Below, piece by piece: positions 1 to 64,000 of a stretch of 64,000 nt of DNA. The stretch lies in the sequence record OP617745.1; one strand, written 5' to 3'. Made by a program: the position numbers and the translations under genes. Numbering within the stretch: the first letter of the stretch is position 1; each line of letters begins with the position of its first letter. Below the pieces are notes generated by a model. The model was not told the origin of the DNA and did not search any database. It was given only the letters and a program-made list of their open reading frames with translations.

Positions 1-2
1 TG

Positions 3-200
3 TTGATTAATAAAGAAGAACACCCAGAAATATATTTGTACGACTATTATGATAAATGCGTATATTCATACGATTCAGTACTGAAACAATTCACTGAAGT
101 ATTTTTTGTTCCTACCCCTCATGGAAACTGGACTGGAATAGGATCAAGAAATGCAGAACCAAAACATTTAGAACATTTTAAAACATTTTTCAAGGATTAA
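3..200 (+). CDS. Hypothetical protein, probably 5'-truncated at the window edge
   Basis: ORF from the track; stop is 2 nt before the thyA start. Confidence 0.6.
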   Translation: MINKEEHPEIYLYDYYDKCVYSYDSVLKQFTEVFFVPTPHGNWTGIGSRNAEPKHLEHFKTFFKD

Positions 201-202
201 AA

Positions 203-1756
203 ATGAAACAACTATTAGACTTATATGATAAAATCTTGAAAGAAGGAGTACAAAGTACAGACCGAACAGGTGTAGGTACTATTAAACTCATAGGTCAACA
301 AATGCGTTTTGATTTGAGTAAAGGGTTTCCAGCAGTAACTACCAAAAGGTTAGCATGGAAAGCAATGGTATCTGAATTACTATGGTTTATTGAAGGTTCC
401 CATGACGAGCGTCGTTTGTGTGAAATTCTTCATGGTACTCGTGATTCGGAAAAGAAAACTATTTGGAGCGATAACTGTTTAGATCGTGCGAAAAATGATC
501 CGAACAGATTTAATGGTGAAATTGTTGGTAATATGTATGGTATGAATTGGCGTTATCAACCATCTGAACCACATAGTTATCAATTCATTAAGAGAAAATC
601 TTATATTGATGATTATGTTGAAAAACATGTTTGTCCAGAAATTACTAGTGAATTTAATGGCATTAAAATACACCAGTCGGCTACATGTGGTGAATATGAA
701 GTTGTTGGAAAGCAAAACAATAATATAGTTATACGTTTTTTAGATACCGGATCTTATAAAATAGTAAAAAGAACTTCAAGAAGTATTAAAGATTTTTTTA
801 AACCATCAATAGAAGGGGTCGGATATTTAGGTGGTGTAATTCCTGATACATTAACTGCGAGAAAATTATATCAAATTTGGAAAGATATGATTATAAGAGT
901 ATATAATCCTAGAAAAAATCATGTATCATATAAAGACGTAACTGTTTGTAAACGTTGGCATAATTTTATGAATTTTTATAATGATTCCTTTTCATTATGG
1001 GGATTCCAAGAATTTGTTGATAGTGGTTATTCGCATCAACTTGATAAAGATTATTATGGTTCAAACATTTATTCACCTGATACTTGTATTTTCATATCAT
1101 CATCATTGAATAAAACATTAAATGGTGGTGGTTATGGATTTAAAATCTATATTTACAAAGATAATATATTTTATTCAATAACCGATTTACAAAAATATCG
1201 TGGATTATCAAGAAAAGCACAACTTCCAAAAGAGTTAACTATATTAGAAGATAATGAAACTCATGTAGTAAGGCCAAAAATATATATTGATCAACTTCAA
1301 CGTTGTATTGATTTAATAAAAAATGACCCAGATTCTAGAAGAATTGTTATTACATCATGGAATTCTAGAGATATTGAAAATGCAGCATTGGGTATGTGTC
1401 ACCCATTAGTTCAATGGTTTGTTATTAATGGTAAATTATCATGCATATTCTATATGCGTAGCACAGATAGCTTTCTTGGTTTGCCTTTTAATATTGCATC
1501 ATATGCACTACTTACCCATATGATAGCACAAATTACTGGATTAGAAGTAGGTGAATTAATTTATAATGGTGGTGATTGTCACATTTATTTGAATCATATT
1601 GAGCAAGTGAAAGAACAATTACAACGAGAACCAATGGAATTACCAAAATTATGGTTAGATCCCACTATAACCGATATTGAATCGTTCACAATGGGTTCAT
1701 TTAAACTATTGGATTATAATCCAATGCCAACTATTAAAGCACCAATGGCAGTATAA
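203..1756 (+). CDS. thyA: Thymidylate synthase with in-frame HNH endonuclease insertion
   Basis: TS motifs DRTGVGT, FPAVTTK, ELLWFI, YGxNWR, IDQL, DSRR, catalytic MCH, YMRSTDSFLGLPFNIASY, GDCHIY and C-terminal MAV; 517 aa against ~270-290 for a typical TS. Confidence 0.95.
   Translation: MKQLLDLYDKILKEGVQSTDRTGVGTIKLIGQQMRFDLSKGFPAVTTKRLAWKAMVSELLWFIEGSHDERRLCEILHGTRDSEKKTIWSDNCLDRAKNDPNRFNGEIVGNMYGMNWRYQPSEPHSYQFIKRKSYIDDYVEKHVCPEITSEFNGIKIHQSATCGEYEVVGKQNNNIVIRFLDTGSYKIVKRTSRSIKDFFKPSIEGVGYLGGVIPDTLTARKLYQIWKDMIIRVYNPRKNHVSYKDVTVCKRWHNFMNFYNDSFSLWGFQEFVDSGYSHQLDKDYYGSNIYSPDTCIFISSSLNKTLNGGGYGFKIYIYKDNIFYSITDLQKYRGLSRKAQLPKELTILEDNETHVVRPKIYIDQLQRCIDLIKNDPDSRRIVITSWNSRDIENAALGMCHPLVQWFVINGKLSCIFYMRSTDSFLGLPFNIASYALLTHMIAQITGLEVGELIYNGGDCHIYLNHIEQVKEQLQREPMELPKLWLDPTITDIESFTMGSFKLLDYNPMPTIKAPMAV
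563..1285 (+). mobile_element. HNH homing-endonuclease domain inserted in-frame in thyA (approximate borders)
   Basis: PSIEGVGYLG, WKDMIIRVY, VTVCKRWHNFMNFY and QLDKDYYGSNIYSPDTCIFIS..LN are typical phage HNH motifs; they lie between TS motifs YGMNWR and IDQL. Confidence 0.8.
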
Positions 1757-1757
1757 T

Positions 1758-1788
1758 AAAAAAGGGAGACATTAAGTCTCCTTTTTTT
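1758..1788. terminator. Bidirectional intrinsic terminator
   Basis: A-tract, GGAGAC-attaa-GTCTCC, T7, between convergent genes. Confidence 0.85.
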
Positions 1789-3319
1789 ATACACCGACAA
1801 CACAACGACCGAGGAATCTCATATCAGGTTCCATCGGAACTTGTAGTTTTACTTTATCCAGTTCAATTGACATATTCTCTACTGCAACATTTTCATAAAA
1901 CCCATTTGACATAAGTTCTTGTACCTGTACTGACTTTGGTTCATCTACGGTAATGACCAATTCATAGTTGATACCATCACTTGAAGGTACCCACGAAGAC
2001 ATGTCAGAAATGTTTATTGTTTCGGAACCACTAATACGTTTCCATTTACCACTGATTTTTTGAATTAATGTATTAAAGCTAGGAGAAAAAGCTAACATGC
2101 CATTTTCACCTAAAGTATTATTGGATGCATCAATAAATGGTGGTCTAAACCCAATCTCTGTTAATTTAGTTTCCCCATTATAGCCATCAACCGTCGGATT
2201 TTGTGGGAAAAATAAAATTTCAGTATTTTTCCAACGCTGAACTTCTTTCGATGAGGCAGTTGCAGAAAACTCACCAGTTACCGAACCCCTGTGATATAAA
2301 CCAGTACTACTATCAGACCATTTACTTGGGTCAATTCCGGGGTTTTCAGTTGGATCATAGGTCTTGTTGTTAAATGTAATCGCTGGTTTATCAACAGTAC
2401 CATATATTGCTGCAAAACGTCCCTCAGCTTCTGAAATACCATCATCATACATTGCATCACCGGTTCTACGTAAACCATCTAAACCATATAAATCAAGTAC
2501 GGATTGTACATCGGAAACTGATGTTGGGAATTGTCGTCCATATGAATTTACTAGTTTATTATCAAATGTAACACTTGTGGCTGCAATACGGGTAGCATAC
2601 TGACGAAGACTTTGCCATTTAGTACCAGTACTGATGATCCAGTCACTATCACGTAAGCCTGGGTCATAACTAGCATTACCAACCTCGAATTGTTCTGTTA
2701 GATCTGGGTCTGATGTTAATGATATAAGACCTTCATGACCAGTAGTTGGGATTTGATCTACATTAAATCTTGCATAAGCAGAGGTAACTGATTTAGAACC
2801 ATTACCATCTGTGGTAAAATAATATTTAATTTCCAACCAGTCACCCTCACCTGATGGGTTAGTTGGTGTGAATATAACTGGTGATGTTGAAGGATTTGTA
2901 GTACTCATGTGAGTAGTAGCTATATCAACAATACCACGAGTTACGTAATAATCACCTGAATTGGTTGAGTCCGTTGGCGGTAGATTATCGTAAACCGAAA
3001 TTTCTGATGGTGGATCTACATCATCGGTATTTGGATTAAAAGTACCTTTATATGTCATACCATTCAATAATGTATCTGGTAAATTTGCAATTGAAATTTT
3101 ACCATTAGCATCTAATTGAACAAAACGTCGATATTCCACTGTATCATCTAATAATTGTAATGTACCTTCAAAAGCTTCCCATTCACTATTATAACGAATC
3201 ATTCCCGGACGTTTAATGTCATTTGGTGGATTTTTCAATAGTGCTTTTGGTAATTCCAAGAAACCATTAGTACTATCGATAATAACACCAGAATCACCAC
3301 GTATTCTATATATACTCAT
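1787..3319 (-). CDS. Putative virion structural (tail/baseplate-associated) protein
   Basis: 510-aa ORF rich in T/S/D/G; GMTYKGTFNP motif; ATAAATA late promoter upstream. Confidence 0.6.
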   Translation of the reverse strand: MSIYRIRGDSGVIIDSTNGFLELPKALLKNPPNDIKRPGMIRYNSEWEAFEGTLQLLDDTVEYRRFVQLDANGKISIANLPDTLLNGMTYKGTFNPNTDDVDPPSEISVYDNLPPTDSTNSGDYYVTRGIVDIATTHMSTTNPSTSPVIFTPTNPSGEGDWLEIKYYFTTDGNGSKSVTSAYARFNVDQIPTTGHEGLISLTSDPDLTEQFEVGNASYDPGLRDSDWIISTGTKWQSLRQYATRIAATSVTFDNKLVNSYGRQFPTSVSDVQSVLDLYGLDGLRRTGDAMYDDGISEAEGRFAAIYGTVDKPAITFNNKTYDPTENPGIDPSKWSDSSTGLYHRGSVTGEFSATASSKEVQRWKNTEILFFPQNPTVDGYNGETKLTEIGFRPPFIDASNNTLGENGMLAFSPSFNTLIQKISGKWKRISGSETINISDMSSWVPSSDGINYELVITVDEPKSVQVQELMSNGFYENVAVENMSIELDKVKLQVPMEPDMRFLGRCVVGV

Positions 3320-3354
3320 TTATATATTTCCTCAATAAGTAATATTGTATATGG

Positions 3355-3361
3355 TATTTAT
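3355..3361 (-). promoter_or_regulatory. Putative late promoter ATAAATA
   Basis: About 35 nt upstream of the start at 3319. Confidence 0.6.
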
Positions 3362-3483
3362 TTTTCGATAATAAAAAAAGTTATTCTTGGAATTATATGT
3401 TTACACACAAACTACGGTACTTTTTCCATGAAAAATATATTCTTTATTTTTAATAAATTATTATATCAAAATCTTGAACCGTA

Positions 3484-3831
3484 TTATACAGATGGTATAC
3501 TAATAAGGGGTTTCCATATACCGCCGTCTTTGATAAAAATATTAACGATGTTGGTTGTATCAATTTGGTAATATACATTACCATCTTCACCTGTACTGGA
3601 ATCTGGAATATCTGTTCCTCGTAATATAGTACTGTTTAATTTAGTATTAAGATGGTTTAATGTAACCAGATGTTGATCTTTGGTAGGTTCACCAGCTTCC
3701 ACTGGCATTAATAGTGTGCCTTCGTAATTATAAATTTTTACATCGGTACCATCTGTACTTAATTTTGCACCATTTTTACCAAGAACAAAATCCTTCTTCA
3801 TAGTCCCTTCTAAGTTAGAAAAAATTGCCAT
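3484..3831 (-). CDS. Hypothetical structural protein
   Basis: 115-aa ORF, GGAG RBS; GTDIPDSSTGEDGNVYY motif is common in fibre proteins. Confidence 0.6.
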   Translation of the reverse strand: MAIFSNLEGTMKKDFVLGKNGAKLSTDGTDVKIYNYEGTLLMPVEAGEPTKDQHLVTLNHLNTKLNSTILRGTDIPDSSTGEDGNVYYQIDTTNIVNIFIKDGGIWKPLISIPSV

Positions 3832-3843
3832 TATAAAATCTCC

Positions 3844-4959
3844 TTAGATATTGTCGCTAATAGGCAGAGTTGGTGCTTGCCATGATAGTGTACAAATAAT
3901 TGTCATATTACCATATGAACTTAAATTAACTGATTCATTAAAAATACAAGAAATTATTTCGTCTTTATCAGAAACAGTGTGATTTGTTTCATTGATTACA
4001 TATCTACTTTGCATTGATATATCAAAATAATCATAACCAGCAATAACAGTACCACCAATATCCTCATTTGCTTCCCCACTGAAACGAATTTTCATATCAG
4101 TTACTGGTGGTTCATACCCCTGTGTTACATTTACTTCGATATTAGTGACAAGATATCCAGCAGGACAAGTACCAATAACCAGTACTGTATTAGTGTATGA
4201 ATGATCGATAGTGTTCACTATAACAACTATATCCTTACCGGCATCTCCTTTATCACCCTTCTCACCTTGCAAGCCTTCTTTACCACGAAATTCAATGCCA
4301 GTGCTCCATTCTTTTTGTACTGGATCTGTATTTTCCACAATATCTACATAATATAATTTACCATCACTTGTGTTATAGAAACAATAATCTTCTGGAAGAT
4401 TAGTAATATCAGGGAAAGTGCTTCCAGTACTATCAATGTGGAATCTACCGCGTGGACCTACTTCACCCCTGAAGCTAATACCGCTCGACCACGTTTGAGT
4501 ACTGGAATCATAAAAATAAAGTTTTCCATCATTGGTATTATAGAAAGTATAACCATCAAATAAACCAGAAGTAGGGAATACCGTACCAGAACTATCTATA
4601 TGGAATGGTTTACCCTGTTCACCTTGCTCACCTTTTCCAAATTCAACCGAATTCCATGTGCTTGACTCGCCTGGATTTGAAGTTTTAAAATACAAAACAC
4701 TTGTGGAATTTGCTAAGCTCAGATAGCTCCACCCAATAGTTTTATCTGTATTAAAATCACTGTCAGGTATTTCAAAACCAATTTCGTTTGGATAAAAATT
4801 ACTTCCATCAGAACCGTCATGACCAACAACCAGACCTAAATCTTCAATGGTATTATCTGCATAAGTTACAATCAAATGACCATCTGTGCTGATTTTCATA
4901 CTTTTAATACCAGAATTATTACATGAGCAATTGGACCCATTATTAAATGAAATTGTCAT
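3844..4959 (-). CDS. Collagen-like (Gly-X-Y) repeat virion protein
   Basis: GEQGEQGKP, GEVGPRG and GKEGLQGEKGDKGDAGKD, alternating with a repeated FHIDSxGxxFP..FYNTxDGKLY module. Confidence 0.7.
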   Translation of the reverse strand: MTISFNNGSNCSCNNSGIKSMKISTDGHLIVTYADNTIEDLGLVVGHDGSDGSNFYPNEIGFEIPDSDFNTDKTIGWSYLSLANSTSVLYFKTSNPGESSTWNSVEFGKGEQGEQGKPFHIDSSGTVFPTSGLFDGYTFYNTNDGKLYFYDSSTQTWSSGISFRGEVGPRGRFHIDSTGSTFPDITNLPEDYCFYNTSDGKLYYVDIVENTDPVQKEWSTGIEFRGKEGLQGEKGDKGDAGKDIVVIVNTIDHSYTNTVLVIGTCPAGYLVTNIEVNVTQGYEPPVTDMKIRFSGEANEDIGGTVIAGYDYFDISMQSRYVINETNHTVSDKDEIISCIFNESVNLSSYGNMTIICTLSWQAPTLPISDNI

Positions 4960-4991
4960 ATTTATATCCTTTAATGAATATCATCTAGAAA

Positions 4992-4998
4992 TATTTAT
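4992..4998 (-). promoter_or_regulatory. Putative late promoter ATAAATA
   Basis: About 33 nt upstream of the start at 4959. Confidence 0.6.
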
Positions 4999-5035
4999 CC
5001 AGTACTATACTCTTTTGGTTAGTATATAAAGCACA

Positions 5036-5042
5036 ATAAATA
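5036..5042 (+). promoter_or_regulatory. Putative late promoter ATAAATA
   Basis: About 34 nt upstream of the ATG at 5076; divergent from the site at 4992. Confidence 0.6.
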
Positions 5043-5075
5043 AGTTAAAGTTCATAATAAAAGGGCTTAACGATT

Positions 5076-5573
5076 ATGGCATTACGTTCAAAAAATTTTC
5101 TATTCAACAGAAAAGACAGAGATGGAGAATATAAAGATTTTCCAAATAGTGATGTGTGGTATCCAAACAATGTAGATTATTACTGGGATGAGCAATCAAC
5201 TCCAATGGCAAGTGGTGGATATTATGGAAGTACTACAGGTTTGCACACAATTTCTTTTACACTACGAGAATTCACTGGAAGAATTTATGTACTTGCTACA
5301 CTAGCAAGCAACCCCACAGATCAAGACTGGTTTCCAATTAAATTTAAAGAAAGTTGTAAATATTATCTTGAATTTACGGATATGTCGGTTTATAACCCAA
5401 TTACCGCAGAAATAAACCGCGAACGTGGTACAACTGGTACTTTTGCTGAAACATTAACTGGTAATTTTACATACATTAAAATTGGTATTGATAGAGATTA
5501 TATCAGTGAAAATCCAAGTGATATACAAAAAGGTGCAGTAGGGTACTTAGAATCTATATTAATTAATTTTTAA
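5076..5573 (+). CDS. Hypothetical virion structural protein
   Basis: 165-aa ORF behind a late promoter, first gene of a 3-gene operon. Confidence 0.6.
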   Translation: MALRSKNFLFNRKDRDGEYKDFPNSDVWYPNNVDYYWDEQSTPMASGGYYGSTTGLHTISFTLREFTGRIYVLATLASNPTDQDWFPIKFKESCKYYLEFTDMSVYNPITAEINRERGTTGTFAETLTGNFTYIKIGIDRDYISENPSDIQKGAVGYLESILINF

Positions 5574-5583
5574 GGAATAAGAA

Positions 5584-6189
5584 ATGCTACACAAAGAACA
5601 ACCAAAATTATTTGTAAAAGGACATGTATTAATAACTGATATCACGGATCCAAATAATGTTATTACAGTTTTAGATCGTAGTAATGCGATTCACAGTGAA
5701 AATATGTCATATGCAATAGCGAATTCATTATCATATGTTCAAGATAGTACTGGGGTTCCTATTGGATCTATTAGTTCTATGCATTTTGGTAACGGTGGTA
5801 GTACTATCATCGGTACTGGACGTATTTTATATAAGCAGCCAAGAGTAACATCTTTTGGTGGATTATATTCAGAAACTTATAAAAAAAATATTAATGCCAG
5901 AATTAATCCTGGAATTGATGAACAGTACAACTATATTAGTACTGTTCATATCCCAGGACAATCATACTCAGATGTTGTATGTATTTGTACTCTAGGTTTA
6001 GGTGAACCAGTTGATCAAAACGCAAGTAGTAGTAATGATTTAGATGGTACCTATGTGTTTGATGAATTAGGTCTGTATACTGATGGTGATAGTGGTTCAC
6101 CACTGTCTCATATTATTTTCCACCCAGTGGAAAAATCAGCCAACCGTGTTTTGCAAATTAAATACACTGTACGCATTCAATTACAATAA
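5584..6189 (+). CDS. Putative baseplate/tail-fibre attachment structural protein
   Basis: FDELGLY...SHIIFHPVEKSANRVLQIKYTVRIQ C-terminus resembles myophage baseplate-associated proteins; AAGGA RBS. Confidence 0.6.
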   Translation: MLHKEQPKLFVKGHVLITDITDPNNVITVLDRSNAIHSENMSYAIANSLSYVQDSTGVPIGSISSMHFGNGGSTIIGTGRILYKQPRVTSFGGLYSETYKKNINARINPGIDEQYNYISTVHIPGQSYSDVVCICTLGLGEPVDQNASSSNDLDGTYVFDELGLYTDGDSGSPLSHIIFHPVEKSANRVLQIKYTVRIQLQ

Positions 6190-6202
6190 TAAGAGGTATA
6201 TA

Positions 6203-7315
6203 ATGGCAACGGTTAATTATGTAATCAAAAGAAGTGATGGTACTACATATGCTACCATCCCCAACGATGTTATACTAGGTCCAAATCAACCTGGTAGCAA
6301 CCCAGTACCTCTTAATTTTGTAGGAAGGAATAAGGTTGGATATGGTCAGGCATCAAACGAAAACTTTCTACACTTAGTTGAAAACTTCACAAGTTCAAAT
6401 GCACCTTATGGTAACGTTAAAGGGCAATTATGGTATAAAGCCACTGGGAGTACACCTGGTGAATTTCTTTTAGCATTGCAGGATAATGCTCAACAACCCG
6501 TAGATACTGCAACAGAAGGACAATGGGCTTCTATACCAATGATTACATTGTTTAATACCATACCAGATGGTACTAACAGTGTAATGGGTAGAATGATCCT
6601 CACCAATAATGGTGATACTCTTCGTGTTCTTATGAAAAATAAAGAATGGAGGGAAGTTTTAACTCGTAAACCACAAGCAAAAGAATATGAAGCACTGCTT
6701 GATATTAATTATGATAGTTCAGTAAATTATATTGAATTCACACAAACTAACAGTACTAAACCTATTGCTTATTTTAATACTGGTGGTGATATGAGCATTG
6801 ACTCAAATGGTTGGGCTAGTTTTGAAACAGGCAATGGTGTGTTCCAATTTGGAACTAACTATTTTTATGAAATGAAAATAATGTTCAGGGAAGTTTCGAT
6901 GGATAGTGGCTCATTATTATCTGTCCCTTCTAACTACAAAACGTGGAAAATTAATGGTAGCTTTTATGTTGATAATAAAGGAACCATTACACCGGGTTCT
7001 GTTCCGTGCAGTGATTTACCAGATCCACGTCGTATTGCAAGTTTGGAAACTATTAAAGATGTAATCACCAGTGCTACACTACAAAATGACTGGGACGTTA
7101 GTATGGTAATTAATGATATAGATTCATCCATTCCTAACCCTACTGGGGTTACTAAAGCAGCATATGAACAATGGGTTATTAATTCACTTAATAGTAGCAA
7201 AACACTAGGTTTTAGAGTAGATGGTACTGTATCAGGATTAAGTACTGGACAAACTGTAAAAATTCAACCTAACATTTCAATTAAAATTCTTGGGATCCCG
7301 GCACTCGGTGTATAA
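6203..7315 (+). CDS. Putative baseplate wedge-associated structural protein
   Basis: Start reassigned to ATG 6203 (GAGG RBS; the track start 6083 overlaps the previous gene); GRNKVGYGQASNENFLHLVENF..GQLWY motif. Confidence 0.6.
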   Translation: MATVNYVIKRSDGTTYATIPNDVILGPNQPGSNPVPLNFVGRNKVGYGQASNENFLHLVENFTSSNAPYGNVKGQLWYKATGSTPGEFLLALQDNAQQPVDTATEGQWASIPMITLFNTIPDGTNSVMGRMILTNNGDTLRVLMKNKEWREVLTRKPQAKEYEALLDINYDSSVNYIEFTQTNSTKPIAYFNTGGDMSIDSNGWASFETGNGVFQFGTNYFYEMKIMFREVSMDSGSLLSVPSNYKTWKINGSFYVDNKGTITPGSVPCSDLPDPRRIASLETIKDVITSATLQNDWDVSMVINDIDSSIPNPTGVTKAAYEQWVINSLNSSKTLGFRVDGTVSGLSTGQTVKIQPNISIKILGIPALGV

Positions 7316-7322
7316 CAAAAAC

Positions 7323-7351
7323 AAAAAAAGGAGCCAATCGGCTCCTTTTTT
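7323..7351. terminator. Bidirectional intrinsic terminator
   Basis: A7, GGAGCC-aatc-GGCTCC, T6, between convergent genes. Confidence 0.85.
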
Positions 7352-7352
7352 G

Positions 7353-7826
7353 TTAAAAATATGGTTCACTATTTAAACTGTTGACAAACACAGTCCCTTT
7401 CTTTATACTTTCATACAGAGATTTAAAATCCTTCATTAAATTTTCATTAAGTAGTGTGCTTTTAGCACCAGGATGTAATCTTAGACTTTTATACGAACCA
7501 ATTTCTACCCAAGAATATCCAGAGCTTTCGTGATTCAGTACAGGAATAAATTCATTTTCAACTACTATAACAAATGAATAATATTTGAATTTACCATTTT
7601 TAGTACTGAATACATCAAAAGGTATAATATCTTCAATATCGGGAACAGAATTACCTAATTCTTCTTGTATTTCTCTGTACAATGCTTGTAATGGTGTTTC
7701 ATTATTTTGAAGTTTTCCTCCTACAAATCCCCAGTTATTACTATAGGTAGCACTTTCCGAACGTAAATTGAGCATCATTCTTCCTGTATTCTTGGATAGG
7801 AATATAGCACCAACTGCTTCATTCAT
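7353..7826 (-). CDS. Nudix hydrolase
   Basis: Nudix box GGKLQNNETPLQALYREIQEELG. Confidence 0.9.
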   Translation of the reverse strand: MNEAVGAIFLSKNTGRMMLNLRSESATYSNNWGFVGGKLQNNETPLQALYREIQEELGNSVPDIEDIIPFDVFSTKNGKFKYYSFVIVVENEFIPVLNHESSGYSWVEIGSYKSLRLHPGAKSTLLNENLMKDFKSLYESIKKGTVFVNSLNSEPYF

Positions 7827-7838
7827 AGAAACTCCTTG

Positions 7839-9164
7839 TTAGTTTTTATCACGAAATGTAATACGCCAATAACCAGCAGTGTATTTTGGTTTAACCGATC
7901 TAGACCAACCCAAACGCTTATTATATTTGTAATAATGAGTATCATCTCTGTTATAGATATAATTTGATACAGTTTCTGGATCAATCAAATCTGCACCTGT
8001 GTTGGTTATTTTAAATAGCATATTAGGTTCAATTGATGTATCTTTGTATTGAATAGAACATTTTGAATTATTAACATAATATTGTTCTGGTATAGCATTA
8101 TTTAGTTCAGAAATTTTAGATACTAATTTGATAATATTAAAATTCGTACTATACTGTAAAGGATCAATTTCAACTGTTAACTTATTTGCATCATCACCAC
8201 TACCAATAGATGTTACTATCCCCTTTAATGGGTTAGTTTCTTCGATTGCAGTTTGGAATCTTATGGTAATTTCCTTATCTTCATAATCTGGATCTAAATA
8301 CTGGAAATATTTTTTCCATGAATAAATCCCACCAGTATCTGCTTTTGGACTTCCTGATTGAGAGATTAAAGTAATTTCAAAAATATTATCAGTTTGTTCT
8401 TCAGTACCTATACCCAAATTCTTTGGTGTAAAAACATCAACGATTGGATCTTCAAAATCAAAGTTCATATCTTTTTCAGGAATATATGTTGTCATATTAG
8501 TGTTGATTTGGTTAATTAGTTTTGGTTTTTCAACCCTAGCAGGTAAAGAAAACCATATAGTAGTTTCGAATTTAAATACTGCAATATCCAAATCAGTATC
8601 ATTACCCTGTGGTACACCCCTTGTACTAAATGTTGTATCTACCAATTCCACATTTTCAATACTGGTCCAATCAAGTGGGTTATTGGACATTTGCATTTGT
8701 ACACTTGGTGCAAAGAGTGTACAAATTTGTTCCCACAATTCCATTTTAGCTTGCAATTGTGTAGTCCATATGTTAAGATTGAATACAAATTTATATGGTA
8801 CTGGATTGTGTCGTGTAACTTTGTACATTTTATCGATTTCGTGTATATAATTACCATTATCATCAGTTTTATTAGTTGCGAATACTGAAATATCATCTGC
8901 ATTAGAACGCGTTGATTTTCTATCCACATTTAAGCTTTCTACACTGATAGTCATAATAGGTGCTGAATTTATGATATTTTCACTACCACTATTAATAATA
9001 TAGGCAGCCATTTTTGAAATATCTGCATAACGAACCGGAACTTCTCGGTATCGTGGTTTGCCTTCATCATCAACACCATTTTGTACAGTAAAACCACTGA
9101 ATAAACGAATAAGATGAGTTAATTCTCTATGAAATTGTCCATCATAATAATAATCTAGTTTCAT
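7839..9164 (-). CDS. Tail completion / sheath stabilizer (T4 gp15-like)
   Basis: YYYDGQF..LIRLFSGF, NPVPYKFVFNLNIWT and ELWEQICTLFAPS; directly follows the gp14-like gene. Confidence 0.7.
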   Translation of the reverse strand: MKLDYYYDGQFHRELTHLIRLFSGFTVQNGVDDEGKPRYREVPVRYADISKMAAYIINSGSENIINSAPIMTISVESLNVDRKSTRSNADDISVFATNKTDDNGNYIHEIDKMYKVTRHNPVPYKFVFNLNIWTTQLQAKMELWEQICTLFAPSVQMQMSNNPLDWTSIENVELVDTTFSTRGVPQGNDTDLDIAVFKFETTIWFSLPARVEKPKLINQINTNMTTYIPEKDMNFDFEDPIVDVFTPKNLGIGTEEQTDNIFEITLISQSGSPKADTGGIYSWKKYFQYLDPDYEDKEITIRFQTAIEETNPLKGIVTSIGSGDDANKLTVEIDPLQYSTNFNIIKLVSKISELNNAIPEQYYVNNSKCSIQYKDTSIEPNMLFKITNTGADLIDPETVSNYIYNRDDTHYYKYNKRLGWSRSVKPKYTAGYWRITFRDKN

Positions 9165-9166
9165 TG

Positions 9167-10630
9167 TTATTCTTTCCTATATTTTGGTGTACTTGCAATA
9201 TCATGCAATGGCATTCTATCTGAACTGTTGACGAAATTTACAAGTTCTGGGTCTGAACCTAACCATGGAATTCTGTTACCATAATCGAATACTACCCATG
9301 ATTGACTGTCGGCATTGTATTTCCAACATGTGACCGGATTATAGTCAGTTCTGAAAAAATATTCTCCATCAGTTGGTGTAGATGGAAACTCGGTACCTTC
9401 TGGTACTGAACCCCTTTGTGGTGGAATTTCCGGTCTGTAGTTATTAGGAACATCAATAATATCATTAATATTAGAAGTATTGAAATTAAATTTTCCTGGG
9501 AAATTAGATGGAATAATCCACAAATCATCTTTGTATTGATATACTTGTGAATCACTATATTTTACATAAAACTCTATGTTATTCTTAGGTTGTTTATCTT
9601 CCTTACTATATTCAACATCACATAGCAACCAACTATTACTTGAGTTATCGTACTGGTACAATGAAAAACCACTTACATTAGTACTATCTTCTTTAAAGAA
9701 GAAATCACCATCAGTTGGATTGGATGGGAAGTTAATATCATACCCAGTACTGACAACATTCCACATATCATCAACATTCTCTTTAAGTACAGGTTTAGTC
9801 TTTTTAAGATATAGCATATTATTAGCTGGTTCTTCTGGGAAGTCATATCCATTTAGCATACTTTTAGATAGGTCTACATAGTCAATTCGTGGATCATAAA
9901 ACTGTTCATTATCAAAATTGAGATAAGGTACATCATTTTCAGCTATTGTGATTATTTTATTCATTATATCCATTTCATTTTGATAATTACTGTTGTTATT
10001 ACCATTACCGTTGCCATTATTTGGATCATCTGGGTTATCTGGATAACTATTGTTTTGTAGTAAATCTGAGTATTCAGGTGAATCAGTAATGGGTTTGACT
10101 CGAATTTTCCATATATGAGCTTGCCACGTGGCAGAATATCCTTCATATGTTTTAAAAGCATCCTGTACTACATAAAAACGGTTTATACCACTATCTTTAC
10201 CAATAACATCGAAATCACGTAAATTTGGTAGTTCAATAACATCACCCGGAAGAATCTTTCTTCCTAAACGTTTCATCATATCGTTATAATGAACAGTTAT
10301 ATCCATTGTATTAAAATCAAAAAACAGGCCAGGGAGTTTCATGTCGGGAGTTGCTTCTTGCACTTGATAGACACATGAAAATGTGATAGCCTCTAGATTA
10401 TATTTTCTATTCGAGGTGTCACCAAAAACCCAATCGCTAACACTGTTGATATCAAAGCTTGACTCTGAACTGGAAGTTGTTGTATAATCACCAGTACTGG
10501 ACGTTGGTTTTTCACCACAGTACGCGTAAAGCCACATGTCAACGCCACCTATGTTGTATTGTTCGGCAATGGCAGAATCAATAAAAGAGTAATCATTCGT
10601 TCTGCCTTTTTTCCACATCTTATAAGCCAT
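9167..10630 (-). CDS. Neck/head-completion protein (T4 gp14-like) with C-terminal extension
   Basis: NDYSFID..EQYNIGG, HYNDM..LGRKILPGDVIELPNL, HIWKIRVKP; repeated FPxxPxDG motifs in the C-terminus. Confidence 0.7.
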   Translation of the reverse strand: MAYKMWKKGRTNDYSFIDSAIAEQYNIGGVDMWLYAYCGEKPTSSTGDYTTTSSSESSFDINSVSDWVFGDTSNRKYNLEAITFSCVYQVQEATPDMKLPGLFFDFNTMDITVHYNDMMKRLGRKILPGDVIELPNLRDFDVIGKDSGINRFYVVQDAFKTYEGYSATWQAHIWKIRVKPITDSPEYSDLLQNNSYPDNPDDPNNGNGNGNNNSNYQNEMDIMNKIITIAENDVPYLNFDNEQFYDPRIDYVDLSKSMLNGYDFPEEPANNMLYLKKTKPVLKENVDDMWNVVSTGYDINFPSNPTDGDFFFKEDSTNVSGFSLYQYDNSSNSWLLCDVEYSKEDKQPKNNIEFYVKYSDSQVYQYKDDLWIIPSNFPGKFNFNTSNINDIIDVPNNYRPEIPPQRGSVPEGTEFPSTPTDGEYFFRTDYNPVTCWKYNADSQSWVVFDYGNRIPWLGSDPELVNFVNSSDRMPLHDIASTPKYRKE

Positions 10631-10660
10631 TTGAATTCTCCAAATGCATTTTTTATATAG

Positions 10661-10667
10661 TATTTAG
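10661..10667 (-). promoter_or_regulatory. Putative late promoter CTAAATA
   Basis: About 30 nt upstream of the start at 10630. Confidence 0.5.
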
Positions 10668-10684
10668 AGAAGATAAAAAAAGAG

Positions 10685-10714
10685 TTGACATTGCAATTTA
10701 ATTTCTGATATAAT
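10685..10714 (+). promoter_or_regulatory. Sigma70-type promoter for clpA
   Basis: Perfect TTGACA, 18-nt spacer, TATAAT, with an extended -10 TG. Confidence 0.85.
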
Positions 10715-10762
10715 GTAATCATAGTTCAATACAAAAAGAGACATTTTACAAAAGGAAAATCA

Positions 10763-13072
10763 ATGAATCTACAAAAACTATTTAAAGTAAGCGATGATCT
10801 GGCAACTTCTCTTGGTCATACATATCTTACTATTGACCATATTAGTGCTACACTTCTTGAAGTTGATAGTATTGTAGAACTATTCAATACCATGAATATT
10901 GATACAAATAAACTTCACAGTCGTGTGATGAATTTTCTGAAAAGTACTGAATATCCAAATCAACCGGCTAGTATGTCAGCTAATGGGACTAACAGTAGTT
11001 CTTTGTTGGTAAATCGCGTATTCAATGAACTGTCAAAAAAATCAGTTATTGAACAACTTAAACGTGATGATTTTACAATTGATTCATACTTTGTACTATT
11101 TGAATGCTTGTCTTTCCCTAATACAGCACTAGAAGCTGCGTTAAAAGAAGAAGGCGTGTCTCGCACTGAAGCAGCACGTGCATTACAAAAACATGTGGCG
11201 AAAATCGATAGTTCCATCAATCTACAAAGTATTGCTGAAGATCCTAATTCATCAGATAAGAAAGCGACGGCGGGACAAATGAATGCAATTAAACAAAAAA
11301 CTCTAGAAGATTTTACTGTAAACCTGACTAAACTTGCACAGGAAGGTAAACTTGACCCAATGATCGGTCGCCAAAAAGAACTTCAATCACTAATTGAAGT
11401 AATGGCACGTAAAAACAAAAAGAATGCTATTCTTACTGGTGATGCAGGAGTCGGTAAAACTCAGATCGTCGATGGTTTTGCACAAGCCATTGCTGATGGT
11501 GACGTACCTGACTATCTGAAAGGTGTTGAGGTATTATCTCTTAACGTTTCTGCTGTAACTGCTGGTACAAAATACCGTGGTGAATTCGAAGAACGTATGG
11601 AAGGTATTATTAAAGAACTTAAAAAACGAGAAAATGTAATTTTGTTCATTGATGAAGTACATATTATGATGGGTGCTGGTGGTAGCAGTACTGGATCTAT
11701 GGATATGAGCAATATCATGAAACCAGCACTTTCACGTGGTGATATTCGTGTTATCGGTGCAACAACTTATGAGGAATATCGCCAGAACATTGAAAAAGAT
11801 GCTGCATTTTCCCGCCGATTCACCAAAATTGATGTAGTTGAACCTAGTATTAACGAAACACGTGAAATTATTAATGGACTGAAAGGTACTTATGAAAAAT
11901 ATCACAACGTAACATTCAGTACTGAAACAATTAACTCAATTATTAATCTGAGTTCTAAATTTTTACAAAATAAAAAGTTTCCAGATAAAGCAATTGATCT
12001 GATGGATAGTGCTGCTGCTAAAATTCGTTCAGAAAAACGTTCAGATCTAAAAGTGACGGTACGTGATATTGAAGAAGTTGTGTCCAGAATCACAAACCTT
12101 GATATTAGTGTTATTTCTTGTACTGAAAGTGAACGCATGAATAATCTACCAGATGTTCTACGTTCGCGTGTATTTGGTCAAGATGAAGCAATTGAAAAAT
12201 TGGTCGATAACGTTATGGTTGCACGTGCTGGGCTACGTGATAAATCAAGTGTTCAGGGTGCTTTCATGTTTGTTGGACCATCTGGTACAGGTAAAACTGA
12301 AATCACAAAAGCACTTGCTGAAGCAATGGGTTCTGAGCTAATTCGTTTTGATATGTCAGAGTTTTCACAAGATCACACTGTATCTAAACTTATTGGTTCA
12401 CCTCCTGGATATGTAGGTCATGAAACAGGTAATGGTCAGCTTCTTGATAAAGTTGAACAATTCCCTAATGCAGTACTTCTACTGGATGAAATTGAAAAAG
12501 CACATCCAAAGGTACTACTGACATTCCTACAAGTATTGGATGAAGGGCGTTTGACTGGTTCACAAGGTAAAACAGTTTACTTTAATAATATTACGGTTAT
12601 TATGACTACAAACCTTGGAGCAGCAGATTCCAATAAACGTAGTATCGGTGTAAGTACAGTGGATTCTGCACAAGAAAAAGCTATTAAAGCATTTTTACCA
12701 CCAGAATTCATCAATCGCATTGATAGTATTGTTAAATTCAATGAACTATCATCAGAAGCAATTGATAGTGTAATTGACAAGTTTATGGGGGCATTGCGTG
12801 AACATGTTAAAGAACGTGGAATTGAAGTGGTACTGACCAAGCGTGCACGTGAATACCTAGCAGAGAATGGTGTTCAGAACGGCATGGGTGCTCGTCCAAT
12901 GAAGCGTTTGATTGAGCAATGCATTCGTGTACCTTTGGCAAAAGAAATGCTTCTAGGCTCTCTGGTGAACGGTGGTAAGGTAACGTTTGATGTGATTGAT
13001 GGTAAGATTGCAATTAAACAAAAAGTTAAAAAAGCCACAAAGGAAATTGATTCAGCAGAATTAGAGGCATAA
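10763..13072 (+). CDS. clpA: ClpA-like Hsp100/Clp AAA+ ATPase
   Basis: Two AAA modules: Walker A GDAGVGKT and GPSGTGKT, Walker B LFIDEVH and LLLDEIEKAH, pore loops KYRGEFE and GYVG; no ClpB middle domain; IGV loop. Confidence 0.9.
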   Translation: MNLQKLFKVSDDLATSLGHTYLTIDHISATLLEVDSIVELFNTMNIDTNKLHSRVMNFLKSTEYPNQPASMSANGTNSSSLLVNRVFNELSKKSVIEQLKRDDFTIDSYFVLFECLSFPNTALEAALKEEGVSRTEAARALQKHVAKIDSSINLQSIAEDPNSSDKKATAGQMNAIKQKTLEDFTVNLTKLAQEGKLDPMIGRQKELQSLIEVMARKNKKNAILTGDAGVGKTQIVDGFAQAIADGDVPDYLKGVEVLSLNVSAVTAGTKYRGEFEERMEGIIKELKKRENVILFIDEVHIMMGAGGSSTGSMDMSNIMKPALSRGDIRVIGATTYEEYRQNIEKDAAFSRRFTKIDVVEPSINETREIINGLKGTYEKYHNVTFSTETINSIINLSSKFLQNKKFPDKAIDLMDSAAAKIRSEKRSDLKVTVRDIEEVVSRITNLDISVISCTESERMNNLPDVLRSRVFGQDEAIEKLVDNVMVARAGLRDKSSVQGAFMFVGPSGTGKTEITKALAEAMGSELIRFDMSEFSQDHTVSKLIGSPPGYVGHETGNGQLLDKVEQFPNAVLLLDEIEKAHPKVLLTFLQVLDEGRLTGSQGKTVYFNNITVIMTTNLGAADSNKRSIGVSTVDSAQEKAIKAFLPPEFINRIDSIVKFNELSSEAIDSVIDKFMGALREHVKERGIEVVLTKRAREYLAENGVQNGMGARPMKRLIEQCIRVPLAKEMLLGSLVNGGKVTFDVIDGKIAIKQKVKKATKEIDSAELEA

Positions 13073-13076
13073 AAAC

Positions 13077-13106
13077 AAAAGGAGAGCTTTTATGCTCTCC
13101 TTTTTT
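13077..13106. terminator. Bidirectional intrinsic terminator
   Basis: GGAGAGC-tttat-GCTCTCC (6-nt loop ttttat), flanked by A and T tracts. Confidence 0.85.
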
Positions 13107-13107
13107 A

Positions 13108-16100
13108 TTATATAACATTTAACAAGTTATTGAGTACCAAACCGTCAATTTTCAATGAATTAGCATACACACTTACATCAATTGGTTTGTAATAATTTTT
13201 ATAAACACTAAAATTAAGTTCAACACCAAGATTGATACCAGTGAATGTATATGTTTCACCTTTAGCAAAATAGTGTTCAGCACTATACATATCTGAACGA
13301 AGGATATTGTTATTATTTCGCACATGAACTTTTTCATATCCAAGTACGATAATATCATCATAACTAGTACTACCAGTAATGATATTATCCTTAACACTAT
13401 ATGTACCAACTGAAACTGGCTCCACCACATAAGTGGTATTTTCATTCTCAACTTTAGTAACACTGGTTACTGTACAAGTTGTATCACCGATATACACTTT
13501 ATCTGTTAAATCATATGAGTAAGTCCATCTTACACCATCGAACACAGGTTTAATATCATCGACGTCATATTCATATACAGTAAACTCTAAACTTTCTGGA
13601 GTTCCAATACGAACCAGTTCATCTAATGTACCAACACCGGTATTTGGCATGAAATATCCACTATCAACCACACCATCAGAAGTTTCAACTAACTCATTAG
13701 AGATTAGCCAAACATCCAAATCTAATGGATCTATTTCATCCGTGTAATCACCATTATTCAAAGAAATATCATAGAATACATCATAGTCCATAACATCAAC
13801 TCTGTAATTTCTTATACTTTCATACAACAAATCACCATTGTTATTGAACTCATGGTCTGCAAAACTTCTAATACGAATAACATTTATACTTGTTTTTGTA
13901 TAAGGTTCACCAGTATTATTAGTGGTTAAATTATTAAACTCAAGTTTATTTCCATTTGAATCAACCAAAGAATAAACTCCGTTATTAAGCTCAACTTCAA
14001 ACATAATAGGTCGATCATTCTCTTTGATTTTATCAGTACTGAGAATAAGTTCATGAGTAAAGTTCTGGTATCTGTAATAATCATCACCATCTGGGGTAAA
14101 CACCATAACTTTATCACCACTATTGAGATTACTATTTTTCATCAAGAATTCAGTACTGCTTATAATACTATCAATAGTACTGATATAATTATAAGAGTCT
14201 TTCTTAATTACTGTGCGGTTTACATAGTTTTGTACCAGACTATATGGAGGAATGCTCACAATAGCTTCTGTACGCTTGTATGGATTGAGAACAACAAAAC
14301 CCTCTATCTGGAATCGACTAAAGTCTTTAATCTGCTGTAGAGATGTAGAATCGTTACTATAACCATCTACTGTAAAACGCATTTGTGAAATAGAATTAGC
14401 ACTTGGGTTCAACTCGGAAATATCAATGAAAACTGATTCAGTCAAATCACCTTCGTAGCTCAGTGCGACAGTTTTATATTGAGATTCCAAACCTAAATTA
14501 TCATAAGCATTCATATCATTATAATACTTCTGCCCCTTGATTCCCTCAAGTACAACCATGTAGTCACTGTACATTGGATTATTATCATCCATTTCCAGAT
14601 CATCCATATCAATCTCAACTGCTGTAACTACTGAACCATCAGTAATGAAAAGATCTTCCATATATTCATCAATGCTACGATCATCAGGAATACTAACATA
14701 ACTACCGTTAATATTGAATCTAATATATTTTCTCGGGATCATTACAAATGCCTGAATATCCATTGATTTACGATTACTATTCAGAATATCCTCTGCATAT
14801 GCATAAGGATCATCACTGTCTTTATCAAACGTGTTACGAATAGCAGTTAGTACATGAATAGCATCTTTGTAATAACGACCCTGAGAATCAATATCATATT
14901 TGAAACAATAGATACCGTATTCAATTTCCATTACGCTTCTGATGGTTTCTTCATCAGCATCTGGTGTTTCTTCCAAAATAAGTTCTCTATAATGGGCGAA
15001 TAAATCCTCACTAATTTCAAAATATCCCATGTTAAAGTCAGAACTTGAACTAAAACCAAAAGGCAATCTCGTATTCGGATTATCATTGTAAATTTCACCA
15101 CTCAGACCACAACCAATGGTATCATGGATTACATCTGAACTCATTGAACTATAAAGTTTTAATCTATTACTCAATGTATTATATTGTGAATACATTCTAA
15201 CATCTTGTGTTAAGTTAGAAGTACTATACAATTCAGAAGTGATTCTGTCTAAATCAGAAGTGAAACTTTCAGTTCTTTCAGCATCATCAACGTTCAATTT
15301 ATACCATGCATTGATAGCATCAACTAAATCCAGACTTGTATCAAAATCAGAATATAGTTCAAACATATCAACAGAAATCTGAGTATAAATTTCATCTACC
15401 TCAACAACTGGTAGTGTATACTTGAAACGCTGGATTTCATAGTACTGTACATTATCATCAGAATTACTTACATACTTAGCATTGTTCTCTTCCAGACTTG
15501 TAACATCATATAAATCACTATCAGGCTGGCATTGAACATTATCAAATTGCATTGAGATATCAATTTCCTGGAATTTTCTATCTGGGTAAACGAAGTCGTT
15601 TGGTATTGAACCAACTACCACCCATTGTCCAGTACTTTCATTATATTCAGCATATTCATGATCCCAAATATCAGATTGTGTTTTAACCCAAATTGTACCG
15701 TTATATTCATAACCATTTGGATCTAAATCATTACAAACACCATAAACATAATCAGTGTCGGATGTTTTCTGTTCAATTTGAGAACGAATTTTAGTCCTGT
15801 ACGGTTTAACTTCATTGAAATATTCAATAATCTGATTAATCAATTCGTCATTAGTGTAATTTTGTTTAAGTGATTGTTCTAACCCAACAATATAAATGTA
15901 TGAAGTTTTGAATACCCAATCAACCACACCCTGTTCAACGTGTACGTATTTAACCATGTCAAATACAATATTACTTTGAGCTAAATCGAATGTATTTTTG
16001 ATTAAATCTAATGCACTTCTTACATTAATTTCCTTGTTGCTTAAAGAACCATCACTGTTATAAACTTCATACCCATCATATAAAGATGAATTAAGAGCGA

Positions 16101-19100
16101 TTGTGCTGTTTTGACGCCCAATAGCATTCCAGAATACAGTATTACGTGATGATGTTTTCACATACATTGTCCATCCATCTGAATCAGTGATTCGAATAAC
16201 ATCACCAACTTGATAGTTTTTGGTATTAGCTATATCCAGGCTGGCTTCCTGAGTATAATCAGTATTTTCATCATACCCATCACTATACCAGTCAGCATAT
16301 TCCCAGTACTGGGTCATGTCAAGAGAAGTACCAAGTGATTCAACATAATCACTCTGTTTAATCATACTATGTTGTCCTTCACCTAGACCTTCCAGTGTGA
16401 TTGTTGATGGATTAGCATCAGTACTCTTTGTAGTCATGAATCTTATATAACCATTACTATCGTAGTGGACGAAATATACTGAAGTTGTATCTAGCGGGGA
16501 TGGTAATACACCAGTACTACTCAAAATTACTGCATCGTTTTCATCGAATTTATCAAAATCAGTTGAGACAACAAATTCGTTATTGTATGCCAGAACCCTG
16601 AATGTAACTGAATTTTCATTCACCTCAGTAGTTTTAACCTTGAAAACTTCACTCATTAATACCGTATCAGTTATGATATTTTGTGTTTTGTAATAATTAT
16701 TTGCACTATCTACAAACGTTCTGCGAGCTTCAATCAAATCCATAAACCAGGTTTTAGATGAACCCAACCCTAATTCTACACCAGGATAAACAATTTCATT
16801 TACTACACCACTCTTCGTGGTTTCGTGTCCTTTCAGAGAATTCCACAGAGAATTCCATATATCTGAATTGAAATTGTAGCTATCTCCTTCTTTACATAGC
16901 TGATATTGTTCATGTTTAATAATATCAACACTATCTTCATGATAAGAAACTGTCAAAATGCTGGTATCATCAGTAATTTCATATTGCATATTACTAAGAA
17001 TGAATGAATTCTCGTTAATTGGTGCAAACCAAGGAACGTCCAGTAAATGTGGATCTTTAATAATACGTGCAATATCAGTACATGATTTACTTCTGGTGTT
17101 AATTGGTGGTACATAAATTGTATCTCTTACCCAGAAATAATAATACGTAACATATGAATCAGTTGTTTCATCATACTCAATGAATGAAGTATAATTATCC
17201 ATGATTGCAGTACCAGAAGGTATATACATAGTGTTATTTTTATTATTTTTAGTTTGTTCCTGACAGTATTTGTCCCAATTATATGGCTGTACTGGAGATT
17301 TAACCCACTCAAGAACATTAATATCACTATGTGGTAGCAATCTACCCCAGTTATAACGACGATATTCATTTGTAGCATCTTCATCAATGTCACCATTCTC
17401 ATCCAGTACTGGGCGAGTGTAATCCAAATAAAATGCAGTACTGGTGTCCCACCATACTTGACCAACTTTCTCAGAACCCCATGCTTGAAGAGTTTCTCCA
17501 TTGCTATTGTACTGAGCAGGGTCTACTGGAGAGATATAAGATACATCTTTCATTGCAGTCCCAGGTAAAACACCATTAATTGGGTCAAATATATTAAGAT
17601 ATAATTCAGTAATGTTTGTTTTTGAATTATAAGTAGATGGTCTATCAAATAAAGTACTATCTGGAACATCAAAACTGTATTTTTTATCAATATATGCCTG
17701 GCGTTCGGTTGTATCACTGAATCTGGATGTATATTTGTACAGTTTTGGTCTTGTATCTGGATCAGTGAAATTAATTGTGATACTTGTATCAAACGGAACA
17801 ACAATTTTAGTTTTATCATCACCTGCCGTGAAATATTGACTTTCTACTGTTAATGCATCTGGCATAAAATATGTATCATCAACAAAATAATAATAATCAC
17901 CATCATCTAATGGAGCTTCGGCATCTAATTGAACAGTACAGTACTGTTCAGCATAAGTATCAGTATTTTCAATTGGAGTAATTGATAACATAGATACACC
18001 AGTATCAACTAAATCAAAAATGTTCCATTCCTGATTCATATCAACGAACATCCACACTGAATCTGGATTTTCACCATTATTTTTAATATAATTCATGCGG
18101 TCTTCATATGAATCCTGATAAGTCCATGTAGTATAAGATACTTCATTTAAATTAACTGGGCCAATATCAGGTAAATGGATATTACCACTCTTCCCTGAAC
18201 GCATCGGGAAGCGGAATTTACCTTTAGGACGAGTAATCCATCTGGAATCTTCACCTTGTGAACCATAATAAACTATTTCAGTACTACTTGTACTTGTATT
18301 AACATCTTTATCAAACGTAACCAGTTGTGGTTCTTGTTTAAAATCACTGTTAATTAATTGAAATTGTAAATTTTTCTTGGCATTAACGTTTCCATAAGTA
18401 CCAACTTTAAAAGCCCACTCTTGTAGTGCTTTATATTCATCAGTATTATATGATTTAGATACACGAAGAACGCGTTCCATTACCAAATTAGAGCCTTTAT
18501 CTCTAATAAAACCACGATAAAAATCAACACGGTTGGGATTATTAGTGATCATTTGCTGTAAGTAATCACGAGTTTGATATCCAATAACATGAGTACTTAG
18601 ATCATACAGTTGAACATCAGAAACAGGATCATTTGAATCATAATAATGTTGGAAATTAGTAACTAATGTTTCAAATGATGGTAATGTACCAGCTTCAAGA
18701 ATTATAAATCCGGGTGCTTGTAGGCGACCAACCCAGTTATCAGTGATATAACCGTACATTTTCACCAATTCCTGAATAGAACCGAATGTAGGTTGATAAA
18801 TGCTATCACCAAAAATAGTTTTATCATCAAATACCACTGCATGTTCCCATGAACATACACCTAAACGAACCAACGCCATGCGTTTATCGGCATCTTCATT
18901 AACTCTAACAGTGAAAACATTACCAATTCTTGATGTTTCAACTTCATATGGGTAGATACCACTGTTATCATCGTCCAACAGACTCCAGACACCACCATTT
19001 GTTTCACTAATACTTTGTACTGAGCCAAAATAAGTTCCGAATTTGGCATTTTTAGAGCTTGGTGTACATGAAATGTAATCACCAATGGTTAAATCTGTGG

Positions 19101-22100
19101 TACTCCATTGTAAAAAGTACTTAGCAATAGTAGACCAGTCCTGTTGTACCCCAGTGTCATCAACATCTTCAAAAATCCATCCATGTTCAACAAGATATTG
19201 ACCATATCCACACAGGAATGTATAAACATCCTGGAATGTGTTAAGAATAGATCCATATTCAAGCGTATCATCTTCTTTCCATTCCATATAATGAACAACA
19301 GTGCGATTTCCTTCAGTTACGGTTACTTTTTTACCATTTTTAACTGGTAATTTATAAGTAAACGTAGCATTAACCAAATCATAACCTTTAATAATATAAT
19401 TACTACCATTGAAAGTGATTTTAACTGCACTAAGAACTTCATTTTTGATATTATTAGAGCGTACCAGTCCGATTGTTTGGTTTTCTTGTGAAATTAAACC
19501 AAACGATTCAGATGTAAATGTTAATTCATTGCTCTTTGTAAATCCACCAAGCTTGTGTGCAATACTGATGTATGAAGTTCTAACTAAATCACCATATTTT
19601 GAAGTAATATTCTTACTTTGATAGGTTAAGTAGTTACTAACAGCCATTTGATAACCAAGAACACGAGTATTATTCTCACCATGAACCACCGTATCTGAAT
19701 TAAAATTCAGTCTAGTTCTGGTTTCTTTGTACTGCAATTGTAAACCACCAGTTTTTACAGTTTTTAGTGTATCATTTAGTGTATCCCAGAAATAATTACA
19801 GAATTGTGCTGGTTTTGCACGATATATCTGCATCATTACATCATAACTAAACATTGCGTTATTCATATAGGTGAATTCGTTGTCACCCATATCACCATAA
19901 GACCATGGTGCACTGCGTTCTTTGATCGTACCTTTTACTAAACCAAGAACGTCAGGTTGAATATAATCAACGGTACAAATTTCTTTACCATTAGTTGAAT
20001 ATTCACCGGTTTTAGTAATTACAAATGGTTGAGTACCAAAACGCTTGTACTTATCATGCTGTCCCTTACGATCTCCATATAAAATGGTACCAGTACTGGC
20101 ATCACCTTTAACACCATTAACATCCCAAAGACCACTTGGTACTAATTCACCACTTTCATTAACAACCAATGCTTCATATACATATAAAATGTCATCTTCA
20201 TTCGTGCCTACCTGAACTTCAGTTGGTTCATATTCCTGATTCCACCAGGTTGGACGAACACCAAAGCCAAACATTTCCCATGGATGAGTTGCAGGGCGAT
20301 AAGTCCCGAACTGATCAGTATATATGGCACGCCAAGAACCACGTGCAGGAAAATCAGTAATTACACCATTAACTGTATAATAGGTACCACTATAATTCCA
20401 CGTCATCCAGTTTTGTTGGTCATAATTATGAGTAGTACTGTCAATTCCGTTGGTTGCAATGAAGTTAATATACCCACGTAGTAATAATTCATCACGTTCT
20501 TCTGCACTATACTCAGTATCCCTGTAATATGGTGTTGGAAACAGATCTGAACTATCAAGTTCAGGTTGATAATCTTCATCTTTGAAAGTATTATCAATAC
20601 TGTTATAAATTCTATTCTCAAGTTCATAGATAACATCATCCATTTTATCTACACCGTTAATAACACGATAAGATTTGGTAATTTCACCAGTATGACGAAT
20701 ATTATACGGTACTTGTTTGGATGCAGCAGTCAGGTATACAGTTTTTTCTGGCTTATGTACTTTAAGAACACCCATAAATTGTGGTGTAGGTGGAATAAAA
20801 GTACGAATTGTAGTTGTAGTACTCCCTACGCCATCGTAATAGAACGCAAAAGTAGAATCTTTACCAACATTGATGTTACTCAAAATAGTATCACAAATAT
20901 CACTACTTGAAGTGCTTAAAAATTTACTTGGGTCTTCTTTATACATATTAAGCATGTAGTTTTCAAATCTGTTATTAAAACGAAGATATTCACCTTGTAA
21001 AAACATTAATGCTTCAAAAAGATCAATATCACTATTAGCAGTATGTGCCATTAGTGGAAGTAGTGATCCTTCGTTTTGAATAATTTTAGTACCAACAGCG
21101 TTATCAACTAACCCTTGTTCAAGACGTTCTTCATAATCATTGATATTATCCACGGCACCAGATGTGATATTTTTTTGTACAATTTCCTGAAAATGTAAAG
21201 TATAATTACTTTGATCAATATAAGAAATATTATCACTATATGGGTTATTTTGTAAATTTACTGGAATTTCATAACTACCAAGATTGGTATCTGGTACTTC
21301 AGTACTACTATAAGTTCTGATTTGAATCACACTTTCAGAGTCCAAATCAACAGAGTCACCAATGGTGATGCTTTGTACTTTACCATTAGACACATTTCTT
21401 GTATAATCTTCAACTACAACACCATTGACCTGAATTTCAATAATATCTGAACTTCCATCAATGACTTTTTGTGCCAGTTCATAACTGCGGTTATACAATT
21501 CACTCTGAATACCTTCAGTGTTTACCATATGCCAGTCATAATAAGTTTCAGATTCTTCTTTGTAGTATTGATAGGTTGCATTGGTTTCAATAACATATGC
21601 ATACATACCATCAATGGCTTGACTGGAAAAGCTTTCCATTTCATATACAGTACTGAACACTCTGTACATATCAGTGCGTTCAATTTGAGGTGTTTGTTTT
21701 ACAAATTGTTTAGAAAATTCAGTACTACGAACCCAGTCAGTTTTTAATACACTATCTTCATCACCAATGATATTGTAATAATAAAATCCTGGGATTTCTT
21801 TAGTTTCACCCGAACTGGTGTATTCATAACGAGTACTTTCAATAAAATTTTCGTATATATAATAATTATAATCACCCAATTCTACATTATATCCATAATA
21901 ACTATCAACTTTGTAGTTGTAGTTAATTTTTAGTCCAAACAGAGAAGAACCACTGAAGGTACTTGACGGATATACAGTACTATCTTGTAATTTTACACCA
22001 TTTCGATCATATAACTGGAAAAGAGGGAATGCATTTGTTCCATTCTTTTTCTGAGTTGCAATCCAGTTATGCCCATTCCAGTACATAGTGGTATTTCCAT

Positions 22101-23088
22101 AAACTTTACCACTTTTAATTAATACAACATCACCATCAAGTGGTTCACCACTTACACGTTCTGGTGTTTCTTCATCTGGGTCTAATGCTAAACCATAAAC
22201 GCGAGTACCATCCTGCATTTGGTTGATGTATACTTTATAAATTCTGTTATTTTCACCACTGTTACCAATGCTGGTAAAAAGAATACGCATTCCGTCTAAT
22301 GGGATTTGTCCATCAATACGAATACCCTGATTAATATCTTTTTGTACGATATCTTCTGGTTTTAATGAATCACTTAGTAGATCCACCACACCACGGAACT
22401 GTGTACCAAAATTCATTAGTTCGATATCTTTGTTATATTCAATAATTGGTACTTGTGCACGTACAAAACGATTATCATATGATAATTCATCATTCAGTAC
22501 TGAACCATCTGGTAAAGTATCACCAATGGTATACCAGAAGTTTTGTAATGACCATAAGTTTCCGTTTTTAGCATTACGTTGCATTACAACATAATCAGGA
22601 CTAGTGATACCATATTCATTTTCAGTATCCCAAAGATATGAACTAAAATTAATCATTTTATTTGGATTAATTGGTGGAGTCCATGAATAAATTCTTGAAT
22701 TAAACAGTCGGCTTTGATTATCAGTAATTGCACCATAATGATTCATATAAGAAACCAGATCATCATAGAATTCAATACTACGAATACTTTGATCTACATT
22801 ACGGGAGACATAAGCTGGAGATAACTGATATGCTTGGCGTGGTTGTGTTGATTCATTAACGAAAATCTTACCACTCGCTGCTGGAGAACCCATATCACCA
22901 AGATACCCATCAACTATTTTTTGTTCAGTTGGATTAAAGAATTGTTGAATAACATCATCACATACCTTTTGGATATCTTCCAAGCCTTGCATCCATTCTG
23001 GTAATCTCTTAATGAACAACTTTTGTTGTACTGCTTCAGCCGTTTTTGTTGGTTGAAACTTAAAATCATTAGCCATGTTTAGCTCCAT
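13108..23088 (-). CDS. Giant (3326 aa) virion structural protein, probably baseplate wedge
   Basis: Uninterrupted 10-kb ORF directly downstream of the gp6-like gene; IIEYFNEVKPYRTKIR motif; late promoter upstream. Confidence 0.7.
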   Translation of the reverse strand: MELNMANDFKFQPTKTAEAVQQKLFIKRLPEWMQGLEDIQKVCDDVIQQFFNPTEQKIVDGYLGDMGSPAASGKIFVNESTQPRQAYQLSPAYVSRNVDQSIRSIEFYDDLVSYMNHYGAITDNQSRLFNSRIYSWTPPINPNKMINFSSYLWDTENEYGITSPDYVVMQRNAKNGNLWSLQNFWYTIGDTLPDGSVLNDELSYDNRFVRAQVPIIEYNKDIELMNFGTQFRGVVDLLSDSLKPEDIVQKDINQGIRIDGQIPLDGMRILFTSIGNSGENNRIYKVYINQMQDGTRVYGLALDPDEETPERVSGEPLDGDVVLIKSGKVYGNTTMYWNGHNWIATQKKNGTNAFPLFQLYDRNGVKLQDSTVYPSSTFSGSSLFGLKINYNYKVDSYYGYNVELGDYNYYIYENFIESTRYEYTSSGETKEIPGFYYYNIIGDEDSVLKTDWVRSTEFSKQFVKQTPQIERTDMYRVFSTVYEMESFSSQAIDGMYAYVIETNATYQYYKEESETYYDWHMVNTEGIQSELYNRSYELAQKVIDGSSDIIEIQVNGVVVEDYTRNVSNGKVQSITIGDSVDLDSESVIQIRTYSSTEVPDTNLGSYEIPVNLQNNPYSDNISYIDQSNYTLHFQEIVQKNITSGAVDNINDYEERLEQGLVDNAVGTKIIQNEGSLLPLMAHTANSDIDLFEALMFLQGEYLRFNNRFENYMLNMYKEDPSKFLSTSSSDICDTILSNINVGKDSTFAFYYDGVGSTTTTIRTFIPPTPQFMGVLKVHKPEKTVYLTAASKQVPYNIRHTGEITKSYRVINGVDKMDDVIYELENRIYNSIDNTFKDEDYQPELDSSDLFPTPYYRDTEYSAEERDELLLRGYINFIATNGIDSTTHNYDQQNWMTWNYSGTYYTVNGVITDFPARGSWRAIYTDQFGTYRPATHPWEMFGFGVRPTWWNQEYEPTEVQVGTNEDDILYVYEALVVNESGELVPSGLWDVNGVKGDASTGTILYGDRKGQHDKYKRFGTQPFVITKTGEYSTNGKEICTVDYIQPDVLGLVKGTIKERSAPWSYGDMGDNEFTYMNNAMFSYDVMMQIYRAKPAQFCNYFWDTLNDTLKTVKTGGLQLQYKETRTRLNFNSDTVVHGENNTRVLGYQMAVSNYLTYQSKNITSKYGDLVRTSYISIAHKLGGFTKSNELTFTSESFGLISQENQTIGLVRSNNIKNEVLSAVKITFNGSNYIIKGYDLVNATFTYKLPVKNGKKVTVTEGNRTVVHYMEWKEDDTLEYGSILNTFQDVYTFLCGYGQYLVEHGWIFEDVDDTGVQQDWSTIAKYFLQWSTTDLTIGDYISCTPSSKNAKFGTYFGSVQSISETNGGVWSLLDDDNSGIYPYEVETSRIGNVFTVRVNEDADKRMALVRLGVCSWEHAVVFDDKTIFGDSIYQPTFGSIQELVKMYGYITDNWVGRLQAPGFIILEAGTLPSFETLVTNFQHYYDSNDPVSDVQLYDLSTHVIGYQTRDYLQQMITNNPNRVDFYRGFIRDKGSNLVMERVLRVSKSYNTDEYKALQEWAFKVGTYGNVNAKKNLQFQLINSDFKQEPQLVTFDKDVNTSTSSTEIVYYGSQGEDSRWITRPKGKFRFPMRSGKSGNIHLPDIGPVNLNEVSYTTWTYQDSYEDRMNYIKNNGENPDSVWMFVDMNQEWNIFDLVDTGVSMLSITPIENTDTYAEQYCTVQLDAEAPLDDGDYYYFVDDTYFMPDALTVESQYFTAGDDKTKIVVPFDTSITINFTDPDTRPKLYKYTSRFSDTTERQAYIDKKYSFDVPDSTLFDRPSTYNSKTNITELYLNIFDPINGVLPGTAMKDVSYISPVDPAQYNSNGETLQAWGSEKVGQVWWDTSTAFYLDYTRPVLDENGDIDEDATNEYRRYNWGRLLPHSDINVLEWVKSPVQPYNWDKYCQEQTKNNKNNTMYIPSGTAIMDNYTSFIEYDETTDSYVTYYYFWVRDTIYVPPINTRSKSCTDIARIIKDPHLLDVPWFAPINENSFILSNMQYEITDDTSILTVSYHEDSVDIIKHEQYQLCKEGDSYNFNSDIWNSLWNSLKGHETTKSGVVNEIVYPGVELGLGSSKTWFMDLIEARRTFVDSANNYYKTQNIITDTVLMSEVFKVKTTEVNENSVTFRVLAYNNEFVVSTDFDKFDENDAVILSSTGVLPSPLDTTSVYFVHYDSNGYIRFMTTKSTDANPSTITLEGLGEGQHSMIKQSDYVESLGTSLDMTQYWEYADWYSDGYDENTDYTQEASLDIANTKNYQVGDVIRITDSDGWTMYVKTSSRNTVFWNAIGRQNSTIALNSSLYDGYEVYNSDGSLSNKEINVRSALDLIKNTFDLAQSNIVFDMVKYVHVEQGVVDWVFKTSYIYIVGLEQSLKQNYTNDELINQIIEYFNEVKPYRTKIRSQIEQKTSDTDYVYGVCNDLDPNGYEYNGTIWVKTQSDIWDHEYAEYNESTGQWVVVGSIPNDFVYPDRKFQEIDISMQFDNVQCQPDSDLYDVTSLEENNAKYVSNSDDNVQYYEIQRFKYTLPVVEVDEIYTQISVDMFELYSDFDTSLDLVDAINAWYKLNVDDAERTESFTSDLDRITSELYSTSNLTQDVRMYSQYNTLSNRLKLYSSMSSDVIHDTIGCGLSGEIYNDNPNTRLPFGFSSSSDFNMGYFEISEDLFAHYRELILEETPDADEETIRSVMEIEYGIYCFKYDIDSQGRYYKDAIHVLTAIRNTFDKDSDDPYAYAEDILNSNRKSMDIQAFVMIPRKYIRFNINGSYVSIPDDRSIDEYMEDLFITDGSVVTAVEIDMDDLEMDDNNPMYSDYMVVLEGIKGQKYYNDMNAYDNLGLESQYKTVALSYEGDLTESVFIDISELNPSANSISQMRFTVDGYSNDSTSLQQIKDFSRFQIEGFVVLNPYKRTEAIVSIPPYSLVQNYVNRTVIKKDSYNYISTIDSIISSTEFLMKNSNLNSGDKVMVFTPDGDDYYRYQNFTHELILSTDKIKENDRPIMFEVELNNGVYSLVDSNGNKLEFNNLTTNNTGEPYTKTSINVIRIRSFADHEFNNNGDLLYESIRNYRVDVMDYDVFYDISLNNGDYTDEIDPLDLDVWLISNELVETSDGVVDSGYFMPNTGVGTLDELVRIGTPESLEFTVYEYDVDDIKPVFDGVRWTYSYDLTDKVYIGDTTCTVTSVTKVENENTTYVVEPVSVGTYSVKDNIITGSTSYDDIIVLGYEKVHVRNNNNILRSDMYSAEHYFAKGETYTFTGINLGVELNFSVYKNYYKPIDVSVYANSLKIDGLVLNNLLNVI

Positions 23089-23114
23089 AAATTCTTTCTT
23101 ATATCATATGTTTT

Positions 23115-23121
23115 TATTTAT
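23115..23121 (-). promoter_or_regulatory. Putative late promoter ATAAATA
   Basis: About 27-40 nt upstream of the giant ORF start. Confidence 0.55.
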
Positions 23122-23125
23122 TACA

Positions 23126-23152
23126 TAAAAAGGCGTCCACAGGGGACGCCTT
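23126..23152 (-). terminator. Intrinsic terminator after the gp6-like gene
   Basis: AAGGCGTCC-acagg-GGACGCCTT; T tract follows on the minus strand. Confidence 0.65.
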
Positions 23153-23155
23153 AAA

Positions 23156-26100
23156 TTATGAACCAATATTGATATTAGTCTTAGCAAGGGATTTGACAAT
23201 TTGTACATTATCAACTGTTGCAGTACTAATAAAAATCTGATCACTTTGAGATGGTATTTCAAATAAAGAACCAAATTTAGAATCTGGATTTTGTGATACA
23301 ATAACGATTGTACTAATATACCTACCTAAATTACTTTGAATATAAGTACACAAATCAGTATAATAAAAACTTTCACCAAAGTCCCAGTTATCTATACTGA
23401 AGTATTCATTACAAAGAGAAATAACATTTTGTCTTATTTCATCATCACTCATAGTAGTATTTGGTAGTGGTACCACTTTGAAATCAGCCCTGTATGATTC
23501 ATCTGCACTATCACCAAATAAAGGAAGATATCTTGCACTGTGCCAAATTAAACTATCACTGATTACACTCCTTAACTCAACATCGCTAAATGTTTGTTTA
23601 AGTTCAACTGAAGTTGGTGGTTTAGGAATAGTACCACTTGCACCATTCTTAATCCACAATTGTACTTCATCATGATAAGATGTTGTTAATACATACATAT
23701 CAATTAGGTTAGTTTTACTTGGATCTATGCGATTATCATCTGGTGCATAATGTTTCCAGTGGAAATATACACCGCTTCTTGCACCAACTTTAACATCGTA
23801 TTGAGTACTTACATCATCATATCCATAATAACTGAGTTTTTGGTTTTCATCAACATCGGATGAACCGTTATTCATAATAGCTCTATAAAACGCAGTTTCT
23901 GGTGTAATAGCCGAAGTATCATCAGATGAAGTCATATTTGTAATTAAATTATTAAGACGATCATTGTTATTTCCAACATTTTGTTCAATAAAGTAATAAT
24001 TATCATTGTACACAAATCCAATAACAAAACCTGAACCTTTATTGAACAAATCACTCAATAAGGTACTTCTGATTTCCACGTTTCTGGTAAATTCTTTTCG
24101 TTTATATGCATTGGTTTCTGCTAATGCATCAGAATTAGTATATTTCCATGAAGAATCTAATAAAGTAAAATCATCATCTGGTAAATTTAATGCTTCTACA
24201 GTGAAATCTTCATTTTGCTGGAATATCAAAATTGCACCATATTTTTTGAGATCAGTTGATTCCCAGTCCGGTACTATATTACTGAATTGATTTGGCTCAA
24301 GTGGGATACCATTGGTATCTATTTTAGTACTACTGATAACTACACGAGAACCATCTATATAACCATTATCCTGTTCAATATTATCAATAATCTGGAACTG
24401 GATATCACTAGACAGACCCAAATTACTGGTATCAGTAGTATTTGAACTTAAAATTGTTATTTTATCGTTCTTTACTGTACCACTGTTGATATCATTAATT
24501 TTATTTGGGTTAACAAAATAAAAACGAACTTTAGAACCACCAACGAAGATATATTCAATACCATTTGATTCAAAACTCCATGATTCAGATGTGTACTTGA
24601 TATTAACCATTACTGGAACAGTAATACCCTGATATGAGATTTCTTCTTCATCAGTACTGATTTCAACTGGAACCCAACGTGAAATAGATGTATCATAAAT
24701 GAGTACAAAATCAGTTTTTTTATCCAGTTCAGCGGAAATAGATTGAATTTCGACTGAATTAAAACTAATTCGGTAAGGTTTGATATATTCCTGAATATAC
24801 ATAGATGTAGGAACAGTAGTACTTAAAATATAATACCCATTCTCAAGGACATTAGTGATACTACTCCATATCGTCGTGTTTCCATCAGTGAATAAAATTA
24901 AAGTACCAACTTGGTAATCATACAAGGTCTTTCCTGTACTATCAAGTATTTTACCATATGTATTGTTTGTATAATTTGAATTATATTCAGGAGTCCAGAT
25001 ATTTCTCAATTCAAGTGTGACAGTATTACTTGGATATGATTGATATTTCTGTATAACTGCATTTTCACCAATTAATGGTTGGATACTATCAACTACTATA
25101 CTTGCATTTGGTTTAGATGTTGGCAATGATACTGTATTTTTATAAGTAACTTTATCTTTATACATACTACCATCATCACTGAATACATCAGTGTTTTGAT
25201 ATTTCCCGGTTGGGTCATTAATGTCAATGAATCGTGACTGACCACTATATATTCGGTTAATAGCTTTTGCTTTTTGAACCAAATTACCCTGACTTAATGG
25301 TGCAATATCATAATCCTCACCATTGACAAATCGGTTTTGGGTGTAATATAATTGTGGAGCACGAGCTTTAATCTGTTCCAGAGTTTCAGCACTTTGTGCA
25401 CGACTACTTTCGTACTGTAATGTAAATTTAACTTCAAGGATACTCTGTTCGTAGTTTGATTGTGCATTAGTTCTGTACTGATATTTTATACTTTTATTTT
25501 GGATATCAGTTGTTTTAATACTGTATGTCATCCCATTACTAACACGATACCACGTTCTGAATGTTCCACGTGGAACAACACCACTTCTTGAATCAGGAAA
25601 CTTAATACTAATTTGATCATTATCACGCGTGGTTACAGCGAAAATAGTTTGTTTTTTTCTGTCTACACTGTTATAAGCAACACTTTCCATTGCAGGAACT
25701 TTAGTCCATTTGGTTCTTACTAAACCGTCCTGATTAATTTCTTGTACCCAAACATCTGTTTCATTAATATTATTAACATTAATATCCTGTAAACGGTTTT
25801 CAATACTCACACTATAATCGAAGTCTTGTTTAGAAAGTGTGCCTTGTTTGAAATAAACGAAAAATCCAGTATTGATTGAATTAAAACCATTACCATCATT
25901 CTGATAAATGATATATTTTTGTTCTTGTGGTTCAGGATGGCGTTCATCTACACCAGAAGAGTTAATATCAGGGTTTACTACTTCAAATTTCATACTTTCA
26001 CCATTTACGTTTGCACTAAATGGGATAGCTGGTGATTGCATTTGATTAGTATTCATTTTATACAAATGAGTACTCAACCCATTCACATTAGTTTTCTTAA

Positions 26101-26620
26101 CTGGATTGCCAAACTGGTTGGTACTCACAAAAACATTGTTCATAACCAGAATAAAATTCTCGTACCAGTTAGGATCAGTAGGGTCATTCCATCTAATCGT
26201 TTTATCTTTAAGTGATTTATTAAAACTATTTCGTACATCCTGGTTTGTTTTTATTTCAGTGACTTTAGCTAATGCACGACCTGGATATGAACGTCTTGGA
26301 GCATAAGAGATCATTTTAGCAAGTTTAAGTACCGAAGCCCTGCGGGTTGCAGTATCCATAAAGTTTTCACGAGTGTTCATGTCCATACGAAATGCAAGGT
26401 TTTGACCAAGCATGGCAATCGTGTCCAGAATGAATAAAAATTCATCATTTGCAATCCAGTCATTGAATGTATCAGGATAGTTAGTACTAAGATAGTCAAC
26501 CATACTTTGACGTATACTATCGAAATCATATGAATTCAATGAAATTTGATAAAAACTTTCATATATTTGCGACCAGTCTTCACCAGCGTATAAATTAGAT
26601 TGTCTTCTTTGCTGAGACAT
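23156..26620 (-). CDS. Baseplate wedge subunit (T4 gp6-like)
   Basis: DFDSIRQSMVDYL, NLAFRMDMNTRENFMDTATRRASVLKLAKMISY, QNRFVNGEDY and WDFGESFYYTDL. Confidence 0.85.
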   Translation of the reverse strand: MSQQRRQSNLYAGEDWSQIYESFYQISLNSYDFDSIRQSMVDYLSTNYPDTFNDWIANDEFLFILDTIAMLGQNLAFRMDMNTRENFMDTATRRASVLKLAKMISYAPRRSYPGRALAKVTEIKTNQDVRNSFNKSLKDKTIRWNDPTDPNWYENFILVMNNVFVSTNQFGNPVKKTNVNGLSTHLYKMNTNQMQSPAIPFSANVNGESMKFEVVNPDINSSGVDERHPEPQEQKYIIYQNDGNGFNSINTGFFVYFKQGTLSKQDFDYSVSIENRLQDINVNNINETDVWVQEINQDGLVRTKWTKVPAMESVAYNSVDRKKQTIFAVTTRDNDQISIKFPDSRSGVVPRGTFRTWYRVSNGMTYSIKTTDIQNKSIKYQYRTNAQSNYEQSILEVKFTLQYESSRAQSAETLEQIKARAPQLYYTQNRFVNGEDYDIAPLSQGNLVQKAKAINRIYSGQSRFIDINDPTGKYQNTDVFSDDGSMYKDKVTYKNTVSLPTSKPNASIVVDSIQPLIGENAVIQKYQSYPSNTVTLELRNIWTPEYNSNYTNNTYGKILDSTGKTLYDYQVGTLILFTDGNTTIWSSITNVLENGYYILSTTVPTSMYIQEYIKPYRISFNSVEIQSISAELDKKTDFVLIYDTSISRWVPVEISTDEEEISYQGITVPVMVNIKYTSESWSFESNGIEYIFVGGSKVRFYFVNPNKINDINSGTVKNDKITILSSNTTDTSNLGLSSDIQFQIIDNIEQDNGYIDGSRVVISSTKIDTNGIPLEPNQFSNIVPDWESTDLKKYGAILIFQQNEDFTVEALNLPDDDFTLLDSSWKYTNSDALAETNAYKRKEFTRNVEIRSTLLSDLFNKGSGFVIGFVYNDNYYFIEQNVGNNNDRLNNLITNMTSSDDTSAITPETAFYRAIMNNGSSDVDENQKLSYYGYDDVSTQYDVKVGARSGVYFHWKHYAPDDNRIDPSKTNLIDMYVLTTSYHDEVQLWIKNGASGTIPKPPTSVELKQTFSDVELRSVISDSLIWHSARYLPLFGDSADESYRADFKVVPLPNTTMSDDEIRQNVISLCNEYFSIDNWDFGESFYYTDLCTYIQSNLGRYISTIVIVSQNPDSKFGSLFEIPSQSDQIFISTATVDNVQIVKSLAKTNINIGS

Positions 26621-26838
26621 ATATGTTATTCCTTTAAAATTATGTTGAATGTATTTTTAAAGTGCTGTATAAGTACTGAAATATGATTTTCATCATATCT
26701 AATTCTCAATAGTCATTCTTTATACACGTAATTATGTTTTCTAATGATTCATTATTACTTTGGTATTGTAAATTGATTCATTTAACCATATAAAATACTA
26801 TCCAGTACTATATTCTATGAAGATATTTATAAAATAAT

Positions 26839-26861
26839 AAAGGCTCCATATCGGAGCCTTT
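26839..26861 (-). terminator. Hairpin/terminator after the gp25-like gene
   Basis: AAAGGCTCC-atatc-GGAGCCTTT. Confidence 0.6.
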
Positions 26862-26868
26862 AATGTTA

Positions 26869-27258
26869 TTATGAAACAACATAAGATGACATTTTATCAG
26901 TGTTTCTGTTATCAAATACCATACGAAGAGTTTCAACTGAATTTAGAATTACATACTTCAGTTGTAATTCAACTACATAACCGTAATCAATTTTTTCGGC
27001 TGCAATATTCAATAGTTCAACTCTTGGTTCTTCATACACAATTCTCCTACAGTCAGCTTCAATAAGATTGAGTGTGTTGTAGCTATCCAGTGAGAAGATT
27101 AAATCCCAACCAATAAACCCGTAGTTAGCATCAAATGCTCTCTCTCCTTTTCTGGTATTGAAGTGATTGAGAAGGTCTTGACGAATCAATTCTTCATTGT
27201 ATAATGTTTTTGTTCTACCCTGTGATGGAGTAGAGAATCCTTTAAAAACAACAGCCAT
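26869..27258 (-). CDS. Baseplate wedge subunit (gp25/GPW-like)
   Basis: DLLNHFNTRKGER..NYG..WDLIF...EPRVEL is the gp25 signature. Confidence 0.85.
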   Translation of the reverse strand: MAVVFKGFSTPSQGRTKTLYNEELIRQDLLNHFNTRKGERAFDANYGFIGWDLIFSLDSYNTLNLIEADCRRIVYEEPRVELLNIAAEKIDYGYVVELQLKYVILNSVETLRMVFDNRNTDKMSSYVVS

Positions 27259-27272
27259 ATATTAATTTCCTG

Positions 27273-27761
27273 TTATGCAGCAGATTCGACGATTTTAGCC
27301 ATTTTATCTGCACGAGATGTAGTTTGACGATACCACAGTGAATCACGCATCTGACGTCCTGCTTCTTTATAATCAGCACGACCTAAAGCAGCAAGTGCTT
27401 TTTTGAAGTTAAGCACTTTTGATTTACCCATTTGAAATACCATTAGCCATAGAACACGCTGTACGCTCTCTGGAGCAGTCATACCGAATTGTTGATAGAT
27501 TGCCTTAGCATCATTGTATGCTTGCTTAGCGTCCTTCAGGAGCAGTGCATCAGCCTCTTTTTCAGTTAGTCCGTTTTTAAAGTTCTCGCCTTTTAAAACA
27601 AGATGACCATAACCAATAGTATCTAGACCTAAACTGTCTTTGTATACCCAGAATTTGTTATTTTTAAAATAACCAAGTTTAGACTGATACGCGATAGTAC
27701 CTTCAAACTCTTTGACTTCAGTAAAAAACTGTTTATCATCACTAGAAATAGACCAGCCCAT
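27273..27761 (-). CDS. T4-type (GH24) lysozyme, stand-alone
   Basis: EFEG...YKDSLGLDTIGYGHL, MVFQMG, A...MRDSLWYRQT..RA. Confidence 0.9.
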   Translation of the reverse strand: MGWSISSDDKQFFTEVKEFEGTIAYQSKLGYFKNNKFWVYKDSLGLDTIGYGHLVLKGENFKNGLTEKEADALLLKDAKQAYNDAKAIYQQFGMTAPESVQRVLWLMVFQMGKSKVLNFKKALAALGRADYKEAGRQMRDSLWYRQTTSRADKMAKIVESAA

Positions 27762-27797
27762 ATTTTTACCTCTTTTACTTAAATTTACTTGACTTTG

Positions 27798-27804
27798 TAT
27801 TTAT
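27798..27804 (-). promoter_or_regulatory. Putative late promoter ATAAATA
   Basis: About 37 nt upstream of the lysozyme start. Confidence 0.6.
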
Positions 27805-27871
27805 ATTAGAGTACATTTGTGTAGTAAAAATATTTGAATACTAAAAGTTGTTAATTATTTAAGGTGTTTAA

Positions 27872-28294
27872 ATGAGATATGATGTTATAAATGATGTTAG
27901 ATCTGTTTCTGTGGTTAATAAAAAGTACTTCTATAAACCAAAAGGTAAAAACAATAAGAAGTATGAAACCATGATTGATGAATACGGAACAGAAGTGATT
28001 TGTAGTGATGTACCACTTGATTTACCAGAATTATCATATGAATACAATTCTTCAATTGAATACAATGGTGTTGAATTTATTTATAGAACGTATATTCGTG
28101 ATAATTATGAAATAGAAGATGATGTAATATACAGACGTATGACAGATTACACTGAAATGGATGAAGATGAGCTATTCCAGTACTCATTGGTATTCGAGAA
28201 TGATAATTTTTCATTTCATGATGCAGTTAAAATACAAAAATGGTTAATTATGAGATATCGTGTTGTTAATACCACGATTAATGTGGATTTATAA
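27872..28294 (+). CDS. Hypothetical protein
   Basis: 140-aa ORF with AAGG RBS. Confidence 0.6.
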   Translation: MRYDVINDVRSVSVVNKKYFYKPKGKNNKKYETMIDEYGTEVICSDVPLDLPELSYEYNSSIEYNGVEFIYRTYIRDNYEIEDDVIYRRMTDYTEMDEDELFQYSLVFENDNFSFHDAVKIQKWLIMRYRVVNTTINVDL

Positions 28295-28305
28295 GAGAGA
28301 TTATA

Positions 28306-28764
28306 ATGCCTGGAAAACCAGAGAAAATTTATGACAATACAGAATTAACCATTATACTGAAAAATGTAAACAATTACAAGAATCTAAGTCCAGAAGCAAG
28401 GGAGATATTCAAAGAAACGAATATCAAGTACAAACCGAGCGGTGCTGAAAGACCCTATGATATGGATCATATTTACTATATGATTAGAGTTCTAACTGAG
28501 GTGTCACTTGATTCAGTACGAAAGAGTTTAATTCTAAGGACAGGTGTAGTATTATCTAACAAGTCAATACAAAGATATAAGCGTGTTGTAATAGAAGTAT
28601 CAAAAGCATTGTTATGTACACACAGAAATGGTATTGCTTTGCATATCAAAAAAGAAGAAGGAAAACACTATTTGACAGATCAACAAAGTTCCAGATTGAA
28701 CACTTTAAGGAAAAAGGGTGTCCCTATTGAGGACATGATAAATTACCTACAGAAACTGCTCTAG
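28306..28764 (+). CDS. Hypothetical basic protein (possible DNA-binding)
   Basis: 152-aa Lys/Arg-rich ORF; its stop abuts the repeat locus. Confidence 0.55.
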   Translation: MPGKPEKIYDNTELTIILKNVNNYKNLSPEAREIFKETNIKYKPSGAERPYDMDHIYYMIRVLTEVSLDSVRKSLILRTGVVLSNKSIQRYKRVVIEVSKALLCTHRNGIALHIKKEEGKHYLTDQQSSRLNTLRKKGVPIEDMINYLQKLL

Positions 28765-28920
28765 CCCAGTATTCATGCGGGTTGTAGGAATTAGGGACAC
28801 CTTTTTGTGTGTTTTTTTGGTGCAGTGTCCCTAATTCAGACCAAGAACCCAGTATTCATGCGGGTTGTAGGAATTAAGGACACTCTATTATTAAATTCAT
28901 ACTTTTCCTGTCCTTAATTC
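28765..28920. repeat. Two 36-bp direct repeats (28765-28800, 28848-28883), each completed by a downstream inverted arm
   Basis: CCCAGTATTCATGCGGGTTGTAGGAATTA(G/A)GGACAC twice, 35/36 identical; arms GTGTCCCTAATTC (28825-28837) and TGTCCTTAATTC (28909-28920). Confidence 0.9.
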
Positions 28921-29180
28921 AATAGGTCGCTACGCTCAAATATTGATCTTCGTCACTCCGTTCCTCGATCAATATTAAAATCGGCAATTTGCGTTTTGTT
29001 CTCGATTCGCAAGCGAACCAATCACAAACCAGCAGCGAATTGCGAATCTCCCTTCGGTCAGTCAGTAATACTGCTTTTGGGAGAAAGCAACTCTCGGAGT
29101 GATGAAAAAAACGAATTCCATTCGCCTCATGAAAAACCAACGAATAGTCGGTTCTGTTGAATTACTTGAATTATAATTGT

Positions 29181-29487
29181 CTGTATTCACTTCTAAGGAG
29201 TTTTATACACTTCCTTAGTGGTTCTATGTATTAAACAAGAAAACACATCAGAATGCGATACAGGAATTCTCGTAGCTATTATCAAAGCAGTTACTATCCA
29301 TTGTAATATCTGCTCCATTAAAAGGACGCCCAATTCAGTACTGAAAAACTTTTGTGAGTAAGTCATTTCAAACTGATTAATTTAAGGACACCCATTCAAA
29401 TTAGCTGTATCCACTTCTAAGAAGTTTTATACAATTCCTTAGTGGTTTTATGTCTTAAACAAGAAAACGCATCAGAATGCGATACAG
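29181..29487. repeat. Two 83-bp direct repeats (29181-29263, 29405-29487)
   Basis: 77/83 identical; each bounded by CTGTAT...ATACAG and holding internal hairpins. Confidence 0.9.
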
Positions 29488-29513
29488 AGCGTTTTATGTG
29501 GTGTTACAGAAAT

Positions 29514-29548
29514 AACAAAAGGAGCACAAGGCTCCCTTTGTTTTTTTT
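29514..29548. terminator. Intrinsic terminator
   Basis: GGAGC-acaag-GCTCC with A and T flanks, next to the gp5-like stop. Confidence 0.7.
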
Positions 29549-29549
29549 A

Positions 29550-32210
29550 TTACTGACATGCCTCAAGACGGCGTGCCATAAACTCGGCACGTCTTGTTGT
29601 TTGACCATACCATGCAGAGTTGCGAATGTGTGCCGCCGCCAGGCGATAGTTTCCCTGTGCCATAGCACCAAGCATACCCGTAAATTGTTGTACGCCACCT
29701 TTACCCATCTGGAATACCATCTCGACTAGTACAAGTTGAGCCATATATGGGGTTTTCATCTTATAAGATGCATAGATAGAACTGGCATCGTTGATTGCCT
29801 TTGTACTATCACGAACCAACATTGCATCAGCTTGTTCTTCAGTAATACCTGAACTGAAGTTTTCACCACGTAATACTAGGTGTCCATAACCAATAGTTGG
29901 AAACCCTCTACTATCAGTATAAGTCCAGAATTTATCATTTCTAAAGTACCCTTTTGCTTGTTGATATTGTTTAGTACCTTCAAACTCTTTGAGTTCTGGC
30001 ATTAATGTAGAATCACCCGGTTTTATTTGCCAATCCACCGCAGTTTTATCTACTGTACCAATATTCATTTCTTGTGGGGAGTAATTAACCACTGTACTGC
30101 TTTTTGATGTTCTTGGTCGTCTAACCGGAACATGACGAGACCCACGTTGTGCATAACCAGAACCAATTGTTTGTATCTTGGTACTAACAACCAGTTCATT
30201 ACTATCATTACCAGACACCACTACTGTGTTAGATGATGTTTCTTTAGTAGCTTTACCTTGTATTAGTGTTTTATTTGCACATTCTGAACCCGTACCAGTT
30301 TGGGTAGCATAGAATAGACCAGGATCTACCGTACCACTAAAACCATATAAATTGGCTGAATCGACGCGAATTTCAAATTTCAAAATACCACTTGCAGTAC
30401 CAATTTCCTGTCCTTTTTGTACTACATCTTTACTATACAATGAAGTTTTCAAACCATAAAATACTGATTTATACCCAGAATTATGTACAATATACACTGC
30501 ATTATTATATATACCAACTGTACCGGCATCAGGTGCAACTACAGTAGAATTACATTGTATTTCCCAGCCATTATGATCTGTTGTACTTCCTTTATTATCA
30601 GTTATATTTTTACCCCAATACCCGTACTGACGAATAATACCATTACATGGCATTAACATGTGAAGACCTTCATATGTTTGGGAATAACCATTCATACCAG
30701 TATCAGTCATTAAATCTTGTGTCTGCACTTGAGATGTTTCTGGGGCGTATGAGATGAACTGTACGGCCTCCTGTTGTTGAGCCTGTACCAACTGTGGCTG
30801 GACGTCATTCGCAGGTTGTGGATGTACTGGTGCCGTAGTTGAACCACTTCCTGAACCATTGTAACCTGTATCTACGGTACTACCATGATTTGATGCATCC
30901 TGCCAGTTTGAAATATTATGAATATGTTCATTAAGTCCAGCATTTGGTGTTTTAAAGTCCGGTGCCATAAATTCAGCAGTACCCTTATTACCTGAAGCAT
31001 CAACTGTAAGATTCTGCCCACCACCACTGATATTAGTGGATGAATCACCGATGATGTTAGCAGTTGAACCTTTCATGGAAACATTACTACCAGCAGTCAC
31101 ATCAGTACTACTACCGCTTTGTAAACGTAAAGAAGCAGCCGTCACCAATCGTAAATCTGCACCACTATTGATAACTACTTGTCCTTCTATTTTAGAATCC
31201 AATGAACCAAGTAATTCAAGTTTAGTATTACCACTAATACGAGCATTAAGATCCTGTCCAGTTTCTATATTACATGATCTACCAGCAACCATATTAATAT
31301 CCTGACCAGCACGAATGTTAATATTTTTATCGCAGTGAATATTAATATCTCCATCACCGGTAAATGATATACGAGCAGTACCATCACGATTGATTAATAA
31401 AATATCACCAGTTGCCTCAGATAACATCAACTGAGCACCACTACGAGTACGCAAAACAATACCTTCATTGGTTCTTGCTCCCACCCTGGTATCATTTACT
31501 GGGTTGTTGAATTGTGTATCCTGATAAGTATCTGGATCATCATCCCATGAAGGAACATTAAGTTCATCATCGGTATATCCATCATCTAGTACAAAACTAT
31601 TACCCCTTGGTGTACTCATACCATATACTGTACTAATCATTTGTCTGGTACTACTTCTGTTAGCTACACCAGCTTCTTTGTCGTATAAAAGGTTTTGTTT
31701 TTTTAAACCTTCAACGATAGGAACATTGACATATTTTTCATTTTGATCAGTACTGATGGTATTTCTGTCATAATCGGTAACTGGTAATGGAGAATCTGTA
31801 CCACTATATTGTGATGTAGTGGAAGTTGCCATACCTGGAACCATTGTGTTCATTCGTTGTTCGTATATACAACCAATCCAGTAAGCTTCATGTGATCTAC
31901 CCTGAATGAATATAACAATTACTGGACAGCCTACATCGGGAGGTACCGCCCAGAATCCATAACCTTTTGGATACTGACCGTATGCATCAGCACTCGGTAC
32001 ACCTGGGGTTTTACCTGCAAATGGAGACATATAAGAACATTCAATCCATGATTTCTTATCGTCTCGTTCACTTTGTGAACCCTGAACCCATACTTTAATT
32101 TTACCACTCATAGTAGGATCTCGGTTGTCCATAACAATCGCTACCTGTGGATAAGCTGGGTCAAAACGACCCAACTGTTCTTTTGCATACTGTTTACTTG
32201 TATCTACCAT
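29550..32210 (-). CDS. Baseplate hub/tail spike (gp5-like): OB-fold, beta-helix, degenerate M23 domain, C-terminal lysozyme
   Basis: DNRDPTMSGKIKVWV..YGFWAVPPDVG, LRTRSGAQLML, GxxN/S repeats, HNGWEI..VAPDAGTV..VQKGQEIG, EFEG..YTDSRGFPTIGYGH. Confidence 0.85.
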   Translation of the reverse strand: MVDTSKQYAKEQLGRFDPAYPQVAIVMDNRDPTMSGKIKVWVQGSQSERDDKKSWIECSYMSPFAGKTPGVPSADAYGQYPKGYGFWAVPPDVGCPVIVIFIQGRSHEAYWIGCIYEQRMNTMVPGMATSTTSQYSGTDSPLPVTDYDRNTISTDQNEKYVNVPIVEGLKKQNLLYDKEAGVANRSSTRQMISTVYGMSTPRGNSFVLDDGYTDDELNVPSWDDDPDTYQDTQFNNPVNDTRVGARTNEGIVLRTRSGAQLMLSEATGDILLINRDGTARISFTGDGDINIHCDKNINIRAGQDINMVAGRSCNIETGQDLNARISGNTKLELLGSLDSKIEGQVVINSGADLRLVTAASLRLQSGSSTDVTAGSNVSMKGSTANIIGDSSTNISGGGQNLTVDASGNKGTAEFMAPDFKTPNAGLNEHIHNISNWQDASNHGSTVDTGYNGSGSGSTTAPVHPQPANDVQPQLVQAQQQEAVQFISYAPETSQVQTQDLMTDTGMNGYSQTYEGLHMLMPCNGIIRQYGYWGKNITDNKGSTTDHNGWEIQCNSTVVAPDAGTVGIYNNAVYIVHNSGYKSVFYGLKTSLYSKDVVQKGQEIGTASGILKFEIRVDSANLYGFSGTVDPGLFYATQTGTGSECANKTLIQGKATKETSSNTVVVSGNDSNELVVSTKIQTIGSGYAQRGSRHVPVRRPRTSKSSTVVNYSPQEMNIGTVDKTAVDWQIKPGDSTLMPELKEFEGTKQYQQAKGYFRNDKFWTYTDSRGFPTIGYGHLVLRGENFSSGITEEQADAMLVRDSTKAINDASSIYASYKMKTPYMAQLVLVEMVFQMGKGGVQQFTGMLGAMAQGNYRLAAAHIRNSAWYGQTTRRAEFMARRLEACQ

Positions 32211-32221
32211 TATTATTTCCT

Positions 32222-34555
32222 TTAATTGGTATCAGAATTAGAATTTGATGTAGAATCTGAACGTTTTAATGCACGAACTACTAATGCTGCCTGAAGTTGT
32301 TGTGTAAATGAACCGCCATTAGAGAACGTACTAACTACTTTATTAACTCTATAAAAAGAACTATTAAAAATTGTTGGGGTACTTACATCCAAAATACCGG
32401 TATTATCATTAATAGAAACAACTGGTTTAATATTAAGTAAAAGATATGCTTCAGTATCCAGATAGTTAGCATAATAAAAATCATCAACATCCAATGATAT
32501 TTCTTGTCCATCCTGAACAATTTGTTTAATGTATTTTAAAAAAGAATAATCACTCCATCCCAACCAGTAAGGATCTCCAACAACTTTCATGTCAAGATTC
32601 ATTAGAAAAGGGCGAACATAATAATTATCACGCATGTTACGCCTAATCATTTCTTCTGAACTACTATTATCATTAACGGAAGCACTTGTGGTAGTGTAGT
32701 TATTCTCTGCTTCAGTAGGAACTGCGTAAATTAAATTATCACGAGTGGTAATATTACCAGTATCGCTTCCAGTACCACTGTGCTCAGATGAAACGTTGTC
32801 ATTGTAATCTTCTACGTATTCTCGGTTAACTTGAACTTTGAAGTTATTAAGTTCATCCTGTTCTTCTTGTGCTCCAACTTTTTGTAATGGAATAAGTGAT
32901 TCATTAACTTTTTTAACGAATTGTTTTTGTTCATCTGTTAATACAGTACCAAGTTTTTCTTTTGTTTTTAAATCATAAGCAACTTCCCATGCATCCGGTA
33001 GTGTTTTGTACTGAACACCGTCCAGAATAAACGGAGTACTGGCATGAGTACCACCAATATTTTTAGTGTCTTGTATTGGTGTGGGGTTACGTGTTGTAGC
33101 AACAAAAAACTGTTGATCGAATTTTAAATCTAAATTTAAAATTTCCTGGTTAAGACCAGTAAAATGATAATTATAAGTTTTGGCTTTTATTTTTGTTTTG
33201 TTATCACTTGGATCTATATATTTCTTAGCCTCATTAAAAAATGTTTCAAAATTAAATCTTTCTTTTTCCAAATCTTTCTCATGAACAATATCACCGAGTT
33301 TATATGGTAAAATATTAAAAATAACTTTATATACAGTAGTATTTCGATATGGATCAAACCCCACATATTCCTGTACTGGAATGATATTAACAAATTGACG
33401 AACACTTTGTACATCTGCTGGATTACCACAGTTATCAAGTACATCATCGATTATTCTTGAAACTGGAGTACTGGCATTCCATGACAAATACTTTGAACCT
33501 TGTTGACCTGTACTTGTCTTACCTACTTCGGAACTTTGTTTAGAATCATAATTGATATATAAATCTTTAAGAGAAGGAGTGACTCTTAATTCAAAGAATT
33601 TTTGATCAGAAAGTTCACTAAACAATGGGACAAGATATCCATATTGTCTCATTGACATTTCATTTAATTTATCTTCTAAATCAGCACATAATTCGTCAAA
33701 ATATGCAGCAGTGCAGTTATATTGTTCTTTTAGTGTCCATGAATTATTATCAACTAAACTTCTTGTGTTAGCCACTAATTGCATATTGTATTTCATTACG
33801 CTACCAGTTTGAGAAGCCTGTGCCAGTACTTTAATCATACGCACTGACCATTTTCTGGTAATATCAGGAATAACTGTTGGTGCTCCATCTTTATATCCAA
33901 TAAATTTTAATTCGAGAATAAGAGGTACATCACCAAATTTCTTATAGCCAAGTTTGTTGCTTAATACAATTAATGTATCATATAAACTCATACTATTATT
34001 TTCAGTAACAGAAATTTCATATGTATTAGAACTATAACAAGTGGTTAAACCTGGAGAAGCTGGAACTGCGTTAGTAATTTTAACATCAGTAATACTATAA
34101 TTAGAGGTAACACCACTTTCAGCAATAATATATTCTTGTGATTCCCAGTTTGGCTCTTTGTTAAACATTTTGAAATCATCCGGTGATAATGCATAAAGGG
34201 AAAAATGCCATGTGTAATTATCATACTGTAATAGAACATTTTCATAATTAACTACATAGTCATTAAAATCTTTTCCATAAAATACACCATCTAATGGTCT
34301 ATCTGTGCCATTATTTTCTGGTTGTGGGTTCGCCGCAAATTTGTTATTACTAATAGCACTAACATCATTTTTAAAAGAATTTACTTTATTTTGTAATATA
34401 GAAGAAATGTCTTTTGTAGCACTACTTTCGGATGTTGTAGTACTTGTTGAGTTTGATACACTGCTTGTAGTACTACTTGATGCTGTTTTAGCTTGTTCTA
34501 CATCATCAGCAAATGTTTGTGCCTGTTTTACTAGATTACTTAAATTGAATGCCAT
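32222..34555 (-). CDS. Putative baseplate hub / tail-associated protein
   Basis: 777-aa ORF between the gp53-like and gp5-like genes; LDMKVVGDPYWLG motif. Confidence 0.55.
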   Translation of the reverse strand: MAFNLSNLVKQAQTFADDVEQAKTASSSTTSSVSNSTSTTTSESSATKDISSILQNKVNSFKNDVSAISNNKFAANPQPENNGTDRPLDGVFYGKDFNDYVVNYENVLLQYDNYTWHFSLYALSPDDFKMFNKEPNWESQEYIIAESGVTSNYSITDVKITNAVPASPGLTTCYSSNTYEISVTENNSMSLYDTLIVLSNKLGYKKFGDVPLILELKFIGYKDGAPTVIPDITRKWSVRMIKVLAQASQTGSVMKYNMQLVANTRSLVDNNSWTLKEQYNCTAAYFDELCADLEDKLNEMSMRQYGYLVPLFSELSDQKFFELRVTPSLKDLYINYDSKQSSEVGKTSTGQQGSKYLSWNASTPVSRIIDDVLDNCGNPADVQSVRQFVNIIPVQEYVGFDPYRNTTVYKVIFNILPYKLGDIVHEKDLEKERFNFETFFNEAKKYIDPSDNKTKIKAKTYNYHFTGLNQEILNLDLKFDQQFFVATTRNPTPIQDTKNIGGTHASTPFILDGVQYKTLPDAWEVAYDLKTKEKLGTVLTDEQKQFVKKVNESLIPLQKVGAQEEQDELNNFKVQVNREYVEDYNDNVSSEHSGTGSDTGNITTRDNLIYAVPTEAENNYTTTSASVNDNSSSEEMIRRNMRDNYYVRPFLMNLDMKVVGDPYWLGWSDYSFLKYIKQIVQDGQEISLDVDDFYYANYLDTEAYLLLNIKPVVSINDNTGILDVSTPTIFNSSFYRVNKVVSTFSNGGSFTQQLQAALVVRALKRSDSTSNSNSDTN

Positions 34556-34564
34556 AATAACCTC

Positions 34565-34891
34565 TTATTGGACGTTTCTCGAAGTCCCAAGATACGTTTG
34601 AATTCTTTGTGGTGTGGGTACTTTAATAACTAAACCACTTTTAAAATTATAAATTGGATCTTCACCTAATAAATCTGGATTAAGAAGTGCAAAAATATAA
34701 TACAAACGTTCATTGCCGTATAATTCATATGATAATCTCCACGGCTGTTCATCGTATTTGGCAGGAATTTCGTAATCCTGATCACTATCCGCCGCCACCA
34801 TATCTCTTGGTAAATTATAATCCAGATACCATGTCTTTTCAGTCTTTGCATATGGAGAAAATTGGCTTGGACTTGCATTAGAATTAGACAT
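34565..34891 (-). CDS. Baseplate wedge protein (gp53/LysM-like)
   Basis: YEIPAKYDEQPWRLSYELYGNERLYYIFALLNP..DPIYNFKSGLVIKVP. Confidence 0.75.
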   Translation of the reverse strand: MSNSNASPSQFSPYAKTEKTWYLDYNLPRDMVAADSDQDYEIPAKYDEQPWRLSYELYGNERLYYIFALLNPDLLGEDPIYNFKSGLVIKVPTPQRIQTYLGTSRNVQ

Positions 34892-35622
34892 TAAATAAAT
34901 CCTCCTTTGCGTAATAAGTCTCCACGCTTAAATGAATTAAGATTAAAATTTTTGGTAACATAATCCGATGTAGGTTGTTCTTCTAATTGGATAGTTACAG
35001 GGACTTTGTGTGGAACCCATACTTCGTTTTGTTGATTCATATAACCATTACTTCTTAATTGATCAAAAAAAGTTCTGGTATCCGCATCACTTAAATTAAA
35101 TGTAGTAGTGCTACTATCTACTGGAACCTGAATATAATCAACATCGTTGGTTAAAGAAAAATTATAACTTTTTAAAATAACAGGAATATCATTATATACA
35201 TATCTTCCATAAGCACTTAGTAGTAAAATCGGTGGAGGTGCACCAGCCACCGCATAATCATTATTACTGCTCATAGCAGCCTGTCTACCAAAATCCATCA
35301 AAGATACACTTCTTATGAAATGCATACATGCTAAAGTATACAGTGCTTCTGTTGGTGTATTACTAACGAACTCACCTTGAATATTAAAAATAGTATTACT
35401 CGTATTTTTATAATTATTATAATTTGAATTTGAATGTACAGGTGATTGTGTTTCATAAACTACTGAACGTTGTTCTGTAATAGTTGGGGTAACATTCCAT
35501 ACTAAACCATTAGAACTTCTAAGAAAGGATAGTAACGTTGGTGTGGAAGCATCTCCATAATCACCGTATACATAATTCGCACCCGCATCCTTTGGTCTTA
35601 ATCTTACACGGCGGTCAATCAT
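34891..35622 (-). CDS. Putative baseplate-tail tube junction protein
   Basis: TPTIT...Y...PVHSN..Y..Y.NTS, GAPPPILLLSAYG.YVYNDIPV; first gene of the baseplate operon. Confidence 0.55.
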   Translation of the reverse strand: MIDRRVRLRPKDAGANYVYGDYGDASTPTLLSFLRSSNGLVWNVTPTITEQRSVVYETQSPVHSNSNYNNYKNTSNTIFNIQGEFVSNTPTEALYTLACMHFIRSVSLMDFGRQAAMSSNNDYAVAGAPPPILLLSAYGRYVYNDIPVILKSYNFSLTNDVDYIQVPVDSSTTTFNLSDADTRTFFDQLRSNGYMNQQNEVWVPHKVPVTIQLEEQPTSDYVTKNFNLNSFKRGDLLRKGGFI

Positions 35623-35650
35623 TTTTATTTCTCCATTAGGACATTTATAA

Positions 35651-35657
35651 TATTTAT
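35651..35657 (-). promoter_or_regulatory. Putative late promoter ATAAATA
   Basis: About 29 nt upstream of the start at 35622. Confidence 0.6.
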
Positions 35658-35739
35658 ATTTGAATAAAAACTATTTTTTGTACTATAATATATACAATGA
35701 TCCATATTATGGACAACGTGCAATCAAAAGGATTTGTAA

Positions 35740-36609
35740 ATGACACGCCAACGCAGAAAAAAATATCTCAATAATGCAGATCTATTGAGAGAAATTCAAA
35801 AAAGCAAAATAACATATTGTTCTGTAATAGATCCTATATACAATATGTATGATTTCATTGTTTTTGATGAATCAGAAATCAATGAAGAGATTCTACAAAA
35901 AGCAAAAACTGCAAGAATCAAACGTCTAAATAATGAAATCCTCGAAAATACAAGAAATGTTTTGAATTGTGGAACTAAAAAAGCTCGTGAACATTGCATT
36001 GAACAGGATTTATTCTTAAAAGATGTACCAGATGATGAAGTTGTTATTAGAGTAATCACAAATGAACACATTCCAGAAGGAACACGTACAAATTTCGAAG
36101 CATTTAAACAATACATTATCAGTACTAATGGTGAATTGATTGAAGTTGCTAGAAGCCATTGGAAAGGAGATTTCGAATCAGGTGAGTTCAGTACTAGTCA
36201 TGGTAAACTTACTAATGAACTTGGTAAAATGTTTATTAAATTAGTAGAAGAAATTTCTCATAAAGCAAACTTTAGAAATTATACTTATCTTGATGAGATG
36301 CAGGGTGAAGCACGTATTCAGTTAGTAAAAAATGCATTATTATTTAAAGAAAGTATTTTCTATAAAAAAGAAAATCCATCAGCACAGCTTAACCCATTTT
36401 CATATTATACTAGCTTTACTACGAACAGTTTCCGCTCAATTTTAAACCAAGAACGAACTGTTAGAAATATACGTGATGACTTATTAGAGATTAACGGATT
36501 TACACCATCACATACACGCCAGCTTGATATCGAAATTGATATGATTAGAATAAAAAAGGAAAATGATGAGCAAAAAGCTAACCAAGATGGAAGTTCTTTC
36601 TATAATTGA
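35740..36609 (+). CDS. Late-transcription sigma factor (T4 gp55-like)
   Basis: YLNNADLLREI, LGKMFIKLVEEISHKANFRNYTYLDEM, NPFSYYT..NSF; lies upstream of gp47/gp46 as in T4. Confidence 0.85.
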   Translation: MTRQRRKKYLNNADLLREIQKSKITYCSVIDPIYNMYDFIVFDESEINEEILQKAKTARIKRLNNEILENTRNVLNCGTKKAREHCIEQDLFLKDVPDDEVVIRVITNEHIPEGTRTNFEAFKQYIISTNGELIEVARSHWKGDFESGEFSTSHGKLTNELGKMFIKLVEEISHKANFRNYTYLDEMQGEARIQLVKNALLFKESIFYKKENPSAQLNPFSYYTSFTTNSFRSILNQERTVRNIRDDLLEINGFTPSHTRQLDIEIDMIRIKKENDEQKANQDGSSFYN

Positions 36610-37735
36610 AGAATCTTGTAAAAGGCATTCATTGATATTTGTTCCAGATTTTGAATATAAAAATATTCAAACTGAAGTAGAAACTGAATGTTTGGTATGT
36701 AAATATAAATTCAAACGTAGTGTGTTTTCATTCAAATACAATGATTATGGATGTGCTGATTGTAATGGTCAAATACCATACAGTATTGAAAATTTAGTGG
36801 AACGTTTTTATAGAAAACGTCCACCACACAAAACAAATATTATTCTGTTATCTATACCTAAAGAATTTTCTTTGGGTAATAAAACATTGTTGGAATTAGC
36901 TTGTCTTGAATGTGGATTTACTTGGGATTGGTATAATATTAATAATTATTTTGATAAAAAATATGGTTGTCCTTGTTGTACTGGTAAAATTCAATATAAT
37001 CAGGAAAATTTACCATTCATTATGGAGTATGTGAGTAAATTACCAAGTAATATTAAAATTATTGGTAGACTTGATGAAGTATCACATAATGAATCTAAAG
37101 TTGATGTCAAATTTGAAGAATGTGGACATACGGAAGAAAAATCAATTAGACGATGTGTTGCTGGTAATGTTGCTTGTACAGAATGTATGATTAATAAAAA
37201 ATTCACACGCGAAAATGTTTATGAACGTGTATATGCAGCAAAACCATATGAAGAAACTGGAATAAGACTTACATTTGTTCCTGATGATATTGCTTGGGAT
37301 TCTTATATTGGTTTGACTGCTGATTGTTGTGGTATCGAATGGAGAACAACTATTTTATCAAGTTATATAGCAAATGATATCCCTTGTCAGATATGTTCTA
37401 AAAATAAAAGTAAAGGTGAAAACCTGATAAGAGAATATTTGGATAGTCACAATATTAAGTTTGAAGAACAAAAGAGATTCCACGATTGTAGAAATACGTA
37501 TCCTTTACCATTTGATTTTTATCTTCCTGATTATAATACGTGTATTGAATTCGATGGAAGACAACATTTTGAAATAGTTGAACATTGGGGTGGTGAAGAA
37601 GCATTTAAATATATTATTAAGAATGATTCAATAAAATCACAGTACTGTAATGATAAAAACATCAATTTGATAAGAATTAAATATGATGAAAATTTGATAG
37701 ATGCATTGAAAAGGAATTTAGATGAAATTATTTGA
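36563..37735 (+). CDS. Putative homing endonuclease: CxxC repeats plus C-terminal PD-(D/E)xK/DUF559-like domain
   Basis: Repeated CxxC...GCxxC units; SKGENLIREYL, LPFDFYLPDYNTCIEFDGRQHF, LIRIKY; overlaps both neighbours. Confidence 0.75.
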   Translation: MMSKKLTKMEVLSIIEESCKRHSLIFVPDFEYKNIQTEVETECLVCKYKFKRSVFSFKYNDYGCADCNGQIPYSIENLVERFYRKRPPHKTNIILLSIPKEFSLGNKTLLELACLECGFTWDWYNINNYFDKKYGCPCCTGKIQYNQENLPFIMEYVSKLPSNIKIIGRLDEVSHNESKVDVKFEECGHTEEKSIRRCVAGNVACTECMINKKFTRENVYERVYAAKPYEETGIRLTFVPDDIAWDSYIGLTADCCGIEWRTTILSSYIANDIPCQICSKNKSKGENLIREYLDSHNIKFEEQKRFHDCRNTYPLPFDFYLPDYNTCIEFDGRQHFEIVEHWGGEEAFKYIIKNDSIKSQYCNDKNINLIRIKYDENLIDALKRNLDEII

Positions 37736-38753
37736 TAAAGCGATAACATTCACCGATATTCATTTCGGAATGAAGAATAACAGTAAACAACACAATGAAG
37801 ATTGTGTTAATTTTGTCAAATTCATGATTGAAGAAGCAAAAAAGAATGAAATAAAAGTTGCTATTTTTATGGGTGACTATTTTCACAACAGAAGTAATAT
37901 TAATATTCAAACACTTAATTACGGTCTTGAAGTTCTTCAGATGCTTAATGATAATTTTGATAAAGTTTACTTTCTTGTTGGCAATCATGATATGTATCAC
38001 AAAAATAAACGAGATATAACCAGCATTAATATGGCTAAAGTATACAATAATATTGTATTCATTAATGAAATTACAACAATTAAAGATTGTACTTTTATCC
38101 CGTTTATGATTGATGATGAATATAAACAATTACCACATATTAAATCCAAATATGTTTTTGGGCATCTTGAATTGCCTGGTTATTTGTTGAATAAAATGGT
38201 AGAAATGCCTGATTGTGGAAAAGAGAATGAAGATTCTTTTAGTTCATGTGAATATGTTTTTAGTGGACACTTTCATAAACGTCAGGCTAAATTAACCAGA
38301 CATGGTACTAAAATTGTATACACTGGGAACTGTTTCCCTCATAACTTTTCTGATACATGGGACGATGCTCGTGGTGTTATGATTCTTGAACACGGAAAAG
38401 AACCACAATTTAAAGCATGGGAACATGCACCCAAATACAGAACATTCACATTATCCGAATTTTTGTCCAACCCACAATATTATGCCCAAGATGATACTAT
38501 CAACAAAGTGTTAATTGATGTTAATATCAGTACTGATGAAATTAGTTTCATTCGTGAAATATTCAGTTCTCAATATAATATCAGAGAATTTAATGCTGTT
38601 GCTAATAAACAAAATATAAAAGAATTACTTGAATCTGAACAGGAATTCGAAAATACAGAATCAGTCGATGAAATTGTAATTCAACAAATTATGGAACTTG
38701 ATAGTACAATGTTCGATAAATCACTACTTATACAAATATATAATTCTTTATAA
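37722..38753 (+). CDS. Recombination nuclease subunit (T4 gp47/Mre11/SbcD-like)
   Basis: Metallophosphoesterase motifs TDIHFG, GDYFH, GNHD, GHLE, SGHFH. Confidence 0.92.
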   Translation: MKLFDKAITFTDIHFGMKNNSKQHNEDCVNFVKFMIEEAKKNEIKVAIFMGDYFHNRSNINIQTLNYGLEVLQMLNDNFDKVYFLVGNHDMYHKNKRDITSINMAKVYNNIVFINEITTIKDCTFIPFMIDDEYKQLPHIKSKYVFGHLELPGYLLNKMVEMPDCGKENEDSFSSCEYVFSGHFHKRQAKLTRHGTKIVYTGNCFPHNFSDTWDDARGVMILEHGKEPQFKAWEHAPKYRTFTLSEFLSNPQYYAQDDTINKVLIDVNISTDEISFIREIFSSQYNIREFNAVANKQNIKELLESEQEFENTESVDEIVIQQIMELDSTMFDKSLLIQIYNSL

Positions 38754-38762
38754 GGAAATAAA

Positions 38763-40907
38763 GTGTTAACATTTAAACGTATTACTATGCGAAATTTTTT
38801 CTCCTTTGGTAATGCACCACAAACAATTGATCTAGATAGTCCAGATATTACACTTGTTCTTGGTCAAAATAATGATGCAGTTATTGAAGGAAATGATAGT
38901 TCAGGAAGAAGAAATGGTGTTGGTAAATCCGCTATTATTCAGGGAATTGTTTTTGGTTTGTACGGAAAAAGTATTGCAAATGAAATTAAAATTCCCAATT
39001 TAGTGAATAAAATAAACGGAAAGAACTGTGAAGTAAAAATTGAATTTGAAAAAGATGGAATTTCTTATATTGTAGAACGTGGGCGTAATCCTGCGTTTTT
39101 TAATTTCATTAAACTCAGTGATGATCAAATAAATGACGAAAGTCGTGGTGAAAAGAAAGATACACAAGAAGATTTAAATGAAATTTTGGGTATTTCACAA
39201 TTTCTGTTTGAACACATTGTAGTACTGAATGCTAATGTCGAACCTTTTCTTTCTATGTCTGTACAAAAACAACGTGATATGATCGAAGAACTTCTCGGTA
39301 TTACGCAATTAACCGAAAAAGCACAACTTCTTAAAGATATGCAGAAGGAAACTAAGCGTTTAGCAGAGCAAGAACGTTTTAAAAATGAAACTATACAAGC
39401 AAGTAATGAACGAATTCAAAAAAGTATAGAAACTCTTCAGGAACAGGCAAATAAATTCGAAATTGACAAGTCAAACCGAATCAGTGAACTAGAAAAACAG
39501 ATTGAAACCTATTCTGTTCTAAATTTCGAAGAACTATATGAACAAGCCAATATAAAAGAAGAATCATTAATTCATAATGCTAAGAAATCCAATTTAGAAA
39601 ATCGCGTATCTGATTTAGTACTTAAATATGAATCGTATAAACGAGATATTGAACATAATAAAGCAATACTAAAGATTAATATCGAACGCCTTCAACAAGT
39701 TGACATTGTAAGTGAATTAAAGAATCATGAAGAACTTGAATTGTGGAAACAACTTGAATCTATACTAAAAGAGAACATAACACAAAAGAATTATAAAGAA
39801 CAAAAAATAAATTTATTAAAAAGTACGTTACAAAGTTCTAAATCTTCTCTTGAATTGGAAAAAAACAAACTAGATGTGGTACTGAATAGCAAATGCCCAC
39901 TGTGTAAATCAAGTCTAGAGCATAATGAGCATAGTTCTGATATTAAATCAAAAATTCTGAAAACGATTACTGATATTGAGAACTCTATATTAAGTACTGA
40001 ATATGATATTAGTATACTTTATGAAGAAGTTGATTCAATTGACGTGTTTGATATGCCCCCTAAGCCTGAAACTGTGTATAATACACTGACTGAAGCACAA
40101 ATGCATGAGCATAAGTTACAGGAGTTAATTAAACAGTACGAAATTGATCAAATCAATATTTTTGAATCAGAATTAATGTCATCATATGAAGAATTAAATT
40201 CTTTTGAACTAAAAGATGTACCAGATGCACTAACCAAGACTGAAGTTCGTGAACTGGAACTTGCTTATGATTCATTAAAACAACAATTACAACGAGAATT
40301 TAGTACAGTAAACACATATATTAGTCAAATTAACACACTTCAGAATGAATCCATTGTTGTGGTTAATTATGACTCTTATAATGAACTGGATAAGCTACAA
40401 AATCATCAAGATTTTATGGTTAAACTTCTTCTCAATAAAGATTCATACTTGAGAAAGCGTATCATCGAACAAAATATTTCATTTTTAAACAACAGACTTC
40501 AGTACTATATTGATATGTGTGGTTCAGAGCACAATGTTAAGTTCTTGACTGATTTGAGTGTTGAAATTGAAAAGAATGACCAGTACTTTGACTATAAACA
40601 ACTTAGTCGTGGTGAACGTACTCGTGTTAATATCGCACTGTCTTGTGCCTTCAGGGATACATATGAATCATTATATCAAAATATCAATTTAATTTGTTGT
40701 GATGAGGCATTGGAAACTGGCTTGGATGCTAGTGGTGTATTGAGAGCATGGATGATATTTCAGGACATGGCATCAATCAGAAATAAAAATGTCTTTGTTA
40801 TTTCACACAGAGATGAACTTATTTCAAAAACCGAAAATATCATGAAAGTTACTAAAGAGGATGGATTTAGTACTGTTCAGTACTGTACATTAGACGATAT
40901 ATATTAA
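38763..40907 (+). CDS. Recombination ATPase subunit (T4 gp46/Rad50/SbcC-like)
   Basis: GTG start; Walker A RNGVGKS, coiled coils, CPLC zinc hook, LSRGE signature, Walker B CCDE, ISH. Confidence 0.92.
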   Translation: MLTFKRITMRNFFSFGNAPQTIDLDSPDITLVLGQNNDAVIEGNDSSGRRNGVGKSAIIQGIVFGLYGKSIANEIKIPNLVNKINGKNCEVKIEFEKDGISYIVERGRNPAFFNFIKLSDDQINDESRGEKKDTQEDLNEILGISQFLFEHIVVLNANVEPFLSMSVQKQRDMIEELLGITQLTEKAQLLKDMQKETKRLAEQERFKNETIQASNERIQKSIETLQEQANKFEIDKSNRISELEKQIETYSVLNFEELYEQANIKEESLIHNAKKSNLENRVSDLVLKYESYKRDIEHNKAILKINIERLQQVDIVSELKNHEELELWKQLESILKENITQKNYKEQKINLLKSTLQSSKSSLELEKNKLDVVLNSKCPLCKSSLEHNEHSSDIKSKILKTITDIENSILSTEYDISILYEEVDSIDVFDMPPKPETVYNTLTEAQMHEHKLQELIKQYEIDQINIFESELMSSYEELNSFELKDVPDALTKTEVRELELAYDSLKQQLQREFSTVNTYISQINTLQNESIVVVNYDSYNELDKLQNHQDFMVKLLLNKDSYLRKRIIEQNISFLNNRLQYYIDMCGSEHNVKFLTDLSVEIEKNDQYFDYKQLSRGERTRVNIALSCAFRDTYESLYQNINLICCDEALETGLDASGVLRAWMIFQDMASIRNKNVFVISHRDELISKTENIMKVTKEDGFSTVQYCTLDDIY

Positions 40908-40936
40908 AAAAAGGGGAGCATTAGCTCCCCTTTTTT
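40906..40936. terminator. Bidirectional intrinsic terminator
   Basis: A-tract, GGGGAGC-atta-GCTCCCC, T6; overlaps the last codons of the 40921 ORF. Confidence 0.85.
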
Positions 40937-41952
40937 ATTATTGTCATAATTTCATTCAAAGATGTAGGTGATACGGTTTCGGTCCACCCATCACCGAATA
41001 ATTCTTTTGTTAAGTGTCTTGCTTTTATGGTTCTTTTTATTTCTTTTTCTATGTTAAATGCATCATTACAATTTTCATATACTTTGTGGTATACAACATT
41101 CAATTTGTACTTACATTTATTTTTATATGAACCCATTCTGTGTTTGATATTCTTTGTTATACCGAATTTATAACCAACTATATTATTATAATCATCAGAT
41201 ACTTCTAAAATGTATATACCTGAACTAAAATCAGAAGATTTATAACCATTTTTGTAACTAACAGAATTACACAAAGGACACCCTTTATCTCGCATAAAAT
41301 TGTCATATGTCATAGACCATGTATAATTGCATTTACAAGTTAAAATGACTTTACTAAAAACACCATTAAAGTTCTTTTCATCTATTAATTCAAATTTAAT
41401 GCCAGTTTCTTTGCTTTTAATTTTTAAATTCTCATTTAATTCATTTATACTGTATTTGTGAGTACCTGAACATTTCAAACAACCAATATTATTACTGAAA
41501 AATGAGTCATAAGTGGTAGTATTCCATTCGTATGCTTCAGAATGTTTAGTATTGTCATTGCATTTTAGTTTTAAATATGTTTTTGTTTTATTATATTCAT
41601 CAAAACCGAGGAATTCCAGTGTCCCACCTCGTTTAATGCATTCATTTTCCACATTTTGAATTAAAATTTCAGGTGTTAACTTATTCAATGAAGGCTTTCT
41701 GAACTTTTTTGATTCTATATTTCTCAGATATCTATATAATTTGTTAATTCTGTAATTATTATAAGTTATATTATCATGTGTTATTGAAGTAAGTGTATTA
41801 TTACCTAACCATTTTTCTTCAATAATGAATCCATTGAATTTTATATTAAATTTGGATAACCTTTTCGATAAATCGTTGAAATATTCCAATGGAGTTCTGG
41901 AATTATAGTTAATGTGAACTAAAATAATATCATCTGGTAAAGATATTATCAT
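40921..41952 (-). CDS. Putative homing endonuclease with C-terminal GIY-YIG-like domain
   Basis: CxxC repeats; GIYILEV...YKFGITKNIKHR...E..IK...FGDGWTET. Confidence 0.7.
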   Translation of the reverse strand: MIISLPDDIILVHINYNSRTPLEYFNDLSKRLSKFNIKFNGFIIEEKWLGNNTLTSITHDNITYNNYRINKLYRYLRNIESKKFRKPSLNKLTPEILIQNVENECIKRGGTLEFLGFDEYNKTKTYLKLKCNDNTKHSEAYEWNTTTYDSFFSNNIGCLKCSGTHKYSINELNENLKIKSKETGIKFELIDEKNFNGVFSKVILTCKCNYTWSMTYDNFMRDKGCPLCNSVSYKNGYKSSDFSSGIYILEVSDDYNNIVGYKFGITKNIKHRMGSYKNKCKYKLNVVYHKVYENCNDAFNIEKEIKRTIKARHLTKELFGDGWTETVSPTSLNEIMTIIKKGS

Positions 41953-42443
41953 TTTTGATCTCTTTTTATATCATTCATATTCAATTTACCACTTTGTATT
42001 AGCTTTCTGGCTTGTTTAGAACGTTCTTTGATGTTACTACCTGGTACTAACCCAAAATCACTAAGAATTTCACTCTGTTGGTTTGCTGGAAGTCGTTTGA
42101 AGCGATTTACATCAACGGTAAGTGCCGTGTGATGAATAACTTGTTCATCTGGTGAAACAGAATCGTGGTATTCCAGATAATCTGCTAAATTTCTCAATAC
42201 TTCGTATAACGGTTTATCTGTTAAATGTTTACAATATCGGTGGAAGCTATTATAAACTTTACCTTCGAACGCATTCACCTCATTTTGTAATACTCCCCTA
42301 CAACTCTGTGTATCATAATGTCTGTGATCAAGAACGGGTCTTATTATTTTAATTCCAATAATTGGATCAATGCCATTTTGTTCCTTCAGTTTTCCATTTC
42401 TATATTTGGCAGCTTCATTGCTATTTTTTAATCTACGTTTCAT
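41949..42443 (-). CDS. Recombination endonuclease VII (T4 gp49-like), Cys-less variant
   Basis: QNG....VLDHRH...RGVLQNEVNAFEGK matches Endo VII LDHDH..RGLLCxxCNxxEG. Confidence 0.8.
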   Translation of the reverse strand: MKRRLKNSNEAAKYRNGKLKEQNGIDPIIGIKIIRPVLDHRHYDTQSCRGVLQNEVNAFEGKVYNSFHRYCKHLTDKPLYEVLRNLADYLEYHDSVSPDEQVIHHTALTVDVNRFKRLPANQQSEILSDFGLVPGSNIKERSKQARKLIQSGKLNMNDIKRDQK

Positions 42444-42568
42444 GATATAATCTCTAATATTATATATCTAATAAATTTATTTACTTCAATAAATACCTAT
42501 GTAAATAATCTTTCTGTATAATGCATAATTCAATACATAATTTCTTGATACGTTGGGTACAGAATAAC

Positions 42569-42607
42569 AAAATAGGTCAGTACTGAAAAGTACTGACCTA
42601 TTTTTTT
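42569..42607. terminator. Perfect 16-bp hairpin with GAAA loop and T tract
   Basis: AAAATAGGTCAGTACT-gaaa-AGTACTGACCTATTTT. Confidence 0.8.
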
Positions 42608-42613
42608 CTGATT

Positions 42614-42829
42614 TTATCGCCCCTCATTTTGTTTACGGACTTTCTTGTTGTATGCTTTAACCATCAAGTCTCGTTCAGTTACTGGCATATTAAGTAACAT
42701 TTCATACGAGGTATTATCAATATATACAGCAGCTTCCATTAATGCTTGTTTAATTTCTTGCTGATTAAACTCTATGTCTCGTATGTATTTTTCTATTTCA
42801 GTTGCCTCTAACTGGAGAAGCTGAGATCG
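42614..42829 (-). CDS. Unannotated -1 frame extension (71 aa) of the gp26-like chaperone
   Basis: Open -1 frame RSQLLQLEATEIEKY...MPVTERDLMVKAYNKKVRKQNEGR*; no plausible start of its own; opens at the slippery heptamer T TTT TTC (42835-42829). Confidence 0.7.
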   Translation of the reverse strand, partial: RSQLLQLEATEIEKYIRDIEFNQQEIKQALMEAAVYIDNTSYEMLLNMPVTERDLMVKAYNKKVRKQNEGR

Positions 42830-43683
42830 AAAAAACGGGTAATATCATACACCAAATCTTCAATAACCCATTCATGATTACATTCACTACATTCAACCTG
42901 CATCGTGTGTTCAACACCAGTATTTTGCATTGTGTTGATTTCATCCTGAATAGTTTTAAGAACGTCTTTTGACTGATCTCCTACCCATTCTGAAATAAAT
43001 TCTCGTTCAGTCACTTCATCCCCGTCTGGAGTGATAATTTTAGAGATACTATAAACGATACCGTCGAAGTTAATTTTAGTGATAGGTTCAAAAATATCAG
43101 AAATGAATAGTTTTGCTCGGTCTTCATCACTTAACGACTCATCTAAATCGAGATATTTGGATTTGGACTGAATATTGAACATTCGCTCATTTATATCACA
43201 TTGTTCTTTCCATGTAAGTGGTTTAAGTTCAATACTTAATCCATTATTTAAAACTACAGTAGGGATTTCTTTAATATATTTTACTGTATTCAATAGCACA
43301 TTCAAATCACGTTCGATACGACCTTCATGGTCACATTCGGGACATTTTACATTAATATCATAAGTATATTCTTTGGTTGCAACTTTAATTGCAATAAGCA
43401 GTTGTTCGATATCATTGATGTATAATTCATCTGCATTAAGGACGTTCGGGCAGCAATTTTCAATAACTCGTGATACCGCATCCCCGGACATAAGCATATC
43501 AGGAGTATTCAGTACTATTTCATCACGAGCACTGCGAGCACATACCCCAACTTTAATACCTTTATTTCCTAATACACCATCGGGATATTTAATTACATCA
43601 TTTGAAATAAGTTTAGCACTAAGTACTTCAATTTTTGTGTACTTGGCTAGTGGGTTCATCTTACTCATAAAGACTCCAATCAA
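42808..43683 (-). CDS. Baseplate hub / tail assembly chaperone (T4 gp26-like)
   Basis: NPLAKY, DEIVLNTPDML.SG, D..QLLIAIKVAT, CPEC and CSEC, FF near the C-terminus; true start may be a downstream ATG (MSKMNPL). Confidence 0.75.
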   Translation of the reverse strand: MIGVFMSKMNPLAKYTKIEVLSAKLISNDVIKYPDGVLGNKGIKVGVCARSARDEIVLNTPDMLMSGDAVSRVIENCCPNVLNADELYINDIEQLLIAIKVATKEYTYDINVKCPECDHEGRIERDLNVLLNTVKYIKEIPTVVLNNGLSIELKPLTWKEQCDINERMFNIQSKSKYLDLDESLSDEDRAKLFISDIFEPITKINFDGIVYSISKIITPDGDEVTEREFISEWVGDQSKDVLKTIQDEINTMQNTGVEHTMQVECSECNHEWVIEDLVYDITRFFDLSFSS

Positions 43684-43691
43684 TGAACAAA

Positions 43692-43717
43692 ATAAATAAT
43701 CTATATGACATATTTAT
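43692..43717. promoter_or_regulatory. Divergent overlapping late promoters
   Basis: ATAAATA at 43692-43698 (+) and at 43711-43717 (-), each about 40 nt from its gene. Confidence 0.55.
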
Positions 43718-43738
43718 AAATGTTTAAAAGGATAAAAA

Positions 43739-45901
43739 ATGGCTGGTACAAGTACGGATTATCTATTACAACAATTGTTAACCAGTAATGAAAAAGCTAA
43801 TGATAATTTATCTGCGATGAGAGATTTATTATCAGAAAATTTGAAAAAAAACGGTTCAAATAATAACAATAATAATAATCCAGGAAACGGAAATAATAGA
43901 AGAAAGAAAGAAAAGATATCATTAAATGATGCTTTAAAAAATATATCCAGAGATGTTAGTGGATTTAGTAGAACTCTCATTAACGGTAGTGCGGATGTTG
44001 GAACTGTTACGAATTCACTTGGTACCGGAATGAGTAGTGTAATCGGTACATTAGGAAAGGCTGTTCCAGCTATTAGTGGTGTAACTACTGCATTCCAGTT
44101 ACTAATTGAAGCAGGACTATCTGTTTATAATTATCTAAATCAACAACTGGAAATGTATAATAAAATTAATTCCAGTGGTGTTAGTTTATCAAATGGTATG
44201 AACTCTATTCGTACTGGTAGTGCTAATGCGTTAATGAGTATGGACAAATTCGGTAATTCCGTAGTAAAACATGCTGGTGTTATTGCACAATTAAATGGTA
44301 TATACGGTGATGGTGTTAAGGAATATGGTGATTTGCTTGGAACATTACAATTAGCACAGGATAAAATAGGTATATATGGTGTATCACAGGAACAAATGGC
44401 AGACTTAACCGCGAGGAATATTAAATTCCAGAAACAATTTGGTGGTGCAGAATTAATTAGACAAACTAACCAGGAAAAAAGCACACAAGAATTTATTAAA
44501 AATATGACATCTTTTAGTAAATCAATGGGTGAATCAGTTGATGCAATTTTAAAGAAAACTCAGGATTTTGATAATTCACTTGATGCTCGTGGTTTAGAAG
44601 CTGCATTGGAAAACTGGGCTGGATTAAGTAATAAAGCTGCTACATTAACTACTGATGCATTTATTCAAGCCGCTGCTGGTATGGGCGATGCAGGAAAATC
44701 TTTTTTTAAAATAATTTCATCACAAGCTGTCACTGGTGCATTACCCACTGAATATATGACTGGTGTTATTGCAGAATTTGCCGAAGAAAACAAAAAAATG
44801 TTTATGGGTGGTATTACTGATGCAAAGGAAATACGCTCAGCTAACATCAAATGGGTTAGAATGCATAAAGATCAGATTAAGCGTGACATGATGAACCAGA
44901 TACAACTTGGAAACATCGAAGCTGCTAACTTCAACCGAAATCTTCTTGATCTGGAAGCGTCTGCAAATGATCCAAAAAATGGACCAAAACAACGTTTAGA
45001 GGAATTAACTAATAGATTTAATAATTGGATTAGTAATACATTTATAAAGCCATTTAATCTTTTAATGGATGCTGGGGTTACATGGTTATTAGATATTTCA
45101 GATCAAACAACATCATTTAACCAATTTATATCTACTGTATTCAGTCAGGGAATCGACAAAATAATGAGTATGGTAACTAACTTTTTTAAGAACTTTCCAG
45201 TACTTAGTGATATAGGAAAAACTTTATTCGGTGATTCTTATAATACATTGGTTGATAATGTTGGTGGTTTTATTGGTAATTTAGTAAAAATACCTATACA
45301 ACTGATATCAGTTGTAACAGATATATGGAATGGTAATTTAGCTGGTGCAAGGGAAACTGTACAAAATGCAATTGCTTCATTTAAACAGAATTTCTTGGGT
45401 ATGTGGGAAGGTATAAAAGATATCAAATTCAGTTTCAGTGACGTTAAAGACCGCTTGGTTAATATTGTAGAAACACTAAAAAATAAATTAATTAATGCAT
45501 TTGACATTCTTAAATATGTTTTCGGTGTCAGTGATGAAATGCCAAAAACTGAAAATACAAAAACACCAAGTGCTGAAAAACCAAAAAATGAAAACATAAA
45601 TACACCCAGTAACAGTAAACCGACTGTTAATGATAATAACAGAAAACAACCACAAGTTGATCAAAATGCTTCTAATTATACCCCACCAACTCGTGTGGAT
45701 GAAGCTCAAGATAATTACAAAAAATCTCCTGATGATGAAAAAGTTGATAATAATTTACAACCAGTAAATTACGATGAATCAATGGTTGAATTATTAGGAC
45801 GTGTAACATCTGCGTTAGAAAAAGCTAACGAATACAATGTACAGAATTCAAATTATCTTAGAACTATATCTGATAATACTCAAATACAACGTAATAGTTA
45901 A
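43739..45901 (+). CDS. Putative tape-measure / baseplate hub (gp29-like) protein
   Basis: 720-aa, predicted helical, Ala/Gly-rich with periodic W/F; adjacent to the tail chaperone gene. Confidence 0.55.
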   Translation: MAGTSTDYLLQQLLTSNEKANDNLSAMRDLLSENLKKNGSNNNNNNNPGNGNNRRKKEKISLNDALKNISRDVSGFSRTLINGSADVGTVTNSLGTGMSSVIGTLGKAVPAISGVTTAFQLLIEAGLSVYNYLNQQLEMYNKINSSGVSLSNGMNSIRTGSANALMSMDKFGNSVVKHAGVIAQLNGIYGDGVKEYGDLLGTLQLAQDKIGIYGVSQEQMADLTARNIKFQKQFGGAELIRQTNQEKSTQEFIKNMTSFSKSMGESVDAILKKTQDFDNSLDARGLEAALENWAGLSNKAATLTTDAFIQAAAGMGDAGKSFFKIISSQAVTGALPTEYMTGVIAEFAEENKKMFMGGITDAKEIRSANIKWVRMHKDQIKRDMMNQIQLGNIEAANFNRNLLDLEASANDPKNGPKQRLEELTNRFNNWISNTFIKPFNLLMDAGVTWLLDISDQTTSFNQFISTVFSQGIDKIMSMVTNFFKNFPVLSDIGKTLFGDSYNTLVDNVGGFIGNLVKIPIQLISVVTDIWNGNLAGARETVQNAIASFKQNFLGMWEGIKDIKFSFSDVKDRLVNIVETLKNKLINAFDILKYVFGVSDEMPKTENTKTPSAEKPKNENINTPSNSKPTVNDNNRKQPQVDQNASNYTPPTRVDEAQDNYKKSPDDEKVDNNLQPVNYDESMVELLGRVTSALEKANEYNVQNSNYLRTISDNTQIQRNS

Positions 45902-45913
45902 GGAAGTTAATAA

Positions 45914-47647
45914 ATGTCATGGAAACGTCACATGAGTACTGCTCGACCACGAGTATCAGTACAAAAAAATACAAGTTCAGATAAAGCGGCAGGAAGCAAG
46001 TCAAATTTTGCTTCTTATCTTCCACAAGTATATCAAGGATTACCAAATCGAACTGATCGATATCGACAATATGAAGAAATGGATCAAGATCCTGAAATCA
46101 GAACTGCATTGAATATCATTGCTGATTTCTGTACTCAGAGTGATGTTGATTTTGGATTACCTTACAAAATTAAGTACAAAGATAATATCGGTGATACTGA
46201 AGTTACTACAATCGAAGACCGCCTGGATGCATGGACTGACCAGAATGATTTTAAAATCAGAATGTATGAAATTGTACGCGGTTTGTTGAAATATGGTGAT
46301 CAATTTTTTATTCGTGATCCAGAAACTTATGATTGGTACTGGGTTGATCCTAGTAATGTTGAACAGGTATTTGTAAACCAAGCAACAGGTAAAAACCCTG
46401 TAGTTTATTATATAAGGGATGTATCTTTGAATCTAAAAGATAAAGTACTTAGTAATGTACATATTGGATTTAACCAAAGTGCTTATACTGGTGCTGCACC
46501 TAATTTACTTGGTTCTAATTCATCCGCTGCATCAGTTGGTGGATTGGCTGGTATTACAAGTTCTGGCTCTTCTGGTTCATCAGATCCATTTAATACAAGT
46601 GGTAGAATGGATGTATTACCAGTTGCTGCTGAACACGTCATTCATTTTAGTCTAAACACAGGACAAGATGGTGTGTGGCCATTTGGTACCAGTATTCTGG
46701 AAAATGTTTTTAAAACATATAAGCAAAAATCACTTCTTGAAGACAGTATTATTATATATCGAGTACAACGTGCACCCGAACGCAGGGTATTTCGTATTGA
46801 TGTAGGTGATATGCAAACTCATCAGGCAATGGCTTATGTTGAACGTTTTAAAAATGAAATTCATCAACGAAGAATCCCTTCAAATAAAGGAGGAAGTACT
46901 TCAATGATGGATGCAGCATATAACCCATTAAGTATTTTAGAAGATTACTACTTCCCACAAACTGCTGATGGTCGTGGTTCATCCGTTGATACATTACCGG
47001 GTGGCGATAATCTTGGGCAGATTGATGATTTGAGATACTTTAATAATAAACTTATTAGGGGATTACAAATTCCTTCATCATATCTACCACAAGGTCCAGA
47101 TGATGGAGGTGTTTCATTATTTGGTGATGGTGCAACTCAGGCAATGGCAAGTGAAATTCGTTTTAATAATGAATGTATGCGTTATCAACGTCTGGTAGCA
47201 AAAGTATTCGATGCTGAATTTAAACGATTTATGCTACATAACGGTTATAACATAAGTACTGCATCATTTGAGGTAGTATTGAATGCTCCAATTAACCTTG
47301 CAACTTATCGTAGAGCGGAATTGGATGCTAAATTGATTACTACTTACTTACCTCTTAATGATTTACCATATATGGCAAAACAAACCATTCTACAAAAAAT
47401 GGGCTTTGAACAGAAAGATATTGTACAGAATGAAGAATTACTTCGTCAGGAACTTGGTATGGATATTAACACCGCTAATAGTACTGAACAAGCATCACTT
47501 CAATCAGTCGGTATTGAAGCACCAAATAATTCTGAACAAGATCTCGGTGTAGATGAAAATGGTGAGCTAGAAAGTGCAGATAAAGAATATCAGGATTCAC
47601 AAGAAACATCAAATTTTAACCCAAATGGTTTAGGTGATTCTTTTTAA
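45914..47647 (+). CDS. Portal protein (T4 gp20-like)
   Basis: LEDSIIIYRVQRAPERRVFRIDVG, LEDYYFP..GRGSSVDTLPGG.NLGQIDDLRYF. Confidence 0.95.
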   Translation: MSWKRHMSTARPRVSVQKNTSSDKAAGSKSNFASYLPQVYQGLPNRTDRYRQYEEMDQDPEIRTALNIIADFCTQSDVDFGLPYKIKYKDNIGDTEVTTIEDRLDAWTDQNDFKIRMYEIVRGLLKYGDQFFIRDPETYDWYWVDPSNVEQVFVNQATGKNPVVYYIRDVSLNLKDKVLSNVHIGFNQSAYTGAAPNLLGSNSSAASVGGLAGITSSGSSGSSDPFNTSGRMDVLPVAAEHVIHFSLNTGQDGVWPFGTSILENVFKTYKQKSLLEDSIIIYRVQRAPERRVFRIDVGDMQTHQAMAYVERFKNEIHQRRIPSNKGGSTSMMDAAYNPLSILEDYYFPQTADGRGSSVDTLPGGDNLGQIDDLRYFNNKLIRGLQIPSSYLPQGPDDGGVSLFGDGATQAMASEIRFNNECMRYQRLVAKVFDAEFKRFMLHNGYNISTASFEVVLNAPINLATYRRAELDAKLITTYLPLNDLPYMAKQTILQKMGFEQKDIVQNEELLRQELGMDINTANSTEQASLQSVGIEAPNNSEQDLGVDENGELESADKEYQDSQETSNFNPNGLGDSF

Positions 47648-47649
47648 AA

Positions 47650-47656
47650 ATAAATA
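47650..47656 (+). promoter_or_regulatory. Putative late promoter ATAAATA
   Basis: About 25 nt upstream of 47681. Confidence 0.5.
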
Positions 47657-47680
47657 AAAGAGTACAAAAGGAATACTATC

Positions 47681-47911
47681 ATGCTTTTTAAAGATATTTT
47701 TGAGAGTACCAATGATTCAATGTACGATCCAGAAGACGATAAAAGTGTATATAAAATTACAGATACTCGCAAACCAAAATTAACTTTGCAGGCTCTGAAT
47801 AATCTACGCAAGTACAGAGAATTTAAAGCTAAAGAAGACCAAAACCGAGATGCAAATGTAGCTGCTCTGTATAAATCTTCTCATGCTGCACCGAATAACG
47901 GTGAAATGTAA
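47681..47911 (+). CDS. Small head-morphogenesis protein (putative)
   Basis: 76 aa between portal and core genes; DTRKPKLTL..LN.LRK motif. Confidence 0.6.
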   Translation: MLFKDIFESTNDSMYDPEDDKSVYKITDTRKPKLTLQALNNLRKYREFKAKEDQNRDANVAALYKSSHAAPNNGEM

Positions 47912-47964
47912 TATATAAAAATGGCATTTTTTAAGCTCTTTTAATAATGCCATTTTTCATTAAA

Positions 47965-47971
47965 CTAAATA
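47965..47971 (+). promoter_or_regulatory. Putative late promoter CTAAATA
   Basis: About 37 nt upstream of 48008. Confidence 0.5.
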
Positions 47972-48007
47972 CTACATATTAATGATTAAAATCATTAGGA
48001 GAATATA

Positions 48008-48790
48008 ATGGCTAATCTAAAACTACTACAAGAAGCGATTCAGGCTTTTGCAAATGGCGAGCAAGAAGTCGCGGATACTAAAATGCGTCAATATTTCATT
48101 GAAGCTGCAAGTGATATTAATAAAAAACTTGAAGAAGAAATGGAAGACGAAACTGACGAAACTGACGATGAAGTAATGGAAGACTTCTCTATGTCTCCAT
48201 CTCAAGATCTGAATACCGATGTACAATACCCAATGGAAGAAGCTGAAGAAGAACCAACTGACGTTGAAGTTGATTTCCAAGCTGATGATGAAGGTGCAGA
48301 TGATTCTGCTGAAGCAGAACTACCAAGTGCTGATCAATGGGCTGATATCCAGGATGCATATCGCGGTCTACAGAAAATGTTTGATGAAATCGCTGGTTCC
48401 GACGAAGTTGAACTAGGTGACGAAGAAGAACCTACTGAAGACGGTTTCGAAGATGTTTCTTTTGGTGACGAAAAAGTTGGTGAATCTTATAAAATGAAAG
48501 ATGCTCCAAGTGTAGATAAAACTGAAAAACCAGGAGTTAACAAAAAGTCTCCAATTGCTTCTACTGCTAAGTCTCCAGTACAAGGTGTTGAACCAATTAA
48601 AACTGGTAAAAACACCACTCCAGTAGTTGACGATACTTTTGACGGTGCTGATGCTGAATCTTTCACTATCCCACGTGATAATGACAATGTTCTTAATAAA
48701 GCAACTGATGCAATGAAAGATGCTAAGCAACCAAAAAATACCGCTACTAAAGCTAGTTCAGTACTACCTAAAAAAGCACCTAAACTATAA
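48008..48790 (+). CDS. Acidic prohead core protein (putative)
   Basis: Very Asp/Glu-rich N-half and Lys-rich tail; immediately precedes the prohead protease. Confidence 0.6.
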   Translation: MANLKLLQEAIQAFANGEQEVADTKMRQYFIEAASDINKKLEEEMEDETDETDDEVMEDFSMSPSQDLNTDVQYPMEEAEEEPTDVEVDFQADDEGADDSAEAELPSADQWADIQDAYRGLQKMFDEIAGSDEVELGDEEEPTEDGFEDVSFGDEKVGESYKMKDAPSVDKTEKPGVNKKSPIASTAKSPVQGVEPIKTGKNTTPVVDDTFDGADAESFTIPRDNDNVLNKATDAMKDAKQPKNTATKASSVLPKKAPKL

Positions 48791-48814
48791 TCATAAAAGG
48801 GAGATCATTTAAAT

Positions 48815-49435
48815 ATGAGTATGCTACGTGAATGGTCTTCATTCGAGGATTCTAAAGTACTAACTGAATACAGAGATAATGGTGTAGGTGGTAAAGATTG
48901 TTATCTGCGTGGAATTGCTATTCAGGCAGATAAAAGAAATCACAACGAACGTGTATATCCACTGAACGAAATTACTAAAGCAGTCCAAAACATGCAACAG
49001 CGTATTGCCAGTACTGGTGGTATTGCTGTTGAATGTGATCACCCAGAATCATTGAACATTAATATGGATCGTGTTGCTGGTATGATTACTAAAGTGTGGA
49101 TGGAAGGTTCTAATGGTATGGCTGAAATTAAACTATTCAATACTGATCATGGAAAAAATATTCGTGCGATGATTGAAGGTGGTCTTCGTCCTGGTGTTAG
49201 TTCACGTGGCTCTGGTAATGTTGATTATAATGGTGTTGTTAGTGATTTCGAAATTGTTACTATTGATATTGTAGCTCAACCTAGTGCTCCTGATGCTTAT
49301 CCAATGGCAGTATTTGAGTCTCTTAATAATAAGTATGGATATGGACAAACGCAGAAACCTGTTAATGAATCAAAGTCAGTTTCTAAAAATATGGATTCTG
49401 AAATCTATGATTTTTTCAAGAAATTAAAAGGTTAA
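48815..49435 (+). CDS. Prohead protease (T4 gp21-like)
   Basis: NHNERVYP, ECDHP, GVSSRGSG, DIVAQPSAPDAYP. Confidence 0.92.
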   Translation: MSMLREWSSFEDSKVLTEYRDNGVGGKDCYLRGIAIQADKRNHNERVYPLNEITKAVQNMQQRIASTGGIAVECDHPESLNINMDRVAGMITKVWMEGSNGMAEIKLFNTDHGKNIRAMIEGGLRPGVSSRGSGNVDYNGVVSDFEIVTIDIVAQPSAPDAYPMAVFESLNNKYGYGQTQKPVNESKSVSKNMDSEIYDFFKKLKG

Positions 49436-49448
49436 TATTTTTATAAAC

Positions 49449-49455
49449 ATAAATA
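49449..49455 (+). promoter_or_regulatory. Putative late promoter ATAAATA
   Basis: About 25 nt upstream of the scaffold gene. Confidence 0.55.
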
Positions 49456-49479
49456 TTTGTATATTAAAGGAGATGTAAA

Positions 49480-50592
49480 ATGACTAAATTGGAAAAGCTT
49501 CTAAAAGAATCATCCCTTTCTGATGAAGCAAAACAACTCATCCAGGAAGCATGGAATGAAGAAAAAAATAATCTAGCCGCAGAAATGCGTCAGGAAATGA
49601 AAGAACGTTATAAACAAGATCTTGCTGAACTAACTGAAGGTCTTGACCAGATGATGAGTACTGTTATCGCCGAAGAAATGAATGCGGTATATGATGAAAA
49701 ACGCAAACTTGTTGAAGATCGCGTAACTCTTCGTAAAACTCTGAGTAATTTCTCTGGTTTTGCTAATTCAGTACTAGCTGAAGAAGTGAAACAAATGCGT
49801 AATGAACGTAAACTTATTAAAGAAAGTATGAATAAATTCGTCAATTTCTCTAATAACATTCTTGCAGAAGAACTTAAAGAATTCCACGTTGAAAAACGTC
49901 AACTGGTAGAAAGTCGTGTTAAATTGCTTGCTGAAGGTTCTAAAAAAATCAATGAAGCTCGTGATAATTTTATTAAACGTACTTCCGAAAGTGCTGCAAA
50001 ATATATTACGGAAACTACACAGAAACATCTTAGTGCACTAAAACAGGATATCGCTGAAGCTAAGCAAAATACTTTCGGGCGTAAACTATATGAAGCATTT
50101 TCTAATGAATTTTATTCACAACAATTCAATGAAAATGTCCTACTACGTTCACTGAATGAATCTCTGAAAACTAAAGAAGATGAAATTGTTCAAGTTAAAC
50201 AAGCTCTTTCAGAAAGTACTAAAGCAGTTAAAGAAGTTCAACATAAACTTCGTGTTATGGAAGATACTCAAGCACGAAATGCAATTATCTCTGAACTAAC
50301 TAAACCACTTAATGTACAACAAAAGCAAATTATGGAATCACTTCTGGCTACTTCTCCAACTGAAAAGCTAAAAGACGATTTCAATAAGTACCACAAGTCA
50401 GTACTAAATGGTACTAAAGTAACAGAATCTGTAAAAGACGTTCAACCTAAAAAGAAAACTCTTTCAGAAGGTTCAGTTGTTACCGGCAATCGCCAACAAG
50501 CAAAAGTTATCGTTGAAAATTCAGAAATTGATGAAGACGATATGAAGTACCTCGAAGAACTATCTATTCTAAGTGGTATTATTAAAAAGTAA
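49480..50592 (+). CDS. Prohead scaffolding protein (T4 gp22-like)
   Basis: Coiled-coil, rich in (L/I)xE cleavage-like sites; between protease and capsid genes. Confidence 0.8.
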   Translation: MTKLEKLLKESSLSDEAKQLIQEAWNEEKNNLAAEMRQEMKERYKQDLAELTEGLDQMMSTVIAEEMNAVYDEKRKLVEDRVTLRKTLSNFSGFANSVLAEEVKQMRNERKLIKESMNKFVNFSNNILAEELKEFHVEKRQLVESRVKLLAEGSKKINEARDNFIKRTSESAAKYITETTQKHLSALKQDIAEAKQNTFGRKLYEAFSNEFYSQQFNENVLLRSLNESLKTKEDEIVQVKQALSESTKAVKEVQHKLRVMEDTQARNAIISELTKPLNVQQKQIMESLLATSPTEKLKDDFNKYHKSVLNGTKVTESVKDVQPKKKTLSEGSVVTGNRQQAKVIVENSEIDEDDMKYLEELSILSGIIKK

Positions 50593-50631
50593 TATTTTTA
50601 ACGCATATTTTAACCACCTTTTTCAGTACTG

Positions 50632-50638
50632 ATAAATA
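50632..50638 (+). promoter_or_regulatory. Putative late promoter ATAAATA
   Basis: About 50 nt upstream of the capsid gene. Confidence 0.6.
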
Positions 50639-50687
50639 ACTTTATATTGAAAAAGATTTTAATAAAATTATCTAAAGGAGACTTTAA

Positions 50688-51869
50688 ATGTCTAATAAAC
50701 TACTAACTGAATCTCAATGGGCCGCGACCAAAGAACGTATTACCGAAGGTCTAAAAGGCAGTCGTAAACGTGTGATGGATATTACTATGGATAACTATCG
50801 TCGTGAGCGTGCACTATTTGAATCTGCTACTGCTGGTGCAACCACTGCTGGTAACATTGCTTCTGTTAACAAAGTAATTCTACCAATCATGCGTCGTGTA
50901 ATGCCAACCGTTATCGCTAACGAAATTATTGGTGTACAACCAATGACTGGTCCATACTGCCAGATTCATACTCTACGTGTTCAATATGCAACCAATGCTC
51001 CAGGCGTTGCTGCTGGTGAAGAAGCTCTATCTCCATTCAAAATCGCCAAATCTTATACTGGTGAACTGAATTCTGATAACACTAGCCCACAAGCCGCTCC
51101 TACTTCTCAACTAGAAGGTACTATGGGTCGTCAGGTAAACATCAACATTCTACGTGAAATCGTTGAAGCCAAATCCCGTCGTCTCTCTGCTCGTTGGACT
51201 GTTGAATCTATGCAAGATGCACAATCTCAACACGGTGTTGATATTGAAGCTGAACTGGTTAACGCAATTGCTCAAGAAATTACTGTAGAAATCGACCAAG
51301 AACTACTTTCTCGTCTACGTGCACTACCTGGTGCTCCAGCAGTGACCTATGACCAAACCAAAGTAACTGGTGTTGCTACTTTTATTGCTGATGAACACGC
51401 TTCTCTGGCAATTCTAATCAACCGTCAGGCAAACGAAATTGCTCGTCGTACCAAACGTGGTGCAGCTAACTGGGCTGTTGTTTCTCCAGAAGCACTATCT
51501 ATTATTCAGTCTGCAACTACTTCTAGTTTTGCACGCAGTACTGAAGGTACTTTCGAAGCACCAACCAACGTTAAATTTGCTGGTACTCTAAATGGTACTA
51601 TGCGTATCTACGTTGATACCTATGCTTCTGATCTGGAAGATATCCTGATTGGTTATAAAGGTGCTAACGAAACTGACGCTGGTGCATTCTATTGCCCATA
51701 CGTTCCACTGATGGCTACCGGTACTGTAATGGATCCAAATACCTCCGAGCTAGTGACTTCCTTCCTGACTCGTTACGGTTATCTGGAATTCGTGGATTCA
51801 TCCTCTTCCTTTGCAAACTCAGCCGATTACTTCAGCAAAATTGCTGTTCGTAACGTTACTTTCATGTAA
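50688..51869 (+). CDS. Major capsid protein (T4 gp23-like)
   Basis: RRVMPTVIANEIIGVQPMTGP, VEAKSRRLSARWT, AFYCPYVPL, TRYG; strong codon bias. Confidence 0.95.
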   Translation: MSNKLLTESQWAATKERITEGLKGSRKRVMDITMDNYRRERALFESATAGATTAGNIASVNKVILPIMRRVMPTVIANEIIGVQPMTGPYCQIHTLRVQYATNAPGVAAGEEALSPFKIAKSYTGELNSDNTSPQAAPTSQLEGTMGRQVNINILREIVEAKSRRLSARWTVESMQDAQSQHGVDIEAELVNAIAQEITVEIDQELLSRLRALPGAPAVTYDQTKVTGVATFIADEHASLAILINRQANEIARRTKRGAANWAVVSPEALSIIQSATTSSFARSTEGTFEAPTNVKFAGTLNGTMRIYVDTYASDLEDILIGYKGANETDAGAFYCPYVPLMATGTVMDPNTSELVTSFLTRYGYLEFVDSSSSFANSADYFSKIAVRNVTFM

Positions 51870-51912
51870 TAAAATAAAAAAACTAAAAATAATATAAAAT
51901 ATTGTATTTTTT

Positions 51913-51942
51913 ATGGGACTTCACTTTGAAGTCCCATTTTTT
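51913..51942 (+). terminator. Intrinsic terminator after the capsid gene
   Basis: ATGGGACTTCA-ctt-TGAAGTCCCAT then T tract. Confidence 0.85.
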
Positions 51943-51953
51943 ATAGCATTAAT

Positions 51954-53210
51954 TTGTTGAACAAAGTAACAAGGATGTTTTATATGATGACATTTGATGA
52001 AGTGCATGAACAATTTATTAAAATTGGTAATAAGAGAGAACCATCTTATTTTAAAAAAATAATTTTAAAAGAAATTGAAATGTATAATTTAAATTATGAA
52101 TTTATTGGGTTTAATATTAATTCTATTATTGAATTTAAAGGAGCAAGAACGAAGTTAGTACTAAAATGTCCAGTACATGGTATTTTTTCTGATTGTACTT
52201 TCAATAATTTTACAAAATCTAATGCACAGGGTCGCCGCTGTCCCGAATGTTCTAAAGAATCTAAATCTTTGAAACAACGTTGTTGTACTGAAGAATTTAT
52301 TGAAAAATGTAAAAGAGTACATAATGATTTTTATGATTACAGTAAGACTATATACGGAAAAAATGCTCATGAACACGTTGTTGTTACCTGTAAATTACCA
52401 AATCATGGAGATTTCAAAATACGTCCTTCATGTCATTATAATAAAGCACAAGGTTGTCCTATATGTGCAAAAGAAAAAAGAAAAATTGATGAACAGGATA
52501 TAATAACCAGATTAAATGAAATACATAATAATCACTTTGGATTTGATAAATTCGTATATAATGGATCGGAAAATAAATCTATAGTAACTTGTTTAGTGCA
52601 TAATAAAAATTATGAAGTTAAAGTTGGGAGTTTACTTTATGATCATGGCTGTGCATTGTGTTCAACAAGAGCAAAACACACAAAAGAATCATTCATATCG
52701 ATGGCAGTACTGAAACATGGTAATGTATATGATTACAGTAAAGTACAATATGTAGATTTATTCACTAAAGTTGAAGTTGTTTGTAATAAAGATAATCATG
52801 GTTCATTCTTTATTACTCCAACAAGTCATATACATGGTTTAAAACCAAATGCATGTCCAAAATGTTCAAAATATGGATTTCAACCAAATAAACCTGGATT
52901 CTTTTATATTCAAAAAATAACTAATTCATGTAAAGAAGTTATATCTTATAAGTACGGTATTACATGTGATTTAATAAGACGATTGAATGAGCATAACAGA
53001 AATTCTATATATGTGCATGAATATATTTTTCATGAATACTTTGATAATGGGTATGAAGCAATTGAACTTGAAAAGCTTATAAAAAAATCAATTCCTTCTT
53101 GGTATTTGAATTCTAATGAATTTGGTGATGGTTTCACTGAAACATACGATCCTAAATACCACAAAGATGTTATTAATATAATCAAAAAACAACAAAGGAG
53201 AAATCCATGA
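51954..53210 (+). CDS. Putative homing endonuclease: CPxHG..GCPxC repeats plus GIY-YIG-like domain
   Basis: Four Cys/His repeat units; GFFYIQ...YKYGITCDLIRRL...E..IK...FGDGFTET; likely start is ATG 51984 (AAGGA RBS). Confidence 0.72.
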   Translation: MLNKVTRMFYMMTFDEVHEQFIKIGNKREPSYFKKIILKEIEMYNLNYEFIGFNINSIIEFKGARTKLVLKCPVHGIFSDCTFNNFTKSNAQGRRCPECSKESKSLKQRCCTEEFIEKCKRVHNDFYDYSKTIYGKNAHEHVVVTCKLPNHGDFKIRPSCHYNKAQGCPICAKEKRKIDEQDIITRLNEIHNNHFGFDKFVYNGSENKSIVTCLVHNKNYEVKVGSLLYDHGCALCSTRAKHTKESFISMAVLKHGNVYDYSKVQYVDLFTKVEVVCNKDNHGSFFITPTSHIHGLKPNACPKCSKYGFQPNKPGFFYIQKITNSCKEVISYKYGITCDLIRRLNEHNRNSIYVHEYIFHEYFDNGYEAIELEKLIKKSIPSWYLNSNEFGDGFTETYDPKYHKDVINIIKKQQRRNP

Positions 53211-53560
53211 AAACTGTAGTAGTATTCAAAACAATTAAAGAAGAATACATAAAAAGCTCAGTATCTAATATGAAAACGTTTGTTCCACAAGGAACACTTG
53301 TTGCATTTGATGAGAATGATTCAATACTGTATTATTCGGATGATAGATTAGAATTCAGTACGGAAAAATTTATAGATATTGCAATGATAGTTGATACTGA
53401 AGAAATGGAATACTCAGAGTACATGAAAAAGTACAAAGATTACCTTATGAAGTTTCATGGTAATGCACCTGTGATTAAATTACATGAATCCAGTGAATTC
53501 TCCCCACATAACCCGTTTCAACGTTTGGTTGATTTGGGTGTGTCCTTCAAACTTTTCTGA
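53207..53560 (+). CDS. Hypothetical protein
   Basis: 117 aa, AAGGAG RBS, overlaps the upstream stop. Confidence 0.65.
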   Translation: MKTVVVFKTIKEEYIKSSVSNMKTFVPQGTLVAFDENDSILYYSDDRLEFSTEKFIDIAMIVDTEEMEYSEYMKKYKDYLMKFHGNAPVIKLHESSEFSPHNPFQRLVDLGVSFKLF

Positions 53561-53619
53561 ACAAAAATTACCCATATGATATAATTTGCGAGAATAAAAT
53601 TAAAAAAAGGAAATTTTAT

Positions 53620-54354
53620 ATGGGTACTTATATACTAAAGCATACTTTGTTTGATAATCAGATAAACAAAGGATATACTTATCTTCCATCTTGTATCATT
53701 GAACTTTATAAAGAAACAGAAAATAATTCATTTCTGAGTATTCGTTATCAGGGAAAATATGATAATAAGGTAAAAATAAAAAATGAACTGATTATTGATG
53801 ATTTAATTAAACAAAACATCATTACACAAGATATTCTATCTGAACTGTTTATTGATAGATTTTTATTGAATGCATCCAAAACATTATCATCTTCAGTCAA
53901 GTCTATACTGAACACCGATAACAGAACTATTTGTATTAACCCGTTTCTGGTTAAAGAGTTTTTGAAATACAAAAAACAATATAACATTGATATTAATAAT
54001 ACGATACTTAATAATGCAATGCTTGAAAATGTTAAGTATGAATTCATGGAAGTGGCAACGTATAACAAATCGCATGTAGGTAAAACTGCAAAACAAATTA
54101 GCAAAACTTCAGAAGAAAAACGATTCACATCTTTGCTTGATGATAATTTTATTGATTATGATGGAATAGAAAAATATCTACCTTTTGTGTTTGATGTATT
54201 CAAATTTTCATTATCTGATAATGAATTTACATCAAACGGTAGATTGAAACATAATGGATATTATTATTCCAATAAAGCCAGAGTTATTAAATTCAGGATT
54301 AATGATGATTCATCCATTGAATATGTCAAATTATCAAATGAAGAAATTAAATAG
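53620..54354 (+). CDS. Hypothetical protein
   Basis: 244 aa, AAGGA RBS. Confidence 0.6.
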   Translation: MGTYILKHTLFDNQINKGYTYLPSCIIELYKETENNSFLSIRYQGKYDNKVKIKNELIIDDLIKQNIITQDILSELFIDRFLLNASKTLSSSVKSILNTDNRTICINPFLVKEFLKYKKQYNIDINNTILNNAMLENVKYEFMEVATYNKSHVGKTAKQISKTSEEKRFTSLLDDNFIDYDGIEKYLPFVFDVFKFSLSDNEFTSNGRLKHNGYYYSNKARVIKFRINDDSSIEYVKLSNEEIK

Positions 54355-54368
54355 ATTAATATCTTATT

Positions 54369-54375
54369 ATAAATA
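54369..54375 (+). promoter_or_regulatory. Putative late promoter ATAAATA
   Basis: About 32 nt upstream of 54407. Confidence 0.6.
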
Positions 54376-54406
54376 ATTAATATACATATCGAAAAGGATT
54401 TTAATA

Positions 54407-56194
54407 ATGAGTATTAGTTTTAATCACCCCCAGAATACTATAACTAGTACTGGAAATTCTGGATCATTAAATCTAGTGGTTCTTGGTGGTTCTCCTACAA
54501 ACCCAAGACCAATACGTTTTAATTCTTCATCCGTTATTATGCCTGTGCAATCACTACCCACAGGTGAAGCTGGTGCTATTGTTTTTGACAAAAGCACAAA
54601 AACCATGAAATATCATGATGGCTCTAACTGGGTTGAATTATTAAGTGCTTCCGATGTTGTAGCACCTCTTAATGTTCAAATCAATAACATTATCAATTCA
54701 ATGGGAACAAAAATTGATACTGTTAATTATTCAAGTGCTGCAATACCGATGGCTAGTATTAGTGGTACTAATTTGAATATAGTATTTCCTAATTCCAATC
54801 CAACTGTTGGAAGCACTGGATTATATACCAGTGCAAAAACTGGCAGTATTATGTACTATAGTTTAGCGTCAGGCCAAACATATGCCAGTATTCGTGAACA
54901 AATGTCAGGAAAAACCAATGGTCAAAGTGGTAGAACCGGTTCTCAAACTTCTCCGTGGTTAACTTCAGATGGATGGTGTCTGGCTGATGGTATGTGGTGG
55001 ACGTGGCAAGGCGAGAATGGTACAGTACTAAAACAAACACCAAACCTGAATCAAAGTGCATATTTTAAGGGTTTATCTTCTGGTGGAATTACAAAAACTG
55101 ATTCACCAATTGGACAAAGTGGTTCTCTTGATACCTATACATTCACAATCCCAGATCATTATCACGGTGTAGGCCAAATGAATGGAAATTCTGGACCTAC
55201 TGGTGACGATGGTTCATTTATATTTGGAAGATCTTGGAATGATGGAAATTCATATAGAGGACTTACTATTACTGGAGATCTCAACCGACGTGAAGAACGT
55301 TCGATTAATGGGAGTGATCCAAATATTGCATTGAGTACAACGAATTCTATTTATTTAAATGCATCTCAACGTACAATTTCACACTCACATAACTTACAGA
55401 ACTTCGACGTAGCACACTTCAATGTTGCAGTACTGTATAATATTGCTGAACCAAGCTTGGCATTATCGGAAAGTGTGGCAAATACAAAATTCGTACTAAA
55501 ATCCGGTGATACTATGACTGGCAACTTGAATGTAGCCAACACTCTTAGAATCGCAGGTAATAGTACCAACATTCAGTTATATTTTACCAACTCTACTTTA
55601 TCTGAAAGAGCAGCAATTTATCACCAAAGTACAACAAATACATTAAGACTGCGTTCAAATGGTGGTTCTGAAGTATATATTAATGGTGATGGTTCTCTGT
55701 ATGTTCCAGGTTCCACAACCGTTACTGGCAATTTTGTATCACAAGGTTCCGCAACTGTTTCTGGTAACATTATATCACAGGGTTCTGCAACAGTTTCTGG
55801 TAACATTACATCACAAGGTTCTGCAACTGTCTCTGGTAACATTACATCACAAGGTAGAAATGTAGTAAGAGCTATTAATGGGATAACTGCTGATGGTAAT
55901 GGAAACTTAAATGTAACGAATTCTAGTGGTACTACTTCCGGCTGGCATAAAGATGAAGGTACCGGTATTATCACACAATGGGGTTACATCCAAAGTACTG
56001 GTAATGATATCCATGTAAACTTTCCACGAACTTTCAGTTCAGCATGTTACTGTGTAACATTGGGTCAAATTTTCAACTCTCATGCTGACCAAGGACGAAC
56101 TGCACGTTTATTAGCACCTGCGTCAGTTTCTGGATTTGATTTTTATATCGGTTCATCAGAAACTGGGTGTTACTGGCAAGCAATCGGTCGATAA
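54407..56194 (+). CDS. Tail fibre-like protein
   Basis: Collar-like GWCLADG..PNL, FVLKSGDTMTGNL, VRAINGITADGNGNL and C-terminal GIITQWG..FPRTFS..C..V..YWQAIG. Confidence 0.75.
   Translation: MSISFNHPQNTITSTGNSGSLNLVVLGGSPTNPRPIRFNSSSVIMPVQSLPTGEAGAIVFDKSTKTMKYHDGSNWVELLSASDVVAPLNVQINNIINSMGTKIDTVNYSSAAIPMASISGTNLNIVFPNSNPTVGSTGLYTSAKTGSIMYYSLASGQTYASIREQMSGKTNGQSGRTGSQTSPWLTSDGWCLADGMWWTWQGENGTVLKQTPNLNQSAYFKGLSSGGITKTDSPIGQSGSLDTYTFTIPDHYHGVGQMNGNSGPTGDDGSFIFGRSWNDGNSYRGLTITGDLNRREERSINGSDPNIALSTTNSIYLNASQRTISHSHNLQNFDVAHFNVAVLYNIAEPSLALSESVANTKFVLKSGDTMTGNLNVANTLRIAGNSTNIQLYFTNSTLSERAAIYHQSTTNTLRLRSNGGSEVYINGDGSLYVPGSTTVTGNFVSQGSATVSGNIISQGSATVSGNITSQGSATVSGNITSQGRNVVRAINGITADGNGNLNVTNSSGTTSGWHKDEGTGIITQWGYIQSTGNDIHVNFPRTFSSACYCVTLGQIFNSHADQGRTARLLAPASVSGFDFYIGSSETGCYWQAIGR
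55739..55855 (+). repeat. 36-bp coding tandem repeat, 3 copies plus a partial (SQGSATVSGNI[I/T])
   Basis: TCACA(A/G)GGTTC(C/T)GCAAC(T/A)GT(T/C)TCTGGTAACATTA(T/C)A repeated. Confidence 0.9.
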
Positions 56195-56231
56195 TTTTTT
56201 TTGAACGAAAATAACATATAACGATATAATT

Positions 56232-56262
56232 AAAGCATCTGACACACAGTCAGGTGCTTTTT
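56232..56262 (+). terminator. Probable terminator after the fibre gene
   Basis: AAAGCATCTGAC-acaca-GTCAGGTGCTTT then TT. Confidence 0.6.
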
Positions 56263-56292
56263 ATATAATAATGACAAAGAAGGAAATTAATT

Positions 56293-56586
56293 ATGGCTAA
56301 ACATGAAGACAAAGTACAAATTGAAGATCTAAATAATGAACAACGCAAACGTCTTAGTGACGGTCTGAACAATGCAGTAGTTCAACTTACTTTTATTGAT
56401 GATACCAAAGCCTCACTGAAAGATTTTATTGATTCACTGGCTGACGAACTCGGTATCGATGCGAGTGATATCAAACAAGCCGCTAATACTATCTATAAAC
56501 AAAACTTCTTCGATAAATCCAGTAAGCATGATAAAATCGAAACTATTCTAAGTATTACTGGTAATCTTCCACAAGCCGACGATTAA
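56293..56586 (+). CDS. Putative dsDNA-binding protein (T4 DsbA-like)
   Basis: 97 aa; LKDFIDSLADELGID..IKQAANTIYKQNF resembles T4 DsbA IKDI..RAKDELGVD..FNRLLALYHK. Confidence 0.55.
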   Translation: MAKHEDKVQIEDLNNEQRKRLSDGLNNAVVQLTFIDDTKASLKDFIDSLADELGIDASDIKQAANTIYKQNFFDKSSKHDKIETILSITGNLPQADD

Positions 56587-56598
56587 TACATTATAAAT

Positions 56599-56626
56599 AA
56601 AAGCCTCCTTTTCTGGAGGCTTTTTC
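56599..56626 (+). terminator. Intrinsic terminator
   Basis: AAAAGCCTCC-ttttct-GGAGGCTTTT. Confidence 0.75.
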
Positions 56627-56661
56627 TATCTGTTAAGTGCAATTAAAAATAAGGAAATTTA

Positions 56662-59190
56662 ATGTATATTGATGCATATATGGAACGAAAACGTAGTGGT
56701 GATGTGTTGCACGTAGTAGAACGAAAAAATGGAAAGCGTATTCTACGAGAATTACAACCACTATATGAGTATTATGTAGAAAATGTTAATGGTAATCACA
56801 AAACCATTTATGGTACTAAAGCAGAAAAACTGGAATTCGATACTGCATCTGAACTAAAACGAAGTATAGAAAAAAATGTAGCAAATGGAATCAGAACATT
56901 TGAAGGTAAATTCAATGTTGTATTCAAAACACTTGCTCAATATTATATGGGTACTGAATCACCAGATTTAAACATTGTATTCTTCGATATAGAAACTGAT
57001 TTTCATAAGAAATTTGGTTATGCATCTCCATCTAATCCCTTTAATCGTGTAACAGCCATTTCATTATATCAGTCATGGACAGGTAAAGATTATGTACTTA
57101 CCCTTGCTCCAGAAGATATGACAACAACAGAAGCACAGGATATTGTCAATAAACTAAATACGGAAACTAATGATCCAAATTCAAGTGTAATTCTTTATAC
57201 TGATGAAAAGGAAATGTTCATGGATTTCTTTAGTCTAATTGATGATAGTGATGTATTATCTGGATGGAATAGTGAATTTTTTGATATTCCTTACATGATT
57301 AACAGAACCAAAATTATCTTCAATGAAGCCATGACTGCTCGTTGGTGTTTATGGAATAAAAAACCAATTGCACGTGAAGCGGATAACTTTGGTAAATTGG
57401 TACAGACATATGATTTGGTTGGTCGAGTTCATCTTGATTATCTTGCTCTTTATAAGAAACACGCCGCTCAGGTAGAGCAATCGTATAAACTTGATTATAT
57501 CGCAGAAAAAATCACAAAAGAAAATAAAGTACAGTACGAAGGATCTCTGGATAAATTATATAGAGAAGATTATATGACTTTCCTTCGATATTCTAAACAG
57601 GATAGTATTCTTCTCAAAAAAATCGATTCTATTCTTGACTATATTAGTCTGCATAACCGACTGGCACATAAAGAATGTGTTCTCATCAAAACTACTATGG
57701 GTTCAGTAGCACTGATTGACACTTCAATTATCAATCTAGCACACAAACGTGGTGAAGTGGTATTTGATAAAAAAGAAGAGGTTGAAATTGATCCAGAACT
57801 TGAGTACTATGATGGATACGATGATGATGAAGACAATAATGATTCAAAACTCAGTGCAAAAGCAGCAGGTGCATGGGTACAAGACCCAATATTAGGATTA
57901 GTTGAATACTTGGGTTGTACTGACTTTAACTCACTTTACCCAACTGTACTTCGAACTCTAGGAATGAGTACTGAATGTATTCTTGGGCAAATTAGACAAG
58001 ATTATACAGAAAAATACTTAGAAGAACGTATATCTGAACAAAAAGCAAAGTCTAAATCAAAATCATTTGAACCGGAGTGGACAGCAGCATGGCATGGTTT
58101 ATTCGCCGCTGTGGAGTTTACGATGGTACATGAAAGAAGTGAAAAACTACTGACTATTGATTTAGAAGATGGCAGTTCTTTCCAGGCAACTGGTTCACAG
58201 TTATATGATATTATATTCAGTCCAGAAAGTACTATTGTACTTAGTGCAAATGGAACACTATTTGATAAATCAAAATATGGTGTTATTCCAGATATCCTAA
58301 CGCAATGGTATTCTGAGCGTAAAGCCCAGCAAAAAATGGTAATTGATTATAAACATATGGCTTCAGATGGTTGGGAAATTCCATCACCTGATATTGTTCA
58401 AAATATGTTTTCACAATTCAGTACTAAATCATACTATAAAACAAACCTTCATGAAGAAGATCCAGTATATCTTCTACGTAAAGCTATAGGTGATAATAAT
58501 CTTGAAGAAATTGCTCGTCTTATTGTAGAAAATAATTTAGTACTAAAAGATGGACGTATTTTTTGTTCAGATGAGGATAAAAAATATTTCAAACAACAAA
58601 GTGCCTTCTGGAAACAAAACCAGCAAATTCGTAAAATTCTTCTAAACAGTCTTTATGGTGCACTATTGAACAAAGGAAGTACTTTCTTTGATAAACGACT
58701 TGGACAATCAGTAACACTAACTGGTCGCTCAATGACAAAACACATGGCAAGTCGCATTAATGAAATTACTACTGGAGTGTATAATCACACTGGTGGTAGT
58801 GTTATATATGGTGATTCTGTAACTGGTGATTCTGTAATTGATGTAATCATTGATGGAAAACCACAGTCTATTCCCGTTGAAGAACTTTATGAAATGTTTA
58901 TTAGTACTGAATATAATGATAAGGGTGATAAAGATTATGTTAAACTTGAATTGTTGGTAAAAACATTTAGTAAATCAGATAATTGTGTTTATTATGATTC
59001 TGCAAAAACTATTATGCGTCATAAAAACAAAAATGATTTATATGAAATAAGTACTGAATACAATAAAATCAAAACTACATCAGACCATAGTATCATTGCT
59101 GAAGTTGATGGTGAAATTGGTGAATATACTCCATTGGAAATTGAAGAATTAATTGAAAATGATTGTGATGTATATATGATAATATCGTAA
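56662..59190 (+). CDS. DNA polymerase B (gp43-like), N-terminal part fused to split-intein N fragment
   Basis: ExoI FFDIETD, ExoII WNSEFFDIPY, region II DFNSLYP, region III KILLNSLYG, then YGD followed by intein start SVTGDS. Confidence 0.93.
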   Translation: MYIDAYMERKRSGDVLHVVERKNGKRILRELQPLYEYYVENVNGNHKTIYGTKAEKLEFDTASELKRSIEKNVANGIRTFEGKFNVVFKTLAQYYMGTESPDLNIVFFDIETDFHKKFGYASPSNPFNRVTAISLYQSWTGKDYVLTLAPEDMTTTEAQDIVNKLNTETNDPNSSVILYTDEKEMFMDFFSLIDDSDVLSGWNSEFFDIPYMINRTKIIFNEAMTARWCLWNKKPIAREADNFGKLVQTYDLVGRVHLDYLALYKKHAAQVEQSYKLDYIAEKITKENKVQYEGSLDKLYREDYMTFLRYSKQDSILLKKIDSILDYISLHNRLAHKECVLIKTTMGSVALIDTSIINLAHKRGEVVFDKKEEVEIDPELEYYDGYDDDEDNNDSKLSAKAAGAWVQDPILGLVEYLGCTDFNSLYPTVLRTLGMSTECILGQIRQDYTEKYLEERISEQKAKSKSKSFEPEWTAAWHGLFAAVEFTMVHERSEKLLTIDLEDGSSFQATGSQLYDIIFSPESTIVLSANGTLFDKSKYGVIPDILTQWYSERKAQQKMVIDYKHMASDGWEIPSPDIVQNMFSQFSTKSYYKTNLHEEDPVYLLRKAIGDNNLEEIARLIVENNLVLKDGRIFCSDEDKKYFKQQSAFWKQNQQIRKILLNSLYGALLNKGSTFFDKRLGQSVTLTGRSMTKHMASRINEITTGVYNHTGGSVIYGDSVTGDSVIDVIIDGKPQSIPVEELYEMFISTEYNDKGDKDYVKLELLVKTFSKSDNCVYYDSAKTIMRHKNKNDLYEISTEYNKIKTTSDHSIIAEVDGEIGEYTPLEIEELIENDCDVYMIIS
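58816..59190 (+). mobile_element. Split intein N fragment (124 aa)
   Basis: Block A SVTGDSVI directly after YGD; block B TTSDHS (TxxH); acidic tail, then stop. Confidence 0.88.
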
Positions 59191-59216
59191 AAATGTGATA
59201 TGGTGATGGATTAACA

Positions 59217-60230
59217 ATGGAATGTATCACCATACATAAAAGGATTATTAATATGGCTAAAAAAATCAATACATTTGATGAGTATTTGGAAAGTTTTAAG
59301 AAGTCATCAAAACTGAATAGAAATATTTTATCTGAATTAGAAATAGAACAACTTAAAGAACTTTATAACAAATTTAATATTGAAAAAGTTACATATCTTG
59401 GAAAATCACCAATAAGATATGCATATAATTTTATAAATTATAATGTCAATAGTAGTACTTGGATTTCTGACATTAAACGCATAATTGAACTTGGGAATAA
59501 AGCAAATAAAGAAAAAATGATTCTTATGTATGGAAGTGAACATGGTAATGAAAAATGGAATAATTATTTAAAAGTACAATCTGAATCAAATACATTTGAA
59601 TATAAAAATAAAAAATTTGGAATGACCAAAGAAGAATTTAAAGAATATAATTCCAGAAGATCTGTAACTCTTAAAAATCTTATAAAACGACATGGTGAAG
59701 AAATTGGTTTAGAAAAGTGGAATGAATATTGTGACAGACAACGATATACTACGTCACTTGATTATTTCATTGAAACATATGGTGAAATTAAAGGAACTGA
59801 AAAGTATGAATCGTATATTGAAGTTGTATCTAAAAATATAAAATACTGTTTCAAAAATAAAATTGTGTCAAATTTGGAAAATGAAGTACGTAATGAAATT
59901 GAAAAATATTTCAGTACTGAATCGCAATATATAATTGAAACTGATATGAAATGCTATTCATCTGCTTTTGATATCTATATACCATCAAAAGAACTTTTGA
60001 TAGAAGTACATGGTGATTATTGGCATATGAATCCAAAAACCCATAATCCTTCTTATATCAATCCTACAACAAAAATGTCAGCAAAACAAAAATGGCATTT
60101 GGATAAAGTTAAAGTTGGTTTTGCAAATAAAAATGGTTATGATGTTATTGTTATATGGGAATCAGATTGGAAGACTGACAAAGATAATATTATGGAGAAT
60201 ATTATAAAATATGAAAAAACAAGAAACTAA
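59217..60230 (+). CDS. Free-standing Vsr-like/PD-(D/E)xK homing endonuclease between the split-intein halves
   Basis: Three (Y/H)GxExGxEKW/Y repeats; FDIYIPSKELLIEVHGDYWH and GYDVIVIWESDW; start may be ATG 59253. Confidence 0.8.
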   Translation: MECITIHKRIINMAKKINTFDEYLESFKKSSKLNRNILSELEIEQLKELYNKFNIEKVTYLGKSPIRYAYNFINYNVNSSTWISDIKRIIELGNKANKEKMILMYGSEHGNEKWNNYLKVQSESNTFEYKNKKFGMTKEEFKEYNSRRSVTLKNLIKRHGEEIGLEKWNEYCDRQRYTTSLDYFIETYGEIKGTEKYESYIEVVSKNIKYCFKNKIVSNLENEVRNEIEKYFSTESQYIIETDMKCYSSAFDIYIPSKELLIEVHGDYWHMNPKTHNPSYINPTTKMSAKQKWHLDKVKVGFANKNGYDVIVIWESDWKTDKDNIMENIIKYEKTRN

Positions 60231-60576
60231 TATTATAAGTAATGAAGATTATCGTAAAGTTCAATCTATGGTTATGAATCAGTATAATAAATCAAACTTA
60301 CATCCTGATGTTCATTTGGAAAATAATCAATACAGAATTGATGGAATTTCGCATCTTAGTCAAGATGTTTTACTAAGATTGAAAACAAAAGTGTGTGTAG
60401 ATTTATTAAAAGAAATAATCAGTACTGAATGGAATTTAGATAAATCAAAAACTACGTATAAAAAAGAAAAAATTGTTAGTGTAAAAAATATTGGTAGTAC
60501 TGATGATTATGTATATGACATTAGTATGGGTGGTATTAATCATTATTTCTTTGCTAATAATATTTTAGTACATAAT
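60211..60576 (+). mobile_element. Split intein C fragment (122 aa, ends His-Asn)
   Basis: KIVSVKNIG..DYVYDISM..NHYFFANNILVHN|T. Confidence 0.88.
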
Positions 60577-61425
60577 ACCGATTCTGTGTACTTCAGCGTT
60601 GTTCATTATTTAAAAGAACAAAACATTCCATGTGATCTAAGTAAAGAAGAGATTGTGGATATGTATATAAAAATTGGTGATGAAGTGGGTGAGTCTTTTC
60701 CTGAATTTATGGACAAAATGTTCAATACTGGAATCGAAAAAGGTAAAATTGTAGGTGCTGATCTGGAAATGGTTGGCTCCCGAGGTCTGTTCCTTAAAAA
60801 GAAACGTTATGCTATACTGAAATATTGGGAAGATGGGTTCCGTAAAGATGTTGATGGTAAACCTGGTGAAATCAAAGCAATGGGGCTTGAGATTAAGCGT
60901 TCAGATACACCAAAATACATCCAGAACTTCCTTGAAGAGACTTTAATGGCATTACTGGTAGGGGAGTCCGAGAGTGAATTAAAACAGCGTGTACGTGATT
61001 TTAAGGCGGTATTTAAGGACAAACCAGCACACGAAAAGGGTTCGCCTAGAACAGTGAAAAATTATTCAAACCTTGAAGCTGATTTTAAAAATACTGGTAA
61101 ATGTCATGTAGGTCACGTCCTCGCTGGTATTCAATGGAATATGTTACGCAATGCATATGATGATAAAACTGTGCCAGAAGTTACTGATGGTACTAAAGTG
61201 ATTGTATGTGATTTGAAACCAAATCCACTTGGAATTACTAAAATTGGTTATCCAATTGATTGTGCTGAGTACTTACCTGAGTGGTTTCTTGAATTACCGT
61301 TCGATACAGATAAAATGGAAGAAATTATCTTAACTAAAAAACTGGATAATATCTTTGGTATTCTTGATATGGATATTGGTATTCATGAAAAAAGTACTGC
61401 ACAGGATTTTGGATTTTTCTCGTAA
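60211..61425 (+). CDS. Split-intein C fragment fused to DNA polymerase B C-terminal part
   Basis: Block F VYDISM and block G FFANNILVHN, then extein TDSVYF; PolB motifs KKRYA and KAMGLEIKRSDTP. Confidence 0.93.
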   Translation: MKKQETNIISNEDYRKVQSMVMNQYNKSNLHPDVHLENNQYRIDGISHLSQDVLLRLKTKVCVDLLKEIISTEWNLDKSKTTYKKEKIVSVKNIGSTDDYVYDISMGGINHYFFANNILVHNTDSVYFSVVHYLKEQNIPCDLSKEEIVDMYIKIGDEVGESFPEFMDKMFNTGIEKGKIVGADLEMVGSRGLFLKKKRYAILKYWEDGFRKDVDGKPGEIKAMGLEIKRSDTPKYIQNFLEETLMALLVGESESELKQRVRDFKAVFKDKPAHEKGSPRTVKNYSNLEADFKNTGKCHVGHVLAGIQWNMLRNAYDDKTVPEVTDGTKVIVCDLKPNPLGITKIGYPIDCAEYLPEWFLELPFDTDKMEEIILTKKLDNIFGILDMDIGIHEKSTAQDFGFFS

Positions 61426-61437
61426 TGATGGTGATAT

Positions 61438-61800
61438 ATGTTTGAAGATGAAATTCAAAGGAATAATGAATTGTATGAAGAGTATAAAAAAATGAAATCT
61501 GAAACAAAACAAAAGAACATTAACATAAGAATTACAGAATGTCTAATGAGTAATACTATCGATTCAGTACTGGCATATGATGCAATAGATGAGGACATTC
61601 TAACCAAGAATGGTTTCGTTAGAACAGGAACTATTTCTTTGTGTAATGAGATTGTTGGTGTTTATAGAAACCCAGTAAATAAAAAAACTTTTACTATAGA
61701 AATTGGTGATGATGTAGAACATCCATCAAATTTCATTGAAAAGGTTAACAATGAAATAATTAAAAAATCAGATAAACACTATCTGTACAACTGGAAATAA
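61438..61800 (+). CDS. Hypothetical protein
   Basis: 120-aa ORF. Confidence 0.55.
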   Translation: MFEDEIQRNNELYEEYKKMKSETKQKNINIRITECLMSNTIDSVLAYDAIDEDILTKNGFVRTGTISLCNEIVGVYRNPVNKKTFTIEIGDDVEHPSNFIEKVNNEIIKKSDKHYLYNWK

Positions 61801-61912
61801 TTATTTTTTTATTAAAAAATCTGAACAAGACAAGCATTTGTGATAAAATGCTTGTGTTGGAAAAGCAAAGAAACAACGATTAAATTTATAAAATAACAAA
61901 GAGGAATTAAAT

Positions 61913-62656
61913 ATGGATCTACGCAGTGTACTACGCGATCTGATGAACACTACTTCTAGTATGAATTTTGATAAAATTTCCATTACTAAAGAAGATCGTG
62001 GCGATGGTGAAAAAATTTATATGGAAAGTAAAGCAGATCAAAATGCTATTGTAATGCGTGCGTATGTAAAAGAGTCCGTACCTGAACTGGTTGAACTAAG
62101 TGGTCGTTTTGGTCTAGGTCAACTAGGTTTACTACAAGGTCTTCTGAATCTTAATACATTTAAGACTGAAGACACAAAAATTGTACCAATTATCAAAGAT
62201 GGTGCTGTTAAAAGTTTAACCTTTACATCACCAGAAGCAACAACAAATTTTGTTGTTATTTCTGATAAACTAACACCACAGGCTGTTAAAGTTGCTGAGC
62301 GTGGTTATGAAATTCAAGTAACACCAAGTGCTTCTAAAATTCAGGAACTCAAAAGCTTTAGTTCTCTGTTCAAATCAATGAGTACTAAAATTACTCCTTA
62401 CACCGAAAATGGGACTCTATATTTCTCTTGTGGTGAGAAAAATAAAAATACTTCAGGTGGTGTACTTGCATTCTGTCTGTGTGATGTTGAATACCCAATG
62501 CTACAAGGCTATGAAATTGATTCAGTACTATCAGCTACTGCTCGTGTAGCAAACGCAGAAAGTACTGAAATGTTTATTACAAATAAAGGTCTAATGAAAA
62601 TTAAAGTTGATACCGGAATTGCAGTATACGAATTTTTCATGCAAGGTTCAGTATAA
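61913..62656 (+). CDS. Putative sliding clamp / polymerase accessory protein (gp45-like)
   Basis: 247 aa (clamp-sized), near polB, strong GAGG RBS and high-expression codon usage; family call is inference. Confidence 0.5.
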   Translation: MDLRSVLRDLMNTTSSMNFDKISITKEDRGDGEKIYMESKADQNAIVMRAYVKESVPELVELSGRFGLGQLGLLQGLLNLNTFKTEDTKIVPIIKDGAVKSLTFTSPEATTNFVVISDKLTPQAVKVAERGYEIQVTPSASKIQELKSFSSLFKSMSTKITPYTENGTLYFSCGEKNKNTSGGVLAFCLCDVEYPMLQGYEIDSVLSATARVANAESTEMFITNKGLMKIKVDTGIAVYEFFMQGSV

Positions 62657-62667
62657 GTAATAACTAA

Positions 62668-62692
62668 AATGGGGAAAATGAATTTCCCCATT
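62668..62692 (+). terminator. Hairpin/terminator
   Basis: AATGGGGAAA-atgaa-TTTCCCCATT. Confidence 0.6.
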
Positions 62693-62715
62693 ATAATAAA
62701 GGAGAAAATATAAAA

Positions 62716-62922
62716 ATGCCAATTTATACTTATCGTTGTAGTACCGAAAATTGTACTAATGTAGAAGATAAAATTGTTAAATATTCAGAACGTGAAAATC
62801 CAAAAGACTGTAAAGTGTGTGGTTCTGAAAAATCAATGCATTTTGAAAATTTCACACCGGGTGACAAAGGTGCAGCTTTTAACTACAAAGGAAATTGGTT
62901 GAATACCACAGGGAGATATTAA
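62716..62922 (+). CDS. FmdB-family zinc-ribbon protein
   Basis: MPIYTYRC....C...CKVCGS. Confidence 0.8.
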   Translation: MPIYTYRCSTENCTNVEDKIVKYSERENPKDCKVCGSEKSMHFENFTPGDKGAAFNYKGNWLNTTGRY

Positions 62923-62923
62923 T

Positions 62924-63223
62924 ATGAAATTAAAAATGATTAATGATTATGTACTGGTAAAACTTATTAAAGCAGAGGATACTAGTGCTGGTGGTATTAT
63001 TCTAAGCAATGTTGAACCGCCTTGCGTCGGTCTTGTATTGTCAGTAGGTAAGGGTAAAGTTCTACCTAATGGCGAAATTGCTGAACATGATATTAAAGAA
63101 GGTGATATGGTTATTTTTGGTAAATCATCCCTTAATATACCAATTGAAGAAGATCTTGGTGGTGGAAAGGATACTTATCATGTAATGAAAATTGAAGAAG
63201 TGTTTGGTAAGAAATATGCATAA
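62924..63223 (+). CDS. groES: Co-chaperonin GroES
   Basis: INDYVLVK, mobile loop TSAGGIIL, VLSVGKG, IKEGDMVIF. Confidence 0.9.
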   Translation: MKLKMINDYVLVKLIKAEDTSAGGIILSNVEPPCVGLVLSVGKGKVLPNGEIAEHDIKEGDMVIFGKSSLNIPIEEDLGGGKDTYHVMKIEEVFGKKYA

Positions 63224-63923
63224 GAAAAAACGTCTCTTTCCATTTTGGTTAATTCCAGCCCATTGGGGATTAACTGGAAAAGCAAAAGAACTCGCTAAAA
63301 TCAATTATTATTATTCAGGAAAAGATGCTGATCTTATGAGTGCAGAACATATGTACTTAACTCCATATGAAATTGATAAAGCCAAAATGGAAATCAACAA
63401 AAAATATGATGATATTAGTGAACTACTATATCGTATCGGTGTTGTTGATTTGGATTTAAAATACAATCGAATTTCTAAACTGGAGCACAGTAATTTAGTA
63501 CTGGACATTCGATATGAATTAAAAGAACTGGATGAAAAAGAGTACGAAGCTCAAAAAATCGAATTACTTCCTGATGGTGTGGAAAAGAAATTAGCTGCAA
63601 TTGAATATTCATATAAGTATCATGAGATTACTGAAAATGAATATCATAAAGAAATCGCAACTATTAACAAAGAACCATGGGGTCAATTATATTCATCATA
63701 TAATCCAGAAGAAGGATCAATTGAATTTTCTTTTGATTATAATGAATATTTTTGGAAAAAACTAAAAGCTGATGGTCATCCGGGTAATGACGAAGATGAG
63801 ATTATCGATAATTATATCAGATATTGTTGTCGAAACATTGCACAGGATGATAATGAAGTTTCTGAAAGTGATGATGTGGTAATTCCAGACATTCTTCCAG
63901 AAGGATTTAAATCTTACAAATAA
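63216..63923 (+). CDS. Hypothetical protein
   Basis: Track ORF 63192; likely start is ATG 63216, overlapping the groES stop. Confidence 0.6.
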   Translation: MHKKKRLFPFWLIPAHWGLTGKAKELAKINYYYSGKDADLMSAEHMYLTPYEIDKAKMEINKKYDDISELLYRIGVVDLDLKYNRISKLEHSNLVLDIRYELKELDEKEYEAQKIELLPDGVEKKLAAIEYSYKYHEITENEYHKEIATINKEPWGQLYSSYNPEEGSIEFSFDYNEYFWKKLKADGHPGNDEDEIIDNYIRYCCRNIAQDDNEVSESDDVVIPDILPEGFKSYK

Positions 63924-63924
63924 T

Positions 63925-63958
63925 AAAAAAGGAGAATCATTTTGATTCTCCTTTTTTT
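63925..63958. terminator. Intrinsic terminator
   Basis: A6, GGAGAATC-atttt-GATTCTCC, T7. Confidence 0.85.
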
Positions 63959-64000
63959 ATATATTAAAAATTAGCTTACCAGAGCAGGGATCCATTTATA

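Follow-up and report, generated by a model that had tools for sequence, protein, structure and literature searches.

Phages normally purge short palindromes, and a phage genome in which one of them, AGTACT, is strongly over-represented raises the question of what keeps it there. The window analyzed here comprises the last 64 kb (64,000 bp) of the RaK2-like jumbo phage KP13-7, which infects Klebsiella. A sequence-only reading of this window had arrived at about 115 AGTACT sites by hand count, against 20-25 expected from base composition, and had proposed a DNA-level, phage-specific cause. The exact count is 124, or 1.94 per kb, whereas 21.9 copies are expected from base composition and 15.8, 32, 61 and 114 from Markov models of order 1, 2, 3 and 4, respectively. 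The excess is confirmed and is stronger than first reported. The octamer CAGTACTG occurs 31 times (0.6 expected), and CAGTACTA and TAGTACTG together contribute 36 copies. As had been described, the sites occur within genes of either strand, in each reading frame and outside genes: 117 fall within CDS, 81 of them in the AGT-ACT (Ser-Thr) frame, 24 as xxA-GTA-CTx and 12 as xAG-TAC-Txx, and the other seven occupy 3.4 kb of intergenic DNA.

Coding constraints do not account for these numbers. A within-gene shuffle of synonymous codons, which preserves the protein, dipeptides and codon usage of each gene, yields 39.9±6.1 sites in the window CDS, compared to the 117 observed (z=12.7), and a shuffle that also preserves codon-junction dinucleotides yields 56.8±5.1 (z=11.9). 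Each of the three frames is 2-6 times enriched over synonymous shuffles, and under this null the most over-represented hexamer of the window is AGTACT and the most over-represented octamer is CAGTACTG. In RaK2, 763 sites are observed against 238.6±13.3 in a protein- and codon-preserving shuffle (z=39), with the three frames 3-4 times enriched. A codon or dipeptide artefact is ruled out by the three kinds of shuffle, which support a DNA-level effect. The sequence-only reading would have been abandoned had the excess disappeared under such a shuffle or under an order-4 Markov model. It outlives the former; it formally disappears in the latter, with 114 copies expected, yet this part of the check was badly posed, as the signal lies in nested 4- and 5-mers. 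AGTAC (210 copies in the window) and GTACT (231) are each 2-4 times enriched, and the order-4 model absorbs the excess because these 5-mers carry it; conditioned on them, the model shows only that the flanks are independent given the GTAC core, and no artefact.

The motif extends beyond its core. The consensus, T-T-C-A-G-T-A-C-T-G-A-A, is a palindrome of about 12 bp, with AGTACT as core and a full form of about TTCAGTACTGAA. Even when the sense strand alone is read, its flanks show symmetry, with C at -1 in 48% and G at +1 in 49% of the sites and T/A at ±2 and ±3, and the palindromic extension is enriched for three flanking pairs only, ending at 12 bp. Since palindromy ends there and few sites lie in real hairpins, a hairpin or cruciform role for the dispersed sites is rejected. 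Core and flanks being palindromic, there is no strand or orientation bias of the Chi-like kind. The half-sites are independent of each other, in that the 124 copies of AGTACT compare with 114 predicted from the two 5-mers, and the 31 copies of CAGTACTG with 29.5. In RaK2, neighbours with a single mismatch that leaves one half-site intact are 1.3-1.6 times enriched, and the enrichment is graded and nested, from GTAC to AGTACT to CAGTACTG. With its symmetric flanks and independent half-sites, the motif has the form of a dimer operator. The earlier reading had overlooked that the motif extends to about 12 bp and that it is placed within early promoters.

The features of the window are collected in Table 1. 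In the hairpin between the endonuclease VII and gp26 hub genes, two AGTACT copies (42579 and 42589) form the stem and GAAA the loop, and the pair in the gp46-like gene lies directly upstream of a terminator at 40907-40936. Outside promoters, a check of site spacing reveals neither helical phasing nor regular intervals, and the sites are scattered in a Poisson-like manner (CV 0.98).

Table 1. AGTACT-related features of the 64-kb window (positions within the window)
Feature	Position	Strand	Basis
AGTACT copies, dispersed, 124 (31 as CAGTACTG)	1..64000		exact count, shuffles
Full 12-bp palindrome TTCAGTACTGAA	74..85		
Identical TTCAGTACTGAA copies	11915-11926, 22493-22504, 29334-29345, 59910-59921		
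Variant ATCAGTACTGAT	24650-24661, 31746-31757, 38526-38537		
Variant CCCAGTACTGGG	16302-16313		
Variant TTTAGTACTAAA	58536-58547		
Bidirectional intrinsic-terminator hairpin between endonuclease VII gene and gp26 hub gene	42569..42604		fold -26.6 kcal/mol
AGTACT pair 10 bp apart (AGTACTGTTCAGTACT), 3' end of gp46-like gene	40869..40884		
Intergenic AGTACT between divergent genes	5001..5006		
Further single intergenic AGTACT sites	26672, 26804, 29337, 50625		
97-aa ORF, candidate small DNA-binding regulator, clade-conserved ('DsbA-like' in the earlier reading)	56293..56586	+	PHROG match

The enrichment is genome-wide and shared by a single clade of phages. RaK2 carries 937 copies of AGTACT (2.7 per kb) with a Poisson-like scatter, where 79-117 are expected, and across the clade the excess is about 8-12-fold. 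In RaK2 the density is 4.8 per kb between genes versus 2.5 per kb in coding DNA, and it reaches 7.5 per kb in the early/terminal-repeat-like region. No hexamer ranks above AGTACT in the relatives 121Q, Munch and GAP32 or in nine IMG/VR loci from this clade. The enrichment tracks the host order, being found in phages that infect Klebsiella, Escherichia, Salmonella, Cronobacter, Yersinia and Serratia; motif-positive genomes belong to Alcyoneus-, Asterius-, Mimas- and Eneladusvirus and include Munch. There is no enrichment in T4, which has a similar GC content, in Vibrio phage 2.275.O, in Atu_ph07 or in an E. coli sample, and a relative, PA5oct, avoids the motif (0 copies, 11.3 expected). RaK2-like phages are about 30-45 times denser in AGTACT than a 50-kb sample of E. 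coli (host-type) DNA. The proposed phage specificity is thus borne out, the excess being limited to one phage clade with unenriched relatives, and the contrast drawn with the usual avoidance of palindromes can be seen within the same genomes, where GCGC (0 of about 123 expected) and CTGCAG (0) are purged, along with GCATGC (0), CTTAAG (1) and GACATC (2/141). GCGC is missing from all four genera examined. No mention of AGTACT was found in the papers on the RaK2 and CBB genomes, in what the fEgEco12 paper says on restriction digests or by full-text searches, and the literature found for AGTACT or CAGTACTG in phage contexts concerns primers and unrelated uses only.

The sites turn over at constant density. 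The window and its 121Q orthologues (68.6% nucleotide identity) contain 81 and 80 sites, 22 of which are shared, and between Klebsiella and E. coli phages the density is conserved while about 73% of the positions differ, showing that the pressure is persistent and acts on density. Among 99%-identical genomes, AGTACT sites change like any hexamer (7/116 versus a 4.9% baseline), and per-site purifying selection is not detected in this low-powered comparison. The horizontally mobile tail-fibre/depolymerase genes are the poorest in AGTACT (1.57 per kb; ORF527-528, 0.9 per kb). The effect is also reflected in the encoded proteins, in which no dipeptide is more over-represented than Ser-Thr (159 versus 112), 51% of it encoded as AGT-ACT. 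At 40 of 59 in-frame sites the 121Q orthologue has another dipeptide, and Ser-Thr is kept at 32% of the in-frame sites compared to a dipeptide baseline of 47.8% (p=0.019). Since the sites occupy poorly conserved protein positions, the Ser-Thr excess is more readily seen as resulting from the motif; the pressure overrides and reshapes protein sequence.

In early sigma-70 promoters of RaK2, a pair of AGTACT sites with a spacing of 20 bp overlaps both the -35 element and the extended -10. Sixteen of these promoters read AGTAC|TTGaca-N14-AGTAC|TGtATAAT, and a dual-site example lies at 227479-227530 of RaK2. When promoters are chosen blind to the motif, AGTACT occupies -20..-15 in 12 of 28 early-region promoters, versus none of 93 chance matches located elsewhere. 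No such association is seen for late or TGAAACG-type promoters. The spacing of 20-22 bp between paired sites recurs in GAP32 and in IMG/VR relatives, and within IMG/VR the dual-site pattern is confined to this clade. Symmetric sites lying over the core elements of a co-regulated set of promoters characterize operators, and the early promoters show this arrangement; as some of them are paralogous, common descent may account for part of the shared register.

Taken together, the excess points to an undescribed phage-specific DNA tag. The explanation that we tentatively prefer is that AGTACT may serve as a recognition tag for a twofold-symmetric, phage-encoded protein that binds or modifies DNA. 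AGTACT would then be the core of a recognition sequence of about 12 bp and twofold symmetry in RaK2-like jumbo phages of Enterobacterales, held at high density throughout the genome by a persistent DNA-level pressure. Its putative reader would be a dimeric, sequence-specific protein that arose in the ancestor of the clade. The dispersed copies (about 1 per 370-520 bp) might act as a positive tag for phage DNA, for which density would matter and position would not, and which would be densest on the early/terminal-repeat-like region; the paired copies 20-22 bp apart, over the -35 and the spacer/extended -10, could serve as operators by which the same protein controls early transcription. To our knowledge, a protein-read positive self-tag has no characterized precedent in lytic phages. 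The roughly 937 ScaI-type sites would be a liability unless modified.

Family searches and fold comparisons yielded no reader with plausible AGTACT specificity among the proteins tested. The 'DsbA-like' ORF at 56293, which the earlier reading had singled out for a binding test, matches a PHROG annotated as a transcriptional regulator, yet none of the tests links it to the motif: a homologue is present in a Vibrio phage that lacks AGTACT enrichment, and AlphaFold2 models it as a helical hairpin (pLDDT 73) that matches no PDB structure significantly, so that neither its distribution nor its uninformative fold ties it to AGTACT. ORF332 of RaK2 is likewise rejected as a reader, its only match being a sub-threshold one to the N-terminal part of H-NS.

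Since no purifying selection per site is detectable, the dispersed-site data are equally compatible with a non-adaptive molecular drive, whereby context-biased mismatch repair, gene conversion or a homing-like process would convert near-sites into AGTACT that no protein reads. Models for such a drive exist in the very-short-patch (VSP) repair that inflates CCWGG in E. coli and in proposals made for HIP1. It would suit the maintenance of density while positions turn over, the absence of per-site conservation, the Poisson-like distribution, the graded hierarchy of GTAC, AGTACT and CAGTACTG, and the lower AGTACT content of recently acquired genes, which resembles amelioration. The clade also encodes a C5-MTase and many nucleases, those examined being T5orf172/GIY-YIG-like with zinc fingers. 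We nevertheless consider a drive unlikely. The T:G to C:G signature of VSP-type repair is absent, as the deamination neighbours in RaK2 are not clearly depleted (AGTATT, 290 versus 291 expected, a ratio of 1.00; AATACT, 227 versus 272, a ratio of 0.83), and VSP-like repair is rejected; this also separates AGTACT from E. coli CCWGG, an oligomer excess that stems from biased repair and not from selection. The C of AGTACT is not in a CpG, whereas the C5-MTase of the clade is reported to act at CpG (PMC3622015). A drive alone leaves unexplained the paired sites over the -35 and extended -10 in two genera whose spacers have diverged. We know of no drive that yields a 12-bp palindrome with independent half-sites. 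The double deamination of methylated GCGC as a source of GTAC is rejected as well: its would-be intermediates AGTGCT and AGCACT are mildly enriched, yet it cannot sustain the excess, because GCGC is already gone while new AGTACT sites arise at unrelated sequences.

A more speculative proposal, also on the unlikely side, is that a sequence-composition code for self has replaced base hypermodification in these phages. The code would consist of a dense TTCAGTACTGAA tag combined with the near-total purging of words common in the host, and a dedicated reader would license or protect phage DNA and time early transcription. The TTCAGTACTGAA-type tag occurs about once per 400 bp and is rare in host DNA. 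Such a code, if true, would represent a new kind of viral self/non-self discrimination.

The motif may instead be a target for DNA modification, such as m6A placed by a Dam-like enzyme at GTAC/AGTACT, its density then serving as an epigenetic self-mark or as protection. This would be a special case of the preferred explanation, with the modifying enzyme as reader, and appears distinctly doubtful. Members of the motif-positive enterobacterial clade share a conserved C5-MTase (PF00145) and a conserved Dam-like enzyme (PF05869), neither of which is among the reported matches for PA5oct-type phages, and the ScaI-type sites of RaK2, together with some 2,520 RsaI-type sites, would otherwise pose a large restriction liability. 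Only enzymes insensitive to methylation are reported to cut RaK2 DNA (PMC3622015). The search for a cognate methyltransferase, suggested by the sequence-only reading, assigned AGTACT specificity to none of the clade's C5-MTase, Dam-like enzyme and Mom; the last is found only in Alcyoneusvirus, a genus of Klebsiella phages, and is rejected as reader or writer. The characterized PF05869 enzymes are known to methylate GATC, and the Dam alleles of the two Alcyoneusvirus phages RaK2 and Muenster share 69% identity, though their major capsid proteins are 99.7% identical and AGTACT is constant in both. A strict hexamer enzyme would, moreover, predict cooperative enrichment of the full site, and none is seen.

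It is improbable that the reader is a host protein common to Enterobacterales, which the phage would recruit or titrate, even though the enrichment follows the host order, relatives infecting Vibrio, Pseudomonas and Agrobacterium lack it, and the density peaks in the early/terminal-repeat-like region, probably the DNA that enters the cell first. Among known proteins, the nucleoid-occlusion factor SlmA comes closest, a TetR-type dimer whose genome-dispersed 12-bp palindromic site, GTGAGTACTCAC, has AGTACT as its central 6 bp (PMC3020112). Each half-site, however, requires G1, T2, a purine at 3, A4, G5 and a pyrimidine at 6 (PMC3020112), whereas 47% of the phage sites have C at position 3, only 7% have G there, and 13% have G at position 1. 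SlmA is therefore rejected, its degenerate consensus fitting one of the 937 RaK2 sites and a single half-site fitting about 2%. Vibrio also has SlmA, yet the Vibrio relative is without the motif, and we know of no other enterobacterial regulator that binds CAGTACTG.

Hardly credible, finally, is a by-product of codon usage, codon-pair bias, Ser-Thr-rich structural proteins or base composition. In its favour, AGT-ACT is the frame of 69% of the coding sites, Ser and Thr are most often encoded by AGT and ACT, the phage carries a tRNA-Ser(GCU), and the count is matched by an order-4 Markov model. Against it, shuffles that preserve proteins and codons still leave the sites in 2-3-fold excess in all three frames (z about 12-39), the excess is greater between genes, the sense-strand flanks are palindromic, T4 shows no excess at similar GC content, and the sites fall at poorly conserved protein positions.

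Some 900 maintained copies that alter the phage's own proteins imply an undescribed system of protein-DNA recognition or an undescribed mutational drive. Each of these would be a novelty in the biology of jumbo phages, which are under development against Klebsiella and E. coli. The motif offers a handle for finding the factor and for dissecting early-gene control, and it provides a simple sequence signature for members of the clade and for their recently acquired genes.

Among known systems, the likeness to cyanobacterial HIP1 (GCGATCGC) suggested by the sequence-only reading fits statistically: each is a short, many-fold over-represented palindrome found in all frames and between genes and shared by a clade, with DNA methyltransferases suspected of involvement, though no cognate enzyme could be assigned to AGTACT. 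HIP1 has another sequence and resides in cellular chromosomes, whereas AGTACT belongs to lytic jumbo phages and is also built into promoters and terminators; the (C)AGTACT(G) of enterobacterial phages is thus an analogue of HIP1 and not a member. The DUS/USS of Neisseria and Haemophilus are likewise self tags of about one copy per kb that are tolerated at permissive gene positions, often form terminator stems in pairs and keep their density while positions turn over, yet these 9-12-mers are asymmetric, are recognized by the competence machinery and spread through uptake bias, while AGTACT is palindromic and has no uptake step. The stoperators of cluster A mycobacteriophages also combine one site repeated over a phage genome with an early-promoter operator. 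They are asymmetric 13-14-mers of temperate phages, about 20-35 per genome, intergenic, oriented with transcription and bound by a repressor, in contrast to some 900 palindromic sites located mostly inside the genes of a lytic phage. AGTACT differs from avoided restriction targets of the ScaI/RsaI type in being in excess. Chi (GCTGGTGG), read by RecBCD, is comparable as an oligomer in excess whose density tells own DNA from foreign, but it is asymmetric and orientation-biased where AGTACT is symmetric; Chi is itself separately enriched in these phages.

The AGTACT palindrome forms the core of a clade-wide, DNA-level motif of roughly 12 bp, a putative tag that early promoters and terminators incorporate as well. 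The window matches positions 293702-357701, the final 64 kb of Klebsiella phage KP13-7 (OP617745.1, Alcyoneusvirus), at 100% identity, and shares 99% identity with RaK2 and K64-1. It carries structural and replication genes (thymidylate synthase, a ClpA-like ATPase, baseplate and tail genes, gp55, gp46/47, portal, capsid and DNA polymerase) and contains 124 copies, compared to 21.9 expected from base composition. The over-representation claimed in the sequence-only reading, at roughly 115 sites, is thus confirmed and extended. The excess is nested, from GTAC (424 vs 184-296 expected) through AGTAC and GTACT (210 and 231 vs 52-173) to CAGTACTG (31 vs 0.6). Markov models of orders 1-4 predict 15.8, 32, 61 and 114 AGTACT sites, such that the expectation of the same reading that the excess would outlast order 4 did not hold (124 vs 114), yet this absorption is explained by the half-flanks, which are independent given the GTAC core: 114 AGTACT are predicted from the 5-mers, and 29.5 CAGTACTG from flank independence (31 observed). 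AGTACT therefore behaves as two additive half-sites rather than as an all-or-none hexamer.

The flanks in the window are symmetric, with C at -1 in 48% and G at +1 in 49% of sites, and with T favoured at -2/-3 and A at +2/+3. In coding DNA, palindromes perfectly extended by up to three flanking pairs exceed expectation (41 vs 12) and longer ones follow it, so that the unit measures about 12 bp, TTCAGTACTGAA. One-mismatch neighbours retaining one half-site are enriched 1.3-1.6 times, and the transition neighbours AGTATT and AATACT show observed/expected ratios of 1.00 and 0.83. Since CAGTAC and GTACTG are each enriched on the sense strand of the window genes, the symmetry is real and no product of mixed gene orientations.

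Annotated coding sequences hold 117 of the 124 sites, in all reading frames (AGT-ACT 81, xxA-GTA-CTx 24, xAG-TAC-Txx 12), and the other seven lie within 3.4 kb between genes, as had been described from the sequence. The excess persists under codon and dipeptide control: the 117 coding sites compare to 39.9±6.1 after synonymous-codon shuffling per gene, 56.8±5.1 when codon-junction dinucleotides are also held, and 28.6 after whole-codon permutation. Measured against synonymous shuffling, no hexamer of the window ranks above AGTACT and no octamer above CAGTACTG. Among dipeptides, Ser-Thr shows the strongest over-representation (159 vs 112), and 81 of these 159 are encoded AGT-ACT, where codon usage predicts 28. 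The coding sequences of RaK2 contain 763 sites, compared to 238.6±13.3 after synonymous shuffling (z=39), with 3-4 times enrichment in each frame, and translation-level explanations are excluded.

The complete RaK2 sequence (NC_019526.1) carries 937 AGTACT (2.7 per kb; expected 117 by composition and 79 at order 1), 2,520 GTAC and 247 CAGTACTG. Density is 4.8 per kb in intergenic and 2.5 per kb in coding DNA, and all 10-kb bins are enriched, with a peak of 7.55 per kb at 224-244 kb. Outside this peak, the proposed spacing analysis found Poisson-like scatter (CV 0.98), with neither helical phasing nor gene-end preference. The tail-fibre/depolymerase cluster, which is taken to be horizontally exchanged, contains the longest gaps (1.57 per kb; ORF527-528 0.9 per kb), and this fits a slow build-up of sites in resident DNA. 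The RaK2 tRNA cluster includes tRNA-Ser(GCU), reader of AGT, a codon inflated by AGTACT, together with Ser(UGA), Thr(UGU), Arg, Asn, Leu, Gly and Met; eight tRNAs are predicted there by ARAGORN, more than the record annotates.

AGTACT counts in related phages and reference genomes
Genome	Sample	Observed	Expected
121Q (Asteriusvirus)	50 kb	89	13.8
Salmonella phage Munch	41 kb	61	11.8
GAP32 (Mimasvirus)	50 kb	253	13.8
Vibrio phage 2.275.O (capsid 72% identical)		5	9.2
Pseudomonas phage PA5oct (capsid 66%)	31 kb (70850-102010)	0	11.3
Agrobacterium phage Atu_ph07		3	3.8
T4		4	7.9
E. coli K-12	50 kb	3	4.8

Among the relatives, AGTACT is the top hexamer in 121Q, Munch and GAP32, nine IMG/VR loci of the clade are likewise enriched, and 2.275.O, PA5oct, Atu_ph07 and T4 are not. 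The origin of the trait is therefore placed on the branch ancestral to the Enterobacterales-infecting members, the same branch on which GCGC, CTGCAG and CAGCTG were lost or nearly lost. The word hoarded in the enterobacterial clade is avoided in PA5oct. Extreme word avoidance is common to the motif-positive phages: GCGC is absent from all clade samples and near its expected level in T4, PA5oct, the Vibrio phage and Atu_ph07. RaK2 has no GCGC (about 123 expected), and its other avoided words (observed/expected) are CTGCAG 0/25, GCATGC 0/30, CTTAAG 1/79, CAGCTG 1/25 and the non-palindromic GACATC/GATGTC 2/141.

KP13-7 and RaK2, diverged by about 1%, disagree at 7 of 116 sites (all-hexamer baseline 4.9%), and four sites are found in RaK2 only. 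Across 30 genes orthologous between the window and 121Q (68.6% nucleotide identity), the counts are 81 and 80, of which 22 are shared (27%; hexamer-conservation baseline 16-17%). Of the 59 window sites that are in frame, 40 correspond to another dipeptide in 121Q, and Ser-Thr is kept at 32% of the 59 compared to a 47.8% baseline (p=0.019). Conserved Ser-Thr is AGT-ACT in both phages in 16 of 31 cases, near the product of the lineage-specific preferences. Each lineage is thus under a continuing pressure that generates sites where positions are permissive, and the conserved quantity is AGTACT density. We tentatively favour, over its rivals, recognition by a putative phage-encoded symmetric DNA-binding or DNA-modifying protein; build-up of the word by pure molecular drive is rather unlikely.

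The RaK2 peak at 224-244 kb consists of small ORFs and long spacers. The terminal repeat of phage Muenster, as predicted by PhageTerm, holds a homologue of a gene from this region, from which we infer that it is the genome end that enters first. It contains 16 sigma-70-type promoters of the form AGTAC|TTGaca-N14-AGTAC|TGtATAAT, whose two copies lie 20 bp apart, one overlapping the initial T of the -35 element and the other that of the extended -10 TG. When promoters were picked solely by their -35 and -10 hexamers, AGTACT stood at -20..-15 in 12 of 28 within the region and in 0 of 93 chance matches elsewhere. GAP32 promoters carry two copies in a slightly shifted register, and the 20-22 bp spacing is seen again in four early regions from other genera. 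An IMG/VR scan for the dual-site pattern returned 15 loci, all of them on 345-371 kb contigs of the clade or on fragments bearing the same signature. A few sites occupy 5'-UTR hairpin tips. No association was found with late (TATAAATA) or TGAAACG-type promoters. The T4-type late-promoter word TATAAATA is itself purged from the gene sense strand (0 vs 6 in window coding sequences), and TAAATA occurs 112 times on the sense strand of RaK2 coding sequences genome-wide, compared to 312 under synonymous shuffle.

Several proteins may be considered as readers of the phage tag. RaK2 codes for a C5-methyltransferase (ORF194, PF00145) and a Dam-like PF05869 enzyme (ORF447), both conserved across the enterobacterial clade, and CpG methylation of its DNA and resistance to methylation-sensitive enzymes have been reported (PMC3622015); Mom (ORF149) is confined to the Klebsiella genus of the clade. 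A model in which AGTACT serves modification only is improbable. RaK2 and Muenster, both Alcyoneusvirus phages, have major capsid proteins that are 99.7% identical, yet their Dam-like enzymes share only 69% identity, which suggests allele replacement. The window ORF at 56293, previously called DsbA-like, is highly conserved and matches PHROG 639, annotated as a transcriptional regulator; a fold comparison with its predicted structure returned nothing informative, and a homologue is present in the motif-negative Vibrio phage. Recognition by a host factor is very doubtful: the SlmA site has the same AGTACT at its centre but requires other flanks, its degenerate consensus fitting 1 of the 937 RaK2 sites, and SlmA was rejected. 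A sub-threshold match links a 166-aa protein of the RaK2 early region to the H-NS N-terminal oligomerisation domain. This protein is conserved among members from Klebsiella, E. coli and Salmonella; its Muenster counterpart lies within the predicted terminal repeat, with the annotation 'putative DNA-binding protein'.

The E. coli Chi octamer GCTGGTGG is enriched about 19 times in RaK2 (15 on the + strand, 3 on the - strand, 0.8 expected), with nine of the + strand copies clustered in the early, terminal-repeat-like region (record 221857-243570); the first 50 kb of GAP32 contain 9 + 3. The middle ORF of the KP13-7 polymerase gene, which has a weak REase-like match, is flanked by intein-splicing domain matches, which suggests an intein with a homing endonuclease. 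The thymidylate synthase ORF, matched by Pfam in two pieces, probably carries an in-frame insertion, possibly also an intein, and the paralogous zinc-finger genes look like mobile homing endonucleases.

Coordinates of window and RaK2 features
Feature	Sequence	Position	Remark
Thymidylate synthase ORF	window	203-1756	517 aa vs 309 aa in RaK2
Segment unaligned to RaK2	window	roughly 475-1490	~1 kb, in thymidylate synthase ORF
Treble-clef zinc-finger protein gene	window	36566-37735	additional KP13-7 gene, lying between gp55 and gp47; RaK2 lacks it
Paralogous zinc-finger nuclease gene	window	40921-41952	T5orf172/MUG113 + zinc finger
Bidirectional terminator	window	42569-42604	stem of two AGTACT copies
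Paralogous zinc-finger nuclease gene	window	51954-53210	zinc finger/CapR domains only
DNA polymerase gene	window	56662-61425	annotated as three ORFs in KP13-7
Polymerase segment missing from RaK2	window	58815-60575	~1.8 kb
tRNA cluster	RaK2 segment L006	26487-32119	
Dam-like methyltransferase	RaK2 segment L008	30980-31498	
166-aa protein	RaK2 record	230247-230747

Follow-up and report, generated by a model that had tools for sequence, protein, structure and literature searches.

An open reading frame of a Klebsiella phage encodes a thymidylate synthase (TS) that is interrupted, in frame, by an insert of about 243 aa (nt 554-1282) lying between W116-R117 and D363-Q364 of the ThyA fold. We consider it probable that this insert is a mobile homing-endonuclease domain of the IPA-HNH kind (Gp59-like; PHROG 2081/953) that resides unspliced in a surface loop of ThyA. 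A splicing-free selfish element persisting as a permanent domain of TS had been proposed from the letters of the DNA alone (hereafter, the sequence-only reading), and the proposal is supported by conservation of the reading frame, the make-up of the junctions, selection on the insert, its patchy occurrence, its discordance with the TS around it, and its decay.

A thymidylate synthase in two parts

The window, meaning the whole 64,000-nucleotide stretch analysed, is 100% identical to Klebsiella phage KP13-7, a jumbo phage. Its thyA (td) is a single plus-strand ORF of 517 aa at 203-1756, annotated in OP617745.1 as plain thyA, and it is a TS-insert-TS chimera: PF00303 matches the product in two stretches (E 1.6e-87), and TIGR03284 of NCBIfam scores it at 297 bits (cut-off 108). 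In searches of Pfam, NCBIfam and the PDB the TS falls into residues 1 to about 117 and about 361 to 517, so that the in-frame insertion claimed by the sequence-only reading, one ORF with TS matches on both sides, is borne out. The N-terminal part (aa 1-117; 203..553, plus strand), delimited by PDB and Pfam alignments, invariant columns and an AF2 model, ends in GNMYGMNWR and holds D20-R21-T22, E58 and W116. The C-terminal part (aa 361-517; 1283..1753, plus strand), delimited by PDB alignment, invariant columns and dN/dS, aligns with residues 158-315 of 3uwl at 179 bits and holds R379-R380, the catalytic C399-H400, R419, S420, D422, N430, D458, H460 and Y462. Alignments of 26-33 proteins show little or no variation at the catalytic Cys, at the residues that bind dUMP and folate, or at R21, E58 and W116. 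The AF2 model of the whole chimera has a pLDDT of 91.7 and a pTM of 0.88, and resembles solved TS structures with Z of 31-35. From its intact fold and residues, the chimera should be active as a TS.

These data bear on the idea that insertion killed the TS, that the phage uses the thyA of its host, and that the ORF is now a remnant in decay. Klebsiella does have a thyA gene, which could serve the phage, and neither a second TS nor a paralogue of the insert was found within the 64-kb window. Against this, dN/dS in the C-terminal part, and in the TS halves generally, is 0.02-0.09, the residues of catalysis and substrate binding vary little, if at all, within the family, the prediction of the TS fold is a confident one, and dozens of clusters at 50% identity retain the arrangement; we regard inactivation as highly improbable.

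The insert and its subdomains

The inserted module, homing-endonuclease-like and of the IPA-HNH/phrog_2081 type to judge from PHROG matches, homologues, dN/dS and the AF2 model, is placed here at aa 118-360 (554..1282, plus strand), boundaries that are approximate, not exact to the residue; the range of 563-1285 (residues 121-361) given by the sequence-only reading is in agreement. The same reading was right that the insert contains no stop codon, there being none in frame, as against 19 and 34 in the two remaining frames, and that there is no non-coding space on either side. The chance of 243 open codons at the insert's base composition is about 6e-11, and no open frame was found among 20,000 shuffles. 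The insert modelled in isolation has a pLDDT of 90.7.

Its first recognisable element is an optional small beta-barrel subdomain (aa ~140-196; 620..790, plus strand), identified by alignment, predicted strands (156-188) and weak Tudor/SH3/KOW-like fold matches (Z 3-3.7); alignment shows it to be missing in variants of about 469-477 aa (P0017, P0020-P0023 and that of Vibrio phage D181). The conserved core (aa 201-316; 803..1150, plus strand), recognised by tblastn with Gp59, invariant residues and dN/dS, consists of a helical part and a predicted beta-beta-alpha element. It carries the motif L-D281-K282-D283-Y-Y-G-S...N303, with DKD at nt 1043-1051 and N303 at 1109-1111, and its invariant residues are G207, W226, R232, W252, D261, D281, K282 and Y290. 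A C-terminal small domain (aa ~309-349; 1127..1249, plus strand) is proposed from the NUMOD domains of relatives and from a structural match to the DNA-binding domain of I-TevI (Z 3.1). Its likeness is to the DNA-binding modules, of the NUMOD/HTH kind, found in intron endonucleases; relatives carry PF22083 (I-HmuI_NUMOD-like), NUMOD1 or NUMOD3. This domain is shortened in the KP13-7 lineage; alignment reveals a longer, HTH-like version in Bacillus phage 015DV002, P0027 and P0028.

The insert-less relatives K64-1 and 121Q have a TS of 309 aa in which an unrelated 37-aa loop occupies the site of the insert, and because of this loop the net gain in size is only 208 aa. Ahead of the site, insert-less td reads GPVYGKQWR where KP13-7 reads GNMYGMNWR. 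An alignment by MAFFT suggested that the loop is a decayed insert, a possibility we rejected on a profile-profile probability of 0.3%. Promoter-like sites within the insert are no commoner than in shuffles. As for flanking direct or inverted repeats that might serve excision at the DNA level, only short chance repeats were seen; an 11-nt KNDP-coding repeat stands at 491 and 1319, and deletion between its copies would remove essential TS residues.

Kinship with phage homing endonucleases

The description of the insert as HNH-type proved correct in part. It is upheld by matches to phrog_2081, 953 and 374, all labelled HNH endonuclease (E 1e-33 to 1e-20), and by homology to Gp59 of ICP1, to which the core (aa 201-316) is 35% identical (tblastn, E 8e-10). 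It is not upheld by Pfam, whose HNH, HNH_3 and like models matched neither the insert nor ten free-standing relatives, nor by the canonical general-base His, whose position is taken by Lys282 of D-K-D in 75 of 81 proteins and by the same residue in ICP1 Gp59. The ICP1 gene that was matched carries the label "previously called GP59", and PMC10448857 names Gp59 as one representative of the IPA-HNH homing endonucleases; the core also matches phages of the Barba and KIL types, both named in the same paper. In Bastillevirinae, group I introns of DNA polymerase genes encode members of phrog_2081 (PMC11878797). As judged by sequence similarity, the insert is a member of the atypical IPA-HNH homing-endonuclease family.

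In the model, strands 279-281 and 296-298 around the motif are followed by a helix at 300-306. N303, kept in 70 of the 81 proteins and lost in decayed copies, may by its position be the metal ligand of that helix. The best fold match of the core in the PDB was the HNH enzyme PacI, at Z 5.1 where the noise level of the tool is about 7-8; Foldseek found nothing for the insert in the PDB at E<=0.001, and a profile search against PDB sequences gave one chance match only. Pfam finds no AP2 domain in the insert, and some free-standing relatives have one (PF00847). The structural neighbours are phage proteins that have none but the DNA-binding modules of homing endonucleases (NUMOD1/3, AP2, DUF723), which makes the insert-type module the candidate nuclease. 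Many free-standing relatives carry the module as tandem double copies. Both the nuclease activity of the insert and its target are inferred.

Protein splicing and RNA-level removal

To judge from profiles, folds and junction residues, the insert is not an intein, in agreement with the sequence-only reading. Intein and Hint profiles in Pfam and NCBIfam gave no match at E<=1, and when the whole model and the insert model were compared with known structures, the top 50 matches included neither a Hint fold nor an intein in either case. The C-terminal junction reads ...V-V-R-P-K-I-Y-I-D-Q-L; across 81 homologues no column holds a conserved C-terminal Asn or a +1 Cys/Ser/Thr, and N[CST] occurs anywhere in the 24-residue C-junction window in only 13 of the 81, at no fixed column. 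Non-canonical protein splicing, or proteolysis, that excises the insert after translation might look to the N junction, where position 121 is Cys in 24 and Ser in 14 of the 81 proteins (38 together) and Ile, Gly, Ala or another residue in the rest, and to the novel intein classes known from phages (bioRxiv 10.1101/2025.01.02.630785). Residue 121 may equally belong to the native TS loop, however, over half of the family lacks Cys or Ser there, no Asn, Gln or Asp is conserved at the C terminus, and the mini-inserts described below have no recognisable splicing blocks. Post-translational excision is thus very improbable.

Removal from the RNA, by a group I or other intron containing an in-frame ORF or by translational bypassing, merits consideration in that td is well known for harbouring group I introns and in that an intron endonuclease is annotated at another place in this gene in a relative, Klebsiella phage RCIP0023. 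Rfam found no match in positions 1-2400 of the window at E<=10, but it likewise missed the annotated intron of RCIP0023 (gathering threshold and E<=10); this negative is therefore without weight, and we used conservation of the frame instead. In 81 complete TS-insert-TS proteins, with inserts diverging to about 25% identity, the frame runs unbroken across the two junctions, which an intron would not require, and both peptide conservation and low dN/dS continue up to and across the junctions. With no room for non-coding sequence, and with more than 80 homologues keeping the frame open, a group I intron becomes very unlikely; for bypassing, the stop codon or take-off/landing arrangement is absent. 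Contigs from metatranscriptome libraries, possibly derived from phage DNA, span both junctions without a gap, and none of them contains a joint that skips the insert; metagenome contigs likewise span the junctions. We find removal at the RNA level scarcely credible. Nor did the further suggestion of the sequence-only reading, removal by some other mechanism, gain support. The junctions of the 81 proteins show no conserved splicing chemistry, and the chimera presumably undergoes no processing of any kind.

Distribution and exchange among phages

The insert is not the single oddity it had been taken for, but belongs to a large recurrent family. Of 30 size-matched homologues, 29 are TS proteins with the same insert; a profile search of 1.84 billion representative proteins returned 30,280 matches, and TS-insert-TS proteins account for 62 of the top 149. 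The arrangement is found in jumbo Klebsiella phages, RB49-type T4 relatives, Vibrio phages and Bacillus/Enterococcus Herelleviridae.

Among relatives, the survey of which had been suggested as a check, presence of the insert is patchy, and near-identical phages differ in it. KP13-7, phiKp_21 and UE-S1 have it, K64-1, RaK2, Muenster and 121Q do not, and the pattern is seen in both Alcyoneusvirus and Asteriusvirus; the insert-less TSs were gathered by a single search around the jumbo-phage clade, a biased sample from which gains and losses are not countable. Identity in 60-nt windows delimits an imported tract at 481..1500 (plus strand), comprising the insert with about 75 nt of td upstream and about 215 nt downstream, which is foreign to the phage's own genus and seen in two genera; weaker mosaicism surrounds it (~300-1790). 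By this measure KP13-7 and K64-1 are 97-100% identical outside the tract and about 50-60% inside it, and UE-S1 and 121Q 93-98% outside and about 50% inside, whereas KP13-7 and UE-S1 are 73-95% identical inside. Such recombination tracts could be ordinary phage-genome mosaicism. The GC content of the insert is 25-28%, that of the flanks 31-39%.

Insert and TS can also part company. UE-S1 and ph0011, of the same genus, have TSs of 73% identity and, at the same site, insert variants of 26% identity; P0007 and P0020 have TSs of 49% identity and inserts of 67%. Overall, identity of the insert tends to rise with that of the TS (r = 0.57, Mantel p = 0.001), and in one subfamily the upstream flank RFNG..GNMY always accompanies the insert.

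Selection and decay

The insert is under purifying selection, with dN/dS of 0.16 over its whole length and 0.086 in the core. DKD is intact in 75 of 81 inserts, and in 75 of the 76 outside the decayed set. It is lost from mini-inserts of 134-143 aa (RB49-type Sf20, P0195, P0197) and from internally deleted inserts (P0045, P0188), and these decayed inserts are still in frame.

Strong purifying selection, and confident packing in the model, would be seen just as well in a domesticated, non-selfish domain: a descendant of a homing endonuclease that no longer cuts, binds DNA or RNA, and is inherited mostly vertically with TS. Such a domain might hold dTMP synthesis close to DNA under replication, control the expression of td, or block competitors by binding. 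Replacement of the canonical HNH His by K282 fits this idea, as do the strength of the selection, the pTM of the full-length model, which suggests a fixed arrangement with TS, and the correlation of insert with TS identity; the flank that travels with the insert could mean structural co-adaptation, and CapR of the ICP1/PLE system provides a precedent (PMC10448857). Yet the domain comes and goes among phages 97-100% identical around the gene, its place is taken by a highly diverged variant within one genus (ph0011 versus UE-S1), and shortened copies without the motif persist in otherwise intact TS genes. Such dispensability argues against a domain that the phage needs, and we consider domestication unlikely, though well worth keeping in mind.

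Discussion

If the insert is a mobile nuclease domain housed unspliced in ThyA, the phage would make one polypeptide of about 60 kDa, both TS halves of which would fold into a normal TS. The insert would fold independently, as a small beta-barrel, a beta-beta-alpha core with D-K-D...N, and a NUMOD-like tail, its ends joining as a beta-ribbon that closes the TS loop. Its spread would resemble the "intronless" homing of free-standing phage endonucleases: in mixed infections the nuclease would cut insert-less td alleles, repair would copy the insert together with adjacent td sequence, and the co-copied td changes would confer immunity on the donor allele. Residence in an enzyme loop would supply expression signals, and would protect the insert from loss because imprecise deletion destroys td; after fixation, in-frame deletions could reduce it to a mini-insert. 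TS is an obligate homodimer. The chimera would consequently bear two nuclease modules, mimicking the tandem two-copy free-standing relatives, and this is the role we would assign to dimerisation. The account in its full form, with the chimera both an active TS and an active site-specific nuclease, the TS dimer supplying two modules for a double-strand break, and the element driving its own spread with immune td flanks from a third habitat besides introns and inteins, we offer tentatively, as quite possible rather than probable.

Five groups of known elements invite comparison. The IPA-HNH set comprises ICP1 Gp59, Gp115-116 and Gp209, with relatives in Barba- and KIL-like phages (Barth, Dunham and Seed 2023, PMC10448857). 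The KP13-7 insert shares with it a homologous core and the L-D-K-D motif, membership of the same wide phage family, sporadic distribution, recombination boundaries, and partner modules typical of homing endonucleases. Those proteins, however, are free-standing or intron-encoded and pair an N-terminal nuclease-like domain with a C-terminal AP2/NUMOD domain, whereas the insert is embedded in thyA, without AP2 and without a start, stop or promoter of its own. Endonuclease-bearing inteins (the LAGLIDADG intein of ICP1 NrdA, phage HNH inteins) are similarly placed in frame in a conserved enzyme of nucleotide metabolism, are translated with their host protein, and decay to mini forms; the insert differs in having no Hint domain and no conserved junction nucleophiles or C-terminal Asn, and TS would therefore have to function with the insert in place. 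The group I introns of td/thyA (T4 td/I-TevI, Bacillus thyA/I-BmoI, phage beta22, Vibrio phage pVa5, RCIP0023) have the same host gene, the same selfish logic and co-conversion of flanking exons, but each has a ribozyme, non-coding flanks and an endonuclease ORF that starts and stops independently, at another insertion site; the insert has no separate ORF and, judging by conservation of the frame, no ribozyme.

A fourth group consists of the free-standing Seg/Mob enzymes of T4 and mobE, which splits nrdA of Aeromonas phage Aeh1 ("genes in pieces"; cited in PMC10448857). For these too homing is proposed without a splicing element, with donor immunity from flank polymorphisms and long co-conversion tracts, but they sit between genes or split their host into two polypeptides, whereas the KP13-7 product is one. 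In the fifth group, LAGLIDADG ORFs are fused in frame, without an intein, to fungal mitochondrial genes such as rps3; such fusions are terminal, often with a duplicated, displaced host end, and are not internal loop insertions. In the literature we found no account of an unspliced endonuclease domain in TS; the actinophage intein survey concerns TS of the ThyX type (IPR003669; bioRxiv 10.1101/2025.01.02.630785).

The arrangement occurs commonly, and has existed long enough for invasion, maintenance and decay all to be visible. The textbook view is that a homing endonuclease in an essential gene needs to be removed with an intron or intein, or else stays between genes. Here a nuclease-family domain appears to bypass splicing by means of a loop that tolerates a 240-residue passenger, and its recurrence in many unrelated phages suggests a third way for selfish nucleases to inhabit essential genes. 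If confirmed, this would widen the space in which such elements are sought, because what are called "domain insertions" of phage enzymes could in many cases be selfish elements, and it would explain mis-annotations such as TSs labelled "HNH endonuclease" or "hypothetical protein". It would also provide a first biochemical handle on a very large family, marked by an unusual D-K-D motif and numbering some 30,000 clusters at 50% identity, a natural system in which to study how large inserted domains are accommodated by proteins, and possibly a new scaffold for dimer-dependent site-specific nucleases. The arrangement has a bearing, too, on competition between co-infecting jumbo phages.

A thymidylate synthase split by an open insert

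The window matches Klebsiella phage KP13-7, a 358-kb Alcyoneusvirus, at 100% identity; its first position corresponds to position 293702 of the phage record. The gene annotated simply as thyA (td) is a single plus-strand ORF of 517 aa at 203-1756, in which Pfam, NCBIfam and a PDB-sequence search recognise thymidylate synthase (TS) in two pieces, residues 1-~117 and ~361-517. Between W116-R117 and D363-Q364 sits an insert of about 243 residues (554-1282, plus strand), in a loop that has about ten residues in E. coli-type enzymes. A sequence-only reading had described this insert as in frame, free of stops and leaving no non-coding space, and correctly so, because its frame is open far beyond chance and no non-coding sequence is left on either side: it has no in-frame stops, whereas the two remaining frames have 19 and 34; a run of 243 open codons has a probability of about 6e-11 at its 27% G+C; and 20,000 shuffles yielded not one open frame. 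Downstream, a terminator-like hairpin (1765-1781, minus strand) separates td from a convergent 510-aa gene (1787-3319, minus strand) annotated 'structural protein' in K64-1, and the next minus-strand genes (3484-4959) are collagen-repeat or fibre-like by appearance.

The enzyme that houses the insert seems to be intact. None of the defining residues of ThyA catalysis is missing (R21, E58, W116, R379-R380, C399-H400, R419, S420, D422, N430, D458, H460 and Y462), and all are invariant or nearly so among 26-33 aligned relatives. A confident AlphaFold2 model of the whole protein (pLDDT 91.7, pTM 0.88) superposes its TS part on solved TS structures with Z of 31-35; in it strands 118-120 and 126-130 lead the chain out of TS and strands 346-349, 354-358 and 361-363 lead it back, so that the two ends of the insert are predicted to adjoin side by side. 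The dN/dS of the TS halves between KP13-7 and Escherichia phage UE-S1 is 0.02-0.09. The chimera gene is no relic, and that it should be dead is highly improbable.

No intein, and very probably no intron

No Hint or intein profile matched the chimera at E≤1 (Pfam, NCBIfam), and no intein is found among the 50 best structural matches of either the whole-protein or the insert model. In 81 complete proteins with the insert, the sequence at the C-terminal junction is V-V-R-P-x-I-x-I-D-Q, with R357 conserved in 77, D363 in 68 and Q364 in 79; none of its columns shows a conserved Asn, and just 13 proteins have an Asn-Cys, Asn-Ser or Asn-Thr pair at any place within a stretch of 24 residues. Residue 121, at the N-terminal junction, is a Cys or Ser in 38 of the 81 and Ile, Gly, Ala or another residue in the remainder. 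An intein was accordingly rejected, as the earlier reading had it, and excision from the protein by some uncharacterised route would seem most unlikely.

Introns have no reason to keep frame with the downstream exon. Here both frame and peptide sequence are conserved across the two junctions in the 81 homologues, even where insert identity falls to about 25%, which makes an intron, judged from sequence, very unlikely and agrees with the earlier claim that none is present. A negative Rfam search for a group I intron was given no weight, since Rfam models likewise failed to detect the td intron annotated in Klebsiella phage RCIP0023. Two wastewater metatranscriptome libraries contain contigs that run, with no mismatch, through the 5' junction (458-608) and through the 3' junction (1227-1451), and none of these contigs has a joint that skips the insert; they fit unspliced RNA but may equally derive from phage DNA in the library. 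Removal at the RNA level can be given almost no credence.

Family and architecture of the insert

Pfam and NCBIfam models do not match the insert; the PHROG 'HNH endonuclease' families phrog_2081 (E 1.7e-33), phrog_953 (1e-25) and phrog_374 (2e-20) do. A profile search with 27 inserts against 1.84 billion representative proteins returned 30,280 matches at E≤0.001 and 358 at E≤1e-30: the family is very large and has no curated domain model. The middle of the insert's three parts, a conserved core (aa 201-316), is 35% identical (E 8e-10) to the ICP1 gene 'previously called GP59', and also matches Barba- and KIL-type phages. The ICP1, Barba- and KIL-type proteins were named IPA-HNH homing endonucleases by Barth, Dunham and Seed, their atypical HNH domains being visible only by HHsearch and usually followed by an AP2 domain (PMC10448857); group I introns in DNA polymerase genes of Bastillevirinae carry the genes for phrog_2081 members (PMC11878797). 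The other parts are an optional small beta-barrel (aa ~140-196), missing from 469-477-aa variants, and a short C-terminal domain, similar to the DNA-binding modules of the I-TevI/NUMOD type and extended in the versions from Bacillus phages.

Structural neighbours in BFVD, ESM Atlas and AlphaFold DB are phage proteins whose only recognised domains are NUMOD1, NUMOD3, I-HmuI_NUMOD-like, AP2 and DUF723, all DNA-binding modules of homing endonucleases; hence, if these proteins are endonucleases, the module must be the nuclease. In the model, strands 279-281 and 296-298 and helix 300-306 form a beta-beta-alpha element about the motif L-D281-K282-D283-Y-Y-G-S...N303; the best-scoring solved structure is the HNH enzyme PacI, at Z of only 5.1, and in KP13-7 and ICP1 Gp59 alike the canonical HNH general-base His is replaced by Lys. 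An HNH active site has little direct support, and we therefore place the insert, by sequence homology, in the IPA-HNH / phrog_2081 family, as a candidate HNH nuclease. The original label 'HNH-type' rests on the PHROG families and Gp59, and is not backed by the curated models or by the Lys.

The insert is a working protein domain: dN/dS between KP13-7 and UE-S1 is 0.16 overall and 0.086 in the core, and the D-K-D motif is intact in 75 of the 81 complete proteins, N303 in 70. Many free-standing relatives (P0041, P0042, P0044, P0046, P0056 and P0057, for example) carry tandem double copies of the module, some with the small beta subdomain repeated too, suggesting that the functional unit is a pair.

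Distribution and decay

Among 30 proteins of similar size that match the insert, 29 are TS with the same insertion (insert identity 28-100%). The best 149 of the 30,280 profile matches comprise 62 complete TS-insert-TS proteins, 7 partial ones and 80 without TS, the last group consisting of free-standing proteins 180-300 aa long and of longer ones in which the module is duplicated in tandem. The insert occupies an identical structural position in UE-S1 (Asteriusvirus, insert identity 83%), Escherichia phage ph0011 (L006, 2078-3715; 546 aa, 'hypothetical protein'), Bacillus phage 015DV002 (Bastillevirinae), Vibrio phage D181 (L008, 2057-3487; 477 aa, a short form), Enterococcus phage 163 (L010, 1620-3092) and the RB49-type Shigella phage Sf20: insertion in TS is recurrent, not a one-off. 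The variant in ph0011 lies at the same td site and in the same genus as that of UE-S1, yet is only 26-29% identical to it. The D181 protein is annotated 'HNH endonuclease', a mislabelling that likely recurs across large Vibrio phage collections. Some insert-bearing 'TS' (Enterococcus phage 163, P0028, P0030) have E-D-G-x-P-A in place of D-R-T-G, and may be a TS-like paralogue such as a deoxynucleotide hydroxymethylase.

Three TS proteins have short inserts of 134-143 aa (Sf20, of the RB49 species, P0195 and P0197) and two have internally deleted ones (P0045, P0188). All five have lost D-K-D (variants DSD, NKS, DKN, DIE, SKE) and N303, with the TS halves intact; only one full-length insert deviates from D-K-D. 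Decay of this kind is how the life cycle of a homing endonuclease is expected to finish; the twist here is that the element, which cannot be lost cleanly, shrinks by in-frame deletion. A domesticated DNA-binding domain that does not cut would suit the missing His and the tight model, less so an insert that is dispensable and decays, and we consider it rather unlikely.

A probable mobile element with imported flanks

The insert is present in KP13-7 and phiKp_21 and absent from K64-1, RaK2 and Muenster; within Asteriusvirus it is present in UE-S1 and absent from 121Q and many others. In 60-nt windows, KP13-7 and K64-1 are 97-100% identical outside ~300-1790 and only ~50-60% within 481-1500, UE-S1 and 121Q are 93-98% identical outside 481-1500 and ~50% inside, whereas KP13-7 and UE-S1 are 73-95% identical inside this tract. 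Because identity there crosses genera while each phage diverges from its own genus, recombination has brought the insert into both, along with td sequence from either side, about 75 nt upstream and 215 nt downstream; these imported flanks are a co-conversion signature. The survey of relatives that the sequence-only reading proposed thus finds patchy presence in both genera, within a foreign tract.

Insert and backbone divergence correlate loosely (r = 0.57), with sharp exceptions: UE-S1 and ph0011 share 73% identity in TS and 26% in the insert, P0007 and P0020 49% and 67%. G+C is 25-28% in the insert and 31-39% around it. Synonymous divergence between KP13-7 and UE-S1 (dS 0.54 in the insert, 554-1282; 0.95-1.85 in TS, 203-553 and 1283-1753) may reflect a later exchange of the insert than of its flanks, or a constraint from its AT-rich codon usage. 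One large subfamily has the upstream flank RFNG..GNMY instead of the canonical G-P-x-Y-G, with 35 strict matches plus variants alongside the insert and none in a biased sample of 106 insert-less proteins; this flank may be the target of the nuclease in an immune form, or a structural change that accommodates the insert. The insert behaves as a mobile element. An 11-nt near-repeat encoding K-N-D-P flanks it in frame at 491-501 and 1319-1329, 828 nt apart, and is probably coincidental, since a crossover joining the two copies would remove residues that TS cannot do without.

In RCIP0023 (L002, 1203-3160) and W12-3 (PP728206.1), td is interrupted at about aa 205-211 of the 309-aa form by ~1.1 kb in which non-coding sequence surrounds an ORF annotated 'intron-associated endonuclease 1'. 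As this is another site in close relatives, td of KP13-7's phage group hosts at least three different mobile elements. Insert-less K64-1 (L003, 1536-1670) and 121Q (L007, same place in td) have a 37-aa loop of their own, DWVDYKFSS...HGVVMRR, where E. coli-type TS has ~10 residues; it has no detectable relation to the insert.

Proposed residence without removal

We favour, with some reserve, an IPA-HNH homing endonuclease resident, unspliced, in the TS loop. It would be expressed together with td as a single polypeptide and, in mixed infections, would cut insert-less td alleles, into which insert and flanks would be copied, as in the intronless homing of free-standing phage endonucleases. ThyA-type TS is an obligate homodimer, so the chimera would present two nuclease modules, a parallel to the tandem free-standing relatives.

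The insert shares host gene and selfish logic with the td and thyA group I introns (I-TevI, I-BmoI), in-frame residence with inteins and, as proposed, splicing-free homing with Seg and Mob enzymes and mobE-split nrdA; in none of them does an internal in-frame position go together with absence of removal. The literature searched contained no description of an unspliced endonuclease domain inside TS, and the thymidylate synthase listed in a phage intein survey is ThyX. If the proteins lacking D-R-T-G are paralogues, the element also resides in sister enzymes of TS. The endonuclease family is already known; what is new is its mode of residence.

Follow-up and report, generated by a model that had tools for sequence, protein, structure and literature searches.

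The question raised by this locus is what function, if any, is served by two closely similar repeat units that follow the stop codon of a small orphan gene in a jumbo phage. The window, a 64-kb stretch of record OP617745.1, comes from the RaK2-like Klebsiella jumbo phage KP13-7, and the units lie in an accessory cassette of about 1.8 kb (27762-29549) within the baseplate operon of the RaK2-like genus, in which two plus-strand genes are followed by 785 gene-free bases (Table 1). The cassette is specific to the genus; a syntenic element was sought in the sister genus, and the whole cassette was absent from 121Q, where 36 nt separate an endolysin-like gene from the gp5 hub gene. The putative cassette promoter sits in the 110-nt divergent gap preceding the 140-aa ORF. 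The 140-aa protein had no match in Pfam, matched only PHROGs of unknown function, and had no detectable relatives outside the RaK2-like genus. Homologues of the 152-aa protein have an HNH endonuclease gene upstream; a degenerate form of such an enzyme was considered for the 140-aa protein and rejected, as no similarity was seen. For the 152-aa protein, profile searches of Pfam, PHROGs, and PDB returned no function and no DNA-binding or initiator domain, and the ESM Atlas and single-sequence AlphaFold were uninformative for the 152-aa and 140-aa proteins; the structure models, at pLDDT 39 and 47, were unusable. Toward the distal end of the cassette lie the 94-nt repeats, through which phage Muenster has already lost ~222 nt by deletion, and the closing terminator (minus strand 29542-29514, plus strand 29521-29535) has a T-run after each stem. 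The ordinary terminators of KP13-7 are GC hairpins that have short loops and are accompanied by runs of A and T.

Table 1. Features of the cassette and its repeat units (window coordinates)
Feature	Position	Strand	Basis or remark
Sigma-70-like promoter, TTGACT-17-TACATT	27789..27817	+	Consensus scan, 9/12, consensus match only; precedes both cassette genes
140-aa ORF (RaK2 ORF074), cassette gene 1	27872..28294	+	ORF list; annotated in relatives
152-aa ORF (RaK2 ORF075), small orphan protein, predicted all-helical; candidate repeat binder	28306..28764	+	ORF list; annotated in relatives
Arm-like copy in ORF 3′ end, pairs with 28792-28806 (register B, stem I4)	28712..28726	+	I4: 15 nt, 93%
17-mer CCCAGTATTCATGCGGG, copy 1	28765..28781	+	Begins 1 nt past stop codon
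Unit 1 left arm GAATTAGGGACAC, AATTARGG site copy	28788..28800	+	Repeat and site searches
T-rich tract TTTTTGTGTGTTTTTTT in 'loop 1'	28802..28818	+	Read from sequence
Unit 1 right arm, inverted site copy	28825..28837	-	Repeat and site searches
17-mer, copy 2	28848..28864	+	Repeat search
Unit 2 left arm GAATTAAGGACAC	28871..28883	+	28877 is A in KP13-7 only
Unit 2 right arm, inverted copy	28909..28920	-	28914 is T in all genomes
Gene-free stretch with perfect 10-bp hairpin (28939-28976, I11)	28921..29169		Repeat search
94-nt repeat, copy 1	29170..29263		D1; 89% identical to the second copy at a spacing of 224
Sixth arm-like copy ATTTAAGGACAC	29380..29391	+	Site search
94-nt repeat, copy 2	29394..29487		D1
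Bidirectional intrinsic terminator closing the cassette and the gp5-like hub gene	29514..29549	both	Terminator scan

An earlier note on this DNA had described tandem 36-bp repeats with hairpin arms. The direct repeat itself is real (28765-28800 and 28848-28883, 35 of 36 nt identical), with a period of 83; the copies do not stand head to tail, and the unit is 83 nt. The arms are perfect inverted repeats, of 13 bp with 24 nt between them in unit 1 and of 12 bp with 26 nt between them in unit 2 (28871-28882/28909-28920). The single differences between the units, G/A at 28794 versus 28877 and C/T at 28831 versus 28914, were found as described, and these positions pair inside each unit. Between the units, loop and linker show random similarity, as had been claimed for the loops, so that within the 83-nt unit the conserved 36 + 13 nt (35/36 and 11/13 identical) are sharply set off from random loops. 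The small CCC...GGG hairpin does open each unit, but on its own it is no more stable than shuffled sequence (z 0.01), and its significance must therefore come from conservation elsewhere. The G + C content is 0.40 in 28765-28930 versus 0.33 for the window. The arm pattern occurred four times in 64 kb against 0.16 expected. Searched at up to two mismatches, AATTAGGGACAC gave six copies in the window, all clustered within 28718-29391, whereas a shuffled 64-kb window yields ~5.7 matches that are scattered. One of the six, CAATAGGGACAC on the minus strand at 28718-28729, overlaps the arm-like stretch 28712-28726 at the ORF 3′ end. No further copies of the element were found elsewhere in the genome, the '2 places' per record being the two units matching each other, and in metagenome assemblies the 36-mer forms a separate unitig at about twofold depth.

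Comparison with relatives changed the interpretation of the paired difference. The earlier note had read the change as compensatory and as a sign of selection on secondary structure, an argument that is weak, as the A-T pair is one private SNP of KP13-7. In seven other isolates and three metagenome samples, the corresponding pair of unit 2 has G on the left and T on the right, indicating that G·T is the normal state, and one environmental sample carries C>T at 28831 in unit 1 with no change in the partner. Some of these variants were taken from public 'RNA' runs that are wastewater contigs and probably DNA. The covariation check, run on eight genomes that are 98-100% identical, found one variable arm position and no independent compensatory double changes. 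In other lineages, position 6 of the site is G, A, or T irrespective of its partner, with a T·C mismatch in one of them (L109). A compensatory pair in a single genome can thus dissolve once relatives and alternative registers are considered. The idea of a duplicated functional module fared better, since the element is kept across the genus and in environmental samples, and since unrelated mobile elements carry each of its two parts as well.

The same variants bear on two other explanations. It is improbable, though worth weighing, that the element has no present function and is a local 83-bp duplication or the scar of a mobile cassette; its arms would stay alike through gene conversion or intrastrand template switching in a quasi-palindrome, and the A-T pair of KP13-7 would be a product of this mutational process. 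Changes at the homologous arm position (28914, 28831, and 28877) fit conversion among the four copies, there is a single locus per genome, and the neighboring 94-nt repeats have given rise to a deletion in Muenster. The bimodal conservation, however, requires either constraint or very targeted conversion, and neither the recurrence of the arm core and its 40-nt geometry with a protein family in unrelated elements nor the exactness of the 17-mer across phyla (both described below) would be expected of a scar. The second explanation is that each unit encodes a 19-aa peptide, with ATG at 28775 or 28858 and TAA inside the right arm, in which case the G/A difference would be read as Arg>Lys, whereas the C/T difference would be silent in a Pro codon. 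The two reading frames are open and equally long (MRVVGI[R/K]DT...CP-stop), but an upstream Shine-Dalgarno sequence is absent, and elsewhere unrelated sequence follows the ATG-bearing motif. A 1-nt T indel at 28902 shifts the frame of unit 2 in four of the eight isolates and in three samples, and this frameshift polymorphism led us to reject the mini-ORF as very improbable.

On either strand, the predicted fold of the region is better than those of shuffled sequences (z -4.4 and -3.7), and the arms can also pair in a second, mutually exclusive register (register B) comprising stems I4 (28712-28726/28792-28806) and I6 (28824-28837/28871-28884). When the ORF 3′ end was included, the minimum free energy (MFE) fold of KP13-7 and the centroid folds of both KP13-7 and RaK2 adopted the I4 and I6 register, while the RaK2 MFE fold kept I6 and replaced I4 by long-range arm pairing. 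The private change of KP13-7 weakens this alternative register through an A·C mismatch (-70.8 versus -77.6 kcal/mol in RaK2, although the RaK2 sequence compared also carries one extra T).

These folds give weight to a serious rival, possible but in our judgment on the unlikely side, in which the element acts as RNA in the 3′ end or UTR of the early ORF074-ORF075 transcript, as a terminator, attenuator, insulator, or 3′ stabilizer. The alternately oriented arms (a'0, a1, a'1, a2, a'2) would form two exclusive hairpin sets, the 17-mers would cap long stems in register B, and I4 would run into a U-rich tract; in any of the first three roles, possibly coupled to termination of ORF translation, the element would block antisense transcription into the late baseplate genes. 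It begins 1 nt past the stop codon on the strand of the gene, the I4/I6 folds of the KP13-7 MFE and both centroids place the 17-mers at the stem tips (z -3.4 and -5.0), and the wobbles in the window arms are G·U on the sense strand. The tract TTTTTGTGTGTTTTTTT, which matters only for a terminator or attenuator, overlaps the 3′ strand of I4 (28792-28806) and extends 12 nt past it. Against this, the hairpins first described have loops of 24 and 26 nt, compared with ~3-8 nt in an ordinary intrinsic terminator, and neither is followed by a U-tract; an ordinary terminator was accordingly rejected, none being called at 28765-28930 on either strand. Stem I4 has such a tract (28802-18) but encloses 65 nt, which is atypical. 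Rfam 15 gave nothing for the window at gathering score and nothing relevant for 27700-29650 at E up to 10, and in 27 related loci it identified tRNAs only; the known-RNA search found no tRNA or tmRNA gene. Given no Rfam match and no promoter, a stand-alone sRNA, one of the options offered in the earlier note, is without support, while a protein-binding site and a priming signal, also on that list, stay live.

Evidence of a different kind came from the relatives of the 152-aa protein. We identified 15 distant homologues (26-37% identity), and in the lineages examined each is linked to a gene-free repeat module. The core AATTARGG adjoins the homologues in L099, L102, and L109, and in each of these modules one copy lies at or overlaps the stop codon, a position that would also suit an RNA element. 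In L099 and L102, as twice in the window, a later copy has a partner in inverted orientation, the two cores being offset by exactly 40 nt. The arms there, in contrast, match at only ~8-9 of 12 positions by manual count. With arm sequence and 40-nt geometry kept and pairing imperfect, the element behaves like a protein-binding repeat, and conservation of the arm sequence, together with imperfect pairing, across lineages whose proteins are ~35% identical is not what a constraint on structure alone predicts. Modules in L103, L106, and L107 carry different iterons, in up to 10 copies and both orientations; that of L106 is upstream of the gene, and the arms of L106 and L107 include A·C and T·C mismatches. 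The homologous modules are also rich in AGTACTG repeats. By eye, the blocks TTTGCGTTTTGTTCTCG (near 28991) and AGTAATACTG (near 29065) of the window resemble blocks of these modules, a weak likeness, and the CTCGCTwTCGCTCA block of the homologous modules did not score in the window at up to three mismatches. No replication genes were seen within 6 kb of the family in other islands.

We tentatively favor, at somewhat less than even confidence, the explanation that the two units are a cis-acting nucleoprotein site of the accessory cassette, iteron-like and most plausibly origin-like. The units would form the core of the non-coding control region of the cassette, and what were taken for hairpin arms would be copies of a 12-13-bp site, AATTARGGACAC, for which the 152-aa protein is the most likely binder, acting on double-stranded DNA. 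Four of the six site copies in the window make up the two inverted pairs, each preceded by a 17-mer copy with the potential to form the mini-hairpin CCC-A-GUA-[UUCA]-UGC-GGG. On this view, the arms would have hairpin potential only because the sites are inverted, and KP13-7 would owe its A-T pair to a neutral change at a degenerate site position. Against this reading, the gene-free part has no DnaA box (TTATCCACA, at most one mismatch) and no long AT-rich unwinding stretch, and the wobble-type arm mismatches, mostly G·T on the sense strand, would fit RNA too.

The 17-mer is widely distributed. Exact copies of CCCAGTATTCATGCGGG were present in 84 IMG/VR viral contigs of 38 lineages and in about 470-500 plasmids, and a 21-mer version was present in more than 120 bacterial contigs of many phyla, the exact 21-mer being common to mobile elements of Bacillota, Proteobacteria, Actinomycetes, and Bacteroidota. 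The usual setting is among iteron-like repeats, near replication genes, recombinases, or guaA or tRNA ends. Within 150 nt of the 17-mer, 57.9 positions were covered by repeats versus 12.4 (p = 1.7e-7), the corresponding values in this window being 93 and 23. Primase-helicases accounted for 5 of the 10 large ORFs adjacent to it. In plasmid pIGWZ12, it lies in the region upstream of rep, ~90 nt beyond a DnaA box that precedes an AT-rich stretch, iterons, and the Rep_3 gene; the origin of this plasmid has been mapped upstream of rep (PMC6856555). In a Klebsiella phage-plasmid, it lies ~350 nt past the RepB 3′ end, and in phiEcoM-GJ1 ~1 kb downstream of the RNA polymerase gene. Bacterial copies stand at guaA or tRNA ends near integrases, and many are beside recombinase genes. 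With 3′ ends of guaA and tRNA genes, terminator-like hairpins, and one divergent promoter region among them, the contexts are mixed, suggesting that an origin is only one of several types of hub. No protein family, among ORFs of at least 90 aa, accompanied the 17-mer in more than 4 of the 38 lineages, and string searches of the literature on both strands retrieved unrelated primers only.

Some of these contexts favor the RNA rival. Clean lower stems of at least 5 bp occur in ~10% of 17-mer contexts, and about one in ten bacterial copies caps a canonical lower stem of this length, mostly with a T-run next; some follow tRNA genes directly, and 37 of 57 close neighbor genes turn their 3′ end toward the motif. 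Where the inner stem varies, with T6>C in three cases and A7>G in two, pairing is preserved on the motif strand. The motif, however, also occurs antisense inside operons and in a divergent promoter gap. A model of the 17-mer as the tip of a variable-stem hairpin was rejected, the lower stem being extended only modestly (2.7 versus 2.1 pairs in viral loci, 2.0 versus 1.2 in bacterial loci).

The association with origins raises the possibility, unlikely on balance, that the 17-mer is a single-strand priming signal in the style of the complementary-strand origin of phage G4, the duplicated unit serving as a pair of lagging- or leading-strand starts. On the strand opposite the motif, synthesis by a DnaG-type primase would begin at the CTG of ...GAATACTGG... 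and yield pppAGUAUUCAUGC.... The G4 record places the primer, pppAGUAGGG..., at 3970-3997, with ...CCCTACTGC... as its template; the motif complement and G4 have a TACTG context and an AGUA start in common. The presence of the motif near primase-helicase genes, in plasmid origin regions, and, in pIGWZ12, close to a ColE1-like primosome assembly sequence is consistent with priming, as are the AGTACTG repeats of the homologous modules. The likeness to G4 is, however, limited to 5 nt, and the three-hairpin architecture is absent. Primase trinucleotide specificity varies among phyla, but the 21-mer does not, being identical from Bacillota to Proteobacteria. Many copies are not at origins but at the ends of guaA or tRNA genes, or next to genes for recombinases, and the inner-stem variants favor the motif strand, not its complement, as the strand that folds.

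Plasmid occurrence also suggested that the 17-mer might be the nick region of a ColE1 (bom)-type oriT used for mobilization. The ColE1 bom sequence ...TAAGCCAGTATACACTCCGCTATCGCT... has CCAGTAT and a nearby CA in common with the motif, and most plasmid matches are typed as mobilizable. A manual alignment, however, matches ~9 of 17 positions, and short-word BLAST of the gap regions against the bom region gave nothing. The functional oriT of the pIGWZ12 family is described as a 178-bp fragment; 178 bp is the length of the mobA-mobC gap in pIGWZ12, and the motif is ~380 nt away, beyond mobC. We consider this assignment hardly credible.

Returning to the nucleoprotein site, its two parts would divide the labor. 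Mobile elements of many phyla set the 17-mer among lineage-specific repeats of their own, at origins, element ends, and module boundaries, and specificity may come from the cassette protein through the repeats while the 17-mer would be a shared signal for a host or widespread factor. The origin-like role that we infer would lie in replication or maintenance of the cassette or of the phage DNA. A bolder proposal, which we hold possible but doubtful, is that bacterial mobile DNA shares a near-universal signal that has escaped description, the 17-23-nt motif (AAA)CCCAGTATTCATGCGGG(TTT), a small bulged hairpin read by a cross-phylum factor such as the machinery that primes replication or terminates transcription. 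Phages and plasmids, like integrative islands and transposons, would each add their own specificity repeats, and the KP13-7 element would be a duplicated instance coupled to a new family of binding proteins, small and site-specific. That a 21-mer should be exact across phyla with no Rfam family and no match in the literature is unusual. If one conserved factor reads it, the 21-mer would give shared access to how mobile DNA is replicated, terminated, or insulated, and it would serve in metagenomes as a practical marker for origins and element boundaries. At the locus itself, an unannotated 785-nt gap now belongs to an accessory cassette that is defined and holds a candidate pair of protein and site, in a group of phages used against Klebsiella.

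Several known systems resemble the element in part. It differs from a CRISPR array, which was rejected, in having two repeats only, 'spacers' that each end in an inverted copy of the 3′ part of the repeat itself, and no cas-like neighbors. Set beside an attP site, where arm-type repeats flank a core next to an integrase gene, the 17-mer has repeats on its flanks and bacterial copies near integrases; KP13-7 is a lytic T4-like myovirus, and the nine neighboring ORFs that were scanned included no recombinase. REP, REPIN, and BIME extragenic palindromes, which are dispersed families, also have two conserved inverted arms with an unconserved spacer, alternating orientation, a location just after a gene, and, as here immediately 5′ of each left arm, GTAG. 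The KP13-7 element, by contrast, has one locus per genome, AT-rich arms, and a spacer of 24-26 nt; a RAYT-type transposase was not seen. The promoter-early stem-loop (PeSL) cassettes of T4-type phages, reportedly described by Arbiol et al. in 2010, likewise combine a small regulatory repeat with non-essential genes among conserved T4-like genes, and nearby repeats mediate deletions, as in Muenster; the KP13-7 unit, however, has no sigma-70 promoter or terminator-type stem-loop and is not dispersed in the genome.

With terminators and attenuators, the element shares a location right after a stop codon, two exclusive registers, a U-rich tract past one stem, and a 17-mer that elsewhere caps canonical terminator-like hairpins, and it departs from them in its long loops without a U-tract and in the span of the alternative stem. 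With G4-type ssi sites, it shares a hairpin, a CTG in TACTG context that could template an AGUA-initiated primer, and an association with origins, set against the short common sequence, the lack of a multi-hairpin architecture, cross-phylum exactness, and non-origin contexts. ColE1-type oriT (bom/nic) was rejected on the low identity to the motif. The closest comparison is with the iteron arrays of theta replicons and phage origins, of which P1 and lambda are further examples. Such origins have at least three clustered 12-22-bp repeats in non-coding DNA, and six site copies were found here; an adjacent gene of a recognized Rep family was not found for the 152-aa or 140-aa protein in Pfam, PHROG, or PDB, nor was an AT-rich unwinding element or a DnaA box. 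The element thus differs from these arrays in a protein that lacks similarity to initiators, in its six site copies only, and in its residence in a lytic T4-like jumbo phage. It resembles them in its cluster of short repeats, specific to the lineage and present in either orientation, next to the gene for a small protein, in repeats that change with the protein lineage, and in a 17-mer that is also present in a bona fide origin region, the Rep_3 oriV of pIGWZ12.

The window matched Klebsiella phage KP13-7 with 100% identity, and RaK2, K64-1, Muenster and further Alcyoneusvirus jumbo myoviruses with 98.5-99.7%. The element, consisting of two repeat units, begins directly 3′ of the stop codon of a 152-aa ORF (RaK2 ORF075) within a 785-nt gene-free gap, which is bounded by a bidirectional terminator common to the gap and the convergent gp5-like hub/lysozyme gene. 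Since only 36 nt separate the endolysin-like gene from the hub gene in the sister genus 121Q, the segment holding the ORF and the gap is a ~1.8-kb genus-specific insertion (the cassette) within the baseplate operon. In 121Q, an HNH endonuclease gene (L009 7101-7865) has been inserted between the gp6-like wedge gene and a gp25-like gene; insertion of accessory cassettes into the baseplate operon is therefore a recurrent event in these jumbo phages. A 3,326-aa ORF, annotated in 121Q as a virion structural protein, adjoins the gp6-like wedge gene of the window. The T4 late-promoter consensus, TATAAATA, occurs 37 nt upstream of the endolysin-like gene, which the cassette has split from the hub gene; there are five further − strand and two + strand copies in the window.

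Coordinates of the element, the cassette and other features of the window
Feature	Position	Strand	Remark
Cassette	27762-29549		sigma-70-like promoter, 140-aa ORF, 152-aa ORF, gene-free region
152-aa ORF	28306-28764	+	
Element (two repeat units)	28765-28920		
Stem I4	28712-28726/28792-28806		second pairing register
Stem I6	28824-28837/28871-28884		second pairing register
19-codon frames MRVVGI[R/K]DT...CP*	28775-28834, 28858-28917		motif ATG to right arm
94-nt repeat	29170-29263, 29394-29487		89% identity, 224-nt spacing
Bidirectional terminator	29514-29549		
TATAAATA	27798-27805	−	
3,326-aa ORF	13108-23088	−	
CAGTACTG (examples)	76, 2626, 14034, 17404, 20091, 29336, 42578, 50624		

A repeat search of the window bore out the 36-nt repeat described in the earlier note, present twice with a period of 83 nt, and its inverted arms pair perfectly, over 13 bp across a 24-nt spacer in unit 1 and over 12 bp across a 26-nt spacer in unit 2. 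The loops are indeed unrelated, as loop and linker similarity between the units was no higher than in shuffles, while the conserved segments are identical at 35/36 and 11/13 positions; this combination does not resemble a duplication undergoing decay. The arm pattern occurs four times against 0.16 expected, far above chance, and all six near-copies of the arm 12-mer in the 64-kb window fall inside 28718-29391. The small CCC...GGG hairpin at the start of each unit is present, but thermodynamically trivial by itself. Because the arms are copies of one sequence (core AATTARGG) in alternating orientation, with a fifth copy inside the 3′ end of the 152-aa ORF, a second pairing register (stems I4 and I6) is possible, in which each 17-mer, the first 17 nt of a unit, forms a hairpin tip. 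When the 3′ end of the ORF was included, this register was used by the MFE fold of KP13-7 and by the centroid folds of KP13-7 and RaK2; in the RaK2 MFE fold I6 was kept, but the left arm of unit 1 paired with the right arm of unit 2 instead.

The G/A and C/T differences between the units do lie at paired positions (28794/28831 and 28877/28914), which had been read as compensatory change and hence as selection on pairing. Among the aligned genomes, unit 2 has T at 28914 (right arm) in 8/8 and G at 28877 (left arm) in 7/8; A at 28877 occurs in KP13-7 only. Among contigs from public 'RNA' runs, which are probably DNA, those of three independent environmental samples also carried G at 28877 and listed no change at 28914; a fourth sample had C>T at 28831, which is the corresponding position in unit 1, and an unchanged G at 28794. 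From the alignment and these contigs it follows that G·T is the common state and that A-T was restored by a single private change in KP13-7. This change stabilises the hairpin originally proposed for unit 2 (DNA, -8.1 vs -5.3) and gives an A·C mismatch in the I4/I6 register; its compensatory status depends on which register forms. The fold energy is -70.8 kcal/mol for KP13-7 vs -77.6 for RaK2, which has one extra T in loop 2. Covariation among relatives thus amounts to the private change at 28877 and a C>T at 28831 without a partner change, and a single, register-dependent event is insufficient to show selection on pairing.

No relatives of the 152-aa protein outside the genus were found by tblastn or word-indexed search, and an exhaustive HMMER search returned 15 homologues with 26-37% identity. 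The family is a small orphan, predicted to be all-helical, for which Pfam, PHROGs, PDB and Atlas gave no match. Elsewhere a large serine recombinase lies ~1-1.5 kb upstream of its gene, and we interpret such loci as integrated islands. In every lineage examined, the homologue gene is linked to a gene-free stretch rich in short repeats, which is 470-870 nt long and downstream in six lineages and ~1.1 kb long and upstream in locus L106. Three loci (L099, L102 and L109) have the same repeat core as the window, AATTAGGG/AATTAAGG/AATTATGG, with one copy at or over the stop codon and a later copy whose inverted partner starts its core exactly 40 nt on, as in both window units. Their arms match at only ~8-9 of 12 positions by our own count, and those of L109 mismatch (T·C) at position 6, the variable position of the window. 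L103, L106 and L107 contain different repeats in up to ten copies and both orientations, whose 'partners' show G·T, A·C and T·C mismatches. Site sequence and spacing are kept with the protein family and pairing is not, as would be predicted for protein-binding repeats. Most economically, the supposed hairpins would be inverted pairs of sites to which the protein of the cassette itself binds, set around the two 17-mers, and the 17-mer would be a motif in general use at nucleoprotein hubs of mobile elements.

Besides repeats, the modules of L099, L102, L103, L106, L107 and L111 share ordered blocks with hairpin potential (TTGCGTTTTTCTCG..., CTCGCTwTCGCTCAGACA, GTGTCGGCC...GGCCTAAAGT), which had no Rfam match and might encode a structured RNA or form a complex DNA site; window positions 28921-29169 resemble them weakly, by eye only. 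AGTACTG clusters fill gene-free modules beside 152-aa homologues in other elements. The window itself has 31 copies of the 8-bp palindrome CAGTACTG in 64 kb vs ~0.6 expected from base composition, and 124 of AGTACT vs 22 expected, mostly intragenic. Phage genomes usually avoid palindromes, and this enrichment runs counter to that tendency. Each copy of the 94-nt repeat carries a hairpin and a − strand terminator-like stem; Muenster lacks ~222 nt here, the size expected from recombination between the copies, and small − strand ORFs annotated in RaK2/K64-1, inconsistently among records, overlap them. The 19-codon frames, which differ between units by Arg/Lys and a synonymous Pro, were judged non-coding, since a frameshifting indel is polymorphic there and a ribosome-binding site is lacking. 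CRISPR-like and REP-like readings and homology to a ColE1-type oriT were examined and set aside.

A longer form of the 17-mer, the 21-mer, was found exactly in at least 120 bacterial contigs among the matches listed, against ~0.3 expected by chance, our estimate from the stated size of the collection. The taxa listed include Bacillota, Beta- and Alphaproteobacteria, Actinomycetes, Bacteroidota, Ignavibacteria, Verrucomicrobiota and others. Among these matches, the commonest neighbour is the guaA 3′ end, followed by tRNA genes, integrases, serine recombinases, transposases, ParA and Rep_3, and 37/57 close neighbours have their 3′ end towards the motif. Natural 17-mer variants fit a bulged mini-hairpin, CCC-A-GUA-[UUCA]-UGC-GGG, and 5/5 inner-stem changes keep pairing on the motif strand, a count that is statistically not decisive. 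The motif matched no Rfam family, and literature searches for the string on both strands turned up no paper that contains it. In about 1/10 of the bacterial contexts listed, the motif forms the tip of a canonical terminator-like hairpin. Such contexts, along with the position of the element right after a stop codon, a U-rich tract that follows stem I4 and a G·U bias on the sense strand, favour the main rival explanation, an RNA attenuator, terminator or insulator built from the alternately oriented arms and capped by the 17-mers; conservation of arm sequence but not of pairing speaks against it, and we consider it somewhat less likely than a DNA-level site.

In one element family found in many Clostridia (L114, L122, L124, L136, L141, L154, L158, L159, L161, L168, L170, L171, L176, L191 and L193; IMG/VR L053/L068), the 21-mer occupies the ~100-nt gap between divergent parA-like and large serine recombinase genes, a promoter/operator position and not 3′ of a gene. 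A second copy, inverted and slightly diverged, lies 3-60 nt from the exact one in L187 (~5288-5350, directly 3′ of a tRNA gene), L121 (~6726-6785) and L166. In a few Bacillota MAGs, a multi-copy family (L119, L123, L129, L132, L134, L150, L165, L172, L174, L180 and L192) has the motif ~50-120 nt from contig ends with near-identical flanks, and resembles the subterminal region of an insertion sequence or of a similar repeat.

As to the element itself, a DNA-level iteron-type cis site, most plausibly origin-like, is the reading that we tentatively adopt. The exact 17-mer occurs in 84 IMG/VR contigs representing 38 lineages, non-coding in all but one and typically as AAACCC-AGTATTCATGC-GGGTTT, and neighbourhood clustering of ORFs of at least 90 aa gave no protein family common to them. 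Its ±150-nt surroundings are enriched in short lineage-specific repeats (57.9 vs 12.4 covered positions, p = 1.7e-7), with a repeat density in the lineage's own top 5% in 21/37 lineages. Primase-helicases make up 5/10 of the large adjoining ORFs; that the 17-mer is a primase start signal is a lead only, as it has just the TACTG context and AGUA start in common with G4. Among 84 GenBank phage records with the 17-mer are the phiEcoM-GJ1 group, where the RNA polymerase gene precedes it by ~1 kb, and SSU5-like Klebsiella phage-plasmids, where it lies ~350 nt beyond the repB 3′ end. It is also present in ~470-500 plasmids, chiefly the 4.07-kb MOBQ4 pIGWZ12 family; the origin of pIGWZ12 itself has been placed upstream of rep (PMC6856555). 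The 17-mer of this family lies in the rep-upstream region, ~90 nt from a DnaA box, beyond which follow an AT-rich stretch, iterons and the Rep_3 gene. On the side opposite the DnaA box, ~45 nt from the 17-mer, pIGWZ12 (L095 2700-2750) has ...GAGCGAGGAAGCGGAAG..., presumably a ColE1-like PriA-type primosome assembly sequence as judged from the ColE1/pBR322 sequence and, in part, from a stretch, GAAGCGGAAG, that ColE1 shares; the arrangement suggests that the priming region is composite.

Follow-up and report, generated by a model that had tools for sequence, protein, structure and literature searches.

In the jumbo phages of the genus Alcyoneusvirus we found two paralogous structured non-coding elements of about 130 nt, restricted to this genus within the sets searched, one of which (copy A) occupies positions 28921-29049 of the DNA analysed here. 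The window, meaning the whole stretch of 64,000 nucleotides from sequence record OP617745.1, belongs to the Klebsiella jumbo phage KP13-7, an Alcyoneusvirus of the RaK2/K64-1 group, and matched RaK2, K64-1, Muenster and other Alcyoneusvirus genomes at 97-99% identity (ten records including OP617745.1 itself, at 100%). Sequence comparison shows a genuine, conserved element whose base pairing both copies have kept since an ancient divergence; probably it represents an undescribed family of small structured RNAs. The more specific reading that we prefer, a small structured RNA from the minus strand, is put forward tentatively and takes just under half of our confidence.

Copy A is situated in a gap of 785 nt (28765-29549) that separates two convergent genes; within this gap an earlier note on this DNA had flagged positions 28921-29160. 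The gap is part of an insertion that separates a baseplate hub gene from a small lysozyme gene in the Klebsiella phages and is lacking in the sister genera; in 121Q, PBECO4, Hallingskeid and Munch, which represent related groups, the two genes are spaced by about 36 nt. Both ORFs of the insertion were found at 99-100% identity across all ten Alcyoneusvirus records and nowhere else. They are orphans without an informative family, PDB or atlas match: the first matched PHROGs of unknown function, and the second gave one sub-threshold PADLOC match (PDC-M24B, E 0.016). GC content was about 0.43 in the core versus about 0.33 for the window. The features of the region are as follows.

27762-29549: insertion of about 1.8 kb separating hub gene and small lysozyme gene, comprising two orphan plus-strand ORFs (27872-28294 and 28306-28764) and the 785-nt gap
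28306-28764, plus strand: orphan ORF to the left of the gap (ORF calls)
28765-28920: repeat-hairpin block of two 83-nt units, each a 36-nt direct repeat with a 12-13-bp hairpin whose arms are GAATTARGGACAC (repeat scan)
28921-29049, minus strand: conserved core of copy A, about 129 nt, defined by homology to copy B (a model from copy B alone scores it at 54.9 bits, E 9e-13)
28927-28938, minus strand: invariant 12-nt box, reading UGAGCGUAGCGA (TCGCTACGCTCA on the plus strand), the same in every A and B copy
28939-28976, minus strand: hairpin P4, a perfect 10-bp stem (28939-48 with 28967-76) with an 18-nt loop (inverted-repeat scan and A/B comparison)
28977-29049, minus strand: rod-like domain of four helices, P0, P1', P2 and P2a (A/B compensatory changes and the fold of copy B)
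29044-49 with 28977-82, minus strand: helix P0
29038-43 (GCAAUU) with 28984-89 (AAUUGC), minus strand: helix P1'
29025-28 with 28995-98, minus strand: helix P2
29014-21 with 29002-09, minus strand: helix P2a, the apical hairpin, with loop CUUG
29050-29160, minus strand: remainder of the flagged stretch, poorly conserved and missing from copy B; it contains 29095-29106, one partner of a pseudoknot proposed in the earlier note
29550-32210, minus strand: gp5-like baseplate hub/lysozyme gene to the right of the gap (annotation)
230886-231013 of RaK2, minus strand in RaK2: copy B, near 138.1 kb in the KP13-7 record (sequence search)

We also observed exact matches to the T4-type late-promoter word (TATAAATA), all on the minus strand, at 27798-27805, 35651-35658 and 26824-26831. 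One of them precedes the small lysozyme start by 37 nt, and another precedes by 29 nt the gene starting at 35622. These words suggest a T4-like late transcription in which the lysozyme gene might have its own late promoter, the insertion having cut it off from the hub gene.

Copy B was found by searching RaK2 with the sequence of the gap. It is about 70% identical to copy A, lies at about 230.9 kb in the early/terminal-repeat region and was present in this region of every Alcyoneusvirus genome examined; in Muenster its position is 6.3 kb into the terminal repeat, annotated there with a length of 20 kb, and it has a terminator on one side and the next plus-strand gene on the other. A covariance model from B copies only retrieved every A copy with 52-55 bits (E about 1e-12), and gave two copies per genome and no other match in the 346-kb RaK2 genome. 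Outside 28921-29049 the flanks aligned to copy B no better than shuffles, and the proteins flanking the two copies are not paralogous. The 12-nt box occurs a single time in the window, and in RaK2 it was found only at both element copies.

Variation among strains agreed with these limits. In an alignment of 8 strains, variable columns amounted to 3.1% in the core, 3.2% in the block 28765-28920 and 1.7% in the coding ORF2, and to 15% in 29050-29169. Of the extent first proposed, 28921-29160, the part 28921-29049 was thus conserved, whereas the 3' half belongs to the most variable segment. Changes among B copies were confined to one loop base, one base at a junction or helix end, small 5'-end shifts that preserve pairing, and one loop inversion. 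The gap around copy B has contents of its own: at least two early promoters of sigma-70 type (TTGAAC-17-TATAAT at L004:1436-1464 and TTGACA-17-CATAAT at L004:1914-1942) and a palindromic hairpin AGGGATTCAGTACTGAATCCCT (L004:1967-1988), which lies inside a 31-nt segment present in RaK2 and KP13-7 and deleted in the other five strains examined.

Comparison of the two copies showed that base pairs were kept by compensatory substitutions, all of them across a single deep split, copy A versus copy B. The P4 arms of copy A, AATATTGATC (28939-48) and GATCAATATT (28967-76), both contain GATC. This hairpin, pointed out from the letters alone in the earlier note, proved real: it is a perfect 10-bp inverted repeat that is kept in copy B as a stem of 13 bp with an 11-nt loop and with one compensatory change, A-U to U-A. 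Two such changes fell in P2a (U-A to C-G and C-G to G-C), one in P2 (C-G to G-C) and two in P1', which reads GCAAUU/AAUUGC in copy A versus GCCUUU/GAAGGC in copy B. Over the matched changes of P1', a 3-bp hairpin, P3, is the alternative to this 6-bp helix.

Two folds incorporate these helices differently. In the rod fold, a rod of about 70 nt is followed by P4 and the 12-nt box stays unpaired; in the four-way junction fold, UCGCUG (29033-29038) pairs with six bases of the box and so closes the junction. With a model-guided alignment the junction fold had 97.5% of cells paired and 5 pairs changed on both sides, compared with 30-48% and 0 pairs in slid controls. For the rod fold 92.7% of cells were paired, with 7 pairs changed on both sides and at most 1 in controls; the pairing percentage was lowered because the automatic alignment had misplaced one base in two A rows. 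Folding energies of copy A gave no decision between rod and junction (-34.2 vs -33.6 kcal/mol in the window and -36.6 vs -36.4 in RaK2), and those of copy B favoured the rod (-52.2 kcal/mol vs -42.9 for the junction). Either fold, the rod and hairpin with a free box or the four-way junction, would fit the sequence data.

Compared with shuffled sequences, copy B folded far better on the minus strand (-52.2 kcal/mol, z -7.4) and also better on the plus strand (-34.2 kcal/mol, z -4.0 to -4.8). Copy A alone was no better than its shuffles, with z of -1.2 for the minus and -1.1 for the plus strand. The full 240 nt flagged at the outset, for which folding beyond that of shuffled controls had been named as a check, did only marginally better (plus strand z -1.7, minus strand z -2.5).

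We favour the minus strand because at all wobble positions, of which there are about eight, the pair is G.U on this strand and an A.C mismatch on the plus strand, with none reversed. Likewise, one-sided changes were seen four times (C-G to U.G, U-A to U.G and similar), and each retains pairing solely on the minus strand. Such a bias would be expected in about 1% of cases under strand symmetry. The earlier idea of a structured non-coding RNA is therefore retained as a conserved structured non-coding element, but with a different fold and with wobble pairs that favour the strand opposite to the one first read.

Signals for transcription point in the other direction. Scans for sigma-70 and T4-type late promoters found no recognisable minus-strand promoter before copy A or copy B, and copy A is preceded on the minus strand by several terminator-like hairpins. 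The sole good promoter reads in the plus-strand direction: TTGAAC-17-TATAAT, located directly after a terminator and 36 nt upstream of the copy B box, has a predicted start that coincides with the start of the A/B homology. Taken together, the missing minus-strand promoter and the plus-strand promoter at copy B keep alive both a plus-strand leader and a sense/antisense pair. No intrinsic terminator was found for the element: neither strand has a T-run after P4 or the rod, and the terminator scan reports none inside 28921-29049.

A plus-strand RNA element, which we judge quite unlikely, would make copy B the 5' leader of an early transcript and copy A a structure of the two plus-strand ORFs, either promoter-proximal or in the 3' trailer, with an effect on transcript stability, processing or termination. 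Besides the promoter of copy B and the z values of its plus strand, this reading could draw on a TATTAT at matching spacing (35 nt) at copy A and on the hairpin of unit 2 in the neighbouring repeat block (D2), which has G.U on the plus strand in most strains. The same reading would, however, turn every wobble of the element into an A.C mismatch and cost copy B 18 kcal/mol. The -35 at copy A is poor and separated by a 15-nt spacer, the site is absent from the promoter-scan output, and after copy A there is no plus-strand gene, the next genes all being in opposite orientation.

Metatranscriptome contigs from three runs of two studies covered 28860-29081, 28863-29068 and 28917-29067 and left most of the neighbouring 2.5 kb uncovered. 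These contigs have a depth of 2-4, end next to strain-variable sites where assembly graphs break and might reflect DNA carry-over, and thus lend weak support to transcription of the core. Our literature searches found no Alcyoneusvirus transcriptome.

Perfect arms and palindromic sequence can also arise and act at the level of DNA. Hairpin-loop inversions and quasi-palindrome template-switch mutations occur in non-coding DNA, and an event of this kind was evident in phiKp_21, whose copy B (L035:356-483 vs L004:1495-1622) carries an 11-nt P4 loop that is the exact reverse complement of that in other strains, between perfect arms of 13 bp. This inversion is a typical DNA hairpin event, and it implies that the loop sequence is dispensable or that this copy is damaged. 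The element could accordingly be a long quasi-palindrome plus palindrome that serves, as double-stranded or extruded single-stranded DNA, as a protein-binding, recombination or priming site, or it could be functionless and kept palindromic by template-switch correction. We regard this explanation as unlikely, although several observations favour it: local template switching in quasi-palindromes can also yield matched changes, GATC is present in both P4 arms, the minus strand lacks a recognisable promoter, the folding energy of copy A is unremarkable, and the gap is rich in other repeats and inverted repeats.

Against a DNA-level role, template switching is expected to produce perfect Watson-Crick arms and leaves unexplained the G.T on the same strand at all of the about eight wobble positions. 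The invariant 12-nt box is not palindromic, and two 70%-identical copies in unrelated contexts fit a spreading repeat poorly. Loop inversions as known from other non-coding DNA resemble the exact exchange in that one strain, but they do not account for the strand-biased wobbles, the invariant box and the retention of two diverged copies. The cumulative GC skew also gives no origin signal at 29 kb; it turns near 35 kb, where gene orientation flips, which likewise lends no support to the suggestion of a replication-origin core. The repeated 13-mers of the gap, which would be the candidates for initiator-binding repeats of an origin, lie outside the core and are missing at copy B. What weight remains beyond the readings discussed here we assign to a functionless repeat relic.

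The other repeats of the gap have features of their own. The block 28765-28920 abuts the core directly, and copy B has no such block. Its GAATTARGGACAC arm sites were seen 4 times vs 0.18 expected, and between its two units the arms differ by a matched G/A and C/T change. To the right of the core, a 94-nt module is duplicated at 29170-29263 and 29394-29487, with a spacing of 224 nt and 89% identity. On the minus strand, CTGTATC...GATACAG borders each module, which encloses a terminator-like hairpin, CGCATTCTGATGCG with a T-run after it; Muenster has a single copy of the module, which might reflect recombination between the repeats. For the palindrome CAGTACTG we counted 31 occurrences in the whole window vs 0.6 expected (e.g. 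29336-29343), both within genes and between genes.

All strings quoted in the earlier note are found where it placed them. On their basis it had read 28921-29160 as a pseudoknotted, ribozyme-like non-coding RNA of about 240 nt or the core of a replication origin, a model that we now consider highly improbable. The complementarities exist, and the minus-strand minimum-energy fold of the 240 nt includes the pairing of the P4 loop with 29095-106. This loop segment, TTCGTCACTCCG (28949-60), is indeed 92% complementary to its partner, but the pairing is at chance level, since about ten other inverted pairs of 11-12 nt with 91-92% complementarity were present in a 2-kb scan; it is missing from copy B, and the partner lies in the most variable segment. 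The stem of GATTCGCAA (29004-12) with TTGCGAATC (29040-48) is present in copy A, but copy B has a local hairpin with compensatory changes in its place. TCTCCC (29047-52) can pair with GGGAGA (29079-84) as stated, but the pair C29052-G29079 is broken by two independent, uncompensated strain changes and the stem is missing from copy B. Nothing was found in favour of a ribozyme, as there was no Rfam ribozyme or intron match up to E 10 in the 785-nt gap.

In the poorly conserved remainder we recognised by eye two terminator-like hairpins on the minus strand, 29153-29131 and 29124-29112, the latter followed by a U-run at 29111-29105; both were under the thresholds of the terminator scan. This homopolymer, an A-run when read on the plus strand, is 7 bases long in the window and 6 in phiKp_21; most strains have 5, and a metagenome relative has 3.

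The same run bears on a small protein gene annotated in RaK2, ORF076w, which encodes 69 aa on the minus strand and has a counterpart of 73 aa in the window (28919-29140). The frame is not conserved between strains because the varying length of the A-run (3, 5, 6 or 7) shifts it in the start region. KP13-7, Muenster, K64-1 and phiKp_21 leave the ORF unannotated, it has no Pfam or PHROGs match, and the homologous core in copy B shows non-triplet indels and no ORF of 50 aa or more. Although the ORF is annotated in one genome and present in the window, we give a protein-coding gene a bare outside chance; RaK2 ORF076w is very probably not a gene, in agreement with the first impression that the stretch holds no credible ORF.

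Nor did the element match any Rfam family, in line with the earlier note, which had recognised no known RNA family in it. A search of the whole window against Rfam 15 returned 0 matches at gathering thresholds. The best sub-threshold matches had E values of at least 0.58 in the gap and at least 0.09 around copy B, and they were located on terminators outside the core. ARAGORN predicted no tRNA or tmRNA in the window or at either copy locus. We rejected two further candidates. Resemblance of the 12-nt box to a tRNA-Met anticodon arm was seen only in a chance match picked by a pattern search. A type III toxin-antitoxin RNA (ToxI-like) was dismissed on account of its expected architecture: the core is without tandem repetition, and the neighbouring ORFs are upstream, not downstream, of the repeats. 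These ORFs gave no Pfam, PHROG, PADLOC or NCBIfam match relevant to a ToxN-type role.

Homologues were likewise rare. The covariance-model search of the whole records of 121Q, PBECO4, CMSTMSU, Hallingskeid and Munch found none, and the syntenic gap of 121Q downstream of the copy-B neighbour gene held none either. A pattern scan of IMG/VR with two conserved blocks yielded 14 loci, 12 of them chance matches and 2 RaK2 itself; a metagenome scan yielded only one A-type and one B-type locus, both near-identical. A scan of GTDB genomes and a blastn search of E. coli gave no match. As far as these searches reach, the element family appears to be confined to Alcyoneusvirus. Searching RaK2 for targets of the 12-nt box gave no enrichment, with 3 near-matches of two mismatches besides both copies vs 9 for a control pattern.

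Our best guess at a function is that of a regulatory or antisense small RNA from the minus strand. Such an RNA would consist of a rod-like hairpin of about 70 nt, a second hairpin of 10-13 bp and, on the 3' side, the invariant box, which would be either free or paired with the internal UCGCUG of the four-way junction. The stable hairpins may protect the RNA, and the box might nucleate pairing with a complementary plus-strand transcript. The sigma-70-type promoter, predicted to be strong at copy B but weak at copy A, would set the start of this transcript about 35 nt before the box. Stable stem-loops with a short exposed segment that is complementary to the 5' part of the opposite transcript are typical of cis-encoded antisense RNAs, for example IS10 RNA-OUT, the plasmid copy-control RNAs CopA and RNA I, and lambda OOP. 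The location of copy B just downstream of a plus-strand promoter resembles their arrangement; unlike them, the element has no recognisable promoter or terminator on the antisense strand, and copy A has no downstream plus-strand gene.

Taken as an RNA, the element is a new and narrow family within a known kind, the small non-coding RNAs of phages. Its two closest analogues, from T4 and PA5oct, are not homologous to it. T4 rnaC/rnaD (species 1 and 2) are similarly phage-encoded and structured, have 119-139 nt and are two per genome. They differ by their place in a tRNA gene cluster and by the T-arm-like hairpin at the end of rnaC, whereas the Klebsiella element is not near tRNA genes, and cmsearch without filters scored the T4 rnaC/rnaD locus at 4.6 bits at most. 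For PA5oct, a related Pseudomonas jumbo phage, two abundant non-coding RNAs, ncRNA001 and ncRNA002, have been defined by RNA-seq from the terminal-repeat region (PMC7318152). Like copy B they are free of ORFs, come from the terminal-repeat (early) region and have no likeness to known RNA families. However, they measure 236-451 nt and their transcription is proven, while that of the Klebsiella element is putative, and there is no homology of sequence or structure between them. In the whole PA5oct record the covariance model returned one candidate (15 bits, E 0.43), which lies beside, not in, ncRNA001 and matches the hairpin only.

A more far-reaching idea, which we consider improbable as it stands, is that the two copies form an undescribed riboregulator family of jumbo phages. 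The shared box would then be a seed for phage or host RNA, or for the complementary transcripts of each other, and would time the shut-off of early genes; the copies would be expressed from the terminal-repeat early region and from the cassette between the baseplate genes, and the PA5oct non-coding RNAs would be their sequence-unrelated counterpart.

Jumbo phages are under development against Klebsiella, and very few of their non-coding RNAs are known. The finding corrects the annotation of ORF076w in RaK2. If the element were only a DNA quasi-palindrome, it would be of minor interest. Two copies are present in every Alcyoneusvirus genome examined and none in the sister genera, and the testable helices together with the 12-nt box provide a concrete handle on whether the early programme of Alcyoneusvirus phages is under the control of small RNAs.
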